Source of the DNA: Planctomycetota bacterium
GTDB lineage: Bacteria; Planctomycetota; Phycisphaerae; WQYP01
DNA length: 64,000 nucleotides
Direction of reading: 5' to 3'
NCBI GenBank assembly: GCA_021785435.1
Contig: JAJYFE010000003.1
Location: 1 to 64,000 of the forward strand
In this document: in pieces, positions 1-64,000 of the stretch
Layout of the letters: each line of letters opens with the position of its first letter
Position numbering within the stretch: the first letter of the stretch is position 1
The notes under the pieces: generated by a model
Told to the model about the DNA's origin: nothing
Seen by the model: only the letters and a program-made list of their open reading frames with translations
Databases searched by the model: none
Program-made: the position numbers and the translations under genes

Positions 1-237
1 TCGTCCAACCGGCGCGGGCGCAGCGGCGGTTGGCTCACGCCGGATACAGGCGGCGCAGGATTGTCCTCGGGTAAGACCGCGGCGGTGATGATTCGCTCCC
101 GGCTCATTCTTGCTGCAATACCTCCGCTCTTCGCCCTGCTCCGTCTCGATACCGGTTGGCCGGTCCCCGCATTCCCTGTTGCCTAACGTCTTAAGCCTAA
201 CACCTGGAACCTGTAGCCCGTAACCGCACCTCCGGCC

Positions 238-861
238 TCACGGCACACTCTTTAACCGGTAGGCGGCCTTGACGATATCCGAGGACCGCTTCAGAGTCGG
301 ATCAACGCGGCAGGCCCGATCCACCCAGTTTTCCGCCTCCGCCTGGCGCTCCCCCAGCGCCGTCAGTGCCGCAATCGCCTGGCACTGTTCCTCAGAGCGC
401 TCCAGTCGCGCGGGCCCACCACTGCCAGCCGGGCCTGCGAAAGCATCCACCCGGCCGGTTAGTTCCGTGATAATCCGCTCGGCGGTGCGTTTGCCGATCT
501 CGGGCAGGGTGCTTAAAAACCGGCCATCCGCGCGGACGATGGCCGCGGCGACCTGCTCCACCGGAGCCGTCAGCGCCCGGAGTGCCCGGCGCGGACCGAT
601 CCCCTTGACCGTAATAAATAGCTCGAAAAAATCGCGATCCTGCTCGCGTAAAAATCCCAGCAAACGCGGGGTCAGTTGGCCGAAAGCGGCGTTGCCTTCG
701 ATATATTCAATCGTCAACAGGCTGACGCGCTGGCCCACTCGGCGCTGCAAAGGGACGATATCCACCGCCGGCACCAGCACCTCGTACCCAAGGTCGCCGA
801 CATTCACCAGAATCGTGTCCTGGTTTACCGCTGCCACCGTACCGTTCAGCCGGGCGATCAT
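238..861 (-). CDS. ruvA: Holliday junction branch migration protein RuvA
   Basis: 207-aa ORF starting MIARLNGTV..., typical RuvA N-terminus with HhH region (KGIGPRRA); ATG at 861. Confidence 0.88.
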   Translation of the reverse strand: MIARLNGTVAAVNQDTILVNVGDLGYEVLVPAVDIVPLQRRVGQRVSLLTIEYIEGNAAFGQLTPRLLGFLREQDRDFFELFITVKGIGPRRALRALTAPVEQVAAAIVRADGRFLSTLPEIGKRTAERIITELTGRVDAFAGPAGSGGPARLERSEEQCQAIAALTALGERQAEAENWVDRACRVDPTLKRSSDIVKAAYRLKSVP

Positions 862-951
862 GCAGATTGCCTCTCCAGTTCCGTGCCGCTAAGTATACTC
901 ATTCTCCAGACGATTGTCCGAATCAGTGTGGGATGGTCGGACGCAGCCCTT

Positions 952-1383
952 CTACGCAAAAGCCGATTTCGTCCCGGGTGTGCCGCGGCCGAGGCTGAAA
1001 CGGATAGTGCCCGGAGCGCGGGAGGCGTCCCACGCCATCGCCCGGCGCGCGGGCGAAACCGGCGTGCTGTCGCCGTAACAGGCTGACCCCGTCGAAGCCG
1101 CCACCGCATCCAGCGCCGCCAGCGCCTGCGGACCGGTGCTTCCCCGGAAAGAAACGCGGAACGACGGGGGGCGCCAGGCCGGCCTGGCCATGGTTTACAA
1201 ACTCTGCCAGAGCGTCCGGCGAGGCTTCCTGCGGTTCAATGGCGCGGAGTTACTCCAGGATGTTATGGCTGGTGTTAAATATGAGGATGGGATTAACAAG
1301 TTAGCCGCCTGAGACCGTCCGTCCACAACATTGGACAGTAGCCCTGAAGTTATGGGTGGACCGGCTACGGCAGGTCTGGCCAC
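952..1383 (-). pseudogene. Cysteine desulfurase (NifS/IscS-like) C-terminal remnant, fragmented
   Basis: 79-aa ORF ends ...GSACYGDSTPVSPARRAMAWDASRAPGTIRFSLGRGT, matching the conserved C-terminus of class V aminotransferase cysteine desulfurases; only short broken ORFs, no N-terminal PLP domain. Confidence 0.4.
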
Positions 1384-1698
1384 AAGTGCGGATCACCCTC
1401 CACATCGGCAGCGGCTTTTGGCGCTGGCGGCACGAACTGGCCGCCAGACCTGCGCCAGGCCGCCAACGAGCGCCATTTGGAAAACCAATGAAAAATCCGG
1501 GTTAAGGAGCCGGCCAGATTTCTGCGGCAGTGTTCCCGCCCTCTGCAAAAAATTGTTACGCCCCGTTTTCGGTGGCGCCAGCGCGTCGCTTGTCGGCGTA
1601 CCACACCCGCCGGATAATACTTGGACGGCCCTGCGTTTTCAGCGTCCGCTAACGGACCGCCGTGGGGGAATTCGGGTTGTTCTAAGTGGAGATTCCCT

Positions 1699-2661
1699 AT
1701 GCCTTTAATTGACATGCCCCTGGCGCAACTGGAAACTTATCAAGGCCGAAATCCCCGGCCCGCTGATTTCGACGCTTATTGGGATGCGGCCTTGGCCGAG
1801 ATGCGTCAGGTAACGCCGGAGGTTGAGTTTCGCCCCGCCGCGTTCCAGGCCCCGCACGTGGATTGTTGCGATCTATTTTTCACCGGGGTCGGTGGGGCGC
1901 GCATTCATTGTAAATTCCTGAGGCCCCACAGCGCTGGCACAAAAGCCCCTGCCGTGTGCATGTTCCACGGCTACAGCGGTCATAGCGGCGACTGGGCGGA
2001 TAAACTGGCTTACGCCGGCGCCGGGTTCGTCGTGGCGGCGATGGACTGCCGTGGCCAGGGCGGCCTGTCGGAAGACCTTACGCCCGTGCGCGGAACCACC
2101 CATAGCGGCCACATTGTCCGCGGCCTGGAGGACCCCGATCCGCGGCGTTTGCTCTTCCGCTCCATTTTTCTGGATACGGCACAGCTGGCAGGGTTGATCA
2201 TGGCCCTGCCCGAAGTTGATCCGTCACGGGTCTACGCCACCGGGGGTTCCCAAGGCGGCGGCCTTACGCTGGCTTGCGCCGCTCTGGAGCCGCGCCTGGC
2301 TCGGATTGCCGTCGCCTTTCCTTTCCTGTGCGACTATCAGCGCGTGTGGGAAATGGATCTGGCCAAAGACGCGTACCATGAATTGCGCAACTTTTTCCGC
2401 AACCACGATCCGTGTCATCAGCGGCAGCGGGAAATTTTTACCCGCTTAGGTTATATCGACTGCCAGCATTTGGCGCCGCGGATTCGCGCCAAAACCATGC
2501 TGGCGGTTGGTTTGATGGACACCATCTGTCCCCCTTCAACCCAGTTCGCCGCGTACAACAAACTCGTCTGTCCCAAGTCCCGACGGATCTATCCCGACTT
2601 TACCCATGAGCATCTGCCCGGTTGGAATGATGAAATTTTTCAATTCTTCCGCGGGAACTGA
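1699..2661 (+). CDS. Acetyl xylan esterase / cephalosporin-C deacetylase family (CE7) hydrolase
   Basis: MPLIDMPLAQLETYQG... with GGSQGGG nucleophile elbow; GGAG RBS before ATG at 1699 (ORF track start 1621 is probably too early). Confidence 0.8.
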   Translation: MPLIDMPLAQLETYQGRNPRPADFDAYWDAALAEMRQVTPEVEFRPAAFQAPHVDCCDLFFTGVGGARIHCKFLRPHSAGTKAPAVCMFHGYSGHSGDWADKLAYAGAGFVVAAMDCRGQGGLSEDLTPVRGTTHSGHIVRGLEDPDPRRLLFRSIFLDTAQLAGLIMALPEVDPSRVYATGGSQGGGLTLACAALEPRLARIAVAFPFLCDYQRVWEMDLAKDAYHELRNFFRNHDPCHQRQREIFTRLGYIDCQHLAPRIRAKTMLAVGLMDTICPPSTQFAAYNKLVCPKSRRIYPDFTHEHLPGWNDEIFQFFRGN

Positions 2662-2694
2662 AGAGCCGGTCTGGCTGAGGACCCGCAGATGGAG

Positions 2695-3366
2695 TCAGGC
2701 TTCGCGTGCCGCGGTCCACGCCGCAAGTGCTCCGATGGTGCGCTGGAAAATCTCCTGGATTGAGCCGGCGGCGGAGACGGTAATCAACCGCCCCCTGCGC
2801 CGGTAGTAGTTGATGAGCGGCTCGGTGATGCGGGTGTATTCGCGCATCCGGGCCTGACAGACCTCCGGGCGGTCATCTTCCCGTGGCTGGAGCGTGGCCC
2901 CGCACGCGTCGCATTTTCCCGCGCAGCGTGGCGGTTGACTGATCTCGTGGAAAACCGCATGGCAGTGCGGACAGATCCGGCGACCCGCCAGGCGGGCAAT
3001 GATCTCCGCCAGGGGCAGGTCATAATCCAGAACGACATCCAGGTTTATCCGTTGCTGGGTCAGCACCGCGTCAAAAGCCTGGGCCTGGCGCAGGGTGCGC
3101 GGAAACCCATCCAACAAAAATCCCGCGGGGCAACGCAGGCACACCGCGCGTTCCACCACCAAAGCCAGCACCACTTCGTCGGAAACCAGCTGTCCCTGCC
3201 GCATCGCGGCCAGCGCCTCCCGCATCGCCCCATCGACCTGATCGGGATGCAGGGTTTTAGCCGCGCGGAAAATATCGCCGGTGGAAAGATGGCAGGCGCC
3301 CAGGTGAGCGGAAAGTTTTTCCGCCTGCGTGCCCTTACCCACACCGGGCGGGCCAAGCAGAATCAT
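2695..3366 (-). CDS. adk: Adenylate kinase with zinc-binding lid
   Basis: MILLGPPGVGKGTQA P-loop; lid CPHC...CDAC; start taken at internal Met 3366, not ORF start 3471. Confidence 0.9.
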   Translation of the reverse strand: MILLGPPGVGKGTQAEKLSAHLGACHLSTGDIFRAAKTLHPDQVDGAMREALAAMRQGQLVSDEVVLALVVERAVCLRCPAGFLLDGFPRTLRQAQAFDAVLTQQRINLDVVLDYDLPLAEIIARLAGRRICPHCHAVFHEISQPPRCAGKCDACGATLQPREDDRPEVCQARMREYTRITEPLINYYRRRGRLITVSAAGSIQEIFQRTIGALAAWTAAREA

Positions 3367-3781
3367 CCGCCAAACTCGCGGCGGTGCGGCGGGAGGCTGG
3401 GAGCATCGCCACGCCGGGCCTTGGAGCCACGTGGCACGATCGGAAACCGCGGAAGGGGCGCTTACCGTCATGGCTGGTTCGTCCTCGCCAGAACGTAAAG
3501 GCTTGCCCCTCAGATTGTCCAGACTTGCCCCAACGCACTAAGATAGCGTCGGGTCCTGGCGGATGCAAACGACTAGGGTTATTATGAACTTGGTAACCGT
3601 TCACGGGCTGCCGCGATTGGTGCGGCCCCGCCTGTCGCCGCGGTTCAGTCGCCCCCGGCGACCTGCGGGCGGTGCAACCAACGCCGCGATCCACCGCGGG
3701 CGACTGAACCGGTGAGATACCCCATCGCGGAGTCAGGCGCGAGTCCGGGCACGGTTCCTAAAACTGATCGCGGGAGCCCCC

Positions 3782-4750
3782 ATGAGCTATCGTGAACCGC
3801 ATTGGCGCAGAGAACCTTGGATGCCAATAGCGCCGACGAGGCTGCGGAAACGTATTTCCATACTGCCCACACTGATGACGCTGGGGAACCTGCTCTGTGG
3901 TTTCGCCGCTTTGGGCTACGCCTCCGGCGCCGGCTCGGTGGAGGCGCCCAGCCTCGGCGGGCCGTACGCGGCGGCCGGCTACCTTATCTTCGCAGCGATG
4001 GTTTTGGACATTCTGGACGGCGGCCTGGCCCGGCTGGCCCGCGCCACCAGCGATTTTGGGACGGAGTTGGATTCCTTGGCGGACGTGGTCACCTTCGGCG
4101 TCGTGCCGGCCTTCCTGTGCTTGAAAATCGTCTCTCATGTCCTGGCCGATGGGGGAGCGCCGGCCATCGCGATCAGCCCCGTGGCGGAAAGCATGCTTGG
4201 GCGTTTTTACTGGATTATCGCCGCCATCTACGTAGCCTGCGCGGCGCTGCGCCTGGCCCGGTTTAATACGCTCAATCAACATGGTCTGGAGGCCCACCTG
4301 GCCTTCAAGGGTTTGCCGACACCGGGCGCCGCGGGCGTCGTCGCGGCCAGCGTCATTTTTTTTGAGGCCCTGCGCCCCGGCTCGCCGCACGTTTTTCCGT
4401 TCAATGTTCCGCCGGTGCTGGGGGCGGCGGTCACGAAAATTTTTCCCTACGCCATGCCCGTGATTCTGCTGCTGCTGGCGATTCTCATGGTCAGTCGCAT
4501 CAGTTACGGGCACTTGATCAACCAATATTTACGGGGGCGCAAGCCGTTCTCTTACGTGGTGCGGGCGGTGCTGCTGCTGCTGTTGGTGCTCTGGCAGCCC
4601 CAATTAACCGTTCTGATTGTCATTTATATCTACGCCTTTTACCCGCCGGTTCGCGCGGCCTGGCGGAAACTGCTCCGTCGCCCCGAACCGCCAAGCCTGG
4701 CGGCGGGTATCGTGGGCCGCCGTGCGGAGGACGACTATCCGTCGGTATGA
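3782..4750 (+). CDS. pssA: CDP-diacylglycerol--serine O-phosphatidyltransferase (CDP-alcohol phosphatidyltransferase family)
   Basis: Motif DILDGGLARLARATSDFGTELDSLAD; multiple TM helices. Confidence 0.8.
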   Translation: MSYREPHWRREPWMPIAPTRLRKRISILPTLMTLGNLLCGFAALGYASGAGSVEAPSLGGPYAAAGYLIFAAMVLDILDGGLARLARATSDFGTELDSLADVVTFGVVPAFLCLKIVSHVLADGGAPAIAISPVAESMLGRFYWIIAAIYVACAALRLARFNTLNQHGLEAHLAFKGLPTPGAAGVVAASVIFFEALRPGSPHVFPFNVPPVLGAAVTKIFPYAMPVILLLLAILMVSRISYGHLINQYLRGRKPFSYVVRAVLLLLLVLWQPQLTVLIVIYIYAFYPPVRAAWRKLLRRPEPPSLAAGIVGRRAEDDYPSV

Positions 4751-5493
4751 AAGTCGCACTGATTACGGGTGGTTCCAGCGGCATCGGTGCCGCCACGGCC
4801 AGAGAGCTCCTCGAGCGTCGTTGGGCGGTGGTGCTGGCCGCGCGGGGGCGGCCGAGGCTGGAAGCGACCGCGCACTGTCTGGCCCGGCGCGGTGGTGCGG
4901 TTTTGTCGATCCCCGCGGATGTCAGCCAGCCGGATCAGGCCGAAGCGCTGGTCGCTCAGGCCGCCGCCTGGAAAGGTCGGCTTGACGCGGTGATTAATGC
5001 GGCGGGCGCCGCGCCGCTGGCGCCGTTGGCGCGGCTTTCCGCGGCGCAATGGCGGCGGATTCTCGATACCAATCTATCCGCAGTGTTCCACACCACCCGG
5101 GCCGCTTGGCCGATCTTTGGGCGACAGCACCGCCGCCGGGCCAAAGGTCGGCTGCGGGAGGGCGCCACCGGCTGGACCGGAACCATTGTCAATATTTCCA
5201 GCGAAGCCTCACGCGATCCCTTCGCTGGTTTGGGCGCGTATGGCGCCGCCAAGGCGGCGTTGAATGTGCTCACCCGCGTGATCGCCCGCGAAGGTCTCGC
5301 CATCGGGGTGCGCGCCGTCGCCATCGCCCCGGGAGCGGTGGACACCCCCATGTTCCGCGCCTTGCCGTTCGCCGGCCAAGTGGCGGCGGAGGCGCTGCTT
5401 GCGCCTCAGGATGTCGCCGCCGCCATTGTGGCCGCCCTGGAGGGCAGCCTATGGTGCGCCAGCGGAGAAACTATTTTCATCCACGCCCGCTAA
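4747..5493 (+). CDS. Short-chain dehydrogenase/reductase (SDR) family oxidoreductase
   Basis: MKVALITGGSSGIGAATA Rossmann motif; YGAAK catalytic motif. Confidence 0.85.
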   Translation: MKVALITGGSSGIGAATARELLERRWAVVLAARGRPRLEATAHCLARRGGAVLSIPADVSQPDQAEALVAQAAAWKGRLDAVINAAGAAPLAPLARLSAAQWRRILDTNLSAVFHTTRAAWPIFGRQHRRRAKGRLREGATGWTGTIVNISSEASRDPFAGLGAYGAAKAALNVLTRVIAREGLAIGVRAVAIAPGAVDTPMFRALPFAGQVAAEALLAPQDVAAAIVAALEGSLWCASGETIFIHAR

Positions 5494-5535
5494 CACCCCG
5501 CTAACACCAAGGTGCGGCGGCACCGGAGACGTCCG

Positions 5536-6042
5536 ATGAAACTTTACCTCTGCCGCCATGCCCTGGCGGCCGATGCCAGCGGAAAAGTGTCCGACGCGGA
5601 CCGGCCGCTTACGCCCCAAGGCATTCGTAAATTTCAACGCGCAGCGCGTGGCCTGGCGGCGCTGGAGCCGGGAATTCAAACCATCCTGAGTTCTCCGCTG
5701 GTGCGGGCGCGGCAAACCGCCCGGTTGGCGGCGGAGGCGTTATCATCCGCCAGCGCCGAAACGCCTGTGGTTGCTATCGCGCCGAGCCTGGCCCCGCCTG
5801 GGCGGCTTGATATTTTCTTAGACGGCTTGCGAACGATTAAAGAGCCTGCTGGCGGCGTTATGGCCGTTGGCCACGAGCCGATCCTAAGTCGTTGGATTGG
5901 CCAGCTCTGCTTTGGCCATCCCGGCGCATGTCAGATGAAGAAAGGCGCCGTCGCGGCGATGGATCTGGATCTCAGCGCAGGTCGCGGAACGCTGCTCTAT
6001 TTGCTCCAGCCGGGGCAACTGCGGCGGCTCCGGGCCAGGTGA
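5536..6042 (+). CDS. sixA: Histidine phosphatase family protein (SixA-like phosphohistidine phosphatase)
   Basis: MKLYLCRHA... RH motif of the histidine phosphatase superfamily; ATG at 5536. Confidence 0.7.
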   Translation: MKLYLCRHALAADASGKVSDADRPLTPQGIRKFQRAARGLAALEPGIQTILSSPLVRARQTARLAAEALSSASAETPVVAIAPSLAPPGRLDIFLDGLRTIKEPAGGVMAVGHEPILSRWIGQLCFGHPGACQMKKGAVAAMDLDLSAGRGTLLYLLQPGQLRRLRAR

Positions 6043-6206
6043 GAGCTGGCCCATCCATAACCTTGACCCTTTTCAGCCACTGCGGCCGCCACGATCCCGA
6101 GGCATCGGGATTGGCCTTTCGCGCCCGGCCAATCCCCGACGTTCTGCCGAAAGGTAAAGGATATCTCCTTACGGCCCCTAACGCCATCGTGCTACAAAAC
6201 CGCCTC

Positions 6207-6722
6207 TTAATAGGTGATCACGTGGTGGAGGGCGTAGCCCTGCAGTTTTGCCCGCCCGTGGAGAAAGCCCAGCTCAATCAGCACCGCGATACCGACAATG
6301 TTTCCGCCGAGCGAACGGACCAGCCGGCAGCAAGCGTCCATCGTGCCGCCCGTGGCCAGCAGGTCATCGACCAGCAGGCAGCGCTGGCCTACCGCTACCG
6401 CGTCACGGTGAATTTCCAGGGTGTCCTGGCCGTATTCCAGATCGTAGGTCAGCGCGATTTTAGCTGCGGGCAATTTCTTCGGTTTACGGATCGGCACGAA
6501 GCCGCAGGAAAGCGCCTGGGCCACGGCAGTGCCGAAAATGAAACCGCGCGATTCCGCCCCCACCACCGCCTGAATACCCTTTCCCCGGAACGGATTCGCC
6601 AGCAACTCCACCGCCAGAGCCAAACCCGCTGGATCGCGCAGCAGCGGTGTGATGTCCTTGAAAATAATCCCTGGGCGGGGAAAGTCCGGCACATCGCGAA
6701 TCAGCTGCTTCAACTCCAACAT
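6207..6722 (-). CDS. apt: Adenine phosphoribosyltransferase
   Basis: MLELKQLIRDVPDFPRPGIIFKDITPLL... with PRPP motif LLVDDLLATGGT. Confidence 0.9.
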   Translation of the reverse strand: MLELKQLIRDVPDFPRPGIIFKDITPLLRDPAGLALAVELLANPFRGKGIQAVVGAESRGFIFGTAVAQALSCGFVPIRKPKKLPAAKIALTYDLEYGQDTLEIHRDAVAVGQRCLLVDDLLATGGTMDACCRLVRSLGGNIVGIAVLIELGFLHGRAKLQGYALHHVITY

Positions 6723-6733
6723 ACGCCAAGCCT

Positions 6734-7867
6734 CTATTCCAGCACCAGGTCGTCCCGGTGCACCACTTCGTCATACCAGGTTTCGCTGTCCAGCAACTGT
6801 GAAAATTCCCGCGACTTATGTCCTTTGATTTTTTCAACATCGTCGCGGCTGTAGTTACTCAAGCCGCGGGCGATGACCTGACCGGTGCTATCGACAATGG
6901 CCACCGCGTCACCGGGGGCGAAATCGCCGCGGGTTGTGACGATGCCGCCGGCCAGAAGCGATTTATTATTTCGCAACGCCGCCGCGGCCCCCGTGTCCAC
7001 CGTAATGGCGCCGCGGGTCCGCGCGGTCAAGCTGATCCAGCGGCTGCGGGCGGAAAGCCGGCGCTGCGCCGGTCGCAGCAGGGTGCCCAGTTCTTCGCCG
7101 GCCAGCAGACGCTGCACCACATTGGGCTCCTTGCCATTGGCGATCAACACCGGTTCGCCGGCCGTCCGTACCACGGCTGCGGCGGCGAGTTTTGCACCCA
7201 TGCCCCCGGAGCCGCGCGGGCTGCGCTCGGGGCGCACCAGATGCGCCACGCTGGCATCCAGGGTTTCCACCAGCGGTTGCACCCGGCCGGAGCCATCTTG
7301 CAGGCCGTCGACGACGGAAAGCAGAATCAACAAATCCGCCTGCAGCAGATTCGTCACGTGAGCCGCAATAAGGTCGTTATCGCCAAAGCGGATTTCGTCC
7401 ACGGTCACCGCGTCGTTTTCGTTGATAATGGGCAGGGCGCCGCAGCGGTGCAGCGCGTGCAGGCAGTTCCGCAGATTCAGGTACCGTACGCGATCCTCAA
7501 AATCACGCCGGCTCACGAGAATCTGGCCCGCGTGCAGGCCGTGTGGCTGCAAGGCCGCGGCGAAACTGTTGATCAACCGGCTCTGGCCGATGGCCGCGGC
7601 GGCCTGCAGCATCGGCAGGTCCTTCGGCCGCTTGGTCAGCGCCAGCTCGGTCATGCCCGCGCCGATGGCGCCGCTCGACACCAGCGTTACGCGAATATTC
7701 CGCTGGCGCCACACCTGCGCTACATCCGCCGCCAACTGCGCGATAATGCGATGATCCAGTCGATCGTCCGCACCGCACAAGGCGTTGGTGCCGATTTTGA
7801 CAACGACGGCGGAAATATTCGCCAACAGCGCCGCCCGCGACGGAATTTTGGTGGTGCTTTCCATCAT
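6734..7867 (-). CDS. proB: Glutamate 5-kinase with C-terminal PUA domain
   Basis: AAK-family kinase N-terminus (VVKIGTNAL) plus C-terminal PUA-like region; 377 aa. Confidence 0.9.
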   Translation of the reverse strand: MMESTTKIPSRAALLANISAVVVKIGTNALCGADDRLDHRIIAQLAADVAQVWRQRNIRVTLVSSGAIGAGMTELALTKRPKDLPMLQAAAAIGQSRLINSFAAALQPHGLHAGQILVSRRDFEDRVRYLNLRNCLHALHRCGALPIINENDAVTVDEIRFGDNDLIAAHVTNLLQADLLILLSVVDGLQDGSGRVQPLVETLDASVAHLVRPERSPRGSGGMGAKLAAAAVVRTAGEPVLIANGKEPNVVQRLLAGEELGTLLRPAQRRLSARSRWISLTARTRGAITVDTGAAAALRNNKSLLAGGIVTTRGDFAPGDAVAIVDSTGQVIARGLSNYSRDDVEKIKGHKSREFSQLLDSETWYDEVVHRDDLVLE

Positions 7868-7942
7868 GACGATGGTATTATTGCGTCAAGGTGAGGCGGA
7901 CGCTACCCGTCGCGGACTGATGGGGTTTCCGGGAAATTCACG

Positions 7943-8218
7943 CTAGGAGGCGGAAGGAGCAGCCCCCGGGGCCGGGGCTTCCGGCTCGATGGACACCTTA
8001 CGATTGGGGGCAAAATGAACCCGTCCGCCAGTCAGCGCGAACAAGCTGTCGTCGCGGGCCACGGCCACATTCTTGCCGGCGCGGAACCGTGTGCCGCGTT
8101 GCCGCACCAAAATGGACCCCGCGGTGACGCAGGCACCGGCGTACGCCTTAATGCCGAGATATTGCGGATTGCTGTCCCGACCGTTATGGGTCGAGCCTTG
8201 ACCTTTTTTATGCGCCAT
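7943..8218 (-). CDS. rpmA: 50S ribosomal protein L27
   Basis: [28 protein letters not shown]... classic L27; start at internal Met 8218. Confidence 0.9.
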
Positions 8219-8445
8219 GAGGCTGCTCCTGTCCAACCAGGGTTGGTTCGTTTGGCCCAAACCCGTGCCAAACCTACAGTTTAGTCCATCGCCGGGGTAT
8301 TTCAACTCTTCGCGGAACCCCACCACGCAGAACCTCAGACCGTCGCGGGGCGCCAGCCGGGGCGTTCAGTCAGTCCTTCTGTCTTCCGGTAGAATACCTT
8401 CACCATGCCGGGGGGCATGCAGCCTGACATCCACGGAGCGGTTCA

Positions 8446-9962
8446 TGGTTGCCGGGAAGGGTTTATACATCGACGGGAACTGGCGGGCGGGTGAGGCTGT
8501 GGGCTTCGCCTCGTGCTGCCCTTGGGATGGGGAACCCCTTTGGCGGGGCGCGGCGGCTTCCACCGCCCAGGTTGACGCCGCGGTCCGCGCGGCCCGGCGG
8601 GCCCTGCCGCAATGGGCCGGGCGCAGTGTGGCGGAGCGGCGAAAAGTCCTGGCCGCCTTTGCCGACCAACTCGAGGCCAACCGGGCGAATCTCGCCCGTA
8701 TCATCGCTCTGGAAACCGGCAAGCCACTCTGGGAAGCGGACACCGAAATCAGTTCCATGATCGGCAAACTACCGCTGACGCTGGAAGCCTTTCAGGAGCG
8801 GCGAAGCCATCGACGGATAAAGCTAGCGGAGGCCACCGGGGAGACGTTCTATAAGCCGCACGGCGTGACGGCGGTCTTCGGCCCGTTCAACATGCCCGGC
8901 CATTTGCCCAATGGCCACATCATGCCCGCGTTATTGGCGGGGAATACCATCATCTACAAGCCCAGCGAATTGACGCCCTGGATGGGGCAGTACACCGCAG
9001 AACTTTGGCAAAACACCGGCTTGCCGCCGGGTGTGCTGAATCTGGTTCAGGGTGGCCGTGAAGCCGGGGCGGACCTGGCCAGTCATTCTGAATTGGACGC
9101 TATCTTTTTTACGGGCAGCTTTGCGACGGGGCAGGCACTGTTACAGATGAGTCTGCCGTTTCCGCAGCGGATGCTGGTGTTGGAAATGGGGGGTAATAAT
9201 CCGCTGGTGATTTTTGACTGCGCTGAGATCCAAGCCGCCGCGTATACCACGGTCATATCAGCGTTTCTAACCGCGGGGCAGCGTTGCACGTGCGCCCGGC
9301 GGTTGATTGTCTCCGATGACGCCGCGGGTGAACGCCTGATCGCCGCGGTCGTGGATGGGACCCGGCGTATACGCCTGGGCGGTCCGTTGGACCAGCCGGA
9401 GCCATTTATGGGGCCGGTGATCACCGCGGCGGCGGCGGAAAAAGTGCTGGCGGCTCAACGGGCGTTAATTGCACGAGGGGCACGTCTGCTGCTGGAGGCC
9501 AGGCGCCCTGACGTCCGACGGCCGGCCTTGCTTTCCCCGGGCATATTGGATGCTACCGCCGCCATCGATCGGCCCGATGAAGAGGTTTTCGGCCCATTGC
9601 TGCAGGTGATTCGCGTGGCGGATTTTGCCGCGGCGTTGCGTGAAGCCAACCGGACCCGATTCGGTTTAAGTGCCGCTTTACTAAGCGATCGTGCGGACCT
9701 GTGGGGACATTTCCGCAATGGCATTCGCGCCGGGGTGGTCCATTTCAATCGTCCCACGAACGGCGCCAGCGGGGCCTTGCCCTTTGGCGGGGTTGGTTGC
9801 AGCGGCAATCATCGCCCCAGCGGTTATTGGGCGGCGGATTATTGCTCGTATCCCGTGGCGTGCGTGGAAACGCCGCGCCTCGCCATGCCGAAGCAGCCGC
9901 TGCCAGCGTGCCTGGAAGACGGACCCTCAGGAGCAAGATTAAGTGCAGGAGAACGCATATAA
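8446..9962 (+). CDS. astD: N-succinylglutamate 5-semialdehyde dehydrogenase (aldehyde dehydrogenase family)
   Basis: MVAGKGLYIDGNW...; GPFNMPGHLPNGHIMPALLAGNTIIYKPSELTPW closely matches AstD; followed by astB. Confidence 0.75.
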
Positions 9963-10195
9963 TGGCCCTTAACGGAGGTTTCGCCTTGCGATCTTACCCG
10001 GCGGTTGTGGAAAAAGGCCGGGACACGGGTTTGGATGTAGGTTATGTTCCGGGTTTTGTCGGCGCTCATTCCCAAGGGGCTACGCTCGACGAATTGCAGC
10101 GGAATCTCCAGGAAGTCATCGCGATGCTCTTGGAGGATCCAAGCGTCGAGGCGGAAAGCGACTTCGTCGGCATCCAAGCGGTACAGGTGGCGTGA
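9962..10195 (+). CDS. hicB: HicB-family antitoxin (UPF0150-like)
   Basis: MALNGGFALRSYPAVVEKGRDTGLDVGYVPGFVGAHSQGATLDELQRNLQEV..., typical HicB N-domain; ATG overlaps astD stop. Confidence 0.7.
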   Translation: MALNGGFALRSYPAVVEKGRDTGLDVGYVPGFVGAHSQGATLDELQRNLQEVIAMLLEDPSVEAESDFVGIQAVQVA

Positions 10196-10197
10196 CG

Positions 10198-10422
10198 ATG
10201 CCCAAGCCGCCTGTTTTAAAACCACGCGAGGTGATTACCCTGCTGGAATCACGCAGATTCGTGGCGGTTTGACAGTGTGGATTTCACATCCACTACCGGC
10301 ATCCCGATGGTCGGGCTACTACGGTGCCCTTCCATCCAGAGCGCGATATTTCTCCACTGTTGCTGCGTCCGATCGCCAAGGACATGGGCTTAAGGTGGGA
10401 GGAATTCACGCCTAAGATATGA
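10198..10422 (+). pseudogene. hicA: HicA-family mRNA interferase toxin with in-frame TGA at codon 25 (10270-10272)
   Basis: MPKPPVLKPREVITLLESRRFVAV*QCGFHIHYRHPDGRATTVPFHPERDISPLLLRPIAKDMGLRWEEF, collinear with HicA in a single frame; TGA sits where HicA normally has Arg (CGA). Confidence 0.7.
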
Positions 10423-11759
10423 GCCATACCCGGGAAATCAACTTTGATGGCATCGTGGGGCCGACGCACCATTACGCGGGTCTGGCCTGGGGGAATCTGG
10501 CCGCGCAGCGGAATCGGGGCCGACGCTCGAACCCGCGCCGGGCCGCGCTACAGGGGTTGGACAAGATGCGGCTGTTAATGGAGCTGGGCGTGGCCCAAGC
10601 CGTCCTGCCGCCGCACGAACGACCGTATTTGCCGCTGCTGCGGGCGCTGGGCTATCGCGGCTCCGAGGGGCGGATGCTCGACCAAGTCGCGCGGGAGGCG
10701 CCGGAACTGCTGGCCATTTGTTCCAGCGCGGCGGCGATGTGGGCGGCCAATGCCGCCACCGTGTCGCCTTCCGCGGATACCGCCGACGCCCTGGTGCATA
10801 TCACGCCGGCCAATCTCGTCGGCCAACCGCACCGCAGCATTGAAGCGCCCGTGACCACGCGCATCCTACGCCGCATTTTTCACGATCCGAAGCACTTTGT
10901 GGTGCACGATCCCATTCCCGCGGCGGTCGGCTGGCGCGATGAAGGGGCCGCCAATCATCTGCGTCTGACGCCACAACATCACCAGCGGGGATTGGAAATA
11001 TTTGTCTTTGATTCGGGTGAACCATTTCTCCAGCGGCCCTGGCTGCATCGCTTTCCCGCCCGGCAGAGTCTGGGCGCGTCGCTGGCCGTGCGGCTTCGCC
11101 ATCGGCTGGCGAAACGCGCCACACTGGCCGTACAGCGCAAGGCCCAGGGTATTGACGCCGGGGCGTTTCATAACGATCTCGTGGCGCTGGGCAACCAGGA
11201 CTTACTGCTGTATCACGCCGAGGCTTACGAGCCGCCGGTTATGCGGGATATCGCCCGGCAATATGGACGTCTGACCGGCGCTGAGCCGAGGCTCATCGCC
11301 ATTAACCCGGAGCGGCTTTCGTTGGCGGACGCGATCCAAAGCTATTTTTTTAACAGTCAGTTGGTAACTCTGCCCGACGGCGCCTTCGCTTTGATCGCCC
11401 CGATGGAATGTCGGGCCCATGCTGCGGTCAGGGGGCTGGTCGAGGAACTCACGCAGCGCGGCTTATGGCGCCAGGCGCATTTTGTGGAGGTCCGCCAAAG
11501 TATGCGCAATGGTGGGGGACCGGCGTGTCTGCGACTGCGCGTGGTGTTAGACGACGGGGAACTGGCGGCCATGCATCAGGGCGTGCGGCTGTCCGAGCGG
11601 TTGTATGAGCGCTTGCGGCGGTGGGTGCAGCACCATTATCGTGAAGCGTTGCACCCAGCGGACCTGGCCGATCCACAGCTGCTGCGTGAAACGCGGGTGG
11701 CGCTGGAGGAATTAACGCGGATTCTCGGCTTGGGACCGGTCTATGACTTTCAGCGCTGA
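10419..11759 (+). CDS. astB: N-succinylarginine dihydrolase
   Basis: MSHTREINFDGIVGPTHHYAGL...NPRRAALQGLDKMRLL...PHERP, hallmark AstB N-terminus; 446 aa. Confidence 0.88.
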   Translation: MSHTREINFDGIVGPTHHYAGLAWGNLAAQRNRGRRSNPRRAALQGLDKMRLLMELGVAQAVLPPHERPYLPLLRALGYRGSEGRMLDQVAREAPELLAICSSAAAMWAANAATVSPSADTADALVHITPANLVGQPHRSIEAPVTTRILRRIFHDPKHFVVHDPIPAAVGWRDEGAANHLRLTPQHHQRGLEIFVFDSGEPFLQRPWLHRFPARQSLGASLAVRLRHRLAKRATLAVQRKAQGIDAGAFHNDLVALGNQDLLLYHAEAYEPPVMRDIARQYGRLTGAEPRLIAINPERLSLADAIQSYFFNSQLVTLPDGAFALIAPMECRAHAAVRGLVEELTQRGLWRQAHFVEVRQSMRNGGGPACLRLRVVLDDGELAAMHQGVRLSERLYERLRRWVQHHYREALHPADLADPQLLRETRVALEELTRILGLGPVYDFQR

Positions 11760-12720
11760 CGAGGGCGTGACTCAGAAACGTTCGGCGCTGGCGCTGCTGT
11801 TCGGCGGGGCTGGCCTGATCGTCCTGTGGGAACTCCTGCTGTGCGTGGCGGTGCGGGGCTGGCTCCGCGGAACGGCGGTTGCGGTGGCGGGACATTTTGT
11901 CCGGGTCCACATGACGCCGCTGGCGTGGACCACTTATTTAGCCGTGCTCTGTGGTCTGCTGGGTTGGCTGGTCCCCACTTTCCGTCCGAGCCGCTGGCGC
12001 TATCGCCTGGTTCTCTGCTGGCTCTGGTCGGTGCCGGCCTGGTGTTATTTCGACTGGCTTAATTTCTATTTCATGCGCAACCCCGCCACCGGTCTGCATG
12101 CCTGGGAATATCAGGGTCTGCCGGCGAATCCGGTGGACCGATTCATCGGGTATCTCTTGGCTTTCGGCGCCATCGCCCCGGCCATGTTTCTGACCGCGGA
12201 AATCTGGTTGCGCCTGGGCCTGAACAAAATCCAAACCGCCGGCGTGTCCATTGGGCCGAAGGCGCGGACCCTTGGTGTCGCGGGCGGCGTGGTCTTTTTC
12301 CTGGCCCCGTTTTTCCTGCGCAGTCCCAGCGCCAATCTACTGATCTGGATGAGCCTGATTTTTCTTTTAGACCCGATCAATTTCCGCCTGGGGCGGCCGA
12401 GCATCGTTGGTGACTTGCGCAGTGGCCGCTGGGGCCGGATGCTGGCCTTGATGGCGGGGGGGCTGACCTGCGGCTTCCTGTGGGAGTTCTGGAATTATTG
12501 GGCGATCGCGAAATGGACTTACCATCTGCCATTTCTGGGCGTTTGGCAACACTGGCGCTATTTTCAGATGCCGGTCCTGGGTCTGGCCGGTTTTCCCGCC
12601 TTTGGCGTAGAAGTCTGGGTGATGTGGCAATTCAGTCTGGTGCTGTTGCATCCCATCGTGGAAGGGGAATGCCGCCGCGACGACGGCGGGGAACACCGAG
12701 ACTTTTTGGAATGCATCTGA
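11743..12720 (+). CDS. Polytopic membrane protein of unknown function
   Basis: 325-aa ORF, Trp-rich, several predicted TM segments; overlaps astB end by 17 bp. Confidence 0.5.
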   Translation: MTFSADEGVTQKRSALALLFGGAGLIVLWELLLCVAVRGWLRGTAVAVAGHFVRVHMTPLAWTTYLAVLCGLLGWLVPTFRPSRWRYRLVLCWLWSVPAWCYFDWLNFYFMRNPATGLHAWEYQGLPANPVDRFIGYLLAFGAIAPAMFLTAEIWLRLGLNKIQTAGVSIGPKARTLGVAGGVVFFLAPFFLRSPSANLLIWMSLIFLLDPINFRLGRPSIVGDLRSGRWGRMLALMAGGLTCGFLWEFWNYWAIAKWTYHLPFLGVWQHWRYFQMPVLGLAGFPAFGVEVWVMWQFSLVLLHPIVEGECRRDDGGEHRDFLECI

Positions 12721-12741
12721 CCGAGTGGCGAAACGCCTGGC

Positions 12742-13431
12742 TTAGCCCTTGTGCACCCAAATCCAACGGCGAGCGGTCGGGTCAAATTGTTGAATCCACG
12801 CCCCGACGGGAGCGAATTTAACCCGGAATTGAAAATAAATCGCACCGATCTGCGCCACCGTCGTATCCTGCTGCCGGGCCCGCAACTCATAAAGCCTTTT
12901 TCGCCAGCGATTGTCCGAGCGCACAAAGCGCGCGTCGGAGGGGAAGAGTTTTTTCCGCGCCACCATATAACCGGTATGCGCCTCGCCGGTCAGGTGGGCG
13001 GCCAGCAGTTGGTGGCAGCGATGGAAATCGGCCCGTAGATGTTCCAATATCACCGGCAGACGGGACGGAGCGACATCCGCAAAAATCACCGGTCCGCGCG
13101 GGTTTAGCCGGCCCCGGGGCGCCAGACGCAACGAGCCGGCACCCGGCGCGGATCCGGGGGAGGGATGCGGCGCTGAAGCCGGGTGCGTGGCGGCGGTAGC
13201 CTGGGCCTTGGCCGTACCGGCAATGAAGTCCATGTCATTTTGCGCTTGGCGTTGAATCACCAGGGTGAGCTTGCCGTTCAGATTGACGTTGACCTCCAAC
13301 GGTTTCGGCTGGCTGATCACCACCTCGCTATGGGTGCGGAGGCATCCGCCCACAGCAAGGAGGCCGCCCCAAAGCATACCGGTGCCGATTATTCGCAATC
13401 CATTCATCGCAGGTCCTCGCATTATTTCCAC
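12742..13431 (-). CDS. Putative lipoprotein (lipobox LAVGGC)
   Basis: N-terminal signal MNGLRIIGTGMLWGGLLAVGGC; no recognised domain. Confidence 0.45.
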   Translation of the reverse strand: MEIMRGPAMNGLRIIGTGMLWGGLLAVGGCLRTHSEVVISQPKPLEVNVNLNGKLTLVIQRQAQNDMDFIAGTAKAQATAATHPASAPHPSPGSAPGAGSLRLAPRGRLNPRGPVIFADVAPSRLPVILEHLRADFHRCHQLLAAHLTGEAHTGYMVARKKLFPSDARFVRSDNRWRKRLYELRARQQDTTVAQIGAIYFQFRVKFAPVGAWIQQFDPTARRWIWVHKG

Positions 13432-13455
13432 ATCCCATTTTAACCGAATTCCGGG

Positions 13456-14508
13456 TTAGCCGCCGGAGAAGCGGCGGGTCAGGGTGAGCAGCCGGCGCAG
13501 AGTCAGGTGCCGCACGGGTATCGTCAGGTTCACCCGGCGAAGATCGCCGGGTTTAAACAGAATTTTCTTACCGCCGAGTACGATGACCCGTGGCTTCAAA
13601 TGCAGCGGATTACCCGGTCCGCGCAGAAAAGCACATTTAAAGGTCATGGTGTCAGCGGCCAGTGAAACCCGCACCACCTCCCGAGTGAAGGGATAATCGT
13701 GCAGATCGTCGGCCATCGCATTGGCCAGCGGCTGGCCATAGGTGCCGGCCAAAACATTTCGCAGCAGCGGCACTTGGTGGAGTTGTAGAAATCCACCCGC
13801 CCGCCCAGTCAGTTTGATATTCCCGGTCACCCCACCACGCCAGTTGAAAGCCAGGTGCGCCTGGAGTGTTCCGATCCCGACCACATTGACGCGGCCAGGC
13901 GCCAATAAGGCGAAAAGCCGTTGCTGGGAAAAATGAGTTAACACGATGGTCGCGGCACCGCGCCGTGGGACCAGATCGAATTCACCCGTGACCCGCAGTT
14001 GTCCCGTTGCCCAATGCGCCGCACCGCGCGTGATCGTCAAGCGCTGATGACGCAATCGCCAGGCCAGCGCGCCCTGATGAACGACTTGTCGGCTGATTTT
14101 TAGCGATGCGAAGGTCAACGCACCGCGGCGTATGGTCAGGTGGGGTGGTTGGCCGGTGCGATGCCAAAAGGCGAGATCGCCATCCAAGGACAGGCGTGTG
14201 AAGGCGAACTGGCGCGGACTGGCGGCCGGCCAATCCACCGTCTTTGCGGCGATATGAAAATGTCCCTGGGCTGAGATAATTTGTTGTGGCCCCAGCGTTT
14301 TAATCGCGCCGGTGAAGATGATGGTCCCATCGCCAATATGCAACTTTTCCCTGGCCCATGGCAGCGGCGGCGGCAGAGCGCGGATGGCTGGGGCAGCGGC
14401 CGAGGCCACGGGGGTATTCAGGCCGGCGATCACGGCAGCGCCGGCCATAAAGCGAGCCGTCAGTTCGTGGACCATAGTGGGGCATGATACCAGAGGCGAA
14501 TTTGACAT
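13456..14508 (-). CDS. Hypothetical secreted or periplasmic protein
   Basis: 350-aa ORF with hydrophobic N-terminus; no recognisable motif. Confidence 0.45.
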   Translation of the reverse strand: MSNSPLVSCPTMVHELTARFMAGAAVIAGLNTPVASAAAPAIRALPPPLPWAREKLHIGDGTIIFTGAIKTLGPQQIISAQGHFHIAAKTVDWPAASPRQFAFTRLSLDGDLAFWHRTGQPPHLTIRRGALTFASLKISRQVVHQGALAWRLRHQRLTITRGAAHWATGQLRVTGEFDLVPRRGAATIVLTHFSQQRLFALLAPGRVNVVGIGTLQAHLAFNWRGGVTGNIKLTGRAGGFLQLHQVPLLRNVLAGTYGQPLANAMADDLHDYPFTREVVRVSLAADTMTFKCAFLRGPGNPLHLKPRVIVLGGKKILFKPGDLRRVNLTIPVRHLTLRRLLTLTRRFSGG

Positions 14509-14529
14509 GTGTCCCGGACAAGCCTAGTA

Positions 14530-14730
14530 TTCCTGCAAGTTGGCAATACCATCCGGGAGGCGCCGACGTAAGCGCCGCCAGGGAAGCCGGTGCGAAACCG
14601 GCGCGGGTCCGCCACTGTAAATGGGCTGGCAGGCTGCTGCAAAAGCCCCGTGGGAATGAGGACGCGGGATTTCGGCCGGAGCCGAGGCGTCCAGAGCGAG
14701 CCGTATTGAGCCAAATACGAGCGCGTCTGG
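14530..14730 (+). promoter_or_regulatory. Cobalamin (adenosylcobalamin) riboswitch upstream of cbiX
   Basis: GGGAAGCCGGTGCGAAACCGGCGCGGGTCCGCCACTGTAAATGGG contains the B12 box (GCCACTG) and conserved GGTG..GAAACCGG core; sits in the 5' leader of the cbi operon. Confidence 0.7.
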
Positions 14731-14870
14731 ACAACGCAGGCTTCGGCAGGAAGACTCGCCCGTATTCTGCGGGAGATTTACCGCAGCCGGCCCGGACGTT
14801 TCCAAAGCCACTCGGCTCCGCAAAGCCGGGGAAGGTGAAACGCCCGGGAGAAGAGTGATTTTTTCGGCCC

Positions 14871-15968
14871 ATGAGCCAGGATACCTGCCCGGATGGTTCG
14901 GCGATGTTACTCCTCGGAAATCAGGAGGATCATCCGGTGACCAGGACGCTTGATGTCGTCATCGTAGGCCATGGCAGCCCGGAACCGTTGGCGAATGAGC
15001 AATTTGAAAAGCTCACCGCCGCCTATCAAGAACGGCACGCGGACTGGGTTATTCATCATACCTACATTGAACTGGCCGAACCCCTCTTGGAACAGACGCT
15101 GCGGAAGGTCGCACAAAGCGGCGGCGAAACCGTGGTTTTACTCCCCTTGATTCTGCTGCGGGCCGGCCACATGAAGCATGACATTCCCGAAGGTCTCAGC
15201 AGGATCCGCGCGGCTTTCCCGCACCAGCGTTTCCTGGTCGCGGAGCCGCTGGACGTCGACGCACAGATGGTGGAAATCATTCGTCGGCGGGCCACGGAAT
15301 GTGGCGTGCCGGCGGGCCGGCCTTTTGTCAACGGCCAGGCGCCGGTGGGGCATGCCCCGCGGAACGAAAGCGTAGTGCGAAAGGCGGAAAACTCAAGTGG
15401 AATCGTAAGCACCGCGTTTCATTCCGATGGCGATCGGGATGAAACGGCGAGGCGGGCGGCAACGGCGGCCGGCGGGGTCCCGCCCGCCATTGCGAATGGG
15501 TCGAAACCGGGCCATCGGAAACCCATTTCGGACACAGCGGTCATTTTTGTAGGTCGTGGTTGCAGCGACGCCGACGCCAACAGCAATGTCTGCAAACTGG
15601 GGCGTCTGCTGGCGGAAGACTGCGGCGGGGTGCCGGTGTTTCCATGTTTCATCGGCGTGACGCGGCCCTCGCTGGAGGAAACGCTCCATCTGGCGGCGCT
15701 GACCCGTCCCCGGCACATGGCGATTATTCCATATTTTCTCTTCCATGGCGTGCTGGTGAAACGGATCCATGAACAGATCCGGCAATTCCGCGCGGCCCAT
15801 CCGGAATTTTCGATCCAGATCGCCCGCCACCTGGATGACGGACAAGGAAATTTATTCGACCTGATGAATAAACGTGTCGCGGCAGCACTGGTGGTCTCGG
15901 AGGGTGCCCATGGGCAGCTATCCTGTACCTTGGCCCCGGCGAAGGCGGAGGTGAGTTTCCCGATGTGA
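14871..15968 (+). CDS. cbiX: Sirohydrochlorin cobaltochelatase, long two-domain CbiX
   Basis: Two CbiX repeats: DVVIVGHGSPEP... and AVIFVGRGCSDADANSNV... Confidence 0.8.
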   Translation: MSQDTCPDGSAMLLLGNQEDHPVTRTLDVVIVGHGSPEPLANEQFEKLTAAYQERHADWVIHHTYIELAEPLLEQTLRKVAQSGGETVVLLPLILLRAGHMKHDIPEGLSRIRAAFPHQRFLVAEPLDVDAQMVEIIRRRATECGVPAGRPFVNGQAPVGHAPRNESVVRKAENSSGIVSTAFHSDGDRDETARRAATAAGGVPPAIANGSKPGHRKPISDTAVIFVGRGCSDADANSNVCKLGRLLAEDCGGVPVFPCFIGVTRPSLEETLHLAALTRPRHMAIIPYFLFHGVLVKRIHEQIRQFRAAHPEFSIQIARHLDDGQGNLFDLMNKRVAAALVVSEGAHGQLSCTLAPAKAEVSFPM

Positions 15969-16148
15969 GCGGTTTTCAAAAATATGGCCTCGTGTGGGAA
16001 ATTGAGACCTGCTCAAGCACCGGAATTTATCCTGATGGAAAGTCACCACCGCGCCTCCGCACGCGGATGGAGCTTTTAAGAGCCGCGGTACACCTAGTGC
16101 TCTGTTCCACCCCTCATTACAGATGGAACAAAGCCCTAGATCAGGGTT

Positions 16149-16898
16149 GTGACAGAGGGTTGCGAGATGGCGATAGCACGGCATGGGCGCGTGATCGAAA
16201 ACCAGGTGTTGAACGCCACCAGCCGGTTGCTGCGCGTGCAGCTGATAGAGGACGGGGGCCCCGAACTCCACGCGGGGCGATATATTATTGTGGATTCGGG
16301 GCGGCGTGCCCCCAACGGCAAAATCGTGAAAAGAGCCTATTCCCTAATATCCGTCGATGCTGGCCGCCGGCGGATGGAACTGGCCGTTAAAAGGATCGAT
16401 GGCGCGGGCGGCTCCGCCTACATGCACCAGCTGGCCGCCGGCGCGGAACTGACGTTCAGCGGGCCGTGGGGACGGTTTTTTGTGCCCCCGGAGTCCGCCT
16501 CGCAGCGGATGGATGTGGTCGTGACCGATACCGGGATTACCTGTGCTTTGGGATTGCTGGCCAGCCTGCCCGCCGGTGCGCCGCCCGCGGCGCTACGCTT
16601 GGTATGGCTGGCGGCGGGAAGAGATTACTTTCTGGAACCGGAATTCGTGGAGCGCCGGCTCCCGGCAGGCTTGGGCGGTTTTGAGTTCATTGCCTGTGAA
16701 TCCGTAGGCGATCCCCGGCGCCTCGCCGCGGCCCAACGGGCGCTGGATGGCCGAAGGGATCGGTCCGACCGCCTTTTTCTCGCCGGTGACGGCGCGGTGC
16801 TTGGGCCTCTGCGCGACACAGCGCGGAACCATGGCCTGCCGGAAGATCGCATTTATCTGGAGTGCTACTTTAATAATCCGGCAAAAAAAACGGCTTAG
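16149..16898 (+). CDS. Ferredoxin-NADP reductase-like FAD/NAD(P)-binding oxidoreductase in the cbi operon
   Basis: RAYSLIS (RxYS FAD motif) and VVVTDTGITCALG nucleotide-binding segment; possible start at 16167. Confidence 0.55.
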   Translation: MTEGCEMAIARHGRVIENQVLNATSRLLRVQLIEDGGPELHAGRYIIVDSGRRAPNGKIVKRAYSLISVDAGRRRMELAVKRIDGAGGSAYMHQLAAGAELTFSGPWGRFFVPPESASQRMDVVVTDTGITCALGLLASLPAGAPPAALRLVWLAAGRDYFLEPEFVERRLPAGLGGFEFIACESVGDPRRLAAAQRALDGRRDRSDRLFLAGDGAVLGPLRDTARNHGLPEDRIYLECYFNNPAKKTA

Positions 16899-17003
16899 CC
16901 GCCAAGGTCGCCACTCGCAGCTGCGGGTGGAAACCCGCGACCGTTTGACATTCGTCTCCCTGACGGCCGCAGGCCTGCGATCCCGTGGCTGCCGACTACA
17001 TCC

Positions 17004-18959
17004 TTGGCGGTTGGGTATGAAAGATGCGGGGTAAGAGCAAAAAAGAGACGGACTACGGATAACTACGAAACCAAACTTCCCCGGCAGCGATGGCATGAGG
17101 GCTTCACCACGGGCGCCTGCGCCGCTGCCGCGGCCAAAGCGGGCGCCCGCGTGCTGGTGCGCAACGTTACCCTGGCCGAAATTGCAACCACCCTGCCGAA
17201 TAAACGCCAGGTCGTGTTCGCCCTGAAACGCTGCCAGCGCGACGGCCCCCGGGCGCTGTGCAGTGTCGTGAAGGATGCCGGCGACGATCCCGACTGCACG
17301 CATGGCGCGGAACTGGTGGCCCACGTGGAGATGAAAACCGAACCGGGCGTGGTACTCCGCGGCGGGCCGGGCGTAGCCACAGTCACCAAACCGGGGCTGG
17401 GGCTGGAAGTCGGCGGGCCGGCCATTAATCCCGTCCCCCGCCGCAATATCACGGAAATGGTGTTGGAAGAACTCGCCGGCAGTCCCTACCGCGGCGCCCT
17501 CGTGACGATCGAGGTTCCCGGCGGAGAAGCCCTGGCTAAGAAAACGCTCAACGCCCGTCTCGGGTTACTGGGCGGTATTTCAATCCTCGGCACCACGGGA
17601 ATCGTCAAGCCATATTCCACCGCTTCCTGGAAGGCCAGCGTCATTCAGGCGATTGATGTGGCGGCGTATCGGGGCGCCCAGGCGCTGGTGTTTACCACGG
17701 GGGGACGTTCCGAGCAGGCGGGGATGAAGTTGTTCCCCGACCTGGCCGAGGAGCGATTCATTCAGATGGGCGATTTTGTCGGCATCGCCTTTCGTCACGC
17801 GGCGGCGAAAAACATCCCCCGGGCCATCCTGGTGGCGATGATGGGCAAACTGTCCAAGATCGCCGCGGGAATCACCTACACTCATGCCCGCCAGGGCGAA
17901 GTCGATATGCATTTTCTGGCCGGACTGGCGGCGGAGCTGGGCGGATCGGAATCGCTGCAACGGGAAATCCGCCAGGCCAACACCGCCCGGCAGGTACTGG
18001 ACCTGGCCCGCACGTACGGCCTCTGGCAATTGCCTGATGCGCTCTGCCGCCACGCCGCGGAAAAGCTCCGGCATCATGTAGAGCGGCGTCTGGCGGTGGA
18101 AGTGTGTCTGGTTGATTTCGACGGCGCCCCGCTGGGGAGATATCCAGCGCTCGGCGCTCAGCCGGCACCGGAAGTCGCAGCCGGATCGCTGAAAGTTGAT
18201 AGCGGACGGTCGAAGGCCGACTGCCAACTATTCGAGGTTAAAGGAGGTGCGAATATGGAACCCGCGGTGCTCCATGATATGCGTCAGATGACCGGTCGGG
18301 GCCGGGCCATCGAGGATGAAAGTTTCAGCATCATCGACCGCGAAGCTGGCCCGCATTGTTTCCCACCCGATCAATGGGAGGTGGTACGCCGGGTGATTCA
18401 TTCCACGGCGGATTTCGAATTCCTCCAATTGCTCGCTTTCCATCCCGACGCCATTCGCGCCGGCGTAACCGCCCTGCGCCGCGGCTGCCCGATTTTAATC
18501 GATGTTAAAATGATTGCCGTGGGTTTGAATGAAGAGCGCCTGGCGGCCTACGGCTGCCGAATTTACCAGTATATTTCCGATGCGGAGGTCATGGCCGCCG
18601 CGCAACGCGAAAATTCCACCCGGGCCATCGAAGCGATGCGGAAAGCCCATCGGGAAAAGCAACTCGATGGCGCCATCGTAGCCATCGGCAACGCCCCCAC
18701 CGCTCTGCTGGAAGTGGTGCGGCTGGTGAAGGAAGAAGCGGCCCGGCCGGCGCTGATCATCGGGGTGCCGGTGGGATTCGTTTCCGCGCCGGAATCCAAG
18801 CAAGCCGTGGCCAGCCAGCCGACCGTCCCGTGGATCGTATCCCGCGGCCGCAAAGGCGGCAGTCCCATCGCGGTGGCGATTATACATGCGTTGCTGCGGT
18901 TGTCGGTGGAGCCAGCCGTCAGCAAGCCACGATCCACGCTCCGTCAGGCTGTTTCCTGA
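17004..18959 (+). CDS. cbiD-cbiC: Fused cobalt-precorrin-5B C1-methyltransferase (CbiD) and precorrin-8X methylmutase (CbiC)
   Basis: N-terminus GFTTGACAAAAAKA is CbiD; C-terminus (HSTADFEF...AIGNAPTAL) is CbiC/CobH; start codon uncertain (TTG at 17004 in ORF track). Confidence 0.8.
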   Translation: MAVGYERCGVRAKKRRTTDNYETKLPRQRWHEGFTTGACAAAAAKAGARVLVRNVTLAEIATTLPNKRQVVFALKRCQRDGPRALCSVVKDAGDDPDCTHGAELVAHVEMKTEPGVVLRGGPGVATVTKPGLGLEVGGPAINPVPRRNITEMVLEELAGSPYRGALVTIEVPGGEALAKKTLNARLGLLGGISILGTTGIVKPYSTASWKASVIQAIDVAAYRGAQALVFTTGGRSEQAGMKLFPDLAEERFIQMGDFVGIAFRHAAAKNIPRAILVAMMGKLSKIAAGITYTHARQGEVDMHFLAGLAAELGGSESLQREIRQANTARQVLDLARTYGLWQLPDALCRHAAEKLRHHVERRLAVEVCLVDFDGAPLGRYPALGAQPAPEVAAGSLKVDSGRSKADCQLFEVKGGANMEPAVLHDMRQMTGRGRAIEDESFSIIDREAGPHCFPPDQWEVVRRVIHSTADFEFLQLLAFHPDAIRAGVTALRRGCPILIDVKMIAVGLNEERLAAYGCRIYQYISDAEVMAAAQRENSTRAIEAMRKAHREKQLDGAIVAIGNAPTALLEVVRLVKEEAARPALIIGVPVGFVSAPESKQAVASQPTVPWIVSRGRKGGSPIAVAIIHALLRLSVEPAVSKPRSTLRQAVS

Positions 18960-18981
18960 CCGCTTCATTGGACCGCCGGTT

Positions 18982-20211
18982 ATGAAAAAAGCTTTAACCA
19001 TCATCGGCATCGGTGACGACGGCTGCCGGAGTTTGACCAGCCGGGCGATGAACGCAGTGGCGCAGGCGCAGGTGCTGATCGGCGGTCAACGGCACCTGGC
19101 GTTTTTTCCGGAATTTTCCGGGCGGCGGCTGGCCCTGCAAAACGGCATCGGCGAGGTGATCCGGCAATTGCCCCAACTGTGCGCTGAACAAAATGTCTGC
19201 GTGCTGGCCTCGGGTGATCCGCTGTTCTTCGGCGTGGGCAGTCTGGTGCTCAAGGCCGTCGGCCCCGAGCATGTGGATATTGTGCCGCACGTCAGTTCGA
19301 TGCAATGGGCGTTTGCCCGCATCGGCCAGAAATGGGATGACGCGGCCTGGATTTCCGTGCACGGCCGCAGCCGCGAAGGATTCGTCACTCGGCTGCATCG
19401 CCTGCGCAAAGTGGCGTACCTGACGGACGCGGAGAATTCGCCGTCGGTCTTGGCCGGGGAAATGCTGCGGCTGGGCCAAACCGGCTGGCGGGCCTGGGTG
19501 TGCGAAAACCTCGGAGGCCCGGACGAGCGGATCCGGGAATTCACGCTGGCCGCGCTGGCCGCCTGCCGTGATATTGGAGCTTTGAATATCCTGATTCTGC
19601 AGCGCACCGATCCGGATTGGCGGTCTCCGCCGGCGTTGGCGTTTATTCACGAAGACGATTTCGCCAAACGGATGCCGAAAAAAGGACTGATCACCAAGCG
19701 GGAAGTCCGCACTCTGGCGCTGGGAGCGTTGCGCTTGCGGCCCGACAGCGTGCTCTGGGACATCGGGGCCGGGTCCGGATCGGTTTCCATTGAAGCGGCG
19801 TGGTTGGCATACGAAGGCCGCGTGTACGCCGTGGAGGTGGATCCGGAAGGGGTGGAGATCTGCCACGAAAACATCCGGGCGTACGGTGTGGACAACGTGC
19901 GGGTGATCGCGGGGCGGGCGCCGGAGGCGCTGGCCGCACTGGAGGCCCCGGAGGCGGTTTTTATCGGCGGCAGCCAAGGATCGATGCGGGAAATCCTGGC
20001 GGTGTGTCTGGAGCGCCTGCGGCCCGGCGGACGGCTGGTCAGCACCGCCATTACGCTGGAAAACGTCGGCGAAACCTACCGCGCCTTGCGCGAACGGGGG
20101 TTGACGCCGGAAGTGCTGCTGGTGAACGTCTCCCGCGGCGCTCCGCTGGCGAAGTACGTGCGTTACGAGGCGCTTAATCCGGTGCATATTTTTACGATTG
20201 AGAGGCCATGA
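18982..20211 (+). CDS. cbiET: Precorrin-6Y C5,15-methyltransferase (decarboxylating), fused CbiE/CbiT
   Basis: MKKALTIIGIGDDG... tetrapyrrole methylase domain followed by a SAM MTase (WDIGAGSGSVSIE). Confidence 0.85.
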   Translation: MKKALTIIGIGDDGCRSLTSRAMNAVAQAQVLIGGQRHLAFFPEFSGRRLALQNGIGEVIRQLPQLCAEQNVCVLASGDPLFFGVGSLVLKAVGPEHVDIVPHVSSMQWAFARIGQKWDDAAWISVHGRSREGFVTRLHRLRKVAYLTDAENSPSVLAGEMLRLGQTGWRAWVCENLGGPDERIREFTLAALAACRDIGALNILILQRTDPDWRSPPALAFIHEDDFAKRMPKKGLITKREVRTLALGALRLRPDSVLWDIGAGSGSVSIEAAWLAYEGRVYAVEVDPEGVEICHENIRAYGVDNVRVIAGRAPEALAALEAPEAVFIGGSQGSMREILAVCLERLRPGGRLVSTAITLENVGETYRALRERGLTPEVLLVNVSRGAPLAKYVRYEALNPVHIFTIERP

Positions 20212-21014
20212 AATACGGAAAACTCTATGGCGTAGGCGTCGGGCCGGGGGCCTGCGACCTGATGACGCTGCGCGCGGTGCGGGTGCTGCGGGAAGTCCCG
20301 GTGATCGCGATTCCCCAACGTTCCCGCTGGGATGAATCGGTGGCGTGGCGCATCGCCGCCGCCCCGGTGGGCGCCGTCGCGGGCCAGGAACGCCTGTTTC
20401 TGACGTTTCCCATGACCAAGAATCCGCAGCGCATCGCGCCGGCCTGGGATGCGGCGTTTACGCAAATCGGCCAGCGCCTGGAGGCGGGTAAATCGGTGGC
20501 CTTCATCGCCGAAGGAGATCCGCTGTTTTACAGCACGTTTATCTACCTGCATCAACAGGCCCCCACGCGCTGGCCGGGCATTGAGATTGAGATTGTGCCG
20601 GGGGTCTCATCCATTTCGGCGGTGGCCGCGGTAACCAGCGATCCCATCGCCGACGGCCAGGAGCGCGTGGCGATCATTCCGGCCAGTTACGGCCTGGAGG
20701 ATTTACCGGACATCCTGGAGCGCTTCGACACGGTGCTGCTGCTGAAGGTCAGTTCGGTGATGCCGCGGGTCGTGGCCGCTTTGGAAAAAGCGGACCTGAT
20801 CGATCGTGCCGTTTACGTATCCAAAGCGACGATGGCCGATCAGAAAATTGTTGCCGACCTGCGGAGCATTCGTAACGACCGCTGCGACTATTTTTCGATG
20901 GTGGTGGTGTCGCGCAAACATCGCAACGGCGTACTGGCCGGCCGCGGGCGAGCCGCAGTCGGCGCTCCGCGGAAAGCGGACCGGGATAGCGCGCTGCTGA
21001 CTGCGGAACGCTGA
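20208..21014 (+). CDS. cbiL: Cobalt-precorrin-2 C20-methyltransferase
   Basis: MKYGKLYGVGVGPGACDLMTLRAVRVL..., tetrapyrrole methylase. Confidence 0.85.
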   Translation: MKYGKLYGVGVGPGACDLMTLRAVRVLREVPVIAIPQRSRWDESVAWRIAAAPVGAVAGQERLFLTFPMTKNPQRIAPAWDAAFTQIGQRLEAGKSVAFIAEGDPLFYSTFIYLHQQAPTRWPGIEIEIVPGVSSISAVAAVTSDPIADGQERVAIIPASYGLEDLPDILERFDTVLLLKVSSVMPRVVAALEKADLIDRAVYVSKATMADQKIVADLRSIRNDRCDYFSMVVVSRKHRNGVLAGRGRAAVGAPRKADRDSALLTAER

Positions 21015-21035
21015 ATCCGAACTATCAGGTGCGGG

Positions 21036-22175
21036 ATGCCAGTTGCTGCTCAACGCCAACCTTTAGCCATCTACGCCATCACCCGTCACGGCGTGGAACT
21101 CGCCCGGCGGCTGGGCGCCGCCCTGCCGGATGCGCACACCTATGTGTCCGATAAATTTTTGGCGCAAGCACCCCCGGGGGCCAGGCCGCTGGCCCGGCCC
21201 ATGGGGCCGGCGCTCCAGGCGAATTTCACCACCTACGACTGCCACGTCTTTATCATCAGCGTCGGCGCCGTGGTGCGGATGATCGCGCCGCTGCTGCAAA
21301 ACAAGAAAATCGATCCGGCGGTGGTGTGTGTCGATGATGCGGGACAATGGGCCATCTGCGTGCTTTCCGGCCACGTGGGCCGCGGCAATGCTTTTACGGA
21401 GCGCGTGGCCGCGGCCTTGGGCGCCCAGCCCATTATTACCACCGCGTCCGATGTCCGCGGCACCCTGACCGTGGATATCCTCGGACGACAACTCGGCTGG
21501 ACGCTCGATGATCCCGACCGCAACATCACGCGCGGCTGTGCCGCGGTGGTCAATGAGGCGCCGGTCATGTTTATCCAGGAAACGGGTGAACCGGATTGGT
21601 GGCCGGCCGATACGCCGCTGCCGCGGGGGATTTCCTATACCCGTTCGCTGGACGCCGTGAATCCCGATCAATTTGAAATATTGCTCATCGTGACCGACCG
21701 CGACCTTCGTGCCACCCATCCGCGGCACTTCGAACGGGCGGTCATCTACCGCCCGCGCAGCCTGGTGCTGGGACTGGGCTGCGACAAGGCCACGGCGCCG
21801 GCTCTGGTGGAGCGTGGGGTGCGGACGTTGTTGCAAGAACACCACTTGAGCCTGGCCTGCGTCCGCAGCGCCGCCACGATCGATCTGAAAAAAGATGAGC
21901 CGGCTCTGGCGGCCTTGTGTGAAAAATATCGCTGGCCGCTGCAAACTTACGCCGCGCGCCAGTTGGATGCGGCCGTAGGTGTGGAAAATCCTTCCGCCAC
22001 CGTCAAAAAATATGTCGGCACGCGAACCGTGGCGGAGGCGGCGGCGCTATTGGCTTCCGGTTCGTCCCGTTTACTCGTGCCCAAGCAGACCTATACCGAA
22101 CCGGGCGCCGGCCGCTCCATGACCTTGGCCGTGGCCCGCATTCCCTTTCCCGAACGCGAGGTGTGGCATGCCTAA
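21036..22175 (+). CDS. cbiG: Cobalt-precorrin 5A hydrolase
   Basis: 379-aa CbiG-like sequence (AIYAITRHGVELARRL...; ITTASDVRGTL). Confidence 0.8.
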   Translation: MPVAAQRQPLAIYAITRHGVELARRLGAALPDAHTYVSDKFLAQAPPGARPLARPMGPALQANFTTYDCHVFIISVGAVVRMIAPLLQNKKIDPAVVCVDDAGQWAICVLSGHVGRGNAFTERVAAALGAQPIITTASDVRGTLTVDILGRQLGWTLDDPDRNITRGCAAVVNEAPVMFIQETGEPDWWPADTPLPRGISYTRSLDAVNPDQFEILLIVTDRDLRATHPRHFERAVIYRPRSLVLGLGCDKATAPALVERGVRTLLQEHHLSLACVRSAATIDLKKDEPALAALCEKYRWPLQTYAARQLDAAVGVENPSATVKKYVGTRTVAEAAALLASGSSRLLVPKQTYTEPGAGRSMTLAVARIPFPEREVWHA

Positions 22176-23022
22176 AGGCATTCTATCCGTGGTGGGCATT
22201 GGCCCCGGCCACGATCGTCATATGACGCCGGCGGCGCTGGAAGCGATCGCCCAGGCCGACCTGGTCGTCGGCTATGGCACGTATATCCGTCTGGTGCGGC
22301 ACTTGCTCAGCGGCAAGGAAATCATCCGCACCGGTATGACCGAGGAAATCGGCCGCGCCCGGACCGCTGTGGAACGGGCCCGGGCCGGCGGCCACGTGGC
22401 GTTGATCTCTTCCGGCGATGCCGGCGTTTACGGCATGGCAGCGTTGGTGTTTCAGGTGCTCCGGGAATTGGGCTGGCGTCGGGAAGCTTCGCCGGAGCTG
22501 CGCCTGATCCCCGGCATCACTGCGATCAGCTCCTGCGCCTCCCTGGTGGGCGCTCCGCTGGGACATGATTTTTGCTGCATCTCGCTGTCCGATCTGCTCA
22601 CACCTTGGGCGGCCATCGCCAGACGCCTCGAAGCCGCGGCCAGCGCTGATTTCGTAATTGGTCTGTACAATCCCGCCAGCGGCCGCCGCACCCGGCAGAT
22701 CGTCGCGGCCCAGGAAATCATCAAACAATATCGCGACGGCGGGACACCGGCGGCCCTCATCAAGAGCGCCTACCGCAAACAGGAACATATTGTGCTGACC
22801 GATCTCAATCATCTGCTCGATTATGAAATCGGCATGTTGACCACCGTGATCATCGGCGCCAGCCACACTTTTCTGTTTGAAAATTATCTGGTCACGCCGC
22901 GGGGATACGGCAATAAATACACCTGGGATGGCCAAGTGCTGCCGGGCCAGCGGCCGGGGCATTCGCTGGCGACTCCGGCGGCGCCGGAACCGGTGGAATC
23001 CCTTTCCGGGGAGGAGGAATAA
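22168..23022 (+). CDS. cbiH: Cobalt-precorrin-3B C17-methyltransferase
   Basis: MPKGILSVVGIGPGHDRHMTPAALEAIAQADLVVGYGTY... Confidence 0.85.
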   Translation: MPKGILSVVGIGPGHDRHMTPAALEAIAQADLVVGYGTYIRLVRHLLSGKEIIRTGMTEEIGRARTAVERARAGGHVALISSGDAGVYGMAALVFQVLRELGWRREASPELRLIPGITAISSCASLVGAPLGHDFCCISLSDLLTPWAAIARRLEAAASADFVIGLYNPASGRRTRQIVAAQEIIKQYRDGGTPAALIKSAYRKQEHIVLTDLNHLLDYEIGMLTTVIIGASHTFLFENYLVTPRGYGNKYTWDGQVLPGQRPGHSLATPAAPEPVESLSGEEE

Positions 23023-23444
23023 TGGCGCGAGTGGGCCGGCTGGCCGGCGCCATTCTGGTGGAAACGGCCAGCCGCTATTTCCTGGTCGGTGATGTGAAGG
23101 AACCGTGTGACTTCGGGCGTGCCGGCTTCCAGAATCCCGGCGCCATCGAACCGCTGGTCCGGCCGTATATTGAACTGACCCCGCTGCGGCCGATTACTCT
23201 GGCGGCGCCTTATCTGACGCTGCGGACGGAAGGCGCGACTCTGGCGGAGTTGCTGGCCCGGCGCTTGCTTATCGAACGCAATGGTTCAGTCAGCGAACGG
23301 CTCTGGCGTTTGGTTTGCCGGGGCGGTGCGGACCAGGATGACTTACCGCCTCATGGGCCGGCCGTCGTTGACGCGAACTGGCTCGGCGAAATTCCGCCTG
23401 GCGTATGGCAGGTGGTGCGCGACGCGGTGCTCCGTTGCACGTAA
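23022..23444 (+). CDS. Hypothetical 140-aa protein embedded in the cbi operon
   Basis: ATG overlaps cbiH stop (TAATG), GGAGGAGGAA RBS; no recognisable domain. Confidence 0.45.
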   Translation: MARVGRLAGAILVETASRYFLVGDVKEPCDFGRAGFQNPGAIEPLVRPYIELTPLRPITLAAPYLTLRTEGATLAELLARRLLIERNGSVSERLWRLVCRGGADQDDLPPHGPAVVDANWLGEIPPGVWQVVRDAVLRCT

Positions 23445-23544
23445 GTTATTGGCGGGCATAACTCCCGGTGGAGGCGTCGCCCGGGAGACTTCCACCGGGG
23501 TGGAATTTACGCTGGTCGGTCCAGTCCCGTTTTCAGGAAAGCGC

Positions 23545-24411
23545 ATGAAAGTTTACATCATCGGCGCCGGGCCCGGTGCTCCGGGCCTGCTTACCATACG
23601 GGGCGCGGAACTGATCGCCCGCTGCCCGATCATACTCTATACCGGCTCCCTGGTTTCGCCGGAAGTTCTACGCGGCGCCCAACCGGGCGCCCGTATCCTC
23701 GACTCCGCCGGCATGACGCTGGACGAAATCGTGGCGGTCCTCAAGGAAGCGCGCGACCTCGACCAGGATGTGGCGCGTGTCCACACGGGTGATCCGTGCC
23801 TGTTTGGAGCCGTGGCGGAGCAAATCCGGCAGCTCGAGCCGTTGGGCATCGCCTGGGAAATCGTGCCGGGGGTCTCCTCGTTCACGGCCGCGGCCGCGGC
23901 TTTGGGAAAAGAATTGACGCTGCCGGAGCTTTCCCAAACGGTGATTTTAACCCGCGCTGCCGGCCGCACGCCGATGCCGGTGACCGAGGAATTGGCTGAT
24001 CTGGCCCGCCACCGCGCCACTCTCGTGCTGTTCCTGAGCATCAATCTGTTGGCGAAAATCACGCCCGCCCTGGCCGCGTCGTACGGCGCAGATTGCCCCG
24101 CGGCGGTGGTGCATCGCGCCTCCTGGCCGGATCAAAAAATCATCACGGGAAGACTGGCGGATATCCACGCCAAGGTGCGGGCCGCCGGCATTACCAGCCA
24201 GTCGATTATCATTATCGGCCGGGTTCTGACGGCGACGGAATTCGCCGAATCGCGCCTCTATGCCGCGGATTTCACGCATGGTTTCCGCAAGGCTAAACCC
24301 CGGCGCGCTAAAGCCGGGCCTGGGTCGGCCGACCCCGGCGCCGGCCGCCGGCGCTGTGGAGGTCCGCGGCCTCGGGACGAGATCCGCGCTGGCCCGCAAC
24401 CCAATATGTAG
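23545..24411 (+). CDS. cbiF: Cobalt-precorrin-4 C11-methyltransferase with Arg/Gly/Pro-rich C-terminal tail
   Basis: MKVYIIGAGPGAPGLLTIRGAELIARCPIILYTGSLV...; ATG at 23545. Confidence 0.85.
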   Translation: MKVYIIGAGPGAPGLLTIRGAELIARCPIILYTGSLVSPEVLRGAQPGARILDSAGMTLDEIVAVLKEARDLDQDVARVHTGDPCLFGAVAEQIRQLEPLGIAWEIVPGVSSFTAAAAALGKELTLPELSQTVILTRAAGRTPMPVTEELADLARHRATLVLFLSINLLAKITPALAASYGADCPAAVVHRASWPDQKIITGRLADIHAKVRAAGITSQSIIIIGRVLTATEFAESRLYAADFTHGFRKAKPRRAKAGPGSADPGAGRRRCGGPRPRDEIRAGPQPNM

Positions 24412-24594
24412 CCCTCGACTCTGCCGGGGGTAACACTCCGCCGGACATCGGAATCTTTGGGCCGAACCCCATCTTCGCGTCGCACGAAGAAATGGGGAGG
24501 CGATGATACGGGAATAAATCATCGGCCTCCTGCTCGCCGCAGATGCACTTCGGCCCAGCTGGACAGAAACCCATCCGGCGGCTAGAAAAGCGGG

Positions 24595-25329
24595 ATGTTA
24601 GCTACCTCTGGTGTTGGAATGGGCGCGGCGATAGCGGCGGGCGGGGCCGCAACTCTGCTGGCGTACAGCGTTTTTTATTCAGGCAGTCAGGTTTTCGCCC
24701 CGGTCATCCGGCGGCTCTGCGACCATCGCGCCGTGGCCCTGACCTTTGATGACGGACCTTCACCCGTTTTCACGCCTCGGGTTCTGGAGATCCTGGCGAA
24801 GCATAACGCCAAAGGGTCGTTCTGCCTCATTGGCCGCAACGTGCTTCGCCATCCGGCCCTGGCCGCGCGCATCGTGGCTGAGGGCCACACGGTCGTGAAC
24901 CATAGCTGGGATCATGACCATAATGGGATCTGGAGATCGCGGGCGTATTGGACCGACCAGCTGGAATGGACCAGCCGCGTGATAGTGGACACAACTGGAA
25001 AGAAACCGGCCCTGTTCCGCGCCCCCATGGGCTTCAAAACGTGGCCGCAGTCCTGTGCGGTCAAGCGCGCCGGTTTGCACTATCTCGCGTGGCGCGTCCG
25101 GGGTTGGGACACGCTGAACTGGGCGCCCGAAACGATCGTACGAATTATCACCAGTCAGCTTCGCGGTGGCGATATTGTGACTCTGCACGACGGCCTGGAG
25201 CCAGCCCGTCGGGCCTCTTCGCAGGAACGCACCGTCCAGGCGCTGCCGCGGATTATCGAAGCCATCCAGCGCCGCGGCTGGCGTTGCGTAACCCTGGAAG
25301 GCAACCTGCCCTTGGCGGTGTACGGATAG
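24595..25329 (+). CDS. Polysaccharide deacetylase (NodB-homology, CE4)
   Basis: ALTFDDGPSP...; HTVVNHSWDH motif. Confidence 0.75.
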   Translation: MLATSGVGMGAAIAAGGAATLLAYSVFYSGSQVFAPVIRRLCDHRAVALTFDDGPSPVFTPRVLEILAKHNAKGSFCLIGRNVLRHPALAARIVAEGHTVVNHSWDHDHNGIWRSRAYWTDQLEWTSRVIVDTTGKKPALFRAPMGFKTWPQSCAVKRAGLHYLAWRVRGWDTLNWAPETIVRIITSQLRGGDIVTLHDGLEPARRASSQERTVQALPRIIEAIQRRGWRCVTLEGNLPLAVYG

Positions 25330-25347
25330 CACGGGTATAAATGGGCG

Positions 25348-26379
25348 ATGCATTCCAAGCTCCCTTTAGGGTACGCCAGGGTTACCTGCGTGATGGGCGC
25401 CGGCGCCATGGGCACGCTTTGCGCTGCGATTCTGGCCCGAGGGGGATATCGTGTGCGTCTGTGGGGGCGGCGCCCCGAACATATCGCCGCCCTTGCCGCG
25501 CAGCGCGAAAACCTTCGTTATCTGCCCGGCTTACATCTGCCGGAATCCATTGAATTAACTACCTCTGCGGAGACGGCGCTGCGCCAGTGCGGCTTGATTA
25601 TCTGCGCCGTACCCGCCCAGCACATCCGTGCGGTCATGGGGCAGTTCCGGGCGGTGATCCCCGCCGGTGTGCCCATCGCCAGTGTCGCCAAAGGCATCGA
25701 AAACCAGACCCTGTTACGCCCCACCGAGATTATCACCGACGTTCTCGGGGACCGGCCGGTGGTCGCCATCTCCGGACCTTGCATCGCCGGAGAACTGGCC
25801 TGCGGCCTGCCTACCACCTTGGTGGCGGCATCGACCGATGAAACACTCACCGCCCTTATTCAAACCATGTTTACCACCACTTATCTGCGGATCTATCGCA
25901 ATGCGGATTTACGCGGCGTGGAACTGGCGGCGGCGATGAAAAACGTGGTGGCCATTGCCGCCGGGATCCTGGACGGCCTGCAAGCCGGCACCAATGCCAA
26001 AGCGGCGCTGCTCACGCGGGGTCTGGTGGAAATTACGCGCTTAGGCGTGCTGCTGGGCGCGCAGGTTGAAACCTTCAGCGGCCTGGCCGGCCTGGGCGAT
26101 CTGGTCACCACCTGCTTTGCCGTGCAGGGGCGCAATCGCACGTTGGGTGAGCATATTGGCCGCGGTTTATCGCCGTCGGCGGCGCTGCAGGGTATGACCG
26201 GGGTGGTGGAAGGTCTTCCGACCACGAAAAGCGTGATGGATCTGGCGCGGCGGCAGCGCGTCGAAATGCCCATTACCGAGTGCCTTCACGCGGTGCTGTT
26301 TGAGGGCAAAAAGCCGCGCGAAGGCATTGCCGACCTGATGAGCCGTCAACCCCGTCATGAGCGCGACCGGTGCGTCTGA
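25348..26379 (+). CDS. gpsA: NAD(P)H-dependent glycerol-3-phosphate dehydrogenase
   Basis: VMGAGAMGTLCAAILA Rossmann motif; GLAGLGDLVTTC; true start may be downstream of 25348. Confidence 0.85.
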   Translation: MHSKLPLGYARVTCVMGAGAMGTLCAAILARGGYRVRLWGRRPEHIAALAAQRENLRYLPGLHLPESIELTTSAETALRQCGLIICAVPAQHIRAVMGQFRAVIPAGVPIASVAKGIENQTLLRPTEIITDVLGDRPVVAISGPCIAGELACGLPTTLVAASTDETLTALIQTMFTTTYLRIYRNADLRGVELAAAMKNVVAIAAGILDGLQAGTNAKAALLTRGLVEITRLGVLLGAQVETFSGLAGLGDLVTTCFAVQGRNRTLGEHIGRGLSPSAALQGMTGVVEGLPTTKSVMDLARRQRVEMPITECLHAVLFEGKKPREGIADLMSRQPRHERDRCV

Positions 26380-26685
26380 ATCGGGCGTGGCAATCCGGCG
26401 GACCAGCTACAGCATTTCGGGCTGGGTCCACCGGGGTGGATCTTCGCCCTGCGGCTGGAGGGGGGCCAGGAGCACCGCCGACCATCCAACGATTCCTTCC
26501 GCGTTCCCACTTGGGAGGGGCGCCGCGCCCGGCGCCTCGGTAACGCCAACCTCTCGCCCCATCCATCGGCGGGCAGACTTGGTTGAGCCGCCTGGAGAAT
26601 GTCCTGGCGGCGACTGGCCGGCTTCCGTGGCGTTAAAGGGCCGGTCAGACGTCCGCGGTGGGGTTCGGCTCTAGGCCAGAGATTG

Positions 26686-27756
26686 TCACGCCCCCTGAAT
26701 CCGCCTTGGCGCGGCGCTGGGCAACGGCGAGGCGTATTGGTATTTCGGCTCCCGTTTCTGGCGCCGCAGAATCGGAATAAGTTGCTTCCATGTGGCGTAC
26801 AGGCCGTGCGGGCACGGCGGCAGGTCGGCTTTAATCAGGCGGTGCAGCCGGCCCAGATTGTAGCATGGCACGGCGGCGTACATATGGTGCTCCGTATGGT
26901 AGTTCATATGCCAGTAGAGAAAGCGCACCACCGGACTAAGAATGATGGTCCGGCAGCAGAGCCGGAAGTCCGGCACGTTATCCTGCAAGCCGGCGTGTTG
27001 CGTGTTGTTGCAAAGATACAGCAGCCAGCCGCCGTAGAAGGGCGCCAGGGTGATCACCACCGGCAGCAGCCACCAGCCCATGACCAGTGCGACGACCACG
27101 ATAGTCAGTTGACCCGCCAGCACCAGGCGGGCCCAGTTGAACAACTGCCTCCGCCGAGCCGGCTCGGATTCCGTGAACAAGGCGTTTTCCCATTCGTCTT
27201 TCAATTGGCCCCGCGCCAACCGGATAGTGTTCTTAAGCGTATAGTAAAATCCCCGCGGGCTGATCAACGCATTTTCCAGAAAGCCGGCCAGCGTTAATTT
27301 CATCGGCAAAACCACTTCCAGATCGTCCGGTGGATGCAGCGTGTACTTGTGGTGCTCCATGTGGCTGGCCCAGAAAAGGTGGTGATTCAGCCAACCCAGA
27401 AAACTGAAAACGCGGAGAAAAAAGCGGTTCAGCGCACGGGTTTTGAAAACCGAATCGTGCACCAATTCGTGGAAACCATTTAGCAGGAAAGCCCAACAGG
27501 TGCCGTGCAAGAAGAATAATAACAGCACGACGGGCCACGGCAGGCGGCCGGCGGAGAAGTAAGCGGCGGAGCCGGTGACGGCCAACACGCCCAGATACCC
27601 CCCCGTCTGGAAAAGACCTTTCCAGTCACTGCGGCGGTTCAATCGGGCCAGGTCTTCGCGACTGACCGGTGAGCGGTACCAGGTGATGCGCCCAGGCTTG
27701 GATTCCACTTCCTGTGGCGCTGTCTTCATCGGCCAGATGCTCCCCGTAATCCACAA
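26686..27756 (-). CDS. Membrane fatty-acid desaturase
   Basis: Three His boxes HELVHD, HMEHH, HTEHH; TM segments. Confidence 0.8.
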   Translation of the reverse strand: MWITGSIWPMKTAPQEVESKPGRITWYRSPVSREDLARLNRRSDWKGLFQTGGYLGVLAVTGSAAYFSAGRLPWPVVLLLFFLHGTCWAFLLNGFHELVHDSVFKTRALNRFFLRVFSFLGWLNHHLFWASHMEHHKYTLHPPDDLEVVLPMKLTLAGFLENALISPRGFYYTLKNTIRLARGQLKDEWENALFTESEPARRRQLFNWARLVLAGQLTIVVVALVMGWWLLPVVITLAPFYGGWLLYLCNNTQHAGLQDNVPDFRLCCRTIILSPVVRFLYWHMNYHTEHHMYAAVPCYNLGRLHRLIKADLPPCPHGLYATWKQLIPILRRQKREPKYQYASPLPSAAPRRIQGA

Positions 27757-28232
27757 TCGAAAGCCGCCATGATCCCTGCCGGCATAATAGAATCGTAGGA
27801 TGCCTGACGCGGCCCAGTCAAGCGGGCGTAGCCATCATGGCTGGCCAAGCCAGAGCGGCGTGCCAACCCCGGCCTCCGCTGCCAAGCCGTTCGGTCCGCC
27901 AGTGGGCGGGCCGGCTGGGGCGAGTCGCCTAACGGCCTTTCGGTGGCGACCCGGTGAACGACCACGCCGGGATCCCGGATGCCGCGCCGCCCCGCGGCGC
28001 GATCGCGATCCGAGGTGTCCCCGGTTCACCGCGTTGAAACGCGGTGCGGCTGCCGCACCACGACCACCAACGTAGAAACCCGAGACCTATAGAGCCGGTC
28101 ATACCGCCGCGGCAGGTCCCTGCCTGCAAAATCCGCTGGCAGCCCGTCCAGCGGCTTTTAAACCTGCGGTGGACACCGGGATCGCGCCCCCCTATAAGAG
28201 ATGCCCGTAGCGTGTAGGGATGTGATTCGTCG

Positions 28233-29507
28233 ATGGTGAGAGGAAATTGGTGCGTCTATGGCGGCCTGCTGCTGGAAGGGCTGTGGATGGTGGAATTGGT
28301 GCTCGCCGCCTGGGGGGCGTGGGTGGCGCACTTTTTCGGTCGGCGCATGGCGCGCGTGGCCGCGCGCCCCCTGGGTGAGACGTTTCCCCGCGTGGCGGTG
28401 ATTGTACCGATCCAAGGATTGGAGGCCTACACCGCCACCAACATCCAGGCCTTGCTGGCTCAGAACTATCCGCATTACCGCCTGATTTTCGCGGTGGAAT
28501 CGATGGCCGATCCGGTTTGCGGGTGGTTGCGGAAATTGGCTGCGACGCAGCCCGCGGGCCGGGTGGACGTCGTATCCGCCGGACCAGCGCAAACGCGCGG
28601 CCAGAAAGTGCACAACCAATTGGCGGCGATCGCCCGAACCACCGCGCACGACGAGATTCTGGCTTTCATGGATGCCGATGCCAAACCGAATCCCAACTGG
28701 TTGCACGCTTTGGCGCTGCCGCTGACGTACGGCCCCCATATTGGGGCGGTCACCGGCTACCGCTATTATGTGCCGATGTCCGAACATCCCGCGAACGCGG
28801 TGGCGTGCGTGATGAATGCCATGGTGGGCAGCTTGCTCGGACCGTACCGGCGCACAGTAGCCTGGGGTGGGACGATGGCGATTCGGCGCAGCGATTTTTT
28901 CAAGTATGGTGTCTACGACGGCTGGCAGGGCGCTTTAAGCGACGACTATGTACTCTCCGACTATGTGAAACATAAAGCGCACGCGAAAATCCATTTCGTA
29001 CCGCAATGTCTGGTCGCTTCGCCAGCCTGGTTTGGCTGGGCGAGCCTAACCGAATTCGCCGTGCGCCAATACCGTATCACGCGGGTTTGCGCCGGCGGCC
29101 TGTGGTGGCTGGCTTTGGCCGGCGTGGGGTTGTATTGGTTTACGCTGCTCTCTTCGGCGACGACGGCCCTCATCGCGGGGATGGATGGACGGAGTTGGTG
29201 GTGGCGGCCGGCGCTGGTGTTTGTCGCCTTATATGGATTAGGCTTGATCCGCGGCGTGATGTTGCGGCGGACGGGCCGGCGGCTATTGCCGGAACATTGG
29301 CCGCGGATTCAGCGGAACTGGTTTTGGTTCACCCTCGGCCTGCCGGCCGTGCAGGCGTTGACCCTGTTTTTCCTGCTCCGCTCCGCTTTCGGCCGGCGCA
29401 TCACCTGGCGCGGCATACGCTACGAAATGATCAGCCCCACGGCGACGAAAGTTCTTGGTCGACCCGGTATGATGAAAGGTTCAGACCAGGAGGCAGCGCG
29501 GCGGTGA
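28233..29507 (+). CDS. Family-2 glycosyltransferase (ceramide-glucosyltransferase-like, membrane-anchored)
   Basis: RVAVIVPIQGLE...; DADAKP (DxD); C-terminal TM helices. Confidence 0.7.
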   Translation: MVRGNWCVYGGLLLEGLWMVELVLAAWGAWVAHFFGRRMARVAARPLGETFPRVAVIVPIQGLEAYTATNIQALLAQNYPHYRLIFAVESMADPVCGWLRKLAATQPAGRVDVVSAGPAQTRGQKVHNQLAAIARTTAHDEILAFMDADAKPNPNWLHALALPLTYGPHIGAVTGYRYYVPMSEHPANAVACVMNAMVGSLLGPYRRTVAWGGTMAIRRSDFFKYGVYDGWQGALSDDYVLSDYVKHKAHAKIHFVPQCLVASPAWFGWASLTEFAVRQYRITRVCAGGLWWLALAGVGLYWFTLLSSATTALIAGMDGRSWWWRPALVFVALYGLGLIRGVMLRRTGRRLLPEHWPRIQRNWFWFTLGLPAVQALTLFFLLRSAFGRRITWRGIRYEMISPTATKVLGRPGMMKGSDQEAARR

Positions 29508-29659
29508 AGCCGAGGCCGGAGAGCAGGTGAACCGGAGAACGGAGACTGCAGGCGCGGCGAGGTTGCAATGCTTGCAAAGAACCGCCCATTGTTGGGGTGG
29601 ACATTCTCCGGCGTGCCGGTTCTATCATCCACCGGCTCTATCCCGATGGATGTCCGGAT

Positions 29660-29744
29660 GCCCGGGTGGCGGAATGGCAGACGCTCAGGACTTAAAATCC
29701 TGTGACCTGTAAAGGTCGTGCGGGTTCGAGTCCCGCCCCGGGCA
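29660..29744 (+). tRNA. tRNA-Leu (anticodon UAA), long variable arm
   Basis: GCCCGGGTGGCGGAATGGCAGACGCTCAGGACTTAAAATCCTG...GGTTCGAGTCCCGCCCCGGGCA folds as a type-II tRNA with 7-bp acceptor stem and anticodon TAA. Confidence 0.85.
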
Positions 29745-30332
29745 GTCAACAGTCATGCGGCTGTACAGGCTGATGGTTAAGACAGGCGTCGAATGCCGGG
29801 CCAATTCCTGGCATGTCTTGACGCTGGCCCCGGATTGCACCAGCCACGAAACGTAACTCACGCGAAGGCAATGGAAATCCGTATCCGCCGTAGAAACGCC
29901 CGCTGCCTGTAAGTCGGCTCGGAACATGTCCGCCACGTCAAAACGCGGCGGTAGGGCGAATACAGGCTTGCCGGCGGCCTTCTGGTGCAGCCATGGCTTG
30001 AGCTTTTCGGCCAGGGCGACGGGTATCGCCTGCCGATTATCGCGACGCCGCTTGGAGTAGGCGGCCTTCACCGTGATGGTGGCCGGGGTATCGTTCAAGT
30101 CAAAACTTTCCGGCATCAGTGTCCGCAACTCGCCTTGCCGAAAGCCTGTGTTACCCGCCACGCGATAAACCATGGCCCGGTCCGTGCCGCTCATGCCAAA
30201 GGCTTCACCGGGTTTGTCGGTGGCGGCGATCAGGGCGGCAAACTTGGCGTGGCTCAACGCCCGGCGGTGAATCTTGCGATCCGATGCGGCCACCGTGGAA
30301 ACCTTCACGGCAATAAGCGTATCGTCGGCCAA
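29685..30332 (-). pseudogene. int: Tyrosine integrase (P4-like), C-terminal catalytic fragment
   Basis: Catalytic-domain residues (TGFRQGELRTL; HCLRVSYVSWLVQSG; LYSR); 3' end reads into the tRNA (GRDSNPHD antisense-tRNA peptide); separated from its N-terminal half by an insertion. Confidence 0.7.
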
Positions 30333-30358
30333 GTGGCCGTTGCGGTGCGGCCAGCGGC

Positions 30359-30535
30359 TAGAGCGTGTTATAAACTTTGAAAACTAGGTTTTTCCGCATC
30401 CAGGGCGGGTTTTGTGCGTTCGCAGAGCCATCCACCCATTGCCTGCCGGGAGGTTGTAAGCCAAAACCACCGTGTTTCCGGCATTTTGGTGGCTTTGGCG
30501 CCTGAAAGTTCATAACACGCTCTAAACCTCTTTGC
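30359..30535. mobile_element. MITE-like ~177-bp element with 21-bp terminal inverted repeats, inserted in the integrase gene
   Basis: TAGAGCGTGTTATAAACTTT at 30359-30379 and its reverse complement AAAGTTCATAACACGCTCTA at 30515-30535 (1 mismatch); flanking TA on both sides. Confidence 0.5.
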
Positions 30536-30952
30536 CGCTCGAATGTGATGGGCCAGGCTCGCTTTCTTGTGGGCTTTGTCCCGCAGCTTGGCAATGGCGG
30601 CATTCAAAGCGGCTGGTTTCAATTGCGACAGCCGCTCCACTTCGCCAAGCATTACTATCCGCTCCGCCCTCTGCTGGACTTGGAAGGCGTAGGCTTCCTT
30701 GCCGTTGCGGGCCAGAATGTCCGCTTCAAATTCGGCCAGGTGTTCCGCCAGCGGCTTGCGTTCGGCGGCGGCAAATCTGTCCATGGCGGCGTCGATGATG
30801 CCTTCCCGGCGGAGCATGGAATCGGTTTGCAGTTTGTTGGCAATCTGCAACGCCATGCCTTTGTCCGTACCGGCAGACTTCGCTTTCCACAAGCCGTCTG
30901 TACCAAGGTGCGAAGCAATCCAGTTTTTCCCACGTTTGTAGACGCTTGCCAT
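30368..30952 (-). pseudogene. int: Tyrosine integrase N-terminal fragment (P4-type, MASVYKRGKNW...)
   Basis: Typical P4-family integrase N-terminus; last ~56 codons are read from the inserted element; frame differs from the catalytic fragment. Confidence 0.7.
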
Positions 30953-30974
30953 AGATCACCGATGCTTTCTCACT

Positions 30975-31271
30975 TCAGCGGTAAATGTCCTTACGATGGC
31001 CGATTTTCAAAACCAGAACCAGCAGCCGTTGGTCGTGAATTTCATACATAATCCGATACGGGCCGACGCGAACCCGCCATAAGTTATCGTCCCCCTGCAT
31101 CTTCACTACGCCGGGCGGACGCGGATCAGACGCCAGCGCGTCGATGCACCGTTCGAGTCTGGCCGTGACATCATGGGGAAGCCTTTCCAACGCTTTGGCG
31201 GCGGCGGCTTTAAGGACGATGCGATAAGCCACGGCCTCAATGCTTCCCCGTGGTGTCGCCTGCCTGGACAT
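30975..31271 (-). CDS. RelE/ParE-family type II toxin
   Basis: 98 aa; ...WRVRVGPYRIMYEIHDQRLLVLVLKIGHRKDIY, typical RelE/ParE C-terminus. Confidence 0.8.
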   Translation of the reverse strand: MSRQATPRGSIEAVAYRIVLKAAAAKALERLPHDVTARLERCIDALASDPRPPGVVKMQGDDNLWRVRVGPYRIMYEIHDQRLLVLVLKIGHRKDIYR

Positions 31272-31518
31272 GCCGGCGCTTGGCTTTCAATCGCGCTTTG
31301 ACAGTTTCCCAAGGTATCTCGCCTTTTTCCTTGCGGGCCTTGAGCGCGGCCTTCAAGTCGGCCGCATCTTCCAGCGCATCCAATGTCCGTAGATCGTCAA
31401 TGCTCACCAGCGCCGCGGTGGGTTTGCCCTTGCGGGCCAAAGGGATACGCTCTCCACCATAAGCCACACGGCTCAAGTAATCCGACAGGTTATTTCTGAA
31501 CGCCACAATACTATCCAT
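31237..31518 (-). CDS. Phd/YefM-family antitoxin
   Basis: MDSIVAFRNNLSDYLSRVAYGGERIPLARKGKPTAALVSIDDL...; overlaps toxin start; start at internal Met 31518. Confidence 0.75.
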   Translation of the reverse strand: MDSIVAFRNNLSDYLSRVAYGGERIPLARKGKPTAALVSIDDLRTLDALEDAADLKAALKARKEKGEIPWETVKARLKAKRRHVQAGDTTGKH

Positions 31519-31735
31519 ACTGCACACTCCAAGTACGCCGCAATTTATAATGTACATTATGTAAACTATCTTGTCAAGTGTTTTTTCATCGGCTCGCAAG
31601 TCACGCCGCGCTATGGCCGGTTGTCTTCGAAAAACGAGCATTCACACCACCCTTGCGAACGGCTGGCGTCGCCCACCGCTCCAGCGGCAGGTTCGGTAAA
31701 GCCGAAACCATTGAAGCAGAAAGACAATCACCATT

Positions 31736-32296
31736 TCATAGCCCCGCCGTCTGGGCGTTGGCTTCCGGTTTTGCCCAATCCATCGTCGTGCTTCCGGCCC
31801 GTCCTGCTGCCGGTGGAGGTGCGATCACGTTTGGCGGTCTAATCCATCGGTAACGATTCGCCTTGCCGCCTGCCACGACACCCGGCGTACCACGTTGCAC
31901 CAAGGCGATCAATCCCGATGCGGCCAGCCTCTGGAAAGCGCGCAGTGCCTCCATGGGCGTTGCAAAACCGCAGTGCTTGCAGGCGGCACGGGTTGTCAAA
32001 AAGAATTCGCCGGGCGGGTTGTTTCCCAATGCTCGGCAAAGCCGTCCCAAGGCGTCCAGCTTCGGCATATCCGGCAGAATAGGTGGTGACTTCTGGGCGG
32101 AGGCGGTGGCGCGGGCGATGGTGGCAGGAAACTTGCGACATTTCCCACCCCGGCAAAACTCTTGCCAGTTGAACTCCCTGTCTTTCGTCCTGATATACAG
32201 CTCGGCCTGCTCGTACCACAAGTCGAATTCGCCGCGGAGAGCCTCCGGTTCCGCGCCGGGGTTCAATCCCTTGAGAATCCCGACCAGTTCAAACAA
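31736..32296 (-). CDS. Hypothetical protein (island cargo)
   Basis: 186-aa ORF, no recognised motif. Confidence 0.4.
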   Translation of the reverse strand: MFELVGILKGLNPGAEPEALRGEFDLWYEQAELYIRTKDREFNWQEFCRGGKCRKFPATIARATASAQKSPPILPDMPKLDALGRLCRALGNNPPGEFFLTTRAACKHCGFATPMEALRAFQRLAASGLIALVQRGTPGVVAGGKANRYRWIRPPNVIAPPPAAGRAGSTTMDWAKPEANAQTAGL

Positions 32297-32299
32297 GCT

Positions 32300-32908
32300 T
32301 TAGTTTCGTACCCCAGCGCCCATGTTACATATGTCGTAAACAGACTTATGTAACAGCACGGCATTGGTAAGGGGCGGGGGAAATCGGAAACTTGGGTCTT
32401 CGGCAAGCTGAAACCATTCCGGGACGATGGTGGGTATCTGGCTGTCAGGTTCTGGCGTCCTTATCCACCGGTAGCAGACGCCCGATTCGTGTTCACTCGG
32501 CGGCAGAATCACGAACCTTCCGTCGGCTTTGAATTCGCCGCCTTGAAAATCTTTGCCGTGGACAGCTTCAGAAACCCTGCCGAAGAAGTGTTTGCCCCTG
32601 AATGTCTGCGACACCGGCAGTTCGGCGGCGATTTCGGCAAACTCGCTTTCCCACATGGCGCATGCAGGCACAACGTCAAAATCCAGCGCCACCAGCCCGT
32701 TGCTGCGTTGTCCGAGCGCTACACCGATCCCAGCAGTGCCAGGACGCGAGAATAGTTCTTCGGTTTGGCGGCGGCCGAGCGGTTCCCGCGTCCAGTACGT
32801 CCATCGGCACCGCGGTATTTTTCCCCGATCTACCGGAAATATGCGCCAGCCCCAAGATTGATAGAGGGCGGCGGTTTCGAGCAACGTAGTAGTGGCGATA
32901 GTGTTCAT
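32300..32908 (-). CDS. Bifunctional DNA primase/polymerase (Prim-Pol) N-terminal domain protein
   Basis: ALYQSWGWRIFPV...ALDFD..., resembles the Prim-Pol family; start assumed at MNTIATT. Confidence 0.6.
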   Translation of the reverse strand: MNTIATTTLLETAALYQSWGWRIFPVDRGKIPRCRWTYWTREPLGRRQTEELFSRPGTAGIGVALGQRSNGLVALDFDVVPACAMWESEFAEIAAELPVSQTFRGKHFFGRVSEAVHGKDFQGGEFKADGRFVILPPSEHESGVCYRWIRTPEPDSQIPTIVPEWFQLAEDPSFRFPPPLTNAVLLHKSVYDICNMGAGVRN

Positions 32909-32912
32909 GGCC

Positions 32913-33224
32913 TCACCGCGCCGGCAGCCCGGCTTCAAACCGCTCCAATTCTTGCGGCGAAATTCTTACGCTTCTCCCGATTTTCACCGCACGAATGTGG
33001 CGCGATGCACATAGCTTCCGAATCATGCGGGCTGACAATGCCAACCGCTCGGCAGCCGAAGCGTAGGTGAAGTAAGGGCGTATGTCTGTGGTGTTGGCCA
33101 TGCTGGGGCACTCCGTGTCCGCCCCGGCGACCACGGCCACCACGGCCGCGAAGTTCGCCCTTGGGCTATGACACCGAGCATCCATCACGTTGGCAGGCAG
33201 AAATTCCGGCGGAATTTCTGGCAA
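32913..33224 (-). CDS. AlpA/excisionase-like HTH DNA-binding protein
   Basis: YFTYASAAERLALSARMIRKLCASRHIRAVKIGRSVRISPQELERF, MerR-type/Xis-like HTH; likely start at internal Met ~33101. Confidence 0.55.
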   Translation of the reverse strand: MPEIPPEFLPANVMDARCHSPRANFAAVVAVVAGADTECPSMANTTDIRPYFTYASAAERLALSARMIRKLCASRHIRAVKIGRSVRISPQELERFEAGLPAR

Positions 33225-33621
33225 CTATTGACTTCTGCATAAATAATACAATAGTCAGGGCAAAAAAGGGGGTAGTTGCGTCTGGTGGATGCACCAGCGC
33301 AGCTCGCCTTATCGAGTCGCCTCCTTCGGCGACTTGGGCTGGGAGGCCCGCAGGCTCCGGAGCGTCCTACGGAGCGCCACGGCCAGGGCGTCGAGATGGG
33401 CGAGGCGTCTTTTCCGGCGGGAAGCCCCACGGGGCGGATAATGCATTCCCCGCCGCGAACGATACCCCCCCCCAGTATACCCCGCGTGGGGAAAGGGTGG
33501 GGAAAACCACTGGCAAAAACGGGATACTACTAGCAGATATGGACATATCTAGTTGATCCAATAAGAATGAAGAAAACCCAATAGGCATAAGGCAAAGCCG
33601 CATGGATATTGGGTTTCGACC

Positions 33622-33705
33622 GGGTGGCGGAATGGCAGACGCTCAGGACTTAAAATCCTGTGACCTGTAAAGGTCGTGCGGGTTCGAGTCCCGCCCCGGG
33701 CAGTC
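33622..33705 (+). repeat. Second copy of tRNA-Leu positions 3 to 3' end (attR); not a functional tRNA
   Basis: Identical to 29662-29744 but 5' end is GA... instead of GC..., breaking acceptor-stem pair 2. Confidence 0.8.
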
Positions 33706-34357
33706 CATAAGTGATCCCATGCTGACCGGTCATCGGATGACCGGCGCCAAGTATGAAACCCGCCAGCCGCGCAGGAAGGCCAGGCTGCTCGGCATGGCGC
33801 CAGGCCCAGGTCCGGCAGGTCCGCGCCAGTCGCTCCAGTTCGGAATCGCCCAAAATGGCCGGTAAGCCATCCGTCTCTGGGACGGCGCTGGATATCTCCG
33901 ACCACCCATCGCAAAGTCGCCACGCCACGCACAATAAAGCCACGGGCGATTTCTGGTTAAAATAGGAGCGGGGCGGTGGCGGCTGGTGTGGCGGGTGGTA
34001 GAGGGTGGCGCTGAAGATGGCTGGGGGTCCGCGAGGAGATAACGGTTACACTCTGGAAAAGAAATTGGCGCCGGCGTGGCAGAAATGCTAAGTAGGAACG
34101 CAGAATGAATGCGGCGATTGAAGCGGGGCGGATCTTCGACCTGCTACCGATTCATTCTGTGTTCCCACTCAATCCCGACCGCTATCGGAATGCTAAGCCG
34201 CAAACGGCTAATAAGCGATAGCCATCGGGATGGATTAACAGCGGCTGGGCCAGGCTTCGAAAACGGCGGCATTGGATCGCGGCGCGCGCGACGCGCGGAG
34301 CGGCGCCAGGGCGATAGGGTCAGGGCCGACGATTCTCGAACCGTCCGATAAGTCGAA

Positions 34358-37300
34358 ATGATCGGGAGACAGGAGCCGATAACAGTGAACCAACCGCCAC
34401 CCATCCGGGAGGGCCAAACCATCACCGGTTCGCTGTTCAGTGAGCCGATGCGGGTGGTGACGGTTCGCACCGAGGGGCCTGACACCTGGATTGCCGGCCT
34501 GGTTGGCCTGCGGAGCCAACGATTTCACGAGGTCACACTGACCGCCGATCAAATCGCCAAGCTCACCATTCTCGATGCCGCGCTCAACTACGCCGGCGAC
34601 GGCCACTTGCTCCGCCTGGGCCTGCAGGCCTATGCGCTGGGCATCGCGTATGAATTCGATCCCTACTTTGGCCTGTCCATTTCCCGCGTGGATCCGCTGC
34701 CGCACCAGTTGGAGGCCGTGTACGACTATCTGCTGAAGCTCGCCCGCGTGCGTTTTCTGCTGGCCGATGACGCCGGGGCCGGCAAGACGATTATGGCCGG
34801 GCTGCTTATCCGCGAACTGGAACTGCGCGGCCTCGCCGAACGCATCCTGGTTGTTGCTCCGGCCAACCTGGCGTTCCAATGGCAACGGGAACTGCGGGAT
34901 AAATTCGAGGCGAAATTCGAGGTCATGCGGGGAACCGATATCCGGGAGCAGTTTGGCTTCAACCAATGGCAGGAAAAAAAGCGGATTATCACCTCACTGG
35001 ATCTGGCCAAACGCGACGACATATTGCCCGGCCTCGGGCAGGCGCACTGGGATCTGGTCATTGTGGATGAAGCCCACCGCATGTCGGCGTCTGATGAAAC
35101 CCACAAAAGCCTGCGCTATAAACTGGGCGAGCTACTCCGCGATACCACCGATCACCTGCTGTTGCTCACCGCCACGCCGCACAAAGGTAACCCTGAAAAC
35201 TTCAGCCTGTTTCTGCAACTGCTCGACCTCGATGCCTATGCGGACGTGAAATCCATCCGCCAGGCGATGGAGCGCCGCCGGGCGCCGTTCTATCTGCGCC
35301 GCACCAAGGAGGCCATGGTCTATTTCCCGCAGCGCCAAGCCGACGGCACCTGGGTGGCCCGGAAGATTTTCACCAAACGCATTCCGCACACCGTGGATTT
35401 TCAGATGGATGGGCCGGAGTTCAAGCTCTATCAGGAGGTCACGCGCTTTGTGAAACGGCACAGCGCCCGGGCGGCGGCGCAGGGGGATGACCCGCGCGCC
35501 CGCGCTGTGGGTTTTCTGATGTCGCTTTATCAGCGCCGGTTGGCCTCCAGCGCCTACGCCATGCGCCACAGCCTGGAAAACCGCGCCCACCGATTGGAAG
35601 ACGGCCTTAAGCATGCCCAGGAGTTGGCCCGCGGAGCGCCGCCGGATTTGCCGTCATCCGAAGAAATCGAAGAAATGGAGGACACCGAACGGGAGCGGCT
35701 GGAAAAAACGTTGGAAGCCATCACGCTGGCGGGTAATGCCGAACAGGTCCGCCTGGAAGTTCAGGAGCTGCGTGAACTTGCCGCCCAGGCCCGCACGGTG
35801 GAGGACGGCGGCGCTGAGGCGAAGCTGTCGCGCCTGAAAGAGCTGCTCCAGAAAGAGGGCTTTTTCGACCGGCCTGACCAGCGCCTGCTCGTGTTTACCG
35901 AGTTTAAGGACACGCTGGATTATCTGGTCGCCAGGTTCAAGGGCTGGGGCTTCAGGGTGGGGTGTATCCATGGCGGCATGAAGCCCGGCTCGCGTGATGA
36001 ACCCGGCACACGGCTCTTCGCCGAGCAGCAATTCCGCGATGGGGCGATTCAGATTTTGGTCGCCACGGAGGCCGCCGGCGAGGGGATCAACCTGCAGGTC
36101 TGCAACATCCTGTTTAACTACGATATCCCCTGGAATCCTAACCGCTTGGAACAACGGATGGGCCGGATTCACCGCTATGGCCAGCACAAGACGTGTCTCA
36201 TATTCAACTTCGTCGCGAGTAACACGATCGAGGGCCATGTTCTGCGGCGTCTGCTGGCCAAGTTGCAGGAAATACGGGACGCGCTCGATGATGACGCCGT
36301 CTTCAACGTGGTCGGCGAAGTGTTGCCGGCCGCGCACGTCGAAAAAGTGCTGCGCGATTATTACGCCGGTAAACTCGGCGATGGCGACCTGGAGGAGCGG
36401 CTGCTGAAAAATGTTGAAGAAGGCCAGTTCCGCGCCATCTGCCAAAACGCGCTGGAAGGCCTGGCCTCTAAAAAGCTCAATCTGCGGATGCTCGTGGAGC
36501 GCCGGGCCTTGGCCCAGGAACGCCGCATGGTGCCCGAAACCATCGCCCGTTTTATCCGCGAAGCAGCGCCCTATGCCCGGCTGGAGCTGAAAACGCTTTC
36601 CACCGTGCCGCATGCGTTCGAGCCGGGCCGCACGCCGCCGGCCTTACGCAGCTACGAACGCGCCCCGGATTGGCGGCTGCCGGCGCTTTCGATCAAGTAC
36701 CCGCGCTGCTCCACGGACCGCGAAGCGGCCGAGAAAAATTCCCTGGAATGGATCACGCCCGGCCATCCACTTTTCGAGGCTATACGGCGGCATACGTCGG
36801 ACCTGGCCGCGGACGCTCTTGGCAAGGGGGCCTGTTTTTACTCGCTGGAGCATGATACCCCGGTACGCCTTGACTTTTATCGCGCCCGCGTGGTGGACGG
36901 GCTTGGGCAGGTCATCCATGAACGGCTCTTCGCCGTGGAAGTGGCCGACGGCAAAGCCCCCGCCATCCGCGAGCCGGGGATCTTGGGCAATTTTACGCCA
37001 GCCCCGGCGCCGCACGATCTGCCTGCGGCAGCCCAGGAGCCGGAGCCAACGGCCTGGCTCCAGAAAACCGCGCTCCAGCCATTTCTGGAGGAAACCCGCC
37101 AAGAGCGGCTGGGGGAAATCGAACGCGTCGCCGAACACGTGAGGCTATCCCTGACCGAGCTCATGCAGAGAGCCGATGACGAAATCGGCAAAGCGGCTAA
37201 TGAGGTGGAGAAAAAGCTGCCCGGCGCGGAGGGGCGGCTTTCCCAGGCGGAAAACCGTCATGCCGAATTGCTGGCCCGCCGGGACCGCCGCCGCCGCGAA

Positions 37301-37798
37301 CTGGAGCGACAACGTTCGCTATCTCTGCAGGCCGTGGAGCGTCTGACCAGTGTTCTGGTTCTGCCGCATCCCGATCGGGATGCGCCGGAGGTGCGCAACC
37401 TCCGGCAAAATCTCCAGACCGAGGCCATCGCCATGCAGGCGGTGCTGGAGCACGAAAAGGCGCAAGGCCGGCAGGTTTATGACGTCCACGAGAAAAATCT
37501 CGGCTACGATATCACCAGTCTGGACTTAGATTCCGGCGAACTGCGGCTGATCGAAGTCAAAGGCCTCGGCGCGGAAAGCGGCTCGGTGCTGCTGACGCCC
37601 AATGAATTACGCGTCGCCCAGGACCGGCCCGAATGCTTCTGGCTCTACGTGGTCACGAACTGCAACGCCCAGCCGACCATTTTCCCACCGATCAAAAATC
37701 CCGCCCGCCTGCCCTGGGGCGAAGTGGTTAAGGTCCAGCACTATGCGATAACGCTTAAAGATATGCGAAGCAGCCTCTCCACGGAGGGAGCAAAATGA
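34358..37798 (+). CDS. SNF2-family helicase with C-terminal DUF3883 domain (defense helicase; DISARM DrmD-like)
   Basis: Walker A DDAGAGKT, DEAH box (VIVDEAHRM), motif VI QRMGRIHRYGQ; C-terminus GYDITSLDLDSGELRLIEVKG...FWLYVV matches DUF3883. Confidence 0.85.
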   Translation: MIGRQEPITVNQPPPIREGQTITGSLFSEPMRVVTVRTEGPDTWIAGLVGLRSQRFHEVTLTADQIAKLTILDAALNYAGDGHLLRLGLQAYALGIAYEFDPYFGLSISRVDPLPHQLEAVYDYLLKLARVRFLLADDAGAGKTIMAGLLIRELELRGLAERILVVAPANLAFQWQRELRDKFEAKFEVMRGTDIREQFGFNQWQEKKRIITSLDLAKRDDILPGLGQAHWDLVIVDEAHRMSASDETHKSLRYKLGELLRDTTDHLLLLTATPHKGNPENFSLFLQLLDLDAYADVKSIRQAMERRRAPFYLRRTKEAMVYFPQRQADGTWVARKIFTKRIPHTVDFQMDGPEFKLYQEVTRFVKRHSARAAAQGDDPRARAVGFLMSLYQRRLASSAYAMRHSLENRAHRLEDGLKHAQELARGAPPDLPSSEEIEEMEDTERERLEKTLEAITLAGNAEQVRLEVQELRELAAQARTVEDGGAEAKLSRLKELLQKEGFFDRPDQRLLVFTEFKDTLDYLVARFKGWGFRVGCIHGGMKPGSRDEPGTRLFAEQQFRDGAIQILVATEAAGEGINLQVCNILFNYDIPWNPNRLEQRMGRIHRYGQHKTCLIFNFVASNTIEGHVLRRLLAKLQEIRDALDDDAVFNVVGEVLPAAHVEKVLRDYYAGKLGDGDLEERLLKNVEEGQFRAICQNALEGLASKKLNLRMLVERRALAQERRMVPETIARFIREAAPYARLELKTLSTVPHAFEPGRTPPALRSYERAPDWRLPALSIKYPRCSTDREAAEKNSLEWITPGHPLFEAIRRHTSDLAADALGKGACFYSLEHDTPVRLDFYRARVVDGLGQVIHERLFAVEVADGKAPAIREPGILGNFTPAPAPHDLPAAAQEPEPTAWLQKTALQPFLEETRQERLGEIERVAEHVRLSLTELMQRADDEIGKAANEVEKKLPGAEGRLSQAENRHAELLARRDRRRRELERQRSLSLQAVERLTSVLVLPHPDRDAPEVRNLRQNLQTEAIAMQAVLEHEKAQGRQVYDVHEKNLGYDITSLDLDSGELRLIEVKGLGAESGSVLLTPNELRVAQDRPECFWLYVVTNCNAQPTIFPPIKNPARLPWGEVVKVQHYAITLKDMRSSLSTEGAK

Positions 37799-38844
37799 AA
37801 TCATTCGAGCACGGCTATCTATTGGATACGGCCATTTCCCACTCGCTACTGAGGTCGATGCGGGTATTGGGGGAATTTCGGGGCCGCGAGAATCTCTACA
37901 CTGAACAATTTCCAGAGGTTCTGGAAACGCTGCGGCAAGTCGCCCTCGTTCAAAGCGCTGAATCTTCCAATCGCATTGAGGGCATTACGGTCCTTCCCGA
38001 GCGCCTCGCCCCTCTGGTAACCAAGAAAACGCAGCCGCGTGACCGGTCGGAGCAGGAAGTGGCCGGTTATCGCGACGTACTGGCCGATATCCACTCCAAT
38101 CACGCGCGCTTGAAGTTATCCACGGACCTCATACTTCGCTGGCACCAGATGATCTACCACTACACCGGCGAGATAGGCGGCGCGTGGAAAACCGGCGACA
38201 ATGCCATCTTGGAAACGCGGCCCGAGGGTCGGCAGGTGGTGCGCTTCCGGCCTGTATCCGCCGTGGGCACGCCGCAGTTTATGCAGCGACTCGTGGAGCT
38301 TTTTCAGCAATCCCTGGCGGAAGCGAAAACCGACCCGCTCTTGCTGGTTGCCAGCGCCATCTTTGATTTTGAATGCATCCATCCATTCAAGGATGGCAAC
38401 GGGCGTATCGGCCGGTTGCTCACGCTTCTGCTGCTCTACCAGTGCGGCTACGAGGCCGGGCGCTATATCAGCCTTGAGCGCATCGTCGAGGAAAGCAAAG
38501 AGACTTACTACGAAGCTCTATATAAAAGCTCGCAGGGCTGGCACAACGGCGAGCATGACCTTCGCCCCTGGTGGGAATATTTCCTGGGCACGCTGATCGC
38601 CGCCTACAACGAGTTTGAATCCCGCGTGGGCACCCTAAGTGGCGCGCGCGGTGCCAAGCGGGAAATGGTGCGCCATGCCGTGGGTCGCCTGCCACAGCGA
38701 TTTACCGTCGGCGATTTGAAGCGAGTTTGCGGCGGTGTAAGTTACCCCACGTTGCAGCGGGCCCTGGCCGACATGCGACGCGAAAAGCTGCTGCGGTGCC
38801 TGGGTCGCGGTCCAGACGCCCAGTGGGAACGGATTGAGGGCTGA
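37795..38844 (+). CDS. Fic-family AMPylase (class II, internal inhibitory SxxxEG motif)
   Basis: HPFKDGNGRIGR Fic motif; upstream SNRIEG inhibitory-helix motif; C-terminal wHTH; ATGA overlap with helicase stop. Confidence 0.85.
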   Translation: MKSFEHGYLLDTAISHSLLRSMRVLGEFRGRENLYTEQFPEVLETLRQVALVQSAESSNRIEGITVLPERLAPLVTKKTQPRDRSEQEVAGYRDVLADIHSNHARLKLSTDLILRWHQMIYHYTGEIGGAWKTGDNAILETRPEGRQVVRFRPVSAVGTPQFMQRLVELFQQSLAEAKTDPLLLVASAIFDFECIHPFKDGNGRIGRLLTLLLLYQCGYEAGRYISLERIVEESKETYYEALYKSSQGWHNGEHDLRPWWEYFLGTLIAAYNEFESRVGTLSGARGAKREMVRHAVGRLPQRFTVGDLKRVCGGVSYPTLQRALADMRREKLLRCLGRGPDAQWERIEG

Positions 38845-38845
38845 T

Positions 38846-39436
38846 ATGATAATCTTATCACGAAGTGGACTGGTGATAAGAATGGATGGAAAAAGATCAC
38901 CAATGACGCTACTATCCCCCAGCCGCAAGATTGTCATCATCGCCGGGCCAAATGGGGCGGGGAAGACAACGTTCGCGGAAGAATTTCTACCGCTGGAGGC
39001 CGGCTGTCCCGATTTTATTAACGCCGACTTGATTGCCCGCGGCCTTTCGCCATTTGCGCCGGAGAGAGCGGCATTCGAGGCTGGACGGATCATGCTGGCA
39101 CTGATGGCGCGCAAGACCGCCGCAGGCGAAAGCTTCGCGTTTGAGACGACGCTCAGCGGTCGGAATTATGCCCACCGCATCGCGCAATGGCGTAAATCCG
39201 GCTACCATGTGAAACTGATCTTCCTGAGTGTGCCCTCGGTCGATCTGGCGGCAGCGAGGGTGCGAGCTCGCGTTGCGCAGGGCGGTCATAATGTCCCCGA
39301 AGATGTGATCCGGCGGCGGTTTAAATCCGGTCTCAAGAATTTCCATGCCACCTATCGTTCACTGGTGGATAGTTGGATTCTTTACGATAATTCCGTAAGG
39401 CCGCCGCGCGTCCTTGAATCAGGAGGAAACCCGTGA
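38846..39436 (+). CDS. Zeta-toxin-like P-loop kinase (AAA_33/zeta family)
   Basis: IIAGPNGAGKTT P-loop, ~195 aa, fold pattern of zeta/PezT-type kinases; overlaps fic stop. Confidence 0.6.
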   Translation: MIILSRSGLVIRMDGKRSPMTLLSPSRKIVIIAGPNGAGKTTFAEEFLPLEAGCPDFINADLIARGLSPFAPERAAFEAGRIMLALMARKTAAGESFAFETTLSGRNYAHRIAQWRKSGYHVKLIFLSVPSVDLAAARVRARVAQGGHNVPEDVIRRRFKSGLKNFHATYRSLVDSWILYDNSVRPPRVLESGGNP

Positions 39437-39645
39437 CCACACGAATGGATACGCAAGACCCCGACATCCTGGGATCGTTGCCGGCGCTGCGAAGGGCCGC
39501 GCACCGCGCTCGCCGCCTGGCCATCCGGACCGGTACGCCGTGCTACATCATGCGCCGAGGGAAAATAGTCAACATTGCCATAAAGCGCCGTGGCGGTGGC
39601 GCTGCGCCGCTACGGTCGCAAAGGCAAACTAAAAGCACCACCTGA
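39433..39645 (+). CDS. Small ORF (70 aa) translationally coupled to the zeta-like gene; possible cognate partner
   Basis: ATG overlaps zeta stop (ATGA); Arg-rich; no recognised family. Confidence 0.3.
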   Translation: MTTRMDTQDPDILGSLPALRRAAHRARRLAIRTGTPCYIMRRGKIVNIAIKRRGGGAAPLRSQRQTKSTT

Positions 39646-39712
39646 CGAAAAGGGGCCACAAAGCTCTGGAAGGGCAAAGGTTTGTGCTGGGCAGGCGAGG
39701 CGGGGAAGGCCG

Positions 39713-41329
39713 ATGAAAGTAGAAATCCCTCCAGACATAGAGGCGCTGATTTCCCGCAGCTATCCAGCGATTCTCGCGACCAAAATTCCGAAAGGCGAGA
39801 ATTTTGACGGTGATGCCGAGGAGCTGCAAACACGCGGTACAGCAATGGTCCGATGGTGTTACGGGATCGGGCTTGGGGGCCAGCAGCTGCCAGCCGGTGC
39901 ACTTTGCTTCCGGTTTACTGCATGCTCGAACCAAGACGGACAGGTCCAGCGGTTCAACGATTACTTCGCTGGCTGCGAACGCCGGAACAATTCACATGAG
40001 TGCGGAATCCCGATCGCGCACATTATCCTGCACATCCCGGGGCCCGATGGCAGCGAGGGTTGGGTCGGCGACTGCGACGGACTGCCGACGTTTAGAAAAT
40101 ATGACCAGTTCGGCTGGGTGCTGGAGGATTCCCTCCAATGGCTGCGCTGGTCGAGAGGCGGCATCGACGATAAGCAAAACGTCCAATCGCTCTGTACCTC
40201 GTGGGACCCGAATATCCACAAGCTCGCCGATTATCTGGGGAAAAACTTTGATCTATCCGGCAATAGCTTTGGGAAAGTGAAGATCGGTATCGCCAATCTG
40301 ACCAATGACTTGGCATCGAAACTTCTGTTCATCCCCGCTAATTCCGCCGGAGCCCATAAGCCCGTCCCCACGCAGGGCGACACCGAGGTCTTGAAGGAAT
40401 TTTACCGTCTTGATGCGGAGTTTTTACCATCCACTCTGAAGCTTCCCGATTGTGAAATCGCAAGCAGCCTGTTCGCCGCGTTGAGCTTCGCCTCCGGCCT
40501 ACGCCTCGGTTTTGCGGCTACCGTGGTTGTTCAAGGCGGCTGCCCGATCTTTCGTGAACTGCGGCCATGCCGAGGCGGCGTGACGGAGGCTCTGTGCGCC
40601 CCGACTGGCGAGGACGGGAATGCGGTAAAAAAGATCGCGTGGCTTTTTCTTCAGAGGCTGGCCGCTGACTTATCCCAGCTCTCACGGAACGATCCGCATT
40701 TCATGTGCACGCATCCGCTCGTCGGCGCTATCCAGAGAATTAACGAGGCGCTTTCCCGGCGCGGCGTGGAACATGGCGATGATCTCTACCTCACCCTCGA
40801 GCGGGCCTGCCTTTTGATCTCGGTGGCAATTGAGGCGGTCAGCAGGTGTTACGAGCCGAACGAAACTGGGGTGACTTGGCGGCCAACAAGAGAAAAGGGG
40901 GATGCTCGGGTCGAGAGGTGGATCGGCTCCAAGGCGTACGGATTGTGGGCCAGGTACCGCCACGCGCTCGCGCACCGGCTCAAGCTCATCGAGAACGATG
41001 CACCGAGCGCCAGTCGCCCTGGGGCGCGCGGCCAGGGCGCTGCCGCGCTCTCCGATGTCGTCCGCGCGTTTTTGGAGCGCGGCTCTGAGATTAACGGCCG
41101 GCTGCGCGACCTGTGGACCTATGAGCGGTTCCTGATGACGGCCTTTAACCATCTGGTACTGCGCGTCATCGGCTACGACGGCAAGGCAACTGATTGGATG
41201 GACAAGCCGGTGTCATTATACCAGATCAACGGTGGCAATGCACCGGCGCCCGAACTCAATAGTCTTAACAGAACTTTCTCGTCAGCGGACCAGCCCCGCG
41301 ACAGCACAGAAGCGGAGGGGCAACCTTGA
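39713..41329 (+). CDS. Hypothetical 538-aa protein, no recognisable domain, immediately upstream of and overlapping the MTase
   Basis: GGGGAAGG RBS then ATG at 39713; stop TGA overlaps TTG start of DUF1156 gene. Confidence 0.5.
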   Translation: MKVEIPPDIEALISRSYPAILATKIPKGENFDGDAEELQTRGTAMVRWCYGIGLGGQQLPAGALCFRFTACSNQDGQVQRFNDYFAGCERRNNSHECGIPIAHIILHIPGPDGSEGWVGDCDGLPTFRKYDQFGWVLEDSLQWLRWSRGGIDDKQNVQSLCTSWDPNIHKLADYLGKNFDLSGNSFGKVKIGIANLTNDLASKLLFIPANSAGAHKPVPTQGDTEVLKEFYRLDAEFLPSTLKLPDCEIASSLFAALSFASGLRLGFAATVVVQGGCPIFRELRPCRGGVTEALCAPTGEDGNAVKKIAWLFLQRLAADLSQLSRNDPHFMCTHPLVGAIQRINEALSRRGVEHGDDLYLTLERACLLISVAIEAVSRCYEPNETGVTWRPTREKGDARVERWIGSKAYGLWARYRHALAHRLKLIENDAPSASRPGARGQGAAALSDVVRAFLERGSEINGRLRDLWTYERFLMTAFNHLVLRVIGYDGKATDWMDKPVSLYQINGGNAPAPELNSLNRTFSSADQPRDSTEAEGQP

Positions 41330-44300
41330 TCCCCCAATCATGCAGACGTCTCGCCGAAGTGGATTTTCCGATTGCCGCGGTGTCGCGGCATTCGGTGCGG
41401 GAAAAGTCCATCCGGCACGGGCATCCATCCACGCTGCATTTATGGTGGGCGCGGCGGCCGCTGGCGGCGTGCCGAGCCGTGCTGATGGCACTGCTTTTGC
41501 CGGATCCGTGTGATACGCAATGCCCGCAAACGTTCAAAGCCGCGGCACGGCAAATCTTATTGGCGTTTCCGGAGCGGCCCTCGCGCTGGGACCAGGATAT
41601 CCAAAGCGACGAACGCCTGCGCCATGTTCTGCTGCATGAATTCATCGCCGATTTCGCCAACTGGGATCATGCCGCTAATCCGGCGTATCTGAAGACGGCA
41701 CGTGACCTGGTCAAGGCCGCCCATCCGGAAGAAACGCCGCTGGTGGTTGACCCCTTCGCCGGCGGCGGCTCGATTCCACTGGAAGCGTTGCGCATCGGCT
41801 GCGATGCCTTCGCCAGTGATTTGAATCCCGTGGCGTGCCTGATCCTGAAAGTGATGCTGGAGGATATTCCGCGGGAAACCCGCCGCAGAGGCGCGGAGAA
41901 CGCCGAATCATTGGCGGATGAACTCCGCCGAGTGGGGAAGCAGATAAAAGAGGAGGTGGAAAAGGAAGTCGGCGATTTGTACCCCAAAGATCCCGACGGC
42001 GCCACACCGATTGCGTATCTCTGGGCGCGGACGGTTAAATGCGAAGCGCCCAACTGCGGCGCGGAAATACCGCTGGTGCGGTCGTTCTGGCTGTGCAACA
42101 AACCGAACCGCAAACGGGCGCTGCGGTACACGGTGGTTCGTTGTGGCACGGGCTTCCAGCCCGTGAGGGAGGGAAACGGCCATGGGCACGATGCCCATGC
42201 CACCGTTGAGTTCGGAAACGGCCATGGGCAGGATGCCCATGCCACCGTTGAGTTCGAGATTTTCGAGCCGAAATCGGAAAAAGACGTTCCCGCCGGCACC
42301 GTGACGCGGGCCAAGGCGACCTGTCTATGCTGCGGGGCGGTTTTGCCGCCGCAGCGCGTGCGCGCGCAATTGGCCGCCCAGCGCGGCGGCGCGGATGTGA
42401 TATTTGCTTCTGACGCGGGCGATTGTGGCACGGGCTTCCAGCCCGTGATGGATGGAAATGACCATGGGCAGAACGCCCATGCCACCACCATCCAGAAACG
42501 CCGCGGCGCCTACCTGCCGCACTGGACACGCGAGGGGGCGACCTACAGCGTAACCTTTCGGCTCGCCGACAGCCTGCCGGCCAAGGTGCTCGCGGCGTGG
42601 GTCGGGGAGCGTGAGGATATCGTCAAAAGGGCAGCGACCATGGGCCGGCCGCTCACCGACGACGAAATGCGGCGCCTGGACGAGTTGCATTCGCAGCGTA
42701 TCGAAAAGTACCTTGACTCCGGCGCCGGCGAGTGCCAACTGAGGGACCCGCGGATCGCGAATATCGTTCGTGATTCGCTTCTGCATTTTGACGGCGACAG
42801 GTATGACCTGGCCGTATGGTGTGTCATGCCAAACCACGTACACGTGGTAGTTCGGCCCCGCCCCGGCCACGAACTGTCTGATATCCTCCACTCCTGGAAA
42901 AGTTTCACGGCGACAAAAGTCAACCGGCTGCTCGGCCGCACCGGTGCTTTCTGGCAGCCGGAATGTTACGACCACCTGATCCGCGACTGGGATGAACTCG
43001 CGCACGCTGTCGAGTACGTAATGGACAACCCGGGCAAGGCTGGCCTGCGGGATTGGCCCTGGGTCGGCCGCGGCACGGGCTTCCAGCCCGTGATGAACGG
43101 AAATGACCATGGGCAGGATGCCCATGCCACGACGCATGTGCCGCAACGCGTTGCTGGCGCGCGGATGTTGGCCGTGGTGACGCTCAAGCCCGGCCAGCCG
43201 GGCCGGCATTATCGCCTGCCAACCCCACCTGATTATCAGGCCGTCCGGAAGGCGCAGGATCGGCTCAAGGCCATTCTCGACGAATGGGAGCGGGGCGGGA
43301 AGAAGGGGCTTTGCCCCGTGCCGGATGAGCCGACGCCCGCCGGCGGTGGCTCCGGTGCCGGCCGCGCCTTCAGCGTCCAAAAATACGGCATGCTCCAGTG
43401 GGGCGACCTTTTCACGGCGCGGCAGAAGGTGACGCTGGTGCCCCTGGCGGCCGGCGTTGGCGCCGCAGCTCGCGAAAATCCAGCCTTGTCGAAGCTGTTA
43501 GCGTGCGCGCTGGGCATATTTGCGCGATCATGCAATGGTAACGCACGCATGCACCCGAACAGCTCCGTTGCGCCAGCCTTCGGAATGCAGACGCTTCCCA
43601 TCACCTGGACTTTCCCTGAGACAGTCATATCCGGCGGACGATCAGAGCACTTTGATGGAGCCCTCCGGCTTGTTGGGGACGCGCTCGACGGCCCCGGTAT
43701 CCCGGCGCGCAGCGGCGGGCAAGTTGAGCAGGCTGACGCGTCGGAAGTTCCCCTCCCCAGCGGCTCATCCAGCGCGTGGTTCACGGACCCGCCATACTAC
43801 GACGCCATCCCCTATTCCGATCTTTCGGACTTCTTCCTGGCGTGGCTCAAGCGCTGCCTTCCGGGCAACGGCGGCCTGCGCGACCCGTTCGACCCCGCCA
43901 ACAGGTTATCACCGAAATTACGCGAGGCCGTCCAGGACGAAACCAAAGTGGACAGCGGCCGACCAAAGGACCGTGCATGGTTCGAGGAGAAAATGGCGGC
44001 GGCTTTCGCCGAGGGCCGCCGTATTCTCCGTGACGACGGGGTCGGCTGCGTGGTATTTGCGCACAAGACCACCGAAGGCTGGGAAGCCCTGCTCTCCGGT
44101 ATGACCCGCGGCGGCTGGACGGTCACCGGTTCCTGGCCCATCGCCACGGAAATGAGCTCGCGCCTGCGCGCCCGCGACTCCGCCGCCCTTGCCACCAGCG
44201 TGCACCTTATCTGCCGCCCGCGGCCGGATGACGCGCCGGTGGGCGATTGGGGCGAGGTTCTGCGCGAATTGCCCAAACGCGTTGGCGACTGGATGGAACG

Positions 44301-45192
44301 GCTGCAAGGCGAAGGCATTCGCGGGGCGGATTTGGTGTTTGCCTGCATCGGACCGGCGCTGGAAATTTTCAGCCGCTACCGCAAGGTTGAAACCGCCGAT
44401 GGTCGGGAAGTGAAATTGGCCGAATACCTGGAAAAAGTCTGGGAAGTGGTTGGCCGTACGGCGTTGGAAAACGTCTTAGGCTCGGCGGAGGCGAAAGTGC
44501 GTAACGGCGCCGCGGGGGCATTGGAAGAAGATGCCCGGCTGACGGCCCTGTTTCTGTGGGCACTGCAAAGCACGGATGTTAAAGCCCCAGCCGATCGGTC
44601 CGATCCGTCCGGTTCGTCTGATGACGCCGAGGCCGACGAAAACGACGATGAGGACGCCTCCGCGCCTCGGCGTTCCAGCGGCTTTTCGCTCGTTTTTGAC
44701 GTCGTCCGCCGGTTCGCCCAGCCATTGGGGGTAGACCTTTCCAAATGGGAAGGGCGGATCATCCAGACCAGCAAAGGCGTGGTGCGGCTTCTGCCGGTTG
44801 GCGAACGGGCCAAGCAGCTCTTTGGCGAAGAAGGCGCCGCGGTGATGGCCAGCCGGCTGGAAAGCTGGGCCGATCCACAGCAAACGCTGTTTCCAAAAAA
44901 TGAGGCCGACTCACCGCGGAGGCGCGGAGGACGCGGAGCTGAAAAAAGCATTCGGGAGGAGGAAGCTTTGCGGATTCGTGGTGAAATCCAGGCCACCACG
45001 CTGGACCGCGTTCACGCCGCCATGCTGCTGCAGGCCGGCGGCCAGACCAACGGCCTGCGCGCCCTGATTAAGGCCGAACAGCAACGCGGCCCGGATTTCC
45101 TGCGGCTGGCCAATGCCCTGTCGGCGCTTTATCCTTCTGACAGCGAAGAAAAGCGATTATTGGATGCCATGCTGTTGGCCGTGCCGAGGTAA
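41326..45192 (+). CDS. DUF1156-family N6-adenine DNA methyltransferase (DrmMI/PglXI-like) carrying in-frame REP and RAYT insertions
   Basis: N-terminus ...VREKSIRHGHPSTLHLWWARRPLAACRAV is the DUF1156 signature; MTase motif I VVDPFAGGGS and motif IV TDPPYY; 1288 aa versus ~1000 expected. Confidence 0.8.
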   Translation: MIPQSCRRLAEVDFPIAAVSRHSVREKSIRHGHPSTLHLWWARRPLAACRAVLMALLLPDPCDTQCPQTFKAAARQILLAFPERPSRWDQDIQSDERLRHVLLHEFIADFANWDHAANPAYLKTARDLVKAAHPEETPLVVDPFAGGGSIPLEALRIGCDAFASDLNPVACLILKVMLEDIPRETRRRGAENAESLADELRRVGKQIKEEVEKEVGDLYPKDPDGATPIAYLWARTVKCEAPNCGAEIPLVRSFWLCNKPNRKRALRYTVVRCGTGFQPVREGNGHGHDAHATVEFGNGHGQDAHATVEFEIFEPKSEKDVPAGTVTRAKATCLCCGAVLPPQRVRAQLAAQRGGADVIFASDAGDCGTGFQPVMDGNDHGQNAHATTIQKRRGAYLPHWTREGATYSVTFRLADSLPAKVLAAWVGEREDIVKRAATMGRPLTDDEMRRLDELHSQRIEKYLDSGAGECQLRDPRIANIVRDSLLHFDGDRYDLAVWCVMPNHVHVVVRPRPGHELSDILHSWKSFTATKVNRLLGRTGAFWQPECYDHLIRDWDELAHAVEYVMDNPGKAGLRDWPWVGRGTGFQPVMNGNDHGQDAHATTHVPQRVAGARMLAVVTLKPGQPGRHYRLPTPPDYQAVRKAQDRLKAILDEWERGGKKGLCPVPDEPTPAGGGSGAGRAFSVQKYGMLQWGDLFTARQKVTLVPLAAGVGAAARENPALSKLLACALGIFARSCNGNARMHPNSSVAPAFGMQTLPITWTFPETVISGGRSEHFDGALRLVGDALDGPGIPARSGGQVEQADASEVPLPSGSSSAWFTDPPYYDAIPYSDLSDFFLAWLKRCLPGNGGLRDPFDPANRLSPKLREAVQDETKVDSGRPKDRAWFEEKMAAAFAEGRRILRDDGVGCVVFAHKTTEGWEALLSGMTRGGWTVTGSWPIATEMSSRLRARDSAALATSVHLICRPRPDDAPVGDWGEVLRELPKRVGDWMERLQGEGIRGADLVFACIGPALEIFSRYRKVETADGREVKLAEYLEKVWEVVGRTALENVLGSAEAKVRNGAAGALEEDARLTALFLWALQSTDVKAPADRSDPSGSSDDAEADENDDEDASAPRRSSGFSLVFDVVRRFAQPLGVDLSKWEGRIIQTSKGVVRLLPVGERAKQLFGEEGAAVMASRLESWADPQQTLFPKNEADSPRRRGGRGAEKSIREEEALRIRGEIQATTLDRVHAAMLLQAGGQTNGLRALIKAEQQRGPDFLRLANALSALYPSDSEEKRLLDAMLLAVPR
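42143..42256 (+). repeat. REP-like composite hairpin cluster inside the MTase gene, in-frame (35 codons)
   Basis: Hairpin A GGCACGGGCTTCCAGCCCGTG plus duplicated hairpin B GGCCATGGGCA(C/G)GATGCCCATGCC followed by accgttgagttc twice. Confidence 0.6.
42425..43140 (+). mobile_element. REPtron: REP-associated tyrosine transposase (RAYT / IS200-like Y1 TnpA) flanked by same-orientation REP hairpin units, inserted in-frame in the MTase gene
   Basis: HUH motif VMPNHVHVVV and ...FWQPECYDHLIRDWDELAHAVEYVMDNPGKAGL (catalytic Tyr); REP units 42425-42484 and 43082-43140; possible ATG at 42448; no stop before the MTase resumes. Confidence 0.65.
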
Positions 45193-45200
45193 AGGACCTA

Positions 45201-46276
45201 TGTTGCGATTCGAACACATCAACATTCGTGGGTTCAAGTCCATTGAGCGATTGGAGGATTTCGCGCTCGGGCAGCTCAACGTCCTCATTGGCGCCAACGG
45301 TGCGGGTAAAAGCAACTTTGTGGAGTTCTTCCGGCTCCTCGGGGCGATCCGCCAAGGGCGGCTGCGAGCGTACATGGAGCGAAATGCCCCGGCGGACGGC
45401 TATTTCTACAAGGGCATAAAGCAAACCCGGCGCCTTGAGGCCGCGCTGGATTTCGGCATGGGCAACGGATACAGCTTCTGCCTTGAGCCGACCGCGGACG
45501 GAGGCGTGCTCATTGGGGATGCGACAGACTACCGTGGGCTAGGCGGTCAAAGTCCCGAGGTCGGCCATGCGTACCCAGTGAACGACCGGGAATCGCAGAG
45601 CGCTTCGTTCTGGATGGCGCCTGGAGTGCCTGATTGGCAGGTTTATCACTTCCACGACACCAGCGCAACCGCCGGCATGCGCCGCGAAGCCGGCGTCGAT
45701 CAGGCGGAAGCCCTGGCTCCGAACGGCGATAACCTGGCGGCGTTCCTCTTGGCCCTGCGTGCGCACCACGGTGAAAGCTATCAGCTCCTACGCCAGACGG
45801 TGCAGCGAGTGATGCCGCATTTCGATGACTTTGACCTTCGGAAGCGCGATGGGAAAAACGAGGAACTGGTCCGGCTGACCTGGCGTCAGAAAGGCTCGGA
45901 CTATATCTTCCAACCGGGCCACCTTTCGGACGGCACCATTCGCTTTATCTGTCTGGCCACCGCGCTGCTGCAACCCAACCCACCCGCGACCGCCGTTTTT
46001 GACGAGCCGGAACTGGGGCTGCACCCGGAAGCGCTGGTTATTCTGGCCGGCCTGTTTCGGTCGGCGTCAGCTCGGATGCAGATCATCGTGGCCACGCAGT
46101 CGCCGGTTTTGCTGAATGAATTCGAGCTGGCGGATGTGATCACCGTCGACAACGTCCAGGGCGCGACGCAGTTTAACCGGCTCGATAAAGAAGCCCTGCG
46201 CCAGTGGCTGGAGGACTACACCCTCGGCGACCTGTGGCAAAAACGAACGCTGCGTGGAGGCGTGAACCATGCTTGA
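45201..46276 (+). CDS. AAA/ABC-type ATPase (AAA_21-like), AbiLi-like
   Basis: Walker A GANGAGKSN, Walker B AVFDEPELGLHP; 358 aa; 8 bp after MTase stop. Confidence 0.8.
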
Positions 46277-46955
46277 GGTGCTGGTGCTTTGCGAGGGTCA
46301 GACCGAACGGGAATTTTGTAACGGCCTGCTCAGCCCCCGCTTGGCCGAACACGGGGTCGCTATGAGGGCTACGTTACGTGGCAAGCCGCAGCGGAAACGC
46401 GGTGGAATGTGCGGATGGGATGTGTACCAACGGGAGTTGATCCGTCTGCCCGGTGGGCGGAGGGACTGTCACGTGGCGGTGCTGGCCGATTATTACAAAA
46501 TGGATGGCACCTGGCCCGGCCGCCCGGAAGCCCCGAAGCGAGACCCGCTTGAAAGGGGGCGGTTTGTGGAGCAGTCGTTGCGTCAGGCGATGGAGCCAAG
46601 ACTCGGATCGCGGTTCCATCCGTGCGTAGCACTGCACGAATTTGAAAGTCTGATGTTCGTCTCGCCGCGGATATCGGCCGACACCCTCAGTCGGGCCGGA
46701 TCGGGCGGCCATTCCGCCGGCCTGGCGAAGGACCTCGCCGCGGTAGTCGCCGAATTCGACGGCTCGGTGGAACTTATCAACGACTCCGAAGTCGGCGCGC
46801 CGTCCAAGCGGCTCCAGCAGCTTGTGCCTGGTTATGATAAGGTCGTTTTCGCAACGCTGGTCGCCGGCGCCGTCGGTATCGACAATCTGCGTAAGGGGTG
46901 CCCATGGCTTGACCGCTGGCTTGACGGATTGGAAAAATGCGCCAGCCAGCGATGA
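46269..46955 (+). CDS. DUF4276-family protein (AbiLii-like)
   Basis: MLEVLVLCEGQTEREF N-terminus typical of DUF4276; overlaps ATPase stop by 8 bp. Confidence 0.7.
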   Translation: MLEVLVLCEGQTEREFCNGLLSPRLAEHGVAMRATLRGKPQRKRGGMCGWDVYQRELIRLPGGRRDCHVAVLADYYKMDGTWPGRPEAPKRDPLERGRFVEQSLRQAMEPRLGSRFHPCVALHEFESLMFVSPRISADTLSRAGSGGHSAGLAKDLAAVVAEFDGSVELINDSEVGAPSKRLQQLVPGYDKVVFATLVAGAVGIDNLRKGCPWLDRWLDGLEKCASQR

Positions 46956-47121
46956 GGTTGCGGAGTAGCGGCAGGCGAAAACTCAATTGCCTTGGCCGAC
47001 CACGGTGGTAGGGCCGCCGGACCGCGGTCAATCGCCACCTCGGCGGCAAGAGAACGGCGCCCTCGGGGGCGAACGTGCCCCCGACTGGCCAAGGCGGTCC
47101 TGGCGCTTTATCCTGACGGTT

Positions 47122-47466
47122 ATGAGAACGCGCCGAAAACAGGGCGTTGCCACCGCCTCTTTGATCCGCCGCATGGTCCGGCGGATGGTGGAGCAATTCC
47201 ACCCGGAACAAGTCATTCTCTTCGGCTCGTATGCCCGCGGCGACGCCAGACCCGACAGTGACGTGGATTGACTGGTGGTGATGGAGGTACAGGGGGCGAA
47301 GCGGGAGAAGGTGCTGGAGATACGGAGGGCTTGGGGTGGGTTCGAGGTGGCGGAGGACGTGCTGATAAGCCGCCCCGCGGAGTTCGCGTGGCGCAGGCTA
47401 TACCCCGGCACCATCGAACGGCCGGCCCATCTGGAAGGAAAGGTGCTGTATGCCCGGCACCGGTGA
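47122..47466 (+). pseudogene. Minimal nucleotidyltransferase (MNT, HEPN/MNT antitoxin type) with in-frame TGA at 47269-47271
   Basis: ...ILFGSYARGDARPDSDVD*LVVMEVQG...: GSxARG/DxD NTase motif, then TGA exactly where Leu of DVDLLVV is expected, then the rest of the MNT domain in the same frame. Confidence 0.65.
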
Positions 47467-47615
47467 TCTTACTGTGGTCGTCGCGGAATGGGTAGCCAAG
47501 GCAGAGGGCGACCTTAAAACTGCCGTGCACACCTTGAAGTTGGGGCCGGAATGTCCGACGGAAACTGTCGCATTTCACGCCCAGCTGTGCCACGGGGATG
47601 TTCACCGCGGAGGGC
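47450..47615 (+). pseudogene. HEPN-domain toxin N-terminal fragment, truncated by the downstream GxxExxY gene
   Basis: ...VAEWVAKAEGDLKTAVHTLKLG...VAFHAQ matches the HEPN N-terminal helix; sequence after AFHAQ is replaced by the start of the next gene. Confidence 0.45.
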
Positions 47616-48035
47616 GCAGAGGAAAGCGACAGGCAGGACCTGACGGGAAGGATAATCGGGGCGGCCATTGAAATCCACAAGACGATTGGGCCTGGACTGC
47701 TGGAATCCGCCTACGAAGAATGTATTGCCCATGAGATGAACCTTCGGGGTTTGAACTTTGACCGGCAACGGCCGGTTCCCGTTGCCTATAAGGACGTGGG
47801 ATTGGATTGCGGATACCGCCTGGACTTTTTAGTTGAAGAGGCTGTCGTGCTCGAACTAAAGGCAGTTGAGGCAATCCAACCCATTCACGAAGCCCGGTTA
47901 TTGACCTGTCCGAAGCTCGGGGGTTGGATCGTCGGCTTGTTGATCAATTTCAATGTTCCAGTTCTCAAATCCGGCATCAGGCGCGTTGTTCTTGATTATA
48001 AAGAGCCCTCTGCGTGCTCCGCGCCTCCGCGGTGA
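47598..48035 (+). CDS. GxxExxY-family protein (PD-(D/E)XK-like nuclease superfamily)
   Basis: IIGAAIEIHKTIGPGLLESAYEECIAHEM...DCGYRLDFLVEEAVVLELKAV...LLINFNVPVLKSGIRRVV, matches the GxxExxY family. Confidence 0.8.
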   Translation: MFTAEGAEESDRQDLTGRIIGAAIEIHKTIGPGLLESAYEECIAHEMNLRGLNFDRQRPVPVAYKDVGLDCGYRLDFLVEEAVVLELKAVEAIQPIHEARLLTCPKLGGWIVGLLINFNVPVLKSGIRRVVLDYKEPSACSAPPR

Positions 48036-48047
48036 ATGGAGTTGATC

Positions 48048-50972
48048 ATGGAACCCTGGTACAAAATCACCACGCCGCGTAAGGAAGTGCGCGAAGGCCG
48101 GTCGTTCAACCCGGATGAATTCGCCATCCACTTAGAGCAGGTCATCGGCAAAACCGCGCCGGAAGATTACCGTGACCCGAAGCAATTTTTCGCCCGGACC
48201 TGCTTCACGCGGGCATTGCGCGAACATGCGGGTATGGTGCTGCGCCGGCTGGCCGGAGAGACCGTAAACACGGCGCCGGTGATGACGCTGATTACCCAGT
48301 TCGGCGGCGGCAAAACCCACACCCTGACGGCCCTTTACCACCTGGCGGTCAGCGGGGCCAAAGCGGCGGATTATCCCGGCATTGGCCAGCTGATAGGCCA
48401 AGCCGGCCTGGCCGCTGTGCCGGAGGCGCGGGTCGCGGCGTTCGTGGGCAACGCCTGGGACCCGAAAGCTGGCCGTGAAACGCCATGGATTGATATCGCC
48501 TGGCAGTTGGCCGGTGAAAAGGGTGTGGCCGAATTAGGAAACTCCGCCCAGACTACGCCGCCGGGGACGGAGGCGCTCCATCGCGTCTTTAAGGCGGCCC
48601 ATGCGCCGGTGCTGCTGCTGTTTGACGAGGTGCTTAATTTTCTCAATCGCCACCGGGGCATGGCCGATCAATTCCATGCTTTCATTCAGAATTTGACCGT
48701 GGCGACCACCGGCGCCACGCGCGGCGCCGCGGTGATCAGCCTGCCGCGGAGCCAGGTGGAAATGACCGATTGGGATATGCAGTGGCAGGACAAGATCACC
48801 AAGGTCGTCCGGCGCGTGGCCAAGGACCTGATTGCCAACGATGAGGCGGAAATCAGCGAGGTGGTGCGGCGCCGGCTTTTTGAGGATCCCCAGACCGAGG
48901 AAGCCCGCCAAACCCTGGAACGGGCGCGGAAAACCGCCGCCCGGATCTATGCCGACTGGTGTTTTGAACGCCGGGCGCAACTGCCGCCGGAATGCACCGC
49001 GGTGGATACCTCCACCACCCAGTCCAAGGCCAGGGATTTCCTGCGCGGCCGCTTCGAGGCCTGCTATCCATTTCATCCGGCTACGCTCTCGGTGTTCCAG
49101 AGAAAATGGCAGTCGCTGTCCCAGTACCAGCAGACGCGCGGCACGTTGGCCATGCTGGCCCAGTGGATTTCCTGGGCTTACAAGGATGGCTATGCGCACG
49201 CCCGGCGCGAGCGGCTGCTTACCCTCGGCTCGGCGCCGCTGCAGGTGCAGGAGTTCCGCGCGGTGGTGCTGGGGCAGTTGGGAGAGTCACGCCTGGAGGC
49301 AGCCATCGGCGTGGACATTGCCGGCGAGCAAGCCCACGCCCGCGCCCTTGATGCGGACGCCAAAGGAGCGCTGAAGGACATTCACCGCCGGGTGGCGACG
49401 GCGATATTCTTTGAGTCGTCCGGCGGTCAGATTGACAAAGTGGCCCATCTGCCGGAGCTGCGTTTCGCGCTCGGCGAGCCGGAAGTGGAAACCACCACGG
49501 TGGACAGCGCGGTGCGCGCCCTGGAGGATCGGTCGTATTACATTCGCACCGTTGGCTCGGACGGTTTTCGCATCGGTTACGAACCCACGATGAAAAAGGT
49601 GGTCAGCGACCGCCGGGCGTCGCTGGATGAAGAATCCGAAATCAGGCCCGCCATGCGGAAACTCGTCGAAGAGCAGTTCCGCCGGGGGGCCAGCGTACCG
49701 GTCATTCCCTTCCCGGCGGACGGGGCAGCCGTCCCGGACAATCCGAAGCTGACCCTGGTGATCCTGGACCCGACGCAGGAATGGACGGGCAATGGAGTCT
49801 GGCGCGAACAGCTTGCCCAGTGGACGCGCCAGCGCGGCCAATCGCCCCGGCTCTATCCGGGCGCGTTGGTCTGGTGCCTGAAGAAGCCCGGCCGCGATCT
49901 GCGCGAAAGCGTAGAGCTTTGGCTGGCGTGGAAGCGCGTGGAGCGGGAGATGGCGGAAGGAACGCTTGGCGAAGCCCGCGAGCGCGCTGAGTCGGCTGAA
50001 CTTCATTCGAAGGTGGTGGCGGCCGAGGCGGCGGCCAAAGACGAAGTGTGGGGCGGATACCGTTTCGCCGTCCTGGCCGAGGCCAGGGAGTCGGTCGCCG
50101 AAGGAGGCGACTCAACAAGGCAAGGCGGCCTGAAAGTTATAGACCTCGGTGCCGGCCATTCCTCCAGCGGCGAGACGCTGTGCGGCCGGGTTATCACCGC
50201 TTTGAAATCCCAGGCGATTCTGAGCGAATCGGTCGGCGCGGGCTATATCGAACGCAACTGGCCGCCGGCGCTCAAAGAAGCTGGAGCCTGGCCGCTGGCC
50301 AGCCTGCGACAGAGCTTTTTGAACGGCGCCCTGACGCGTCTACTGGACCCGGATGCCACCTTGCGTGGCAAAATCGTCGAATTCGTCAGCAAAGGTGATT
50401 TCGGTCTCGCCTCTGGCCCGCAGCCGGGCGGCGGCTACGAGCGCCTCTGGTACGCCGAGTTGCTGGCCCCGGACGAGGTCGCCTTTGAACCGGGCGTATT
50501 TCTGCTGACCAAAGCCAAGGCCCAGGCGATCAAGAATATTGCCGAGGCAGAATGGTTTGCCGTCAGGGGCGACGGCGCCGCATCCGCTCGCCCCGCCAGC
50601 GGGCGGGCAGGCTTTGTCGAGTCGTCTCCTTCGGCGACCGGCGGGGGCATCCGCTCGGGCGAGCTTTTCAGACCGCAAGCCGGAAACGAAGAGGTCCAAA
50701 CCAAAGGCGGGCAACCGGAAGCCGCCTGCCCGGCGGAGTCCGCCGCAACCGAGGCGCGTAAGAACTATCGGATCGTCGGCCAGGTGCCGCCGGAGCTTTG
50801 GAACCGTCTCGGCACACGGATCTTGCCCAAGCTGCGCAGCGCCGGCGCGGAGCTGCACGTCGGCGTCGAGTTCCAGATCGCCGTGGAGCCGCACGCCGCT
50901 ACCGCGTTCGAGTCCGACATTCATCAGATCCTCGCCGATCTCGGTCTGACCGGCCAGGTGCGAGTGGAATAA
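48048..50972 (+). CDS. DUF499-family ATPase (predicted defense-system component)
   Basis: N-terminus MEPWYKITTPR... and LITQFGGGKTHTLTALYHL (DUF499 P-loop signature); 975 aa. Confidence 0.8.
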   Translation: MEPWYKITTPRKEVREGRSFNPDEFAIHLEQVIGKTAPEDYRDPKQFFARTCFTRALREHAGMVLRRLAGETVNTAPVMTLITQFGGGKTHTLTALYHLAVSGAKAADYPGIGQLIGQAGLAAVPEARVAAFVGNAWDPKAGRETPWIDIAWQLAGEKGVAELGNSAQTTPPGTEALHRVFKAAHAPVLLLFDEVLNFLNRHRGMADQFHAFIQNLTVATTGATRGAAVISLPRSQVEMTDWDMQWQDKITKVVRRVAKDLIANDEAEISEVVRRRLFEDPQTEEARQTLERARKTAARIYADWCFERRAQLPPECTAVDTSTTQSKARDFLRGRFEACYPFHPATLSVFQRKWQSLSQYQQTRGTLAMLAQWISWAYKDGYAHARRERLLTLGSAPLQVQEFRAVVLGQLGESRLEAAIGVDIAGEQAHARALDADAKGALKDIHRRVATAIFFESSGGQIDKVAHLPELRFALGEPEVETTTVDSAVRALEDRSYYIRTVGSDGFRIGYEPTMKKVVSDRRASLDEESEIRPAMRKLVEEQFRRGASVPVIPFPADGAAVPDNPKLTLVILDPTQEWTGNGVWREQLAQWTRQRGQSPRLYPGALVWCLKKPGRDLRESVELWLAWKRVEREMAEGTLGEARERAESAELHSKVVAAEAAAKDEVWGGYRFAVLAEARESVAEGGDSTRQGGLKVIDLGAGHSSSGETLCGRVITALKSQAILSESVGAGYIERNWPPALKEAGAWPLASLRQSFLNGALTRLLDPDATLRGKIVEFVSKGDFGLASGPQPGGGYERLWYAELLAPDEVAFEPGVFLLTKAKAQAIKNIAEAEWFAVRGDGAASARPASGRAGFVESSPSATGGGIRSGELFRPQAGNEEVQTKGGQPEAACPAESAATEARKNYRIVGQVPPELWNRLGTRILPKLRSAGAELHVGVEFQIAVEPHAATAFESDIHQILADLGLTGQVRVE

Positions 50973-50997
50973 CGTCAACACCACTGGCGTCGCCGTT

Positions 50998-51235
50998 TTA
51001 ATATCCCAGCCGGCCGTCCAGGCGCTTCCTTACGGGCGCGGCTCGGACGTGGGGCGTGCGTCCCCTGTGTTAATATCCCAGCCGGCCGTCCAGGCGCTTC
51101 CTTACGGGCGCGGCTCGGACGTGGGGCCTGCGTCCCCGGTTTTAATATCCCAGCCGGCCGTCCAGTCGCTTCCTTACGGGCGCGGCTCGGACGTGGGGCC
51201 TGCGTCCCCGGTTTTAATCCCCCAGCCGGCCGTGG
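50998..51235. repeat. 72-bp tandem repeat, 3.3 copies
   Basis: Unit TTAATATCCCAGCCGGCCGTCCAGGCGCTTCCTTACGGGCGCGGCTCGGACGTGGGGCCTGCGTCCCCGGTT begins at 50998, 51070, 51142, 51214 (partial); no unique spacers, so not CRISPR. Confidence 0.85.
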
Positions 51236-51951
51236 CGGCGGAGATAATCAAAAATTTCCTGCACGCATTGCGCAACACTCTGGCGGTCCGGGTGCAGATG
51301 AATTTCAGGCTGCCGCGGCGCCTCATAGGGTGCATCCACTCCCGTGAAGCCAAGCCCGCCACCCGCGGCCACGGCGGCGCGGGCCTTTTTGTACAACCCC
51401 TTCGGATCACGCCGTTCACATTCTTCCAGCGGCGTGTCGACAAACACCTCCACAAAGTGTCCAGGTGGAACCCGGTGTCGCACGCCGTCTCGATCCGCGG
51501 CGTAGGGGCTGATAAAGCTGCAAACCACAATCATCCCCGCATCGGCGAATAACAACGCCACCTCGCCGACCCGCCGGATATTTTCGGCCCGGTCCCGCGG
51601 CGCGAAGCCAAGATCACGATTCAACCCGTGCCGCAGGTTATCCCCGTCGAGCACATAGGCCGGGTGACCGGCTGCGATCAAGGCGTGCTCCAATTCCATC
51701 GCGATGGTTGATTTGCCGCAGGCGGAAAGGCCGGTCAGCCATACGATGCAGGGGCGGATGCCCCGCACGGCGGCCCGCTGATCGGCCGTCACTTTGGCCG
51801 GATGCTTGGTAATGTTCGTCGCTTTTGTGGTCACAGGATAAATTCCTACAAAGCCTATCGAAACGGAAATATTAGCAATTTCCCGGGTGAAAACAAGCCG
51901 TACAATGGCTCGGTCAGCACTTAGCTTTCGGGCACCACGGCCGAAAGCCAT
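51214..51951 (-). CDS. cysC: Adenylylsulfate (APS) kinase
   Basis: ...GIRPCIVWLTGLSACGKSTIA P-loop and APS-kinase fold pattern; 3' end overlaps the last tandem-repeat unit. Confidence 0.85.
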   Translation of the reverse strand: MAFGRGARKLSADRAIVRLVFTREIANISVSIGFVGIYPVTTKATNITKHPAKVTADQRAAVRGIRPCIVWLTGLSACGKSTIAMELEHALIAAGHPAYVLDGDNLRHGLNRDLGFAPRDRAENIRRVGEVALLFADAGMIVVCSFISPYAADRDGVRHRVPPGHFVEVFVDTPLEECERRDPKGLYKKARAAVAAGGGLGFTGVDAPYEAPRQPEIHLHPDRQSVAQCVQEIFDYLRRHGRLGD

Positions 51952-52483
51952 TCCACCGGGTCGCCGCAGGCGGCTCGCTGCGGCGGCCCGAAGGATCGCC
52001 CGGCCAGGTCACCGGGCGAAAGCCCGGTGCGTCGGTTTCGATGGCGCATCCGGGGCTCTTCGCCAAGCCGAAGTTTATGGCTGGACAGGGCCGTAGGTGG
52101 ATATCCGTACCGCCAATAGGAATCCAACCGATACCGGATAGGTATCTGTCTGATAGTGGGTCGAAAAGTCGGTATTACCGCCAATCGCGCCATTTCCCCA
52201 TGGACGCCACTCGTTCGCATTCGTTAGACTGTCAGGTGAAGTCGGCAGGGATTGAAGTCGATGGGCGTGGCCGGTGTGGCGTTTTGGTGCCGGTTGCGGT
52301 TGGTGAGGTAGCGCCAGGGGTAGGGCGCGCGATAGATTGTGAAATATTGCACGAATAGATTTGTGAAATATTTCACAGAATGGAATATGATGATGTTGCC
52401 AAGCCGGTACGTACCGATGCGCTGGGCCATCGTGCGTTTCCGACCCGATATTGTATGATCAACGTTTTTTTAAGGAGAACCCC

Positions 52484-52951
52484 ATGCCAAGTTTCGTAAT
52501 CGCGGAAAAGTGTGATGGCTGCAAAGCGCTGGACAAAACCGCCTGTCAGCACATCTGCCCCAACGACCTGATGGTCTTGGATAAGCAGAAGATGAAAGCC
52601 TACAACCGCGAACCAGCCATGTGCTGGGAGTGCTACAACTGCGTGAAGATTTGTCCGACCCAGGCGATTGAGGTTCGCGGCTATGCCGACTTCGTGCCGC
52701 TGGGGGCCACCGTGACCGCTATGCGCAGCACCGAAGACATCATGTGGACGGTGCAGTTCCGCAATAAGGAAATCAAGCCCAAGCGGTTTAAGTTTCCGAT
52801 TCGCCGAGGCGTTGGGGAAGGCCAGGTGAAAGCGTTTGGGCACTATCCGACCGGCGACGAGAATCTGAAAAGCGCCACGCTGATGTGTGAGCCAGCGGGT
52901 CTGAACACCGAAAATGGGCCGGTGAAGTTCACGGCGGTTCCAAAGCTGTAA
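52484..52951 (+). CDS. aprB: Adenylylsulfate reductase beta subunit
   Basis: MPSFVIAEKCDGCKALDKTACQHICPNDLMVLD..., two [4Fe-4S] motifs; canonical AprB N-terminus. Confidence 0.85.
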   Translation: MPSFVIAEKCDGCKALDKTACQHICPNDLMVLDKQKMKAYNREPAMCWECYNCVKICPTQAIEVRGYADFVPLGATVTAMRSTEDIMWTVQFRNKEIKPKRFKFPIRRGVGEGQVKAFGHYPTGDENLKSATLMCEPAGLNTENGPVKFTAVPKL

Positions 52952-53108
52952 GCGCGGCGGAGTTGACGGATCGGACGGATGAGTCGGATCAATCGAATCG
53001 GACGGATCAGAAAGAGCCGCGGGGCCGGAGCCTCACGGTGGATAAGAACACACAGGTCGCCGAAGAAGGCGACTCGCCAAGGCGAGCGAGCTATGGAGAC
53101 TTACCAAC

Positions 53109-55001
53109 ATGGCAAACTTTGAAACAGTAACAGTGGAAACCGACCTGCTGATTTGCGGCGGCGGCATGGCGGCCTGCGGCGCCGCGGTCGAGGCTTCTTA
53201 TTGGGCCAAGAAAAATGGCCTGAAAGTGACCTTGGTTGACAAGGCGGTGATGGACCGTTCCGGTGCGGTGGCCATGGGCCTCTCGGCCATCAACCAGTAC
53301 GTGGACCTTAACAGCGGTGCGAATACGCTGAAGGACTATTGCGACTACGTTCGCAATGACCTGATGGGCATTACCCGCGAAGATTTGGTGGCGAACATTG
53401 CCCGCCACGTGGATTCGACGGTGCACCTATTTGAAAAATGGGGTTTGCCGATCTGGAAAGACGCCGAAGGCAAATATATCCACGAGGGCCGCTGGCAGCT
53501 GATGATCAATGGCGAATCGTACAAAGTGATCGTGGCTGAAGCCGCGAAAAACGCCTTGGCCGAAGCCGGCGGGGAGTACTTCGAGCGGGTGTTTATTACC
53601 CATCCGCTGATGGACGGCGACCGCTGCGTTGGAGCCATCGGTTTCAGCACGCGCCAGAATAAGGTTTACGTTTTCAAGGCCAAGGCGACGCTGGTGGCCA
53701 TGGGCGGCGCCGTTCATGTTTTCAAACCGCGATCGACCGGTGAAGGCTTCGGGCGTTCCTGGTATCCGCCGTTCAACTCCGGCGCCAGCGCCTTTTTCAC
53801 CATCTATGGCGGCGCGGAAATGACCTGCCAGGAAGTGCGGTTTATCCCGGTGCGCTTCAAGGATGCCTATGGTCCGGTGGGGGCGTGGTTCCTGCTGTTT
53901 AAAGCGCTCGCCACGAACGCCCAGGGCGGCAATTATATGAAGGAAAACGCCGCGGAACTGGAAAAATGGCAACCGTACGGCAAGGTCAAGCCGGCCCCGG
54001 CCAACATCCGCAATTGGTTGATGATGCTCGATGTGATGGATGGCAAAGCCCCCATCTATATGCAAACCCACGACGCCATCAAGGCGATCGCGGAAAAATC
54101 GCCCGATGAAAAGGCGGCCAGGAAAAAGTTGCGGGAGCTGGAGGCGGAAGCCTGGGAAGACTTCCTGGATATGACTATCTCGCAGGCGATTCTCTGGGCC
54201 GCCACCAACGTTGAGCCGGAGAAGCGGCCCTCTGAGATCATGGCGTGTGATCCCTATTTCATCGGGTCGCACTCCGGCGCCTCCGGGGCGTGGGTCTCCG
54301 GGCCGGAAGATCTACAGAACGAAGCGACCCGGAAGGAGTATTTCTGGGGCTATCCGCACATGACCACGGTCAATGGGATGTTCGCCGCGGGCGACGCTTC
54401 CGGGGCCTCCAGCCATAAGTTCAGCTCCGGTTCGTTCACCGAGGGGCGTCTTGCCGGCAAAGCCGCGATCGCGTACATCGCCGATCATACGGCCGCGCCG
54501 AACGTGGATGGCGCTCAGGTCGAGAGCCTCAAGGCCCAGATACTCAAGCCGTTGGATACCTTCGCCCAGCACAGCAAGACGACCACGGATCCGGATGTGA
54601 ACCCGAATTATATTCGTCCGACGCAGTTCATGTATCGGCTCCAGAAAATCATGGACGAGTACGCCGGCGGCGTGTCCAGCCAGTTTAAGACCAGTGGAAA
54701 ACTGCTGGAAAAGGGCATGGAATTACTGGGTTACTTAAAGCAGGACGCCGCCTGCCTGGCGGCCGAGGACCTGCATGAGCTGATGCGGTGCTGGGAGAAC
54801 GTGCATCGCATGTTCCAGGCCGACGCCCACATGCGTTCCATCCTGTTCCGTGAAGAAACGCGGTGGCCCGGCTATTACTTCCGGTCGGATAAGCCGAGCA
54901 TGGACAACACCAACTGGCTGGCTTTCGTCAACTGCACTTACGATCGCAAGACGGAGCAGTGGGCCATGCGGAAGCGGCCGGTCAAGTATTTGACGGCGTA
55001 G
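53109..55001 (+). CDS. aprA: Adenylylsulfate reductase alpha subunit (flavoprotein)
   Basis: MANFETVTVETDLLICGGGMAACGAA FAD motif; 630 aa; follows aprB. Confidence 0.9.
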   Translation: MANFETVTVETDLLICGGGMAACGAAVEASYWAKKNGLKVTLVDKAVMDRSGAVAMGLSAINQYVDLNSGANTLKDYCDYVRNDLMGITREDLVANIARHVDSTVHLFEKWGLPIWKDAEGKYIHEGRWQLMINGESYKVIVAEAAKNALAEAGGEYFERVFITHPLMDGDRCVGAIGFSTRQNKVYVFKAKATLVAMGGAVHVFKPRSTGEGFGRSWYPPFNSGASAFFTIYGGAEMTCQEVRFIPVRFKDAYGPVGAWFLLFKALATNAQGGNYMKENAAELEKWQPYGKVKPAPANIRNWLMMLDVMDGKAPIYMQTHDAIKAIAEKSPDEKAARKKLRELEAEAWEDFLDMTISQAILWAATNVEPEKRPSEIMACDPYFIGSHSGASGAWVSGPEDLQNEATRKEYFWGYPHMTTVNGMFAAGDASGASSHKFSSGSFTEGRLAGKAAIAYIADHTAAPNVDGAQVESLKAQILKPLDTFAQHSKTTTDPDVNPNYIRPTQFMYRLQKIMDEYAGGVSSQFKTSGKLLEKGMELLGYLKQDAACLAAEDLHELMRCWENVHRMFQADAHMRSILFREETRWPGYYFRSDKPSMDNTNWLAFVNCTYDRKTEQWAMRKRPVKYLTA

Positions 55002-55084
55002 CCTGGAGCCTGGCCACAGCGCCTAGCGCGGCCGGCGGGTCATGCGGGGCGCTTGTGTGCGGAGGGCGGAGCTGAGGTGCCGCC

Positions 55085-55193
55085 GGGGACACCACCCCCC
55101 ACAAGTGGGGGGCTATATCAGCGCTTACGGCCTGGCCATCGCACGCGGGCTGGTCCGGGGACACCCCCCACAAGCGGGGGGGCTATATCAGCA
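55085..55193. repeat. Two ~37-bp direct repeats, each with a G/C hairpin (CCCCCCAC-AAG-TGGGGGG), downstream of aprA
   Basis: ggggacacc(a)ccccccacaag(t/c)ggggggctatatcagc at 55085-55122 and 55157-55193. Confidence 0.5.
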
Positions 55194-55271
55194 GGGTTGA
55201 CGCCTTGTCGTTACCCGTACGTGCCCGTGGCGGGCCGGGGCGACGGGGTGAAAAAACCGGGCTACTGGTCA

Positions 55272-55568
55272 ATGGATGGACTGAATATGGCGGCGGCGGT
55301 AGAGAAAAACGTGTGTCCGCACTGCGGTTCCCGCCTTCAAAAATGGCGGGTGCCCTCCGGGGCGACGTGGAATGCGGAGTTTTTTCTGGTCTGTTTCAGC
55401 GACCAGTGCCCTTACTACCGCAACGGATGGGCGTGGATGAAAGCGCAATTCAACCAGCACGCTTCCTACCGTTACGTACTGAACCCCACCACAGGGGTCG
55501 GTTCGATGATTCCGGTCTGGTCGGATGACGCCACGCGGGAGCTGATCGTGGAGGCAAGCGATGGATAA
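55272..55568 (+). CDS. Small Cys-rich hypothetical protein between aprA and qmoA
   Basis: 98 aa, CPHCG...CFSDQCPYY; no assigned family. Confidence 0.4.
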   Translation: MDGLNMAAAVEKNVCPHCGSRLQKWRVPSGATWNAEFFLVCFSDQCPYYRNGWAWMKAQFNQHASYRYVLNPTTGVGSMIPVWSDDATRELIVEASDG

Positions 55569-56598
55569 CGCGAACGGCCAATTCGGTTGCGCCGGCGCCG
55601 CGGTTGGGCCGGAGAAGATCAGCGCGGACCTGGGGCCTTTGGGTTGGAACGACACCTTCCGATTTGCCTGTCACCGCGGTTTGCCGTGCTTTAACCGCTG
55701 TTGCGCGGACGTGAATATTTTTCTATCGCCCTACGACGTGCTGCGGATCAAGCATCGGCTCGGGCTGACCTCCAGCGAGTTTCTGGAGCGGTATGTCCTG
55801 CTGCCGGTTGAGAAGTCGATGAAAACCCCCGTCGTTCTGCTGAAGATGAACGACGATGCGCCCCGGACCTGTCCGTTTCTGACCTCCCACGGCTGCGGCA
55901 TTTATTCCGATCGGCCTTGGCCGTGCCGGATGTTTCCCCTGGGGCTGGCGGCCCGCCGGGATACGCCGGACGGCTGGCAGGGAGAGCGTTTCTATTTCCT
56001 GCTGCGGGAGGAGGTTTGTCGCGGGTTGCACGAGCCGCGCCAATGGACCGTGCGCGACTGGTTCGATGACCAGTCCATTCACGATTATGACCGGTGGGGC
56101 GAGGCCTTCAAGGAACTTACCCTGCACCAGTTCTTCGAGACGGGTGGAGAATTACCGCCGGCGAAGTTGGAAATGATGTTCACCGCCTGCTACGACCTGG
56201 ATAAATTCCGGCGTTTTGTTTTTGAAAGTACGCTCTTGCAGCGCTTTGAAGTGGATGAGGATTTCATCGAAGAAATGCGCCGCGATGACGAAACCCTGCT
56301 GCGTTTCGCCCTGCTCTGGCTGCGGTTCAGCCTGTTCGGCGAGCGGACCATGAAAGCCCGGCCCGAAGCCGTGGCAGCGGTCCGGGGGCGCACGCAGCGG
56401 TCGGCCGCATCGAATGGTCCGCCACCGCGGGCATGGCCGCCGGCGGGGCAGGGCAAGACCGTAGCCCCAGGCGTCAGCGCGGGGTCCGGCGCTCCGGAAG
56501 CGCCGCAACCCGTCGCTTACGCTCCGGGCGATGAAGCCGGCGGTTTGGCCCGCCAGAGCCTGGACCAGGTCGGGGCGGATCAAGGGGGCGTACCATGA
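55561..56598 (+). CDS. YkgJ/UPF0153-like Cys-cluster (Fe-S or Zn) protein with low-complexity C-terminal tail
   Basis: CHRGLPCFNRCC and CPFLTSHGCGIY cysteine clusters. Confidence 0.5.
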   Translation: MDNANGQFGCAGAAVGPEKISADLGPLGWNDTFRFACHRGLPCFNRCCADVNIFLSPYDVLRIKHRLGLTSSEFLERYVLLPVEKSMKTPVVLLKMNDDAPRTCPFLTSHGCGIYSDRPWPCRMFPLGLAARRDTPDGWQGERFYFLLREEVCRGLHEPRQWTVRDWFDDQSIHDYDRWGEAFKELTLHQFFETGGELPPAKLEMMFTACYDLDKFRRFVFESTLLQRFEVDEDFIEEMRRDDETLLRFALLWLRFSLFGERTMKARPEAVAAVRGRTQRSAASNGPPPRAWPPAGQGKTVAPGVSAGSGAPEAPQPVAYAPGDEAGGLARQSLDQVGADQGGVP

Positions 56599-58019
56599 AC
56601 GCCAACGGGTCGGCGTGCGACGTGCTGGTGATCGGTGGGGGCGTCAGCGGCATGACCGCGGCCATTGAGGCTTCGGAGGCCGGCGTGCAGGTGCTGCTGG
56701 TCGAAAAGAATCCGTATCTGGGGGGGCGGGTGACAGCGCTGAATCAGTACTTTCCGAAGTTGTGCCCTCCACAGTGCGGACTGGAGATCAATCTCCGTCG
56801 CATTCGCACCAGCCCGCGGATCCGCACGATGACCTTGGCCAGTGTCGAAAAGGTCAGCGGCGGGGCGGGGCATTATCAGGTAACCATCCGCCGCCAACCC
56901 CGTGGGGTGAACGCCAAATGTACCGGATGCGGAGCCTGCGTGGCGGCCTGTCCCGTGGAACGGTCCGATGCATTCAACTTCGGTTTGAGCCGCACCAAGG
57001 CCATTTACTTGCCGTACGCGATGGCTTGGCCATTGCGTTACGTCATTGACGCGGCGGTTTGCCCGGGCCGCAGCTGCGGCAAGTGCGTGCCGGCTTGTCC
57101 TTACGGAGCCATCGAATTGGATGGACAACCCGAGGTCATGGAGCTGCCGGTCCGGGCGGTGATCTGGGCCACCGGTTGGAACCCCTATAACGCTGCGCTC
57201 ATCGACGGCCTGGGTTTTGGTCGTTACCCGAACGTCATCACCAACGTGATGTTGGAGCGGCTGGCGGCCCGGAATGGTCCGACGGGCGGCAAGATTCAGC
57301 GGCCATCGGATGGTTCAGCCGTGCAATCCGTCGCTTTCGTGCAGTGTGCCGGATCGCGCGACGAGCATTATCTGAAGCACTGTTCGGGCGTCTGTTGTAT
57401 GGTCTCGCTGAAACAGGCCCGTTACGTTCGGGAGCAATATCCGGAGGCTAAGATAAGCATTTTTTATATCGATTTGCGCACGCCGGGCCGGAATGAGGAC
57501 TTCCTGGCCTGGGCCCAGGCGGACGAAAAGATCGAATTCATCAAAGGCAAGGTGGCCAAAGTTACCGCGGCCAGCGGCGATAGCGACCTGGTGGTCGAAG
57601 CGGAGGACACTCTCGCCGGCCAGCGCATCAGCCGGAAGGTGAACCTGGTGGTGTTGGCCACCGGCATGGCGCCGGCGCTATCCGCTGAGCCGATCGCGGG
57701 CGGGGTGGCGTTGCAACGGGACCAACACGGATTTCTGGCGGAGGAACAACGCCAGGCGGGCCTGTTCGCAGCGGGCTGCGCCAAGCGGCCTGTGGATGTT
57801 GCCGAGTGCGTGCGTGACGCCACCGGCGCGGCTTTACAGGCCATCCAGGAATGCCATTTCTCGGGTGCGTCGGGGGCGCCTGCGGATAATGAAAATGTCG
57901 GCAACGCTGAATATACAGCCCCCGATCGAGGAGTCGCCTTTGGAGACCTTGCGGGGGTGGCGCCCCCGTCGACGCCTCAACCCGCCTCTTTTCAGAGCAG
58001 GGAGTACACCCGTGGATAA
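56595..58019 (+). CDS. qmoA: Quinone-interacting membrane-bound oxidoreductase subunit A (HdrA-like flavoprotein)
   Basis: VLVIGGGVSGMTAAIEASEAG FAD motif; HdrA-like Cys motifs; precedes qmoB. Confidence 0.8.
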   Translation: MNANGSACDVLVIGGGVSGMTAAIEASEAGVQVLLVEKNPYLGGRVTALNQYFPKLCPPQCGLEINLRRIRTSPRIRTMTLASVEKVSGGAGHYQVTIRRQPRGVNAKCTGCGACVAACPVERSDAFNFGLSRTKAIYLPYAMAWPLRYVIDAAVCPGRSCGKCVPACPYGAIELDGQPEVMELPVRAVIWATGWNPYNAALIDGLGFGRYPNVITNVMLERLAARNGPTGGKIQRPSDGSAVQSVAFVQCAGSRDEHYLKHCSGVCCMVSLKQARYVREQYPEAKISIFYIDLRTPGRNEDFLAWAQADEKIEFIKGKVAKVTAASGDSDLVVEAEDTLAGQRISRKVNLVVLATGMAPALSAEPIAGGVALQRDQHGFLAEEQRQAGLFAAGCAKRPVDVAECVRDATGAALQAIQECHFSGASGAPADNENVGNAEYTAPDRGVAFGDLAGVAPPSTPQPASFQSREYTRG

Positions 58020-58023
58020 CGCC

Positions 58024-60276
58024 ATGAAAAACATCCACGTCTGGATCTGTCGGGGCTGCGACATCGGCCAGTCGTTGGACCTTGCCGCCCTGGAAAAAGT
58101 GGCCAAGGCCGCTGGCCATCGGGACCTGTCGGTCGCCTGCCATAGCCACGACTGTCTGTGCGGGGAAGCGGGGGCCGGGCAGCTGGCCCAAGCGGTGCGC
58201 GATGGCGCTAAAGCGCTGGTGGTGGCGGGCTGCTCGCCGCGGTTTAACGCCGATCAATTCACTTTCGATGGGTGCTTTACCGAGCGGGTGAATCTGCGCG
58301 AATTAGTGGTCTGGAGTCATCCCGCCCATAACGAAGACACCCAGATGCTCGCGGAAGACTATCTGCGGATGGGCATCGCCCGCGCCGGCAAAGCGATGAT
58401 TCCCGAACCGTTCCGGACGGAAATTGACAAGACCATTCTGGTCGTGGGTGGTGGGCCGACGGGCATGACGGCGGCGGCGGAAGCGGCGAAGGCGGGGTAT
58501 CAGGTGGTCCTGGTGGAAAAGGAGCCGCAACTTGGCGGCTGGCTGAAGCGCTTCAGCCGGCTGTTTCCCAAGCAGGCGCCGTATCGCGAGCTGGAGCCGG
58601 CGGATCTGGAGGGATACATCCGGCGGATTCAGGCGGATAAGCGCATCACCGTCTGCTGCGGCACGACGCTGGAGAAGGTCACGGGGGCGCCCGGTCAATT
58701 CGATGTGACGCTTAGCGGCCCTGGCGTCAGCCGGCGGATTCGGGTGGGAGCTATCGTCCAGGCTACCGGGTGGAAGCCCTACGACGCCACGCGGCTCGGT
58801 CACCTTGGTTACGGCCAAAGCCCCAACGTGATCACCAACGTGCAGATGGAGGAGCTGGCGGCCTCCGGCAAGATCCTCCGTCCCTCCGACGGTCAGCCGG
58901 CCCGACGGATTGCGTTCATCCAGTGCGCCGGGTCACGGGACAAGAATCATCTGCCGTATTGCTCGGCCGTCTGTTGCCGGGTGTCGCTCAAACAGGCTTT
59001 GTGGGTGCGGGAATTGGATCCACAGGCCCAGGCGTACATTTTTTACAAGGACATCCGTACCCCCGGGCAATATGAAGATTTCTACCGCCGCGTGCAGGAA
59101 GACCCGGGCATTGCGCTGACCAAGGGTGAGGTGGTTTCGGTGGAGGCCGCCGCGGGGGGAAACCTGATCGTTCACGTCAATAACACGTTGCTTGGTCCGC
59201 ACCTTCAGGTCGAAGCGGAGTTGGTGGTGCTGGCCACCGGCATGACGCCCGTGGCCGCGGATGGCGAAGCCATCCGCCGCCTCCGTGACGCGCAGGCGGT
59301 TATCGCCAAAGGCGAGGCGGGGGCGCAGTGGGACGCCGCCCAAGTGGCGGTGCGGGAATTGGCCGCGCACGAGGGTACCGCCATTCTCAATTTGGGCTAC
59401 CGCCAGGGACCGGATTTGCCGGCGCTGAAATACAGTTTCCCGGATTCGCACTTTATCTGCTTCCCGTATGAGAGCCGGCGGACCGGCATCTACGCCGCCG
59501 GTTGCATGCGCGCTCCGCAATGCACCGCGGCGAGCCGGCGTGACGCCACTGGGGCGGCGTTAAAGGCCATTCAGACGGTCGAACTGGCCAGCCGCGGAAT
59601 GGCCGTGCATCCGCGCTGGGAAGATCAGAGCTATCCCGACTTTTTCATGCAGCGGTGCACCCAGTGCAAGCGGTGCACCGAAGAGTGCCCGTTCGGCGCG
59701 CTGGACGAAGATCCGAAGGGCACCCCGCTGCCGAATCCCACCCGCTGCCGGCGGTGCGGCATCTGCCTGGGGGCCTGTCCGGAGCGGATCATCTCGTTTA
59801 AGGATTATTCCATCGACATTGTCTCGACCATGATCAAGTCCGTGCCAATCCCCGACCAGTTTGAGGAAAAGCCGCGGCTGCTGGGTCTGGTCTGCGAAAA
59901 TGACGCCTATCCCGCCCTGGATACCGCCGGTCTGCAACGCATTCCGCATAGCGCCTTTATCCGCTTTATTCCCGTGCGGTGCCTTGGTTCGGTGAATGTG
60001 GTATGGATTGCCGACGCCTTGGCGCGGGGGTTTGACGGCGTGCTGCTGGTCGGCTGCCAGTCGGGCGAGAACTACCAATGCCACTTTATCCGGGGCAGCG
60101 AATTGATGAAGACCCGCGGCCAGAACATCCGCGAGAAGCTGAAACAATTGGCCTTGGAGCAGGAGCGGGTGCGGGTGGAGGAATTGGCGATTTCAGAATT
60201 TCACCGCCTGCCGCAGATTGTCAATGAATTCGTGGAACAGATTCAGGAAATCGGCCTGAATCCGTTCAAGGAGTAA
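58024..60276 (+). CDS. qmoB: Qmo subunit B (HdrA-like with MvhD-like C-terminus)
   Basis: MKNIHVWICRGCDIGQ...; second FAD motif ILVVGGGPTGMTAA; multiple Cys clusters. Confidence 0.8.
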   Translation: MKNIHVWICRGCDIGQSLDLAALEKVAKAAGHRDLSVACHSHDCLCGEAGAGQLAQAVRDGAKALVVAGCSPRFNADQFTFDGCFTERVNLRELVVWSHPAHNEDTQMLAEDYLRMGIARAGKAMIPEPFRTEIDKTILVVGGGPTGMTAAAEAAKAGYQVVLVEKEPQLGGWLKRFSRLFPKQAPYRELEPADLEGYIRRIQADKRITVCCGTTLEKVTGAPGQFDVTLSGPGVSRRIRVGAIVQATGWKPYDATRLGHLGYGQSPNVITNVQMEELAASGKILRPSDGQPARRIAFIQCAGSRDKNHLPYCSAVCCRVSLKQALWVRELDPQAQAYIFYKDIRTPGQYEDFYRRVQEDPGIALTKGEVVSVEAAAGGNLIVHVNNTLLGPHLQVEAELVVLATGMTPVAADGEAIRRLRDAQAVIAKGEAGAQWDAAQVAVRELAAHEGTAILNLGYRQGPDLPALKYSFPDSHFICFPYESRRTGIYAAGCMRAPQCTAASRRDATGAALKAIQTVELASRGMAVHPRWEDQSYPDFFMQRCTQCKRCTEECPFGALDEDPKGTPLPNPTRCRRCGICLGACPERIISFKDYSIDIVSTMIKSVPIPDQFEEKPRLLGLVCENDAYPALDTAGLQRIPHSAFIRFIPVRCLGSVNVVWIADALARGFDGVLLVGCQSGENYQCHFIRGSELMKTRGQNIREKLKQLALEQERVRVEELAISEFHRLPQIVNEFVEQIQEIGLNPFKE

Positions 60277-61571
60277 TGGGCGTGGCCAGCATCAAGCCAT
60301 CCCTGGAGTTCAAGCGAGACCTGGTTGAATTCGGAGCCAATACGTTCAACCAGTGCTTTCAGTGCGCCACGTGTTCGACGGTTTGCCCGCTGTCGCCGGA
60401 AAAGGACCCGTTTCCCCGCAAGGAAATGCTCTGGCTGCAGTGGGGGTTGAAAGACCGGTTGATCCGGGATCCCGATATATGGTTGTGTCATTATTGCGGC
60501 CAATGTTCCCAGCACTGTCCGCGTGGCGCCAACCCCGGGGAAACGATGATGGCCCTGCGCCGGTGCGCGATCACACGCTACGATTGGACTGGGATTTCGC
60601 GGCGCCTGTATCGGTCCGTCTGGTGGGAAGTGGGGGCGGTGGTGGCGGTGGGTTTGCTGGTGGTGGCCTTGTTCGCACTTTCCGGGGCGTTTACCCCGGC
60701 GCGAATGGTCACCACCCGCGTGGCGATGGGAACTTTTATCCCGGTGCACTGGGTTCATATCTCCGACTGGGTCTTGGCCAGCCTGCTCACCTTTTTCCTT
60801 CTGACCAATTCCCTGCATATGGCCCGGCTGATGTTGGATGGCTCCAAACCACCCTGGTCGGTGTACGTCCGCCAGTTGAAGGTACTGCTGGCCCAGGCGC
60901 TCGTGCAGGCGAAATGGCGGAATTGTGAAAAGCCCAACCGCTGGCGGAAGCACTTTATACTGGTCACGGGCTACGTGACCATGTTCGTGCTGGTCATGTT
61001 TTTCCTACCGTGGCTGCAGGTCAATGGCCCGCGTTTCACGTTGCTGAGTTGGCTGGGCTATTACGCGGCCTTCGCCATCCTGTATTATTCTGGCGACGCG
61101 ATGATCAGCCGTTGGCGCAAACGCGAGGAGATGCACCGCTTTTCCCACGCCTCCGACTGGATGTTTTTAATTCTGTTGTTTTTGACCGCCCTGACCGGCA
61201 TTTTGGTCAACGCGTTCCGCCTGCTGGACCTGGCGTTGCCCGCGTACCTGACTTATGTCATTCATTTGGCCATCGCGGTGCCCATGCTGGTTGTGGAGGT
61301 TCCCTTTATGAAATGGGCCCACCTGGCCTATCGGCCGCTGGCCATTTATCTGAAGGCCGTGAAAGAGCAGACGCGGGAGCTGGAAGGGGCGGGGCGGTTG
61401 AGGGCCCTGCCGATGGCGACCGGGATAAGCGCGGGAATCGGCGCTCCGGCTGTATATAGCCCCCGGTCCGCACGGTGGTGGATCCGCTTCGGCGGACTTG
61501 CCGGGGGTGGACCTTCCGGCGGCGCTCCATCCCGGCGTTTTCAAGACGAATCACACGCCAACCAACGATAA
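60276..61571 (+). CDS. qmoC: Qmo subunit C (HdrC/HdrE-like, Fe-S plus membrane haem-b domain)
   Basis: CFQCATCSTVCP and CHYCGQCSQHCP ferredoxin motifs, then TM helices. Confidence 0.75.
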   Translation: MGVASIKPSLEFKRDLVEFGANTFNQCFQCATCSTVCPLSPEKDPFPRKEMLWLQWGLKDRLIRDPDIWLCHYCGQCSQHCPRGANPGETMMALRRCAITRYDWTGISRRLYRSVWWEVGAVVAVGLLVVALFALSGAFTPARMVTTRVAMGTFIPVHWVHISDWVLASLLTFFLLTNSLHMARLMLDGSKPPWSVYVRQLKVLLAQALVQAKWRNCEKPNRWRKHFILVTGYVTMFVLVMFFLPWLQVNGPRFTLLSWLGYYAAFAILYYSGDAMISRWRKREEMHRFSHASDWMFLILLFLTALTGILVNAFRLLDLALPAYLTYVIHLAIAVPMLVVEVPFMKWAHLAYRPLAIYLKAVKEQTRELEGAGRLRALPMATGISAGIGAPAVYSPRSARWWIRFGGLAGGGPSGGAPSRRFQDESHANQR

Positions 61572-61582
61572 GGAGAATCTGT

Positions 61583-62803
61583 ATGAGTCCGATTAAACCC
61601 CATGGATCCGCAACGCTCCATCCCCTGTATGTCGCCGATGGCGCCCAACGGGCGGCCCTGCTGGATGCCGCCAGAAGCCTGCCGAAACTGGTGGTATGCT
61701 CGCAGGCGGCCGCCAACGCGGTGATGCTGGGCAGCGGCTATTTCAATCCGCTGACGGGTTACATGAATTTAGCTGATTCCCTGGCCGTGGCTGAAAATAT
61801 GCGGACCTCCGGCGGCCTGTTCTGGCCGGTCCCCATTATCAATGCGGTCAAGGATGCCGAAGCCATCCGCAGCGCCAAGCGTATCGCCCTGCTTGATCCC
61901 AATGTCGAGGGCAACCCCGTCCTGGCCATTCAGGACGTTACCGCCATCGACCAGGTCAGCGAGGCGCAGATGAAGCGGATAAGCGAAAAAGTGTTCCGCA
62001 CCACCGATCCGGCCCACCCGGGCGTAAAAAACTTTTTAGCCGCCGGAGCTTGCTTTATCGCCGGACCGATCCAGGTGCTGAATTACTCGTATTTCGCGGC
62101 ACAATTTCCAGAGACTTTCCGCACCGCCGGTCAGATTCGCGAGATGATCCGCCGGAATGGCTGGAACAAGGTGGTCGCTTTTCAGACGCGTAACCCGATG
62201 CACCGGGCCCATGAAGCGTTGGTCAAAATCGCCATGGAGCGCGTGGGGGCCGATGGGGCGGTCATCCACATGCTGCTGGGCAAACTGAAGCCCGGCGACA
62301 TTCCCGCCGAGGTTCGCGACGCCTGCATCCGCAAAATGGTCGAACTTTATTTCAAGCCCCGTACGGTGGAGATCACCGGTTATGGTTTTGACATGCTTTA
62401 CGCCGGCCCGCGCGAAGCGGTGCTGCACGCTGTCTTCCGCCAGAACATGGGCGCCACGCACTTGATCGTCGGGCGGGATCACGCGGGAGTGGGCAGTTAT
62501 TACGGACCGTTTGACGCGCAAAAGATTTTTCACGAGGAAGTGCCCGCCGGGGCTCTGCAAATTCAGATTTTCGAGGCCGACAACACCGCTTATTCGAAGG
62601 TGGTAGGCGAAGTAATCATGATGCGGGAGGCTCCCGCGGGGCATAAGAAAGAGGATTTTGTCATGCTTTCGGGCACCAAGGTGCGGGAAATGCTGGCCGC
62701 CGGGCAGAATCTGCCGCCCGAATTCGCCCGGCCGGAAGTGGCCAAAATCCTGATGCATTATTACCAGCGGGAAAAGGAAGCGGCCGCCGCGGGCGTGACG
62801 TAA
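61583..62803 (+). CDS. sat: Sulfate adenylyltransferase (ATP sulfurylase)
   Basis: QTRNPMHRAHE motif and GRDHAGVG motif; 406 aa. Confidence 0.9.
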   Translation: MSPIKPHGSATLHPLYVADGAQRAALLDAARSLPKLVVCSQAAANAVMLGSGYFNPLTGYMNLADSLAVAENMRTSGGLFWPVPIINAVKDAEAIRSAKRIALLDPNVEGNPVLAIQDVTAIDQVSEAQMKRISEKVFRTTDPAHPGVKNFLAAGACFIAGPIQVLNYSYFAAQFPETFRTAGQIREMIRRNGWNKVVAFQTRNPMHRAHEALVKIAMERVGADGAVIHMLLGKLKPGDIPAEVRDACIRKMVELYFKPRTVEITGYGFDMLYAGPREAVLHAVFRQNMGATHLIVGRDHAGVGSYYGPFDAQKIFHEEVPAGALQIQIFEADNTAYSKVVGEVIMMREAPAGHKKEDFVMLSGTKVREMLAAGQNLPPEFARPEVAKILMHYYQREKEAAAAGVT

Positions 62804-62816
62804 ACCGACGCCGCGC

Positions 62817-63716
62817 GTGGCGGGGGGAGTTGGTTCCCACCAGACCGGGAGACGCCAAATGCGCTGGCCCTGCGTGCTGTTCATTCTCAAGGTCGCCGCG
62901 GCTTCGCTGCTCGGCGGCGTGATCGGCGCCATCAGCGGATTGGGCGGCGGTATCGTCATCGTACCGGTGCTCACGCTGTTCCTGCGCATACCCGTCGAGC
63001 AGGCCATCGGCGCCAGCGTGGTCTCGGTGATCGCGGTATCCAGCGGGGCCGGCTCGGTGTACGTGCGGGATCACATTACCAATGTTCGCATCGCCATGTT
63101 CCTGAATTTCTTTACCGTGGTGGGGGCGATCCTCGGGGCCGGCGTGCTGGTCAAGTTTCTGAATGACAACAGGCTCGAGATTCTGTTTGGCCTGACCCTG
63201 CTGCTGTCTCTGCTTCCCTTGCTGGCCCGAATGGCCGAGGAGCTGCCGCGGGGGGTGAAAAAAGATGATCGCTTGGCGCGCTGGCTCCAGATGCGGGGCT
63301 CGTACTTTGACCAAAGATTGCAGCGGGAGGTCCCGTATTGGGCCGAGCGGATTCCGACGGCCAGCGGGGTAATGACCGTGGCCGGATTGATGGCGGGAAT
63401 TCTGGGTATCGGGGCAGGTGTGCTTAAGGTGCTGGCTTTGGAGACGGGGATGCGTTTGCCGGTGAAGGTATCCACGGCCACGAGCAACTTCATGATCGGG
63501 GTGACCGCCGCCGCCGCCGCGGGGGTGTATTTGCACCGCGGTTTGGTGCTGCCGTTCGTGGTGGTGCCGGTCGCGGCCTCGGTGCTCCTGGGGGCATTAC
63601 TGGGCACCAAGATGATGGAGCGGATGTCCAACGTTTTGGTGCGAAAAATATTCGCAGTGGCGTTATTGGTTATGGGCGTGCAAATGCTGTTGAGCGGATT
63701 GGGTATGACGGTCTAG
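62817..63716 (+). CDS. tauE: TauE/SafE-family sulfite/anion exporter
   Basis: Multiple TM helices, GGGIVIVP motif repeated in both halves; start may be 62859. Confidence 0.75.
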   Translation: MAGGVGSHQTGRRQMRWPCVLFILKVAAASLLGGVIGAISGLGGGIVIVPVLTLFLRIPVEQAIGASVVSVIAVSSGAGSVYVRDHITNVRIAMFLNFFTVVGAILGAGVLVKFLNDNRLEILFGLTLLLSLLPLLARMAEELPRGVKKDDRLARWLQMRGSYFDQRLQREVPYWAERIPTASGVMTVAGLMAGILGIGAGVLKVLALETGMRLPVKVSTATSNFMIGVTAAAAAGVYLHRGLVLPFVVVPVAASVLLGALLGTKMMERMSNVLVRKIFAVALLVMGVQMLLSGLGMTV

Positions 63717-63785
63717 GTCGTACGTTGGGCAGCGCGGCGGGCGGCCGACCGTGGTGCGGTCGGTGGCGTGGGGTGGAGGCGCATT

Positions 63786-64000
63786 ATGCCTTGGGCATGT
63801 TTCTTTTGTCTGCTGAAGATCGCCGTGGTTTCCCTGCTCGGCGGGGTGATCGGCGCGATCAGCGGGTTGGGTGGCGGCATCGTGATTGTGCCGATGTTGA
63901 CGCTATTCATGCATCTGCCCATTGAGCAGGCCATCGGCGCCAGCGTGGTCTCGGTGATCGCGGTATCCAGCGGGGCCGGCTCGGTGTACGTGCGGGATCA
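63786..64000 (+). CDS. Second TauE/SafE paralog (5' part; runs off the window end)
   Basis: N-terminal 70 aa near-identical to the upstream tauE, including an identical DNA stretch (63931-64000 = 62996-63065). Confidence 0.7.
   Translation, partial: MPWACFFCLLKIAVVSLLGGVIGAISGLGGGIVIVPMLTLFMHLPIEQAIGASVVSVIAVSSGAGSVYVRD

Follow-up and report, generated by a model that had tools for sequence, protein, structure and literature searches.

In the 64,000-nucleotide stretch of an uncultured Planctomycetota bacterium, probably of the Phycisphaerae, analysed here (the window), a ~4-kb element lies in a tRNA-Leu gene, between two 86-nt direct repeats that are 100% identical (29662-29747 and 33620-33705; repeat search, family D1). 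The window contains exactly two occurrences of a 22-mer taken from this repeat, where 0 would be expected, so that the repeat stands far above chance. Six genes lie between the copies, all on the minus strand: xis, rep, phd, parE and int, the last in two pieces. The features of the element and of its right-hand neighbourhood are as follows.

29660..29744, plus strand: intact tRNA-Leu(UAA), apparently regenerated at the putative attL (ARAGORN; Rfam RF00005, 59.7 bits; cloverleaf)
29662..29747, plus strand: putative attL copy of the 86-nt identity block (repeat search, read off the sequence)
29685..30358, minus strand: int C-terminal (catalytic) fragment (PF00589, 45 bits; R..K..HxxR..H..Y residues in the alignment)
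30359..30524, no strand: miniature inverted-repeat insertion, a 162-bp body between TA/TA
30525..30952, minus strand: int N-terminal fragment (the listed ORF, 30368-30952, continues into the insertion)
30975..31271, minus strand: ParE/RelE-superfamily toxin (PF05016, 4.3e-13, full profile coverage, 50.1 bits, cut-off 23)
31237..31518, minus strand: Phd/YefM antitoxin (PF02604, 40.5 bits, cut-off 29.8; TIGR01552, 33.5 bits, cut-off 20.8)
31736..32299, minus strand: rep C-terminal half, following the premature stop; its homology is to residues ~230-400 of Prim-Pol proteins
32300..32302, minus strand: in-frame TAA cutting rep, inside the conserved G-Q-R-N-x-x-[IVL]-F motif
32303..32908, minus strand: rep N-terminal Prim-Pol domain (ATG at 32908; PF09250, 1.4e-18)
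32913..33101, minus strand: excisionase/AlpA-like HTH_17 protein, 62 aa (PF12728; TIGR01764 'excise', 41.8 bits, cut-off 28.8)
33102..33619, no strand: non-coding right end of the element, putative attP arm, promoter and origin
33618-33702, plus strand: displaced tRNA copy, starting with GA and hence with an A2:G71 mismatch (Rfam, 51.2 bits)
33620..33705, plus strand: putative attR copy of the 86-nt block (repeat search)
34358..50972, plus strand: Hma defence cluster with embedded genes, outside the element (PADLOC, Pfam)
34358-37798: HmaA (PADLOC, 2e-173)
37795-38844: SoFic-like (PADLOC SoFic, 3e-40)
38834-39436: zeta-like kinase
41326-45192: HmaB (PADLOC, 4e-96)
45113-46955: HEC-01 A/B (PADLOC HEC-01A, 9e-123; HEC-01B, 1e-54)
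48036-50972: HmaC (PADLOC, 2e-91)

In silico removal of 164 bp from the integrase region restored a single 367-aa int ORF that aligned without gaps across the junction with intact homologues, and PF00589 (46 bits) was the sole Pfam family found in it. A sequence-only reading of the window had missed this split and had taken the integrase for a P4-type enzyme. The latter assignment was rejected, as the arm-binding DUF4102 domain (PF13356) was absent from int in the Pfam search and tblastn against 50,697 phage records (E<=1e-5) returned no match. Scores with the Xer and integron NCBIfam models were also below threshold (44.6 against a cut-off of 279 and 16.7 against a cut-off of 435), and the only homologue in 2.9 million viral contigs was a distant (28%) relative. 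The rebuilt protein is shorter than its homologues (367 aa vs a median of 484 aa in the best 120 of 274) and lacks a tail of ~100 aa present in relatives, which could reflect natural variation instead of a deletion. The gene adjoins the intact tRNA; its last 20 codons and TGA stop lie within the tRNA/att block, antisense to the tRNA, and the protein tail CPGRDSNPHDLYRSQDFKS is translated tRNA. Because the stop codon falls inside the identity block, the int protein would be identical in the integrated and circular states.

The sequence splitting int measures 164 bp with its 2-bp TA duplication, has no ORF of its own and ends in 20-nt inverted repeats, TAGAGCGTGTTAT(A/G)AACTTT (inverted repeat I4, 95% complementary). 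At least 120 metagenome stretches contain its terminal 20-mer, and the 80 loci inspected included an 861-bp insertion sequence encoding DUF4096 and DDE_Tnp_1, with terminal inverted repeats identical to those of the insertion. A further 164-bp copy with the same terminal 20-mer is present in L071. The shared 20-nt ends, the TA target duplication and the ORF-less miniature form identify the insertion, at the sequence level, as an IS5-family miniature inverted-repeat element, whereas its interior is unrelated to that of the other copies found, with only ~22-25 terminal bases in common. We take these ends and the 861-bp insertion sequence to belong to the IS427-like group within the IS5 family (ISfinder).

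The replication gene is interrupted as well. The Prim-Pol ORF and the ORF186 that follows it, called 'hypothetical', share one frame with a single TAA between them, rep homologues are single proteins of 370-465 aa, and the alignment with these homologues is continuous across the TAA. Judged by frame and alignment, the two annotated genes are one ~390-aa rep gene. The same 212-aa gene call recurs in independent assemblies. The Prim-Pol-domain replication protein proposed from the sequence was confirmed by the PF09250 match; the stop codon that cuts its gene had been overlooked. A profile of the rep family matched the prim-pol structures of ORF904 from the Sulfolobus plasmid pRN1 (6e-10; PDB 1rni, 3m1m), and the DxD and H catalytic residues are kept in the alignment of this N-terminal domain. 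Unlike the pRN1-type protein, that of the element has no helicase domain and is cut by the premature stop; its C-terminal half is modelled by AF2 as a helical bundle plus a winged helix (pLDDT 85.8) and weakly resembles winged-helix DNA binders in fold, most closely 5kbj Rep-DNA (E 0.034). Some homologues of this half are stand-alone proteins of 150-200 aa, and the two rep halves might still function as separate polypeptides. Similarity to phage primases was weak (27-32% identity over the Prim-Pol domain), and no plasmid record was matched. The closest intact homologue (P0123, 398 aa) lies in an xis-rep-methylase-int element at a tRNA-Val gene.

The remaining genes agree with their initial assignments. 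The AlpA/Xis-like HTH protein scores above the excisionase cut-off, and genes for HTH_17 proteins of 62-69 aa hold the same position in L007, L009, L010 and L148. Likewise, the RelE/Phd addiction module was recovered as adjacent genes matching the ParE_toxin (RelE/ParE superfamily) and PhdYeFM models above threshold. They overlap by 35 nt with the antitoxin first, and a promoter scan placed a promoter-like site of the antitoxin at 31577-31549. The toxin also matches the RelE-like toxin of PHROG 1213 (2.6e-19), and the antitoxin is annotated as a 93-aa gene in L001. We describe the two as a predicted type II toxin-antitoxin pair (ParE/RelE - Phd/YefM). In the non-coding right end, a palindrome at 33198-33220, two copies of GTGGGGAAA at 33486/33497 and a 20-nt imperfect hairpin at 33574-33616, adjoining the core, may serve as attP arm, promoter or origin.

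A search with the rebuilt int gave 274 homologues. Among the best 120, which were examined, the closest full-length ones came from Phycisphaerae/Planctomycetota MAGs, with 48-65% identity in the alignment. The homologue loci carry an HTH_17 gene, then a Prim-Pol/AAA_25 or DUF3987 rep gene, then small ORFs, then int, beside a tRNA; a ParE toxin is also present in L009. A rough regular expression detected tRNA-like translated tails in about half of these 120 (of 274) homologues. A related integrase, P0005 (54% identical), from a MAG of the same study as the window's, likewise overlaps tRNA-Leu(UAA) antisense and lies beside a terminase large subunit. Homologous int loci at tRNA genes carry direct repeats of 50-102 nt, among them one of 50 nt in L009 that spans tRNA-Leu positions -2 to 48, and one of 80-102 nt in L010 that begins at tRNA-Cys position 27 and extends past the 3' end. 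The stretch that these have in common with the block in the window is tRNA positions 27-48, so that the crossover most likely takes place in the anticodon stem-loop, a position deduced by combining three elements, of which one occupies another tRNA. On a speculative view, elements carrying the 3' part of the tRNA would land downstream of it; those carrying the 5' part would land upstream, with the result that the tRNA's own upstream region would be replaced.

Whether the two repeats are att sites or merely a duplicated gene can be judged from their borders and from what they enclose. The block opens at tRNA-Leu(UAA) position 3, extends through the discriminator (83 nt) and takes in the next three bases, GTC; the extent within the tRNA had been read correctly from the sequence, and the length is 86 nt rather than 84. 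The acceptor stem of the left copy is perfect (GCCCGGG/CCCGGGC, 7 bp; fold -41.7 kcal/mol). The right copy still forms a cloverleaf, with a frayed acceptor stem of 5 pairs (-34.9 kcal/mol), and the A-G mismatch reported at acceptor pair 2 is indeed there. It had been concluded that the left copy alone is foldable; the acceptor stem of the right copy is defective, but ARAGORN predicts a tRNA-Leu at both copies and both exceed the RF00005 gathering score of 29. These calls would suit a tandem tRNA-Leu duplication with unrelated genes in between. However, the identity begins only at position 3 and continues for 3 nt after the 3' end; with its borders offset from those of the tRNA, the repeat is not a gene unit. 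Moreover, the copies enclose int, xis and rep, the int frame terminates within the repeat, and relatives show one tRNA plus a partial fragment. We regard the duplication as effectively refuted, whereas the offset block, the int frame reading into it and the layout of relatives at tRNA genes support the earlier proposal of a tRNA-targeting integrative element with these copies as its attL and attR. The gene set had also been called typical of phage satellites or small mobilisable elements. Integrase, AlpA/Xis-like HTH protein and primase do form a core that satellites also have, and PHROG matches were obtained to integrase, excisionase and DNA primase families. However, all six genes are assigned, and they include no gene for capsid size, packaging, a small terminase subunit, interference or a relaxase: the helper-hijack genes sought with Pfam, NCBIfam and PHROGs (sid/psu/delta, terS, capsid, head-tail adaptor) were absent from the six, and the ORF list and Pfam gave no relaxase ORF in the element. 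The lack of phage matches to int, the faint likeness of rep to phage primases and its lack of plasmid matches point the same way. A length of 4 kb is well under the sizes of known phage satellites. A satellite of the P4-like or PICI-like kind, or an integrative mobilisable element, is accordingly quite improbable.

We favour instead, at a probability of roughly 0.8, a defective member of a family of integrative replicons in Planctomycetota that are very small, at about 4-7.5 kb, and have the order xis - rep - (cargo) - int. Going by the protein families, the tyrosine integrase would have acted on the chromosomal tRNA-Leu(UAA) gene and on the attP of the circular element, in which tRNA positions 3-85 are followed by 3 nt. 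Recombination between them would have placed the element downstream of the regenerated tRNA (attL), with the copy that lacks the tRNA's 5' end moved to the opposite border (attR). Excision would be steered by the HTH_17 excisionase and the resulting circle copied by the ~390-aa Prim-Pol/winged-helix protein, and the ParE/Phd pair would penalise loss of the element. With int split by the IS5-family insertion and missing the ~100-aa tail, and rep cut by the TAA, the element would be unable to move or replicate on its own; no damage is apparent in the toxin-antitoxin pair, the excisionase or either att site. The same lesions occur in all assemblies of the population (99.5-100% DNA identity), and all exact-protein contexts contain the element. 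Within the population it is fixed across all genomes sampled, which amount to few independent genomes since all copies come from the one population. No empty site was found in relatives, the contig of the nearest genome stopping before the tRNA and more distant relatives (~55% identity) having no tRNA beside the glycosyltransferase; the junction pattern was absent from JGI metagenomes, and the search for an excised circle or attP junction found none. Since neither was found, we infer integration from structure and relatives rather than from direct observation. Because the att sites and excisionase are intact, excision and renewed integration could be catalysed by a related integrase from another locus of the genome; the element would then be mobile in trans only, in a satellite-like dependency. 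The identical 86-nt blocks and the intact xis would allow this, and the phage-like element with the P0005 integrase, at the same tRNA-Leu(UAA) and beside a terminase, would be a candidate donor if it shared a genome with the element. However, the expected attP and empty-site junctions were not found, int has the one distant relative among viral contigs, and with rep broken an excised circle could not replicate. We consider mobility in trans unlikely.

As a defective integrative replicon, the element fits a known kind, the tRNA-targeting integrative element caught in decay. In the myxophage Mx8, which likewise targets a tRNA gene, the 3' end of the integrase gene contains attP, and integration alters the integrase C-terminus. 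The element is alike in the overlap of the int 3' end and att at a tRNA, and unlike in that integration would leave its int protein unchanged. In the Islander collection (Hudson, Lau and Williams 2015), the 3' fragment is displaced in 3760 of 3919 islands, the majority class, the class with an anticodon-centred attP numbers 2083 islands, and the 5'-fragment class is rare (159 of 3919) (PMC4383910). The element shares with these islands the regenerated tRNA and same-orientation displaced fragment at its ends and a PF00589 integrase (not Xer or integron) adjoining the intact tRNA, although the gene is disrupted here. Its displaced piece is a 3' fragment and its attP is probably anticodon-centred, whereas the relative L009 belongs to the 5'-fragment class. 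It differs in its size of 4 kb, in the unusually long block covering nearly the whole tRNA, and in the int gene ending inside the tRNA. Tycheposons and cryptic integrase/excisionase elements of Prochlorococcus are quoted at 10-20 kb and include degenerate remnants with fragmented integrases (bioRxiv 10.1101/2020.12.28.424599). Compared by the description in that preprint, tycheposons are alike in combining a tyrosine recombinase, an excisionase and a primase/polymerase between full and partial tRNA flanks, in having fragmented-integrase remnants and in lying at the edge of a larger island abutting a tRNA. The element differs in phylum (Planctomycetota), in its smaller size and in a cargo limited to the toxin-antitoxin pair.

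The defence island was rightly said to begin directly after attR, as the Hma cluster starts at 34358, 650 bp beyond it. HmaA helicase, HmaB methylase and HmaC ATPase are encoded in one cluster, the composition of a predicted Hma system. The tRNA had also been seen as a reused hotspot. This adjacency is real, but reuse is unproven since there was no third att remnant in the window and no empty site among relatives. Defence systems may be a wider feature of the family, whose elements would lie next to them or carry them, with Hma here and Dnd in L007/L008.

Taken alone, the element is of little weight, being a textbook tRNA-targeting integrative element in decay that adds one more case of a defence island against a tRNA integration site. 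It also holds an annotation lesson, in that two integrase 'genes' are one and two replication-protein 'genes' are one. More speculatively, the locus may belong to a family of minimal integrative replicons, so far undescribed and spread across Planctomycetota, in which the int frame habitually ends in the tRNA target, closely related integrases (~55% identity) use the anticodon stem-loop of tRNA-Leu(UAA) in either of two mirror-image ways, elements lie beside or carry defence systems, and a broken copy is held by its toxin-antitoxin pair and att sites, possibly mobilisable in trans; we hold this extended picture to be rather doubtful as a whole. Very few mobile elements have been described in Planctomycetota, and reference collections of phages and plasmids contain nothing close to the proteins of this one. 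The element offers an entry point to the Planctomycetota family of 4-7.5-kb xis-rep-int elements, and the mirror-image use of tRNA-Leu(UAA) by related integrases could help to map the crossover experimentally.

The ~4-kb insertion in tRNA-Leu is a real tRNA-integrated xis-rep-TA-int element (excisionase, Prim-Pol replication protein, toxin-antitoxin pair and integrase), and since int is split and rep is cut, it is now defective in both mobility genes. The tRNA-Leu(UAA) gene is called twice in the window, at 29659-29745 and 33618-33702, and the copies are joined by a 100% identical direct repeat of 86 nt (29662-29747 = 33620-33705), which spans tRNA position 3 through 3 nt (GTC) beyond the 3' end. 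The window has exactly two occurrences of a 22-mer of this block, with 0 expected. In the left gene (29660-29744) all 7 bp of the acceptor stem pair perfectly (GCCCGGG/CCCGGGC) and the discriminator is A; the right copy opens with GA, not GC, creating an A2:G71 mismatch. Reading the sequence again bore out the repeat, its coordinates and the acceptor mismatch as described in the sequence-only reading, with a measured length of 86 nt instead of 84 bp. The claim that only the left copy is foldable was too strong, as the right one also folds into a cloverleaf, if with only 5 acceptor pairs (-34.9 vs -41.7 kcal/mol for the left), and both exceed the Rfam gathering score of 29 (51.2 bits right, 59.7 bits left). 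Rfam found nothing over the element beyond these two tRNAs. A perfect 9-bp inverted repeat (AGCCGCATG / CATGCGGCT) was observed at 29747-29762 and 33596-33611, on the element-side flanks of the 86-nt block; it would bracket the core in the circular form and may provide candidate protein-binding sites. The non-coding right end also has repeats, which do not form a convincing set of iterons or arm sites.

The genes that the repeats enclose all lie on the minus strand, in the following order from the attR side.

32913-33101, minus strand: HTH_17/excisionase (xis), 62 aa, TIGR01764 at 41.8 bits (cut-off 28.8)
ends at 32300, minus strand: Prim-Pol ORF, 212 aa, PF09250 at 1.4e-18, the match anticipated by the sequence-only reading
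31736-32296, minus strand: ORF186, 186 aa, no family match
31237-31518, minus strand: Phd/YefM, family match
30975-31271, minus strand: ParE/RelE-superfamily toxin, family match
30368-30952, minus strand: integrase piece 1, no PF00589 match
29685-30332, minus strand: integrase piece 2, PF00589 match

A segment of 166 bp (30359-30524) separates the two integrase pieces; its inverted ends are 20 nt long, TAGAGCGTGTTAT(A/G)AACTTT. When 164 bp were removed in silico and one TA kept, a single 367-aa ORF was obtained in which the catalytic R, K, HxxR, H and Y are complete and the alignment is gap-free across the junction (HHIRAAKRF/SRWPHRNGH, the slash marking the junction, vs HHLRAxKMFSRWLxRNG in homologues). 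At least 120 stretches of JGI metagenomes match the terminal 20-mer of the insertion exactly; the 80 loci inspected included an 861-bp IS5-family element encoding a 268-aa DUF4096+DDE_Tnp_1 transposase and a second 164-bp copy of the insertion, the copies having only ~22-25 terminal bases in common. The rejoined ORF, the gap-free alignment and the ends common to an IS5-family element together show that insertion of an IS5-type miniature inverted-repeat element, with a TA duplication, inactivated the integrase. A 922-bp ENA contig encodes a protein (P0062) with a 95%-identical copy of the N-terminal integrase fragment, down to the RACYEL end that the insertion encodes, and with ~80 unrelated residues at its start; this points to a strain variant or a second, rearranged copy.

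The rebuilt integrase has 274 homologues, and among the best 120, which were examined, the closest full-length ones come from Planctomycetota/Phycisphaerae MAGs (48-65% alignment identity). Its earlier designation as P4-type was not upheld: DUF4102 is absent, NCBIfam Xer-like matches are sub-threshold, and tblastn against 50,697 phage records gave no match. A viral-contig scan with the integrase alignment yielded one match at 28% and nothing more. The integrase frame enters the tRNA antisense: its final residues, CPGRDSNPHDLYRSQDFKS, come from translation of tRNA sequence, and the TGA stop falls within the part of the repeat that corresponds to the anticodon stem. By a heuristic pattern, tRNA-like translated tails also end roughly half of the best 120 of the 274 homologues, so a frame that extends into the target seems characteristic of the family. 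Among homologous integrases the median length is 484 aa (113/118 are at least 400 aa), with ~100 residues, including conserved ALAxLP and ATGT motifs, from the catalytic tyrosine to the tRNA-encoded tail, whereas the window integrase has only two codons there. This short tail probably reflects a deletion of the int-proximal arm, less probably natural variation.

The second lesion concerns rep. A single TAA (32300-32302) separates the Prim-Pol ORF from ORF186, and the two share a reading frame. In an exhaustive HMMER search, ORF186 aligned with residues ~230-400 of 370-465-aa proteins, most of which carry an N-terminal Prim-Pol domain; the read-through product is contiguous with these homologues, and the TAA interrupts a conserved G-Q-R-N-x-x-[IVL]-F motif. 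Because the frame is shared and the alignment to one-piece homologues is contiguous, the ancestral rep was thus one gene, encoding a ~390-aa Prim-Pol/winged-helix initiator directly after xis and cut here by an in-frame stop. The N-terminal domain resembles the prim-pol domain of pRN1 ORF904 by profile match. The ORF186 model (pLDDT 85.8) has a winged helix after a helical bundle. Its fold matches, although weak (best E 0.034), are to DNA-binding winged helices, with a plasmid Rep-DNA complex on top; a role for the winged helix in rep is predicted. ORF186 shows no similarity to the helicase part in the rep of two related elements (L007 and L010), so that helicase was never part of the window rep, which has another architecture, of ~400 aa with Prim-Pol plus winged helix. 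A word-indexed search for close homologues of the 212-aa Prim-Pol ORF recovered itself alone, tblastn of rep against 72,556 plasmids gave no match, and phages gave only weak matches confined to the Prim-Pol domain.

The closest intact rep homologue (P0123, 398 aa) is found in a ~6.2-kb element, L148 (ERZ27237177, 1230-7524), with HTH_17, rep, MT-A70 methylase and int at tRNA-Val(GAC) and an 87-nt direct repeat. Its integrase is unrelated to the window integrase, yet overlaps its own tRNA antisense, which suggests shuffling of rep and int modules among these small elements. The homologous integrase loci show a common layout at a tRNA: HTH_17, a Prim-Pol/AAA_25 or DUF3987 rep, small ORFs (often including HTH_3) and int. 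One of them, L009 (3931-11508), is a 7.5-kb element that also has a ParE toxin aboard and whose ends are marked by a 50-nt repeat covering tRNA-Leu(UAA) positions -2 to 48. The element hence carries the 5' part of the tRNA and sits upstream of the restored gene; on integration the integrase 3' end replaces the native upstream region before an intact tRNA-Leu(UAA). Such 5'-fragment cases are a rare class in Islander (159/3919 islands; PMC4383910). The L010 repeat, at tRNA-Cys, starts at position 27 and continues 32 nt beyond the 3' end. The L009 and L010 repeats and the window block (position 3 to the end) all overlap in the anticodon stem-loop (positions 27-48), which would place the crossover within this stem-loop, one of the two usual crossover sublocations of tRNA-targeting integrases (PMC4383910).

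Two further loci were observed. In L144 (GCA_027428855.1, 3161-4529), an integrase homologue with 54% identity (P0005) overlaps tRNA-Leu(UAA) antisense and is encoded immediately after a large terminase subunit and an HTH_3 protein. This locus, in a MAG of the same study, resembles a phage-like element that uses the att site seen in the window. In the related element L007/L008 (1-11524), int is sense-oriented, spans the entire tRNA-Leu and neighbours a dndB-E-like cluster. A search over 10 kb gave no distal att repeat, so a larger element may carry the Dnd genes as cargo.

The comparison with relatives lacking the insertion, proposed in the sequence-only reading, yielded element-bearing contigs instead of an empty site: contigs from several assemblies and three MAGs bear the same element at 99.5-100% identity, and every contig reaching far enough has int in two pieces and Prim-Pol called at 212 aa. 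No empty site was present among the contigs, MAGs and JGI metagenomes examined, and a 26-mer across the left junction had no matches in the JGI metagenomes. A genome-contig scan with the flanking glycosyltransferase returned one close contig, which stops within that gene, and seven relatives at ~55% that lack a tRNA in the vicinity; exact-protein look-ups (glycosyltransferase, HmaA helicase, APS kinase) gave occupied sites only, nothing, or a 1.2-kb contig.

The defence island placed next to attR by the same reading does begin there, 650 bp away, but integrase-mediated reuse of the tRNA drew no support from a third att remnant, none being found in the window (22-mer with 3 mismatches; blastn word size 7). 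The Hma system comprises HmaA (34358-37798), HmaB (41326-45192) and HmaC (48036-50972), encloses SoFic-like, zeta-like and HEC-01 A/B genes, and stops short of an APS kinase gene (51214-51951). Defences nested in Hma are a published pattern (bioRxiv 10.1101/2024.01.29.577857), with which this cluster agrees; tycheposon work likewise describes islands against tRNAs, edged by transient elements and degraded remnants (bioRxiv 10.1101/2020.12.28.424599). HmaB, with 1288 aa, exceeds the PADLOC HmaB profiles (967-973) by ~320 aa, and they match it in two separate stretches; residues 493-546 match Pfam Y1_Tnp (IS200-like transposase; 26.5 bits, cut-off 23), and HmaB may be a methylase with an in-frame domain insertion. 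A 579-aa ORF (39590-41329) between the zeta-like kinase and HmaB, with no Pfam or PADLOC match, is a candidate embedded defence gene. In the 1.1-kb gap between HEC-01B and HmaC (46960-48035), translations judged by eye suggested three small features: a frameshifted nucleotidyltransferase-like sequence (…FGSYARGD…), a HEPN-like fragment and a GxxExxY-type ORF (145 aa, 47598-48035).

The window element is of a known kind, tRNA-integrated xis-rep-TA-int, and its toxin-antitoxin pair would stabilise it.

Follow-up and report, generated by a model that had tools for sequence, protein, structure and literature searches.

The plus strand of the window (the whole stretch of DNA that was analysed, 64 kb) carries three large co-oriented open reading frames, at 34358-37798, 41326-45192 and 48036/48048-50972, which a preliminary description had picked out as genes of defence type at these positions. 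Pfam and PADLOC matches agree with it, and the three genes can be described as follows:

34358..37798, plus strand: hmaA, 1146 aa, RapA-like Swi2/Snf2 translocase with a C-terminal NOV_C/DUF3883 PD-(D/E)XK nuclease
41326..45192, plus strand: hmaB, 1288 aa, TTG start, DUF1156 amino-methyltransferase
48036..50972, plus strand: hmaC, 978 aa, DUF499 STAND/ORC-like ATPase, probable start 48048

In Pfam, the trio matches SNF2 and NOV_C, DUF1156, and DUF499, respectively. The best PADLOC models are HmaA (2e-173), HmaB (4e-96) and HmaC (2e-91), not models of unrelated families, and they rank above DrmD, BrxH and PglX. Since the reading frames are about 1000 aa or longer and the E-values lie below 1e-90, a chance origin of the trio is excluded. 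Each hma gene is present in a single copy on the common strand and is not a pseudogene, the catalytic motifs of all three are undamaged, and the trio co-occurs in the related loci L122, L124, L125, L001 and L130. The definition of Hma, an anti-phage system of helicase-nuclease, DNA methylase and ATPase related to BREX, rests on 1,638 loci from 26 phyla (Payne 2021, PMC8565338), and the system has been renamed the Type-1 DUF499-centred BREX-related (BR) system (Rakesh & Krishnan 2026, PMC12839542). We consider it very probable that a complete Hma system lies here, in a tRNA-Leu-adjacent genomic island, with independent defence cassettes embedded in both intergenic slots. The preliminary description had offered a helicase-MTase-DUF499 system or a landing pad for other defence genes, and was right on both counts; it could not know that the system has a name, Hma, and has been surveyed. 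It overestimated the novelty of the locus because both the trio and its embedding were already published.

The HmaA product matches its PADLOC model across residues 16-1100, contains the Pfam domains SNF2-rel_dom, Helicase_C and NOV_C/DUF3883, keeps the PD-(D/E)XK signature (GYD...IEVK) at its C terminus, and has RapA as its best PDB sequence match. HmaB matches Pfam DUF1156 (1e-22) and, split over three stretches, its PADLOC model; the intact motifs I and IV reported earlier are VVDPFAGGGS (aa 140-149) and TDPPYY (aa 820-825), and the cysteines of the Zn-finger TRD insert (CxxxxC...CxCC) are present. HmaC is matched by PADLOC across residues 5-679 and by Pfam DUF499 (1.5e-13), with FGGGKT as Walker A and LLLFDE as Walker B, and Pfam and PADLOC domain searches detected no N-terminal HEPN fusion. 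For hmaC, a start at 48048 (MEPWYK), which has GGAG 7 nt before it, is no less likely than one at 48036; the N terminus of the protein is 96% identical in L001. The NCBIfam models DUF1156_antiphage, DUF499_antiphage and phospholipD_antiphage score far below their own cut-offs and were left out of the assignment; we infer that they were built on another subfamily.

The kinship to BREX type 3 and to DISARM DrmD that had been proposed is real homology: DrmD and BrxH are the second-best models of the helicase (4e-119 and 4e-107; NCBIfam DISARM_DrmD 1.5e-104), the trio has counterparts in BrxC, BrxXI and BrxHII, and BR and BREX type-3 proteins are homologous (PMC12839542). One could read the locus as a degraded class-1 DISARM or type-3 BREX that has lost everything except its helicase (DrmD/BrxHII) and its methylase (DrmMI/PglXI). 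We consider this extremely improbable, given that the Hma models score far higher and over the full length, that DrmD reaches 351 bits against a cut-off of 610 bits and PglX/PglXI match the methylase at only about 5e-4, and that relatives carry the trio as a recurring unit. Moreover, DrmA/B/C, PglZ (both already reported as missing) and BrxA/B domains were not found in any locus gene. Membership of DISARM or BREX type 3 is refuted, as the defining partner genes are missing and DrmD is below its cut-off.

With BREX type 3 (BrxC, PglXI/BrxXI, BrxHII, PglZ, BrxA, BrxF), the locus shares a homologous ATPase, a TRD-insert N6-methylase, a RapA-like helicase and the presumed sense-modify-restrict logic, but it is without PglZ, BrxA and BrxB/F, its helicase has its own PD-(D/E)XK nuclease, its methylase has a DUF1156 N terminus, and its ATPase belongs to the DUF499 type, not to the DUF6079 type. 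The likeness to class-1 DISARM (DrmA, DrmB, DrmC, DrmD, DrmMI) consists of a DrmD-related Snf2 helicase and an adenine methylase, whereas DrmA, DrmB (DUF1998) and DrmC (PLD) have no equivalent here. Hma/Type-1 BR agrees in all three proteins, in domain make-up, strand and order, and in the embedded defence genes; the locus differs from published Hma in its at least four embedded ORFs per gap, in an hmaB enlarged by REP/RAYT, and in an undescribed pair of 70-aa and 538-aa genes. Type 2/3 BR systems are marked by an N-terminal HKD domain on the helicase, a DUF3780 gene, and a PglZ or iSTAND gene (PMC12839542). None of these marks has a Pfam or PADLOC match on any locus gene, and by this absence among the locus genes the sequence places the locus in BR Type 1.

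On its left, the Hma locus is preceded by a small integrative element at tRNA-Leu, and on its right it is followed by tandem repeats and a gene on the opposite strand:

29659..29745, plus strand: tRNA-Leu(UAA), copy 1 (ARAGORN), left end of the integrative element
29685..33224, minus strand: genes of the integrative element (Pfam; gene calls in a second assembly, L130, give the same set)
29685-30332 and 30368-30952, minus strand: integrase, split in two ORFs (Pfam)
30975-31271, minus strand: ParE (Pfam)
31237-31641, minus strand: Phd (Pfam)
32300-32938, minus strand: Prim-Pol (Pfam)
32913-33224, minus strand: HTH_17 (Pfam)
33618..33702, plus strand: tRNA-Leu(UAA), copy 2 (ARAGORN), right end of the element
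50987..51233, plus strand: 72-nt tandem repeat, 3.4 copies (TRF), each with a terminator-like hairpin and a T-run
51214-51951, minus strand: cysC, APS kinase (Pfam 7e-63)

The element, noted before as lying ahead of the helicase gene, is 3.9 kb long and flanked by an exact 86-nt direct repeat (29662-29747 and 33620-33705) containing tRNA-Leu(UAA), with hmaA starting about 650 nt past the second copy. A search for a third tRNA-Leu-derived att repeat on the right-hand side of the island found none. The island ends approximately at the 72-nt repeats before cysC, within which terminator-like matches occur at 51122 and 51194.

The core genes are interrupted by cargo on the same strand, as the preliminary description had it, in two gaps (37795-41329 and 45200-48035) with at least four ORFs each. 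The first gap, between hmaA and hmaB, contains:

37795..38844, plus strand: Fic-domain protein, SoFic-like, with an intact HPFKDGNGRIGR motif
38846..39436, plus strand: AAA_33/zeta-toxin-like P-loop kinase (GPNGAGKTT), start taken from the L130 gene call
39433..39645, plus strand: 70-aa ORF, always upstream of the 538-aa ORF, no Pfam match
39713..41329, plus strand: 538-aa protein, a rare embedded candidate of an undescribed family

The Fic gene matches Pfam Fic (3e-17) and PADLOC SoFic (3e-40) and has a motif of the class HxFx(D/E)GNGRxxR; against the NCBIfam SoFic equivalog it reaches 61 bits, with a cut-off of 550; it is a member of the Fic family and only a possible orthologue of SoFic. 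The kinase matches Pfam AAA_33 (3e-10) and Zeta_toxin (9e-10). The 70-aa ORF is called 5' of every homologue of the 538-aa gene in L127-L130. The 538-aa protein itself has no match in Pfam, PADLOC or NCBIfam and falls in only three clusters among 5.8 billion proteins; its gene has a dN/dS of 0.40 versus L127, and an AF2 model built with three homologues was unusable (pLDDT 33). Tentatively, and as a weaker variant of the novel reading given below for the REP/RAYT unit, the 70-aa and 538-aa pair could be a new Hma-embedded defence system.

The second gap, between hmaB and hmaC, is composed of:

45200..46276, plus strand: HEC-01A, ABC-type ATPase (AAA_21; PADLOC HEC-01A 9e-123)
46269..46955, plus strand: HEC-01B, DUF4276, TOPRIM-like (PADLOC HEC-01B 1e-54; Pfam DUF4276 4e-33)
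47122..47466, plus strand: pseudogene of an MNT-type nucleotidyltransferase, interrupted by an in-frame TGA (47269-47271)
47450..47600, plus strand: N-terminal stump of a HEPN gene (ORF translation EWVAKAEGDLKTAVHTL...FHAQ), cut by the GxxExxY element
47601..48036, plus strand: GxxExxY unit, 436 bp with terminal inverted repeats, whose sole gene is GxxExxY/PDDEXK_3 (47598-48035)

HEC-01A had been given a start at 45113; the true start is the ATG at 45200, 8 nt past the hmaB stop and preceded by an AAGGA ribosome-binding site. HEC-01A and HEC-01B are adjacent, the arrangement that defines HEC-01, and they overlap by 8 nt. As in the published system (Payne et al. 2024), an ABC ATPase is followed by a DUF4276/TOPRIM-like gene between hmaB and hmaC, and no difference at the sequence level was seen between that system and the copy here. 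This pair ranks among the commonest Hma cargo and was without protective effect in published assays in E. coli (bioRxiv 10.1101/2024.01.29.577857). The nucleotidyltransferase, previously listed as a gene, is a pseudogene: Pfam NTP_transf_2 is matched at model positions 2-35 only, before the stop, and the frame resumes at 47275-47466. The HEPN stump has no Pfam match. The MNT/HEPN pair here is dead; the Hma gaps of L122, L124 and L125 hold intact MNT-HEPN pairs. The GxxExxY gene matches Pfam PDDEXK_3 (7e-37) and NCBIfam GxxExxY (6e-39), and the unit carrying it has the inverted terminal repeats TTCACCGCGGAGG... and ...CCTCCGCGGTGAA, of a repeat family also present in hmaB.

Stops and starts of neighbouring genes overlap or abut at 37795-37798, 38844/38846, 41326-41329, 46269-46276 and 48035/48036, and the cargo probably shares transcription with the Hma scaffold; a promoter and terminator scan gave no enrichment and was uninformative on operon structure. 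Such architecture is already published. Embedded genes were reported in 62.7% of 1,485 Hma loci, 96.7% of them co-oriented (Payne 2024, bioRxiv 10.1101/2024.01.29.577857), and insertions in 66.5% (Liu 2024, PMC11232893); together these surveys put the share of Hma loci with defence genes embedded on the same strand at about 63-67%. The published PADLOC survey capped the number of genes embedded between adjacent hma genes at three, which is a search threshold and not a biological criterion (bioRxiv 10.1101/2024.01.29.577857). With at least four ORFs, each gap here exceeds that limit, and an automatic call might miss the system for this reason.

The order hmaA-hmaB-hmaC is kept with different cargo in L122, L124, L125, L001, L127 and L130, so the recurrence of the trio that had been put forward as a check is observed, with the gaps of the relatives also filled. 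The closest scaffold is L001 (identity 100% for the last 29 aa of hmaA, 88% for Fic, 84% for hmaB and 96% for hmaC), yet both of its gaps differ. Near-identical scaffolds (hmaB 84-96%, hmaC 96%) hold different cassettes. The three hma genes themselves are under purifying selection, with dN/dS of 0.11-0.26 overall (hmaA 0.11 versus L122, hmaB 0.19-0.26, hmaC 0.13-0.15).

The less ordinary part of the locus is a small transposon inside the methylase gene, in frame. HmaB is 1288 aa long versus the usual 985-1015 aa or so of its homologues, and it extends about 300 aa beyond the normal length because of in-frame REP/RAYT insertions at two sites:

42139..42249, plus strand: REP insertion at site 1 of hmaB, in frame in the Zn-ribbon hairpin, made of hairpin 1 and a 42-nt hairpin-2 unit that is present twice
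42424..43134, plus strand: REP-RAYT-REP unit at site 2 of hmaB, in frame, with the RAYT core at 42490-43067

Site 1 was defined by alignment with the insertion-free homologue P0009. Its hairpins belong to repeat family D2, and folding confirmed them (z = -3.5). Across species-representative genomes, exact copies of hairpin 1 number more than 120, and a single MAG often has several. The RAYT at site 2 carries the HUH motif PNHVHVV and the tyrosine motif VEYVMDNP, and matches Pfam Y1_Tnp (7e-6, 26.5 bits versus a cut-off of 23) and, just under the cut-off of 80, NCBIfam REP_Tyr_transpos (1e-20, 73.6 bits). Two-hairpin repeats of 64 nt border the core on both sides, with no other copies elsewhere in the 64-kb window, and the unit is missing from the 84%-identical P0002. 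A REPtron is extragenic with its own ORF; this unit lies in frame inside hmaB. The REP/RAYT insertions and the GxxExxY unit are small selfish elements that the island carries along.

These elements raise the question of whether the Hma scaffold is dead, that is, a decaying island in which the genes persist as a landing pad and hmaB has been inactivated by REP/RAYT. Small mobile elements are abundant, the MNT gene has a nonsense codon, the HEPN gene is truncated, the neighbouring integrase is split, and the hmaB insertions sit in the Zn-ribbon/TRD region, where about 300 extra residues could impair the protein. Nevertheless, we regard a dead scaffold as improbable. The three hma ORFs are intact, as are their catalytic motifs, hmaB being free of stops from 41326 to 45189, and their dN/dS values are those of constrained genes. 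Four strain variants, 98% identical, keep an HmaB frame of 1270-1298 aa, in which length changes by 42 nt or multiples; among such variants the copy number at site 1 ranges from 1 to 3 and the frame is kept every time. About 25 of 120 HmaB homologues, scattered over the family, tolerate RAYT insertions, located at the same loops and with the C-terminal catalytic half in frame. Finally, in the AF2 model the REP-coded peptides are low-confidence linkers between confidently folded HmaB elements.

We rejected the idea that only HmaB receives such insertions, since the same hairpin and RAYT family is found in frame in many unrelated proteins; the RAYT family of hmaB also occurs inside tRNA synthetases and other methylases. 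A scan of viral contigs for RAYT in hmaB, directed at in-frame versus out-of-frame placement, yielded only seven loci. In many lineages, HmaB and essential enzymes contain in-frame genes for GIY-YIG and DUF559 nucleases as well as complete RAYT units.

Two kinds of known elements resemble these insertions. Inteins and homing endonucleases are selfish, nuclease-type genes that occupy indispensable proteins in frame, so that the host dies if they are lost imprecisely; unlike inteins, the hmaB insert is without splicing motifs and apparently persists in the finished protein, forming an extra domain joined by disordered linkers. Rickettsia palindromic elements are reportedly inserted in protein genes, as work by Ogata in 2000 is said to have found. 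Like intragenic REPs, they are in frame and add 10-40 residues in permissive loops, often in DNA-metabolism enzymes and tRNA synthetases. Short palindromic REPs are known in frame within long proteins (Di Nocera 2013, PMC3733652). In contrast to such REPs alone, hmaB and about 25 of 120 HmaB homologues hold an entire REP-flanked RAYT gene; in the literature we found no description of whole RAYT units or REPtrons in frame, only of intragenic REPs. We tentatively suggest that the hmaB unit may be one case of an undescribed REP/RAYT lifestyle, in which the whole element lives in frame in permissive loops of indispensable genes. Target genes would be safe harbours, among them tRNA synthetases, repair helicases and the methylases of defence or restriction-modification systems. 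The cell would still produce the host protein, with the transposase translated as an internal domain, and the niche would resemble that of inteins except that no splicing takes place. The methylase gene of Hma, addictive and located on a horizontally mobile island, would then be both safe harbour and vehicle.

As for how the system may work, the mechanistic model proposed for Type-1 BR (PMC12839542) suggests a scheme resembling restriction-modification. HmaB (DUF1156, with a Zn-ribbon target-recognition insert) would mark host DNA; HmaC (DUF499 STAND/ORC-type, with variable C-terminal winged-helix and RRM-like domains) would scan or recognise DNA and assemble the complex; and HmaA, a RapA-like Swi2/Snf2 translocase with a PD-(D/E)XK nickase, would be the effector that damages unmarked invader DNA. 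We regard Fic, the zeta-like kinase, the 70-aa and 538-aa pair and HEC-01 A/B as separate, exchangeable defence cargo. Methylation-based discrimination of self from non-self, the role of HmaC and the activity of this copy are points that we only infer.

Alternatively, the trio could be neighbours rather than one machine, HmaA being a self-sufficient defence and HmaB and HmaC belonging to one or more separate modules. Halomonas HmaA alone guards E. coli against T4, with both helicase and nuclease residues required, and in this only functional study over-expressed HmaB left T4 sensitivity to HmaA unchanged and the authors suggest that HmaB and HmaC may act independently (PMC11232893). Since HmaB was without effect on T4 and either hmaB or hmaC is missing from 15-20% of hmaA loci (PMC11232893), coupling of the restriction-modification kind is only putative. 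Still, the three genes co-occur tightly, their order is kept in different phyla while the cargo between them constantly changes, and they are homologous to BrxC, BrxXI and BrxHII, the cooperating triad of BREX type 3 (PMC12839542); separate modules therefore seem unlikely to us, if less so than a dead scaffold. That HmaA is not toxic without HmaB is compatible with one machine and with separate modules alike.

The locus adds one more example of Hma/BR Type 1 with embedded cargo, which is little new in itself. It shows cargo turnover on a nearly identical Hma scaffold, and it illustrates that real Hma systems can escape detection under a limit of three embedded genes. The rare 70-aa and 538-aa pair is a candidate for guilt-by-embedding tests. 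Proteins with in-frame RAYT or nuclease genes are currently thrown out as fusions or errors, which makes them an issue for annotation; the in-frame RAYT units bear on the persistence and spread of REP/RAYT elements and on the tolerance of methylases to insertions.

In our ORF scan, the interval 34358-50972 of the + strand is a single unbroken row of co-oriented ORFs. The three large genes of the preliminary description lie in it at the coordinates proposed, and Pfam bears out their reading as a helicase with a DUF3883 tail, a DUF1156 methyltransferase and a DUF499 P-loop ATPase. Their best matches in the PADLOC library are the HmaA, HmaB and HmaC models, all full-length and ranking well above those for DrmD, BrxH, DpdE and PglX:

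34358-37798, + strand: hmaA, 1146 aa; SNF2-related, Helicase_C and NOV_C/DUF3883 domains (Pfam); best PADLOC match HmaA, 2e-173
41326-45192, + strand: hmaB, 1288 aa, TTG start; N-terminal DUF1156 (Pfam); best PADLOC match HmaB, 4e-96
48036-50972, + strand: hmaC, 978 aa; DUF499 (Pfam); best PADLOC match HmaC, 2e-91

For hmaC, the start originally proposed at 48048 (MEPWYK, GGAG 7 nt upstream) is no less plausible than the one at 48036. HmaB has intact methyltransferase motifs I (VVDPFAGGGS) and IV (TDPPYY), as claimed, HmaC has Walker A (FGGGKT) and Walker B (LLLFDE) motifs, and HmaA, the helicase core of which has RapA as its nearest solved structure, carries a C-terminal PD-(D/E)XK nuclease (GYD...IEVK). 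Judging by domain content, the locus is an Hma system, Type 1 of the DUF499-centred BREX-related (BR) systems, because the helicase bears this nuclease and no HKD domain, DUF3780, PglZ or iSTAND was found at the locus; HmaC is without the optional N-terminal HEPN. The definition of Hma ("helicase, methylase, ATPase") goes back to a set of 1,638 loci from 26 phyla (Payne et al. 2021, PMC8565338), and the same trio was re-described as "DUF499-centred BREX-related (BR) systems" of three types, homologous to BrxC, BrxXI and BrxHII of type-3 BREX (Rakesh and Krishnan 2026, PMC12839542). A remnant of BREX or DISARM was considered and rejected: the three proteins here share that homology, but neither PglZ and BrxA/B nor DrmABC were found (PADLOC, Pfam), the absence of DrmA/B/C and PglZ having been noted before, and the model scores are under cut-off. 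The initial view of the Hma locus as a poorly characterised system or a landing pad is supported as an interpretation, but neither the system nor its habit of harbouring embedded genes is new to the literature.

In the published model, which we adopt as the most likely one, HmaC would sense or scan DNA and assemble the complex, HmaB would methylate host DNA, and HmaA would translocate and nick unmarked DNA. Experimental support concerns only the HmaA part and only Halomonas, where helicase mutants and nuclease mutants of HmaA lose anti-T4 activity (Liu et al. 2024, PMC11232893). We infer that HmaA is coupled to methylation; the one test of such coupling was negative (PMC11232893), and we consider it improbable that HmaA acts independently of HmaB and HmaC. 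HmaB was called an m5C methyltransferase (Payne et al. 2021, PMC8565338), a wording in conflict with its DPPY motif, the DUF1156 family and the label in PADLOC itself ("DNA-adenine methylase"), which indicate an adenine (amino) methyltransferase.

The core is indeed split by inserted same-strand modules, and both gaps are filled with co-oriented cargo:

gap 1 (hmaA to hmaB), + strand: Fic protein, HPFKDGNGRIGR motif intact; PADLOC SoFic at 3e-40, far under the NCBI SoFic equivalog cut-off
gap 1, + strand: AAA_33/zeta-like kinase (Pfam)
39433-39645, gap 1, + strand: 70-aa ORF, partner of the 538-aa ORF
39713-41329, gap 1, + strand: 538-aa protein, no family found
gap 2 (hmaB to hmaC), true start 45200, + strand: HEC-01A (PADLOC)
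gap 2, + strand: HEC-01B (PADLOC)
47122-47600, + strand: decayed MNT-HEPN toxin-antitoxin pair; in-frame TGA in MNT at 47269-47271, HEPN stump of ~45 residues
47601-48036, + strand: GxxExxY/PDDEXK_3 unit, 436 bp, with this sole gene between imperfect terminal inverted repeats of ~22-30 nt (TTCACCGCGGAGG...)

Homologues of the 538-aa protein form only three clusters in a set of 5.8 billion proteins, and its predicted structure is unusable. The 70-aa ORF precedes every homologue with upstream DNA on its contig (loci L127-L130; L126 begins too near the gene), and one other copy of the pair likewise lies directly upstream of hmaB. The HEC-01 of the literature gave no protection in E. coli (Payne et al. 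2024, bioRxiv 10.1101/2024.01.29.577857). The GxxExxY unit, its right end coinciding with the hmaC start region, appears to have interrupted the HEPN gene. Repeat copies related to its terminal repeats also occur in frame in hmaB (41884 and 44915).

The trio recurs in the same order in three loci of relatives. As to whether it is normally contiguous, all three have cargo between hmaA and hmaB, including intact MNT-HEPN pairs, and hmaB and hmaC are adjacent in L124:

L122: hmaA, 128 aa, MNT, HEPN, hmaB, DUF433, hmaC
L124: hmaA, MNT, HEPN, hmaB, hmaC
L125: hmaA, MNT, HEPN, DUF3800, Gabija-like pair, 429 aa, hmaB, two small genes, hmaC

Cargo is exchanged while the scaffold stays almost constant, since two near-identical scaffolds carry different genes. 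The closest (L001; Fic 88%, hmaB 84%, hmaC 96% and the last 29 aa of hmaA 100% identical) has additional genes in gap 1 and a lone DUF8426 gene in gap 2; in L127, a 96%-identical hmaB has upstream a HEC-01-like pair, a kinase remnant and a 70-aa plus 523-aa pair. The most plausible view of the embedded cassettes is that they are independent defences, sharing the strand, and probably the transcription, of the scaffold. Embedded genes were reported in 62.7% of 1,485 Hma loci, 96.7% of them co-oriented, and such "guilt by embedding" served to discover new defences (Payne et al. 2024, bioRxiv 10.1101/2024.01.29.577857); another study found insertions in 66.5% of loci (Liu et al. 2024, PMC11232893). 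The former survey allowed at most three embedded genes; each gap here has more ORFs than that, so an automatic call could miss the system.

Directly upstream of hmaA lies, as described, the tRNA-Leu integrative element:

29659-33705: 3.9-kb element between two identical 86-nt tRNA-Leu(UAA) copies

All 86 nt of the tRNA are exactly duplicated. The element encodes a split integrase, ParE/Phd, Prim-Pol and HTH_17, and is probably immobile, since two independent assemblies both show the integrase as two ORFs, of 194 aa and 215 aa. A 72-nt tandem repeat (50987-51233; 3.4 copies, 94% matches), each unit with a terminator-like hairpin and T-run, separates the hmaC stop from the 3' end of cysC. The right flank (51214-60276) consists of chromosomal sulfur metabolism genes (APS kinase, AprA-like flavoprotein, QmoA/QmoB-like HdrA-type proteins with an MvhD domain). 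A third hairpin family, GTCGCCTCCTTCGGCGAC, has four copies (33316, 50094 on the - strand, 50621, 53056 on the - strand): two are intergenic, and the other two, in inverted orientation, keep the hmaC frame within the variable C-terminal part of that gene, where they encode ESVAEGGDS and VESSPSA.

HmaB is ~300 aa longer than expected, with its frame open for 1288 aa. A 64-nt two-hairpin repeat (REP, a short palindromic repeat) occurs four times in the gene, and a complete REP-associated Y1 transposase (RAYT) with intact HUH and Tyr motifs lies in frame between copies 3 and 4. Alignment with an insertion-free HmaB (P0009) gives the borders:

42139-42249, + strand: site 1, in-frame REP doublet in the Zn-ribbon hairpin
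42424-43134, + strand: site 2, in-frame REP-RAYT-REP unit

An 84%-identical HmaB (P0002) has other REPs and no RAYT at these sites, and 98%-identical hmaB variants differ by one to three copies of a 42-nt hairpin unit, the frame always being kept. It is unlikely that the scaffold is functionally dead: hma ORFs and motifs are intact, the genes are under purifying selection (dN/dS 0.11-0.26), and the frame is preserved in four strain variants. In the AF2 model, host elements beside the inserts are confident and REP-coded linkers are not. About 25 of the 120 best HmaB homologues contain RAYTs, most commonly at site 1, from two subfamilies and with several different cognate REP flanks; two others contain a GIY-YIG nuclease and one a DUF559 nuclease. 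All these inserts (P0003-P0106) keep the frame, recur at three loop sites and are scattered among proteins whose nearest neighbours are free of insertions. For most RAYT-bearing proteins the nearest neighbour lacks the RAYT, so repeated gain or loss is implied. In L124 (insert at 10761-11482) and L125 (insert at 9181-9702) the RAYT is flanked by genuine DNA repeats, GTAG-tagged REPs among them. Separately, HmaB aa 670-686 (window ~43333-43385) read either PAGGGSGAGRAFSVQK or PPIGTLGFRVQR in the 98%-identical variants (P0124-P0126); both segments are found through the wider family, which suggests a short recombined cassette.

In-frame REP/RAYT insertions are not confined to HmaB. The first hairpin of the 64-nt unit has >120 exact copies in species-representative genomes, the majority in Planctomycetota and the remainder in Verrucomicrobiota, Hydrogenedentota, Acidobacteriota and Thermodesulfobacteriota. 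Many are in frame within long ORFs, with contexts judged by eye as LeuRS-, Val/IleRS-, FGGY kinase- and OYE flavoenzyme-like (L013, L021, L029, L062, L108). Searched in full with HMMER, the RAYT segment matched 975 representatives at E ≤ 1e-30; 59 of the best 150 are at least 450 aa long, with the RAYT mostly internal and terminal in few, a share inflated by 50% identity clustering because each host makes a separate cluster. Hosts of the long matches (among P0127-P0276; Pfam) include Eco57I, MmeI, Type ISP and N6 methylases, DinG/XPD-type helicases, AlaRS, class-I tRNA synthetases, MetH-like enzymes and IspG; that of P0136 is ValRS-like by eye. Rickettsia RPEs are further known intragenic palindromic elements. 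Intragenic REPs are already known (Di Nocera 2013, PMC3733652); we found no description of whole in-frame RAYT units in the literature on RAYT/REPtron insertions (a REPtron being a RAYT flanked by its REPs), and one survey took RAYTs that were "unexpectedly long" for fusions or errors and dropped them. Survivorship is the simplest explanation, indispensable genes keeping only in-frame, stop-free loop insertions. The RAYT family of the hmaB insert already reads through its own REPs, so such fusions would be easy. The rare 70-aa and 538-aa pair and the in-frame REPtron are leads worth passing on.

Follow-up and report, generated by a model that had tools for sequence, protein, structure and literature searches.

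Which kind of gene occupies the space immediately upstream of a DUF1156 methyltransferase gene in the 64,000-nucleotide stretch of Planctomycetota DNA analysed here (the window), and is it a working part of the restriction-modification-like system in which it sits or a guest of that system? The initial annotation had recognised at this position a large open reading frame (ORF) with a good ribosome-binding site and no motif recognisable by eye, and had proposed either a specificity or regulatory subunit co-translated with the methyltransferase or, alternatively, unknown defence cargo. When the locus, the relatives of the protein and the alleles of the gene are considered together, this gene (referred to below as the target) is best described, with a probability that we put at roughly 0.55, as a lineage-restricted cargo gene in a variable slot directly upstream of hmaB within a Type-1 BR/Hma phage-defence operon, rather than as a core or specificity subunit.

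From the point of view of gene content, the locus is a complete Hma system, on which PADLOC, Pfam and NCBIfam agree (PADLOC E-values of 2e-173 for HmaA, 4e-96 for HmaB and 2e-91 for HmaC), of the type named the Type-1 DUF499-centred "BR" system in PMC12839542. Both the hmaA-hmaB and the hmaB-hmaC junctions are filled with other genes, which form at least four inserted modules besides the target; the target itself has the orientation of the Hma genes and is tightly packed with them. The features of the locus are as follows:

34358..37798, + strand: HmaA, an SNF2 helicase with a C-terminal NOV_C nuclease domain (PADLOC, Pfam)
37795..39645, + strand: inserted module upstream of the target (Fic, zeta-like AAA_33 kinase and 70-aa ORF)
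37795-38844, + strand: Fic
38834-39436, + strand: zeta-like AAA_33 kinase
39433-39645, + strand: 70-aa ORF, coupled to the kinase by a GTGA overlap
39702..39709, + strand: Shine-Dalgarno-like GGGGAAGG 5' of ATG 39713 (direct reading)
39713..41329, + strand: target ORF, 538 aa, orphan family (ORF reading, secondary structure, homologues, dN/dS)
41326..45192, + strand: HmaB, a DUF1156 N6-adenine methyltransferase of 1288 aa with an in-frame REP-RAYT-REP insert (PADLOC, Pfam, NCBIfam)
45200..48035, + strand: inserted modules between hmaB and hmaC
about 45200-46955, + strand: HEC-01 pair, an AAA_21 ATPase with DUF4276
46987-47600, + strand: decayed MNT/HEPN pair
47598-48035, + strand: PDDEXK_3 nuclease
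48036..50972, + strand: HmaC, a DUF499 ATPase (PADLOC, Pfam, NCBIfam)

The identifiable cargo of the operon belongs throughout to defence or toxin families, namely Fic, the zeta-like kinase, HEC-01, MNT/HEPN and PDDEXK_3. The intergenic positions of hmaA-hmaB-hmaC have been described as a "defence gene insertion hotspot", with about 66.5% of hma loci carrying insertions between core genes (PMC11232893), and the hotspot is also reported in PMC12839542. Hma/BR systems are reported from thousands of taxa (PMC12839542, PMC8565338), and auxiliary or backup effectors embedded in BREX/BR core loci from at least 4363 taxa (PMC12839542). As to its wider surroundings, the island comes after a duplicated tRNA-Leu that has an integrase/PrimPol islet, and its borders are formed by sulfur-metabolism genes (APS kinase, aprA-like, qmoA-like and sat). 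Scans of the locus with Rfam and for promoters and terminators found nothing relevant.

The protein family of the target is new and extremely rare, while the phenomenon to which it belongs, cargo in an Hma locus, is already known. The target gave no family match in Pfam, NCBIfam, PADLOC or PHROGs, and a profile search of PDB sequences found nothing, which bears out the early remark that no motif could be recognised. Even at E <= 10, profile scans covering the whole protein, all four homologues and three fragments returned only noise, such as CBP66_2nd at E = 0.05-0.13. A word-index search of 5.8 billion clusters retrieved only the target itself, P0002 (86%) and P0003 (37%), and P0004 (534 aa) and two fragments came in addition from an HMMER profile search run in full over 1.84 billion representatives. 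P0003 and P0004 are 36-40% identical to the target over its full length (E-values of 4.6e-86 and 6.9e-175), and two further HMMER hits, P0007 and P0008, which are repetitive surface proteins with 4 and 9 matched stretches, were rejected as repeat-driven noise. According to a cluster look-up, the family comprises 15 sequences in 6 clusters, none of which bears an informative name, and this corresponds to about six 90%-identity clusters among some 15 billion proteins. Scanning GTDB genomes and JGI metagenomes with degenerate patterns yielded no homologue (the 11 exact matches to the back-translated motif LFAALSFASG all being due to chance), nor did tblastn find a match in plasmid and phage collections. 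The homologues all come from a few related metagenome studies and effectively represent only two independent contexts: clade A, which includes the window, L002-4 and L017-23 (11 contigs, from several samples and two NCBI MAGs), and clade B, represented by P0003 and P0004.

The target is a real gene under purifying selection. Its frame runs uninterrupted for 538 codons from ATG 39713 to the TGA at 41327-41329 and is preceded by GGGGAAGG, so that the large ORF with a good ribosome-binding site stands as first described. A longer version starting at GTG-39590 is unlikely, because all homologues begin with M[KN]VEIP in alignment with ATG 39713 and because L016 has an in-frame stop upstream. The GC content at codon positions 1/2/3 is 0.61/0.48/0.67, much as in the neighbouring genes, and dN/dS (Nei-Gojobori) amounts to 0.25 between the target and clade B, 0.27 between the target and L002 within the diverged tract discussed below, and 0.57 within clade B. 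One might still suspect a non-functional chance ORF or decaying pseudogene, since long spurious ORFs are numerous in GC-rich DNA and the locus is partly decaying, as exemplified by its MNT/HEPN remnant. Against this suspicion stand the full-length homologues that share 36-40% identity as well as the start and end of the target, a dN/dS well below 1, a normal codon-position GC, the intactness of the gene in all of the more than 15 contigs and a probability, by our own estimate, of about 1e-8 per start for a 538-codon open frame at about 60% GC. Judged by these sequence comparisons, the chance-ORF or pseudogene reading appears extremely improbable and effectively refuted. The initial annotation had named a lack of homologues together with poor coding statistics as grounds for refuting its proposal; instead, homologues exist, codon-position GC is normal and dN/dS is well below 1.

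If the target were a core component, it would be expected to accompany the Hma genes. It shows no profile similarity to HmaA, HmaB or HmaC, and it is missing from orthologous Hma loci (HmaA 78%, HmaB 65-84% identical), among which the slot upstream of hmaB occurs in three states: occupied by the target, occupied by two unrelated genes, or empty (34 nt). The empty state is found in L024-27, where the order is hmaA, a 73-aa ORF, 34 nt and hmaB (HmaA 78%, HmaB 65-78% identical); in these loci the zeta-like gene is also reduced to an in-frame deletion scar. In L032-34, Fic...zeta and a 68-aa ORF are followed by unrelated genes of 220 aa and 273 aa and then by hmaB, with identities to the window of 88% for Fic and 78-84% for HmaB. 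The 220-aa and 273-aa genes of L032 were considered as a split homologue of the target and dismissed, as neither blastp nor unfiltered hmmsearch revealed any similarity. Within clade A, the order of 70-aa ORF, target and hmaB is constant in 11/11 contigs, and the region further upstream varies, with Fic/zeta in some contigs and a different HEC-01 pair in others. The target thus sits within a core locus, shares the strand of the core genes and comes and goes among orthologous loci, which are the hallmarks of embedded cargo.

The genomic context of clade B is different. The 6 kb upstream and the 2.7 kb downstream of the homologues contain no DUF1156 gene (on contigs of 4.5 and 10.5 kb), and the 10.5-kb contig contains no Hma genes. 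The order there is a DUF3800 gene, a 760-nt spacer, the homologue and a gene for a membrane-anchored (TM) RadC/JAB-like protein (HNHP...PSGQD; Pfam RadC at E = 0.024), and the spacer includes TTGACA-17-TATAAG, apparently a promoter of its own. Conserved adjacency to DUF1156 genes, which had been suggested as a check, is therefore present in clade A and absent in clade B. A 5' leader that appeared conserved between the window and clade B (by eye and with MAFFT) was dropped, being not significant in blastn-short and absent in L001.

The small ORF preceding the target was likewise examined as a possible antitoxin or regulator of it, and this role was ruled out. ORFs of this type are coupled downstream partners of zeta-like AAA_33 kinases, also outside Hma loci and without the target (L030/31, L024-27, L032-34); the ORF overlaps the kinase stop both here and in unrelated loci, and clade B has no small ORF of the 70-aa type. 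It is part of the zeta-like kinase module, and the target proved neither dependent on this module nor its constant companion.

What, then, of the stop/start overlap from which co-translation had been deduced? In the window, the TGA of the target does overlap the TTG start of hmaB at 41326 (TTGA, a 4-nt overlap), the relevant element being:

41314..41328, + strand: hmaB ribosome-binding site GGAGGG and TTG start, inside/overlapping the target 3' end (TTGA overlap in the window allele only)

TTG 41326 is the true hmaB start, because GGAGGG lies 6 nt upstream and because orthologues share the N-terminus MIPxxCxRLAEVDFP and have ATG where the window has this TTG. The initial annotation had placed the overlap in a "TTG/ATG region"; the TTG half of that description stands, whereas ATG 41340 is out of frame with hmaB by direct reading. 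It is nevertheless important to note that the overlap is limited to the window allele. In the 10 other clade-A contigs, the target ends in ...RTFS-TAG, followed by a 31-nt spacer that includes AAGGAG, the ribosome-binding site of hmaB. As a sign of translational coupling, the overlap is not conserved among homologous loci.

This difference at the junction is part of a larger polymorphism:

40838..41478, + strand: mosaic tract covering the target 3' third, the junction and the first ~50 hmaB codons (four blocks, dS contrast)

At the DNA level, the window and L002 are about 100% identical over 39419-40837 and about 99% identical from 41479 onward, but only 34-86% identical inside 40838-41478, with a dS of 1.2 inside the tract against 0.004 outside. 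Given the dN/dS of 0.27 in this region, the tract holds diverged functional alleles rather than mutational noise. Scoring of 225 informative sites across 11 contigs resolved the tract into four blocks, with breaks at about 40890, 40978 and 41396, each block existing as 2-3 diverged alleles that are reassorted among contigs into the following haplotypes:

WWWW: window
LLLL: L002, L003
LWLW: L017, L019, L020, L021
LLLW: L022, L023
LWL + third allele: L018

Assembly chimerism is an unlikely source of this pattern, because no long identical stretch is common to the alleles inside the tract and because the mosaic haplotypes recur in independent samples. The fourth block corresponds to a loop of the HmaB DUF1156 domain, for which three protein variants exist (SIRHGHPSTLHL, KNFPAGHPSSLHQ and PLVRNHPQSFHQ), the SIRHGHPSTLHL variant being of the type found in orthologues. 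Such a mosaic is unexpected in surroundings that are otherwise those of a near-clonal population. As far as the alignments go, the pattern fits recombination among co-circulating alleles, which are possibly maintained by selection, and the block shuffling suggests, speculatively, that the C-terminal third of the target is a surface under conflict-driven diversification. The target C-terminus and the HmaB DUF1156 loop were also considered as a co-adapted pair, which was ruled out since the blocks reassort independently of one another.

These observations bear on whether the target could be a lineage-specific accessory subunit or regulator of HmaB, produced in a fixed ratio through translational coupling and binding the N-terminal DUF1156 domain. 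The TTGA overlap in the window, the fact that every clade-A contig has the target next upstream of hmaB although its other cargo differs, and the extension of the polymorphic tract across both the target C-terminus and the DUF1156 loop are what one would cite in its favour. Yet the other haplotypes lack the overlap and have a spacer and a separate ribosome-binding site, orthologous Hma loci have no target or unrelated genes in its slot, clade B adjoins no DUF1156 gene, and the family numbers about six clusters as opposed to thousands of Hma systems. Moreover, because the target and hmaB blocks reassort freely (LWLW, LLLW, LWL + third allele), the allele-to-allele co-variation expected of a co-adapted interface is not seen. 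A subunit of HmaB is accordingly unlikely. The specificity or regulatory subunit envisaged at the outset is unsupported for the same reasons, since the slot varies in orthologues, clade B lies outside Hma loci and the overlap is peculiar to the window allele. Quite improbable, too, is that the target is a passenger unrelated to defence, such as a mobile-element remnant or a niche metabolic or regulatory protein, in a recombination-prone slot. No defence domain was detected in it, the island adjoins a tRNA-Leu integration site with an integrase, the locus harbours active REP/RAYT elements, and the context of clade B is not demonstrably a defence island, all of which would suit a passenger; however, purifying selection has been kept in two very different contexts, the other identifiable inserted genes are all of defence or toxin families, the target is linked to no transposase, integrase or terminal-repeat signature, and plasmid and phage collections yielded no match. 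The reading as defence cargo is consistent with the hotspot position (PMC11232893, PMC12839542) and with the four or more other modules inserted in the operon, although its defence role is putative, and the target shows signs of a conflict gene in its extreme rarity, fast evolution and mosaic alleles. To be set against the cargo reading are the lack of a defence or effector domain in any profile library or PDB sequence search, the poor structural models described below, the constancy of the block formed by 70-aa ORF, target and hmaB within clade A while other cargo varies, and the fact that both diverged junction alleles keep the target next to hmaB. A functional tie to HmaB confined to this lineage is conceivable.

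Structural prediction offers some indication of how such a protein might be built. AF2 models reach a pLDDT of 32 for the full length (shallow alignment) and, for residues 236-538 (the C-terminal 303 aa, 5 sequences), a pLDDT of 50 and a pTM of 0.57; they suggest a mixed alpha/beta organisation for the N-terminal ~240 aa and a mostly helical one for the C-terminal ~300 aa. In these poor models, the C-terminal part includes two short hairpins, and its residues 429-443 form a variable linker. Foldseek searches of the models against PDB and BFVD retrieved nothing but generic helical proteins, none below E = 0.8, so the remote-homology checks recommended at first, by Foldseek on poor models and by profile searches, yielded no relatives of a known family. 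Two conserved elements can be located on the sequence:

40469..40498, + strand: LFAALSFASG, aa 253-262, the most conserved motif, invariant in the four full-length sequences
40958..40975, + strand: R416-x4-H421, invariant (RHALAH in the window, RTALTH in P0002, RNPLAH in clade B)

The other most conserved motifs are HPL (334-336), DLYL (357-360), RG-E-N-R-RDL (456-467) and NH-VLR-IGY-G (479-490). An R-x4-6-H motif with a polar residue after the arginine is the signature of HEPN proteins, and R416-x4-H421 conforms to it, being invariant in 4/4 full-length sequences with H/T/N/N as the residue following the arginine. The target might then be a HEPN-type abortive-infection RNase, in which the C-terminal helical domain with its predicted R416-x4-H421 dyad would cleave RNA once the N-terminal region senses infection or inhibition of Hma. 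In agreement with this, the motif is placed on a predicted helix and presumably resembles the RNxxAHxxRL of Abi_2/AbiD-type HEPN proteins. Few types of auxiliary effector, in addition, are as common in BREX/BR loci as HEPN RNases (PMC12839542). Still, hmmscan against Pfam at E <= 10 with whole proteins and C-terminal fragments found no HEPN or Abi family, Foldseek on the poor models found no structural match, and the motif lies, in the fragment model, at the end of a helix running into the variable linker; furthermore, with 11 invariant arginines and 3 invariant histidines, an R-x4-H spacing is expected by chance at about 0.2 by our estimate. A HEPN RNase is therefore a doubtful identification. 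With the HEPN Abi proteins (AbiD/F-type Abi_2), the target shares a helical C-terminus, the invariant R-x4-H followed by a hydrophobic/basic pattern, which we take to be a resemblance in a short motif, and the context of a defence locus, and it differs from them in having no detected profile or structural similarity.

Returning to the target as embedded cargo, its most likely mode of action would be that of an autonomous auxiliary ("backup") defence protein of a second layer, like other cargo between hmaA, hmaB and hmaC. Its N-terminal alpha/beta region may act as a sensor or regulator and its C-terminal helical region as an effector, speculatively a HEPN-like RNase working through R416-x4-H421, and co-transcription with hmaB would make the protein present whenever the restriction-modification-like system is. 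Several known arrangements lend themselves to comparison. The defence genes embedded in hmaABC (Liu et al. 2024, PMC11232893), including Septu, PARIS, Ppl, AAA_21 pairs and GmrSD-like genes between hmaA, hmaB and hmaC, resemble the target in their placement, since it too is found between hmaA and hmaB, closely packed and in the same orientation, and occurs in some orthologous loci but not in others, and the window also has an AAA_21 and partner pair between hmaB and hmaC; those inserts, however, are recognisable defence families, whereas the target matches none of them and has a putative defence role. Similarly to the auxiliary effectors of BREX/BR loci (Rakesh & Krishnan 2026, PMC12839542), the target is an additional gene that has core genes on both sides and is likely transcribed together with them. 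That study reads embedded genes as a second layer of defence in which HEPN, OLD-ABC/TOPRIM and PD-(D/E)XK types are common; the target differs in having no demonstrable nuclease or RNase domain and in belonging to a family orders of magnitude rarer than the catalogued classes. Finally, the mosaic tract recalls TRD shuffling of the hsdS type, as its diverged allelic segments are swapped block-wise between otherwise identical loci, but the target has no HsdS/TRD homology, the tract crosses a gene boundary, and there are no obvious flanking repeats and no invertase.

A bolder proposal, which we regard as very unlikely, would be that the target founds a new, very rare family of phage-defence sensors or effectors, and that its C-terminal third together with the hypervariable HmaB DUF1156 loop constitutes a recombination-shuffled "specificity cassette" kept polymorphic by phage pressure. 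If true, such a cassette would be a new way to couple an accessory protein with a BREX-related methyltransferase. Of more concrete value is the natural comparison provided by orthologous loci in which the slot holds the target, holds other genes or is empty, and by the several recombinant haplotypes of the target C-terminal third that co-exist in one population, which provide ready-made constructs and hypotheses. New defence systems have repeatedly emerged from the genes lodged between core genes of BREX, Hma and RM operons, and because the target is a full-length protein under selection in just such a slot, whose family has no known relatives, it can reasonably be regarded as a candidate for a new fold of effector or sensor.

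The gene hmaB, which encodes the DUF1156 methyltransferase of the Hma locus and lies directly downstream of the 538-aa target ORF, carries within its reading frame an insert of the following layout:

42141-43131, in-frame REP-RAYT-REP unit, inside hmaB (41326-45192)
42141, 42183, 42423 and 43068, REP-like copies

The REP-like units are palindromic, read TGTGGCACGGGCTTCCAGCCCGTG...CATGGGCAGGATGCCCATG, are translated as GTGFQPV..HGQDAHAT, and lie on both sides of a segment that matches REP-associated tyrosine transposases (NF047646, E = 1e-18) and looks complete; both an HUH motif (HVHVV) and the sequence YDHLIR can be recognized in it. The frame of hmaB is uninterrupted in different haplotypes of the window's own lineage, clade A (1270, 1284, 1288 and 1298 aa), and the RAYT segment is missing from the orthologues in L025 (1067 aa) and L032 (1060 aa), two Hma loci that lack the target. 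A RAYT translated by in-frame read-through within a DNA methyltransferase, as the open frame predicts here, is unusual. A further variable element of the same protein is the DUF1156 signature loop (window 41396-41478, HmaB residues ~24-39, pattern EK-xxxxx-HP-xxx-H-x-WWARRP), which occurs as three sharply different alleles while the rest of hmaB is ~99% identical; the loop type of the orthologues is the window's allele.

Two of the inserts between hmaB and the ATPase gene hmaC are the following:

46987-47600, decayed MNT/HEPN toxin-antitoxin pair
47598-48035, PDDEXK_3 nuclease gene, 145 aa (E = 7e-37)

In the former, an in-frame stop codon at 47269-47271 interrupts the nucleotidyltransferase ORF, which goes on beyond it in the same frame, and the HEPN-like N-terminus (EWVAKAEGDLKTA...) ends abruptly after ~50 aa. 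The nuclease gene, which is also found in the clade-A contigs L017 and L019, runs up to the start of hmaC in a shared frame, its stop codon being the sole separator.

Another two-gene module, recurrent both within Hma loci and outside them, consists of a zeta-like AAA_33 kinase followed by an ORF of 60-73 aa, with an overlap of 4 nt:

38834-39645, window
3912-4001, L025
1359-2074, L030 (outside Hma loci)

In L025 the kinase is reduced to an in-frame deletion scar (RKIVIIAGP joined to PRVPESGGNP) and the small ORF is intact; the remnant in the clade-A contigs L002, L018 and L023 comprises only the last ~35 kinase codons.

In clade B, whose distant target homologues have no Hma context, a DUF3800 gene lies upstream of the homologue, and the homologue is followed after 14 nt by a gene whose product has a TM helix at its N-terminus and contains a RadC/JAB-like motif of unusually long spacer (HNHP-x11-PSGQD):

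7828-8541, L016
1717-2343, L001

Beyond this gene, a convergent one encodes a protein of >700 aa that contains a zinc ribbon and is kinase-like at its end.

The following features lie on either side of the Hma genes in the window:

29659-29745 and 33618-33702, tRNA-Leu(TAA) genes
51122-51138 and 51194-51210, terminator-like hairpin copies

The two tRNA genes, which together span 29659-33702, enclose a 4-kb islet encoding a short integrase, a Phd/YefM antitoxin and a Prim-Pol, and the second copy immediately precedes the start of the Hma island; the bracketed region thus looks like a tandem integration site. Just 3' of hmaC, the hairpin (TGGGGCCTGCGTCCCCG then GTTTTAAT) is duplicated, its copies 72 nt apart. 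Genes for APS kinase, ATP sulfurylase, an AprA-like flavoprotein and a QmoA/HdrA-like protein that includes an FlpD domain are present in the flanking chromosome (51214-62803), which makes a dissimilatory sulfur-cycling bacterium of ~60% GC the probable host.
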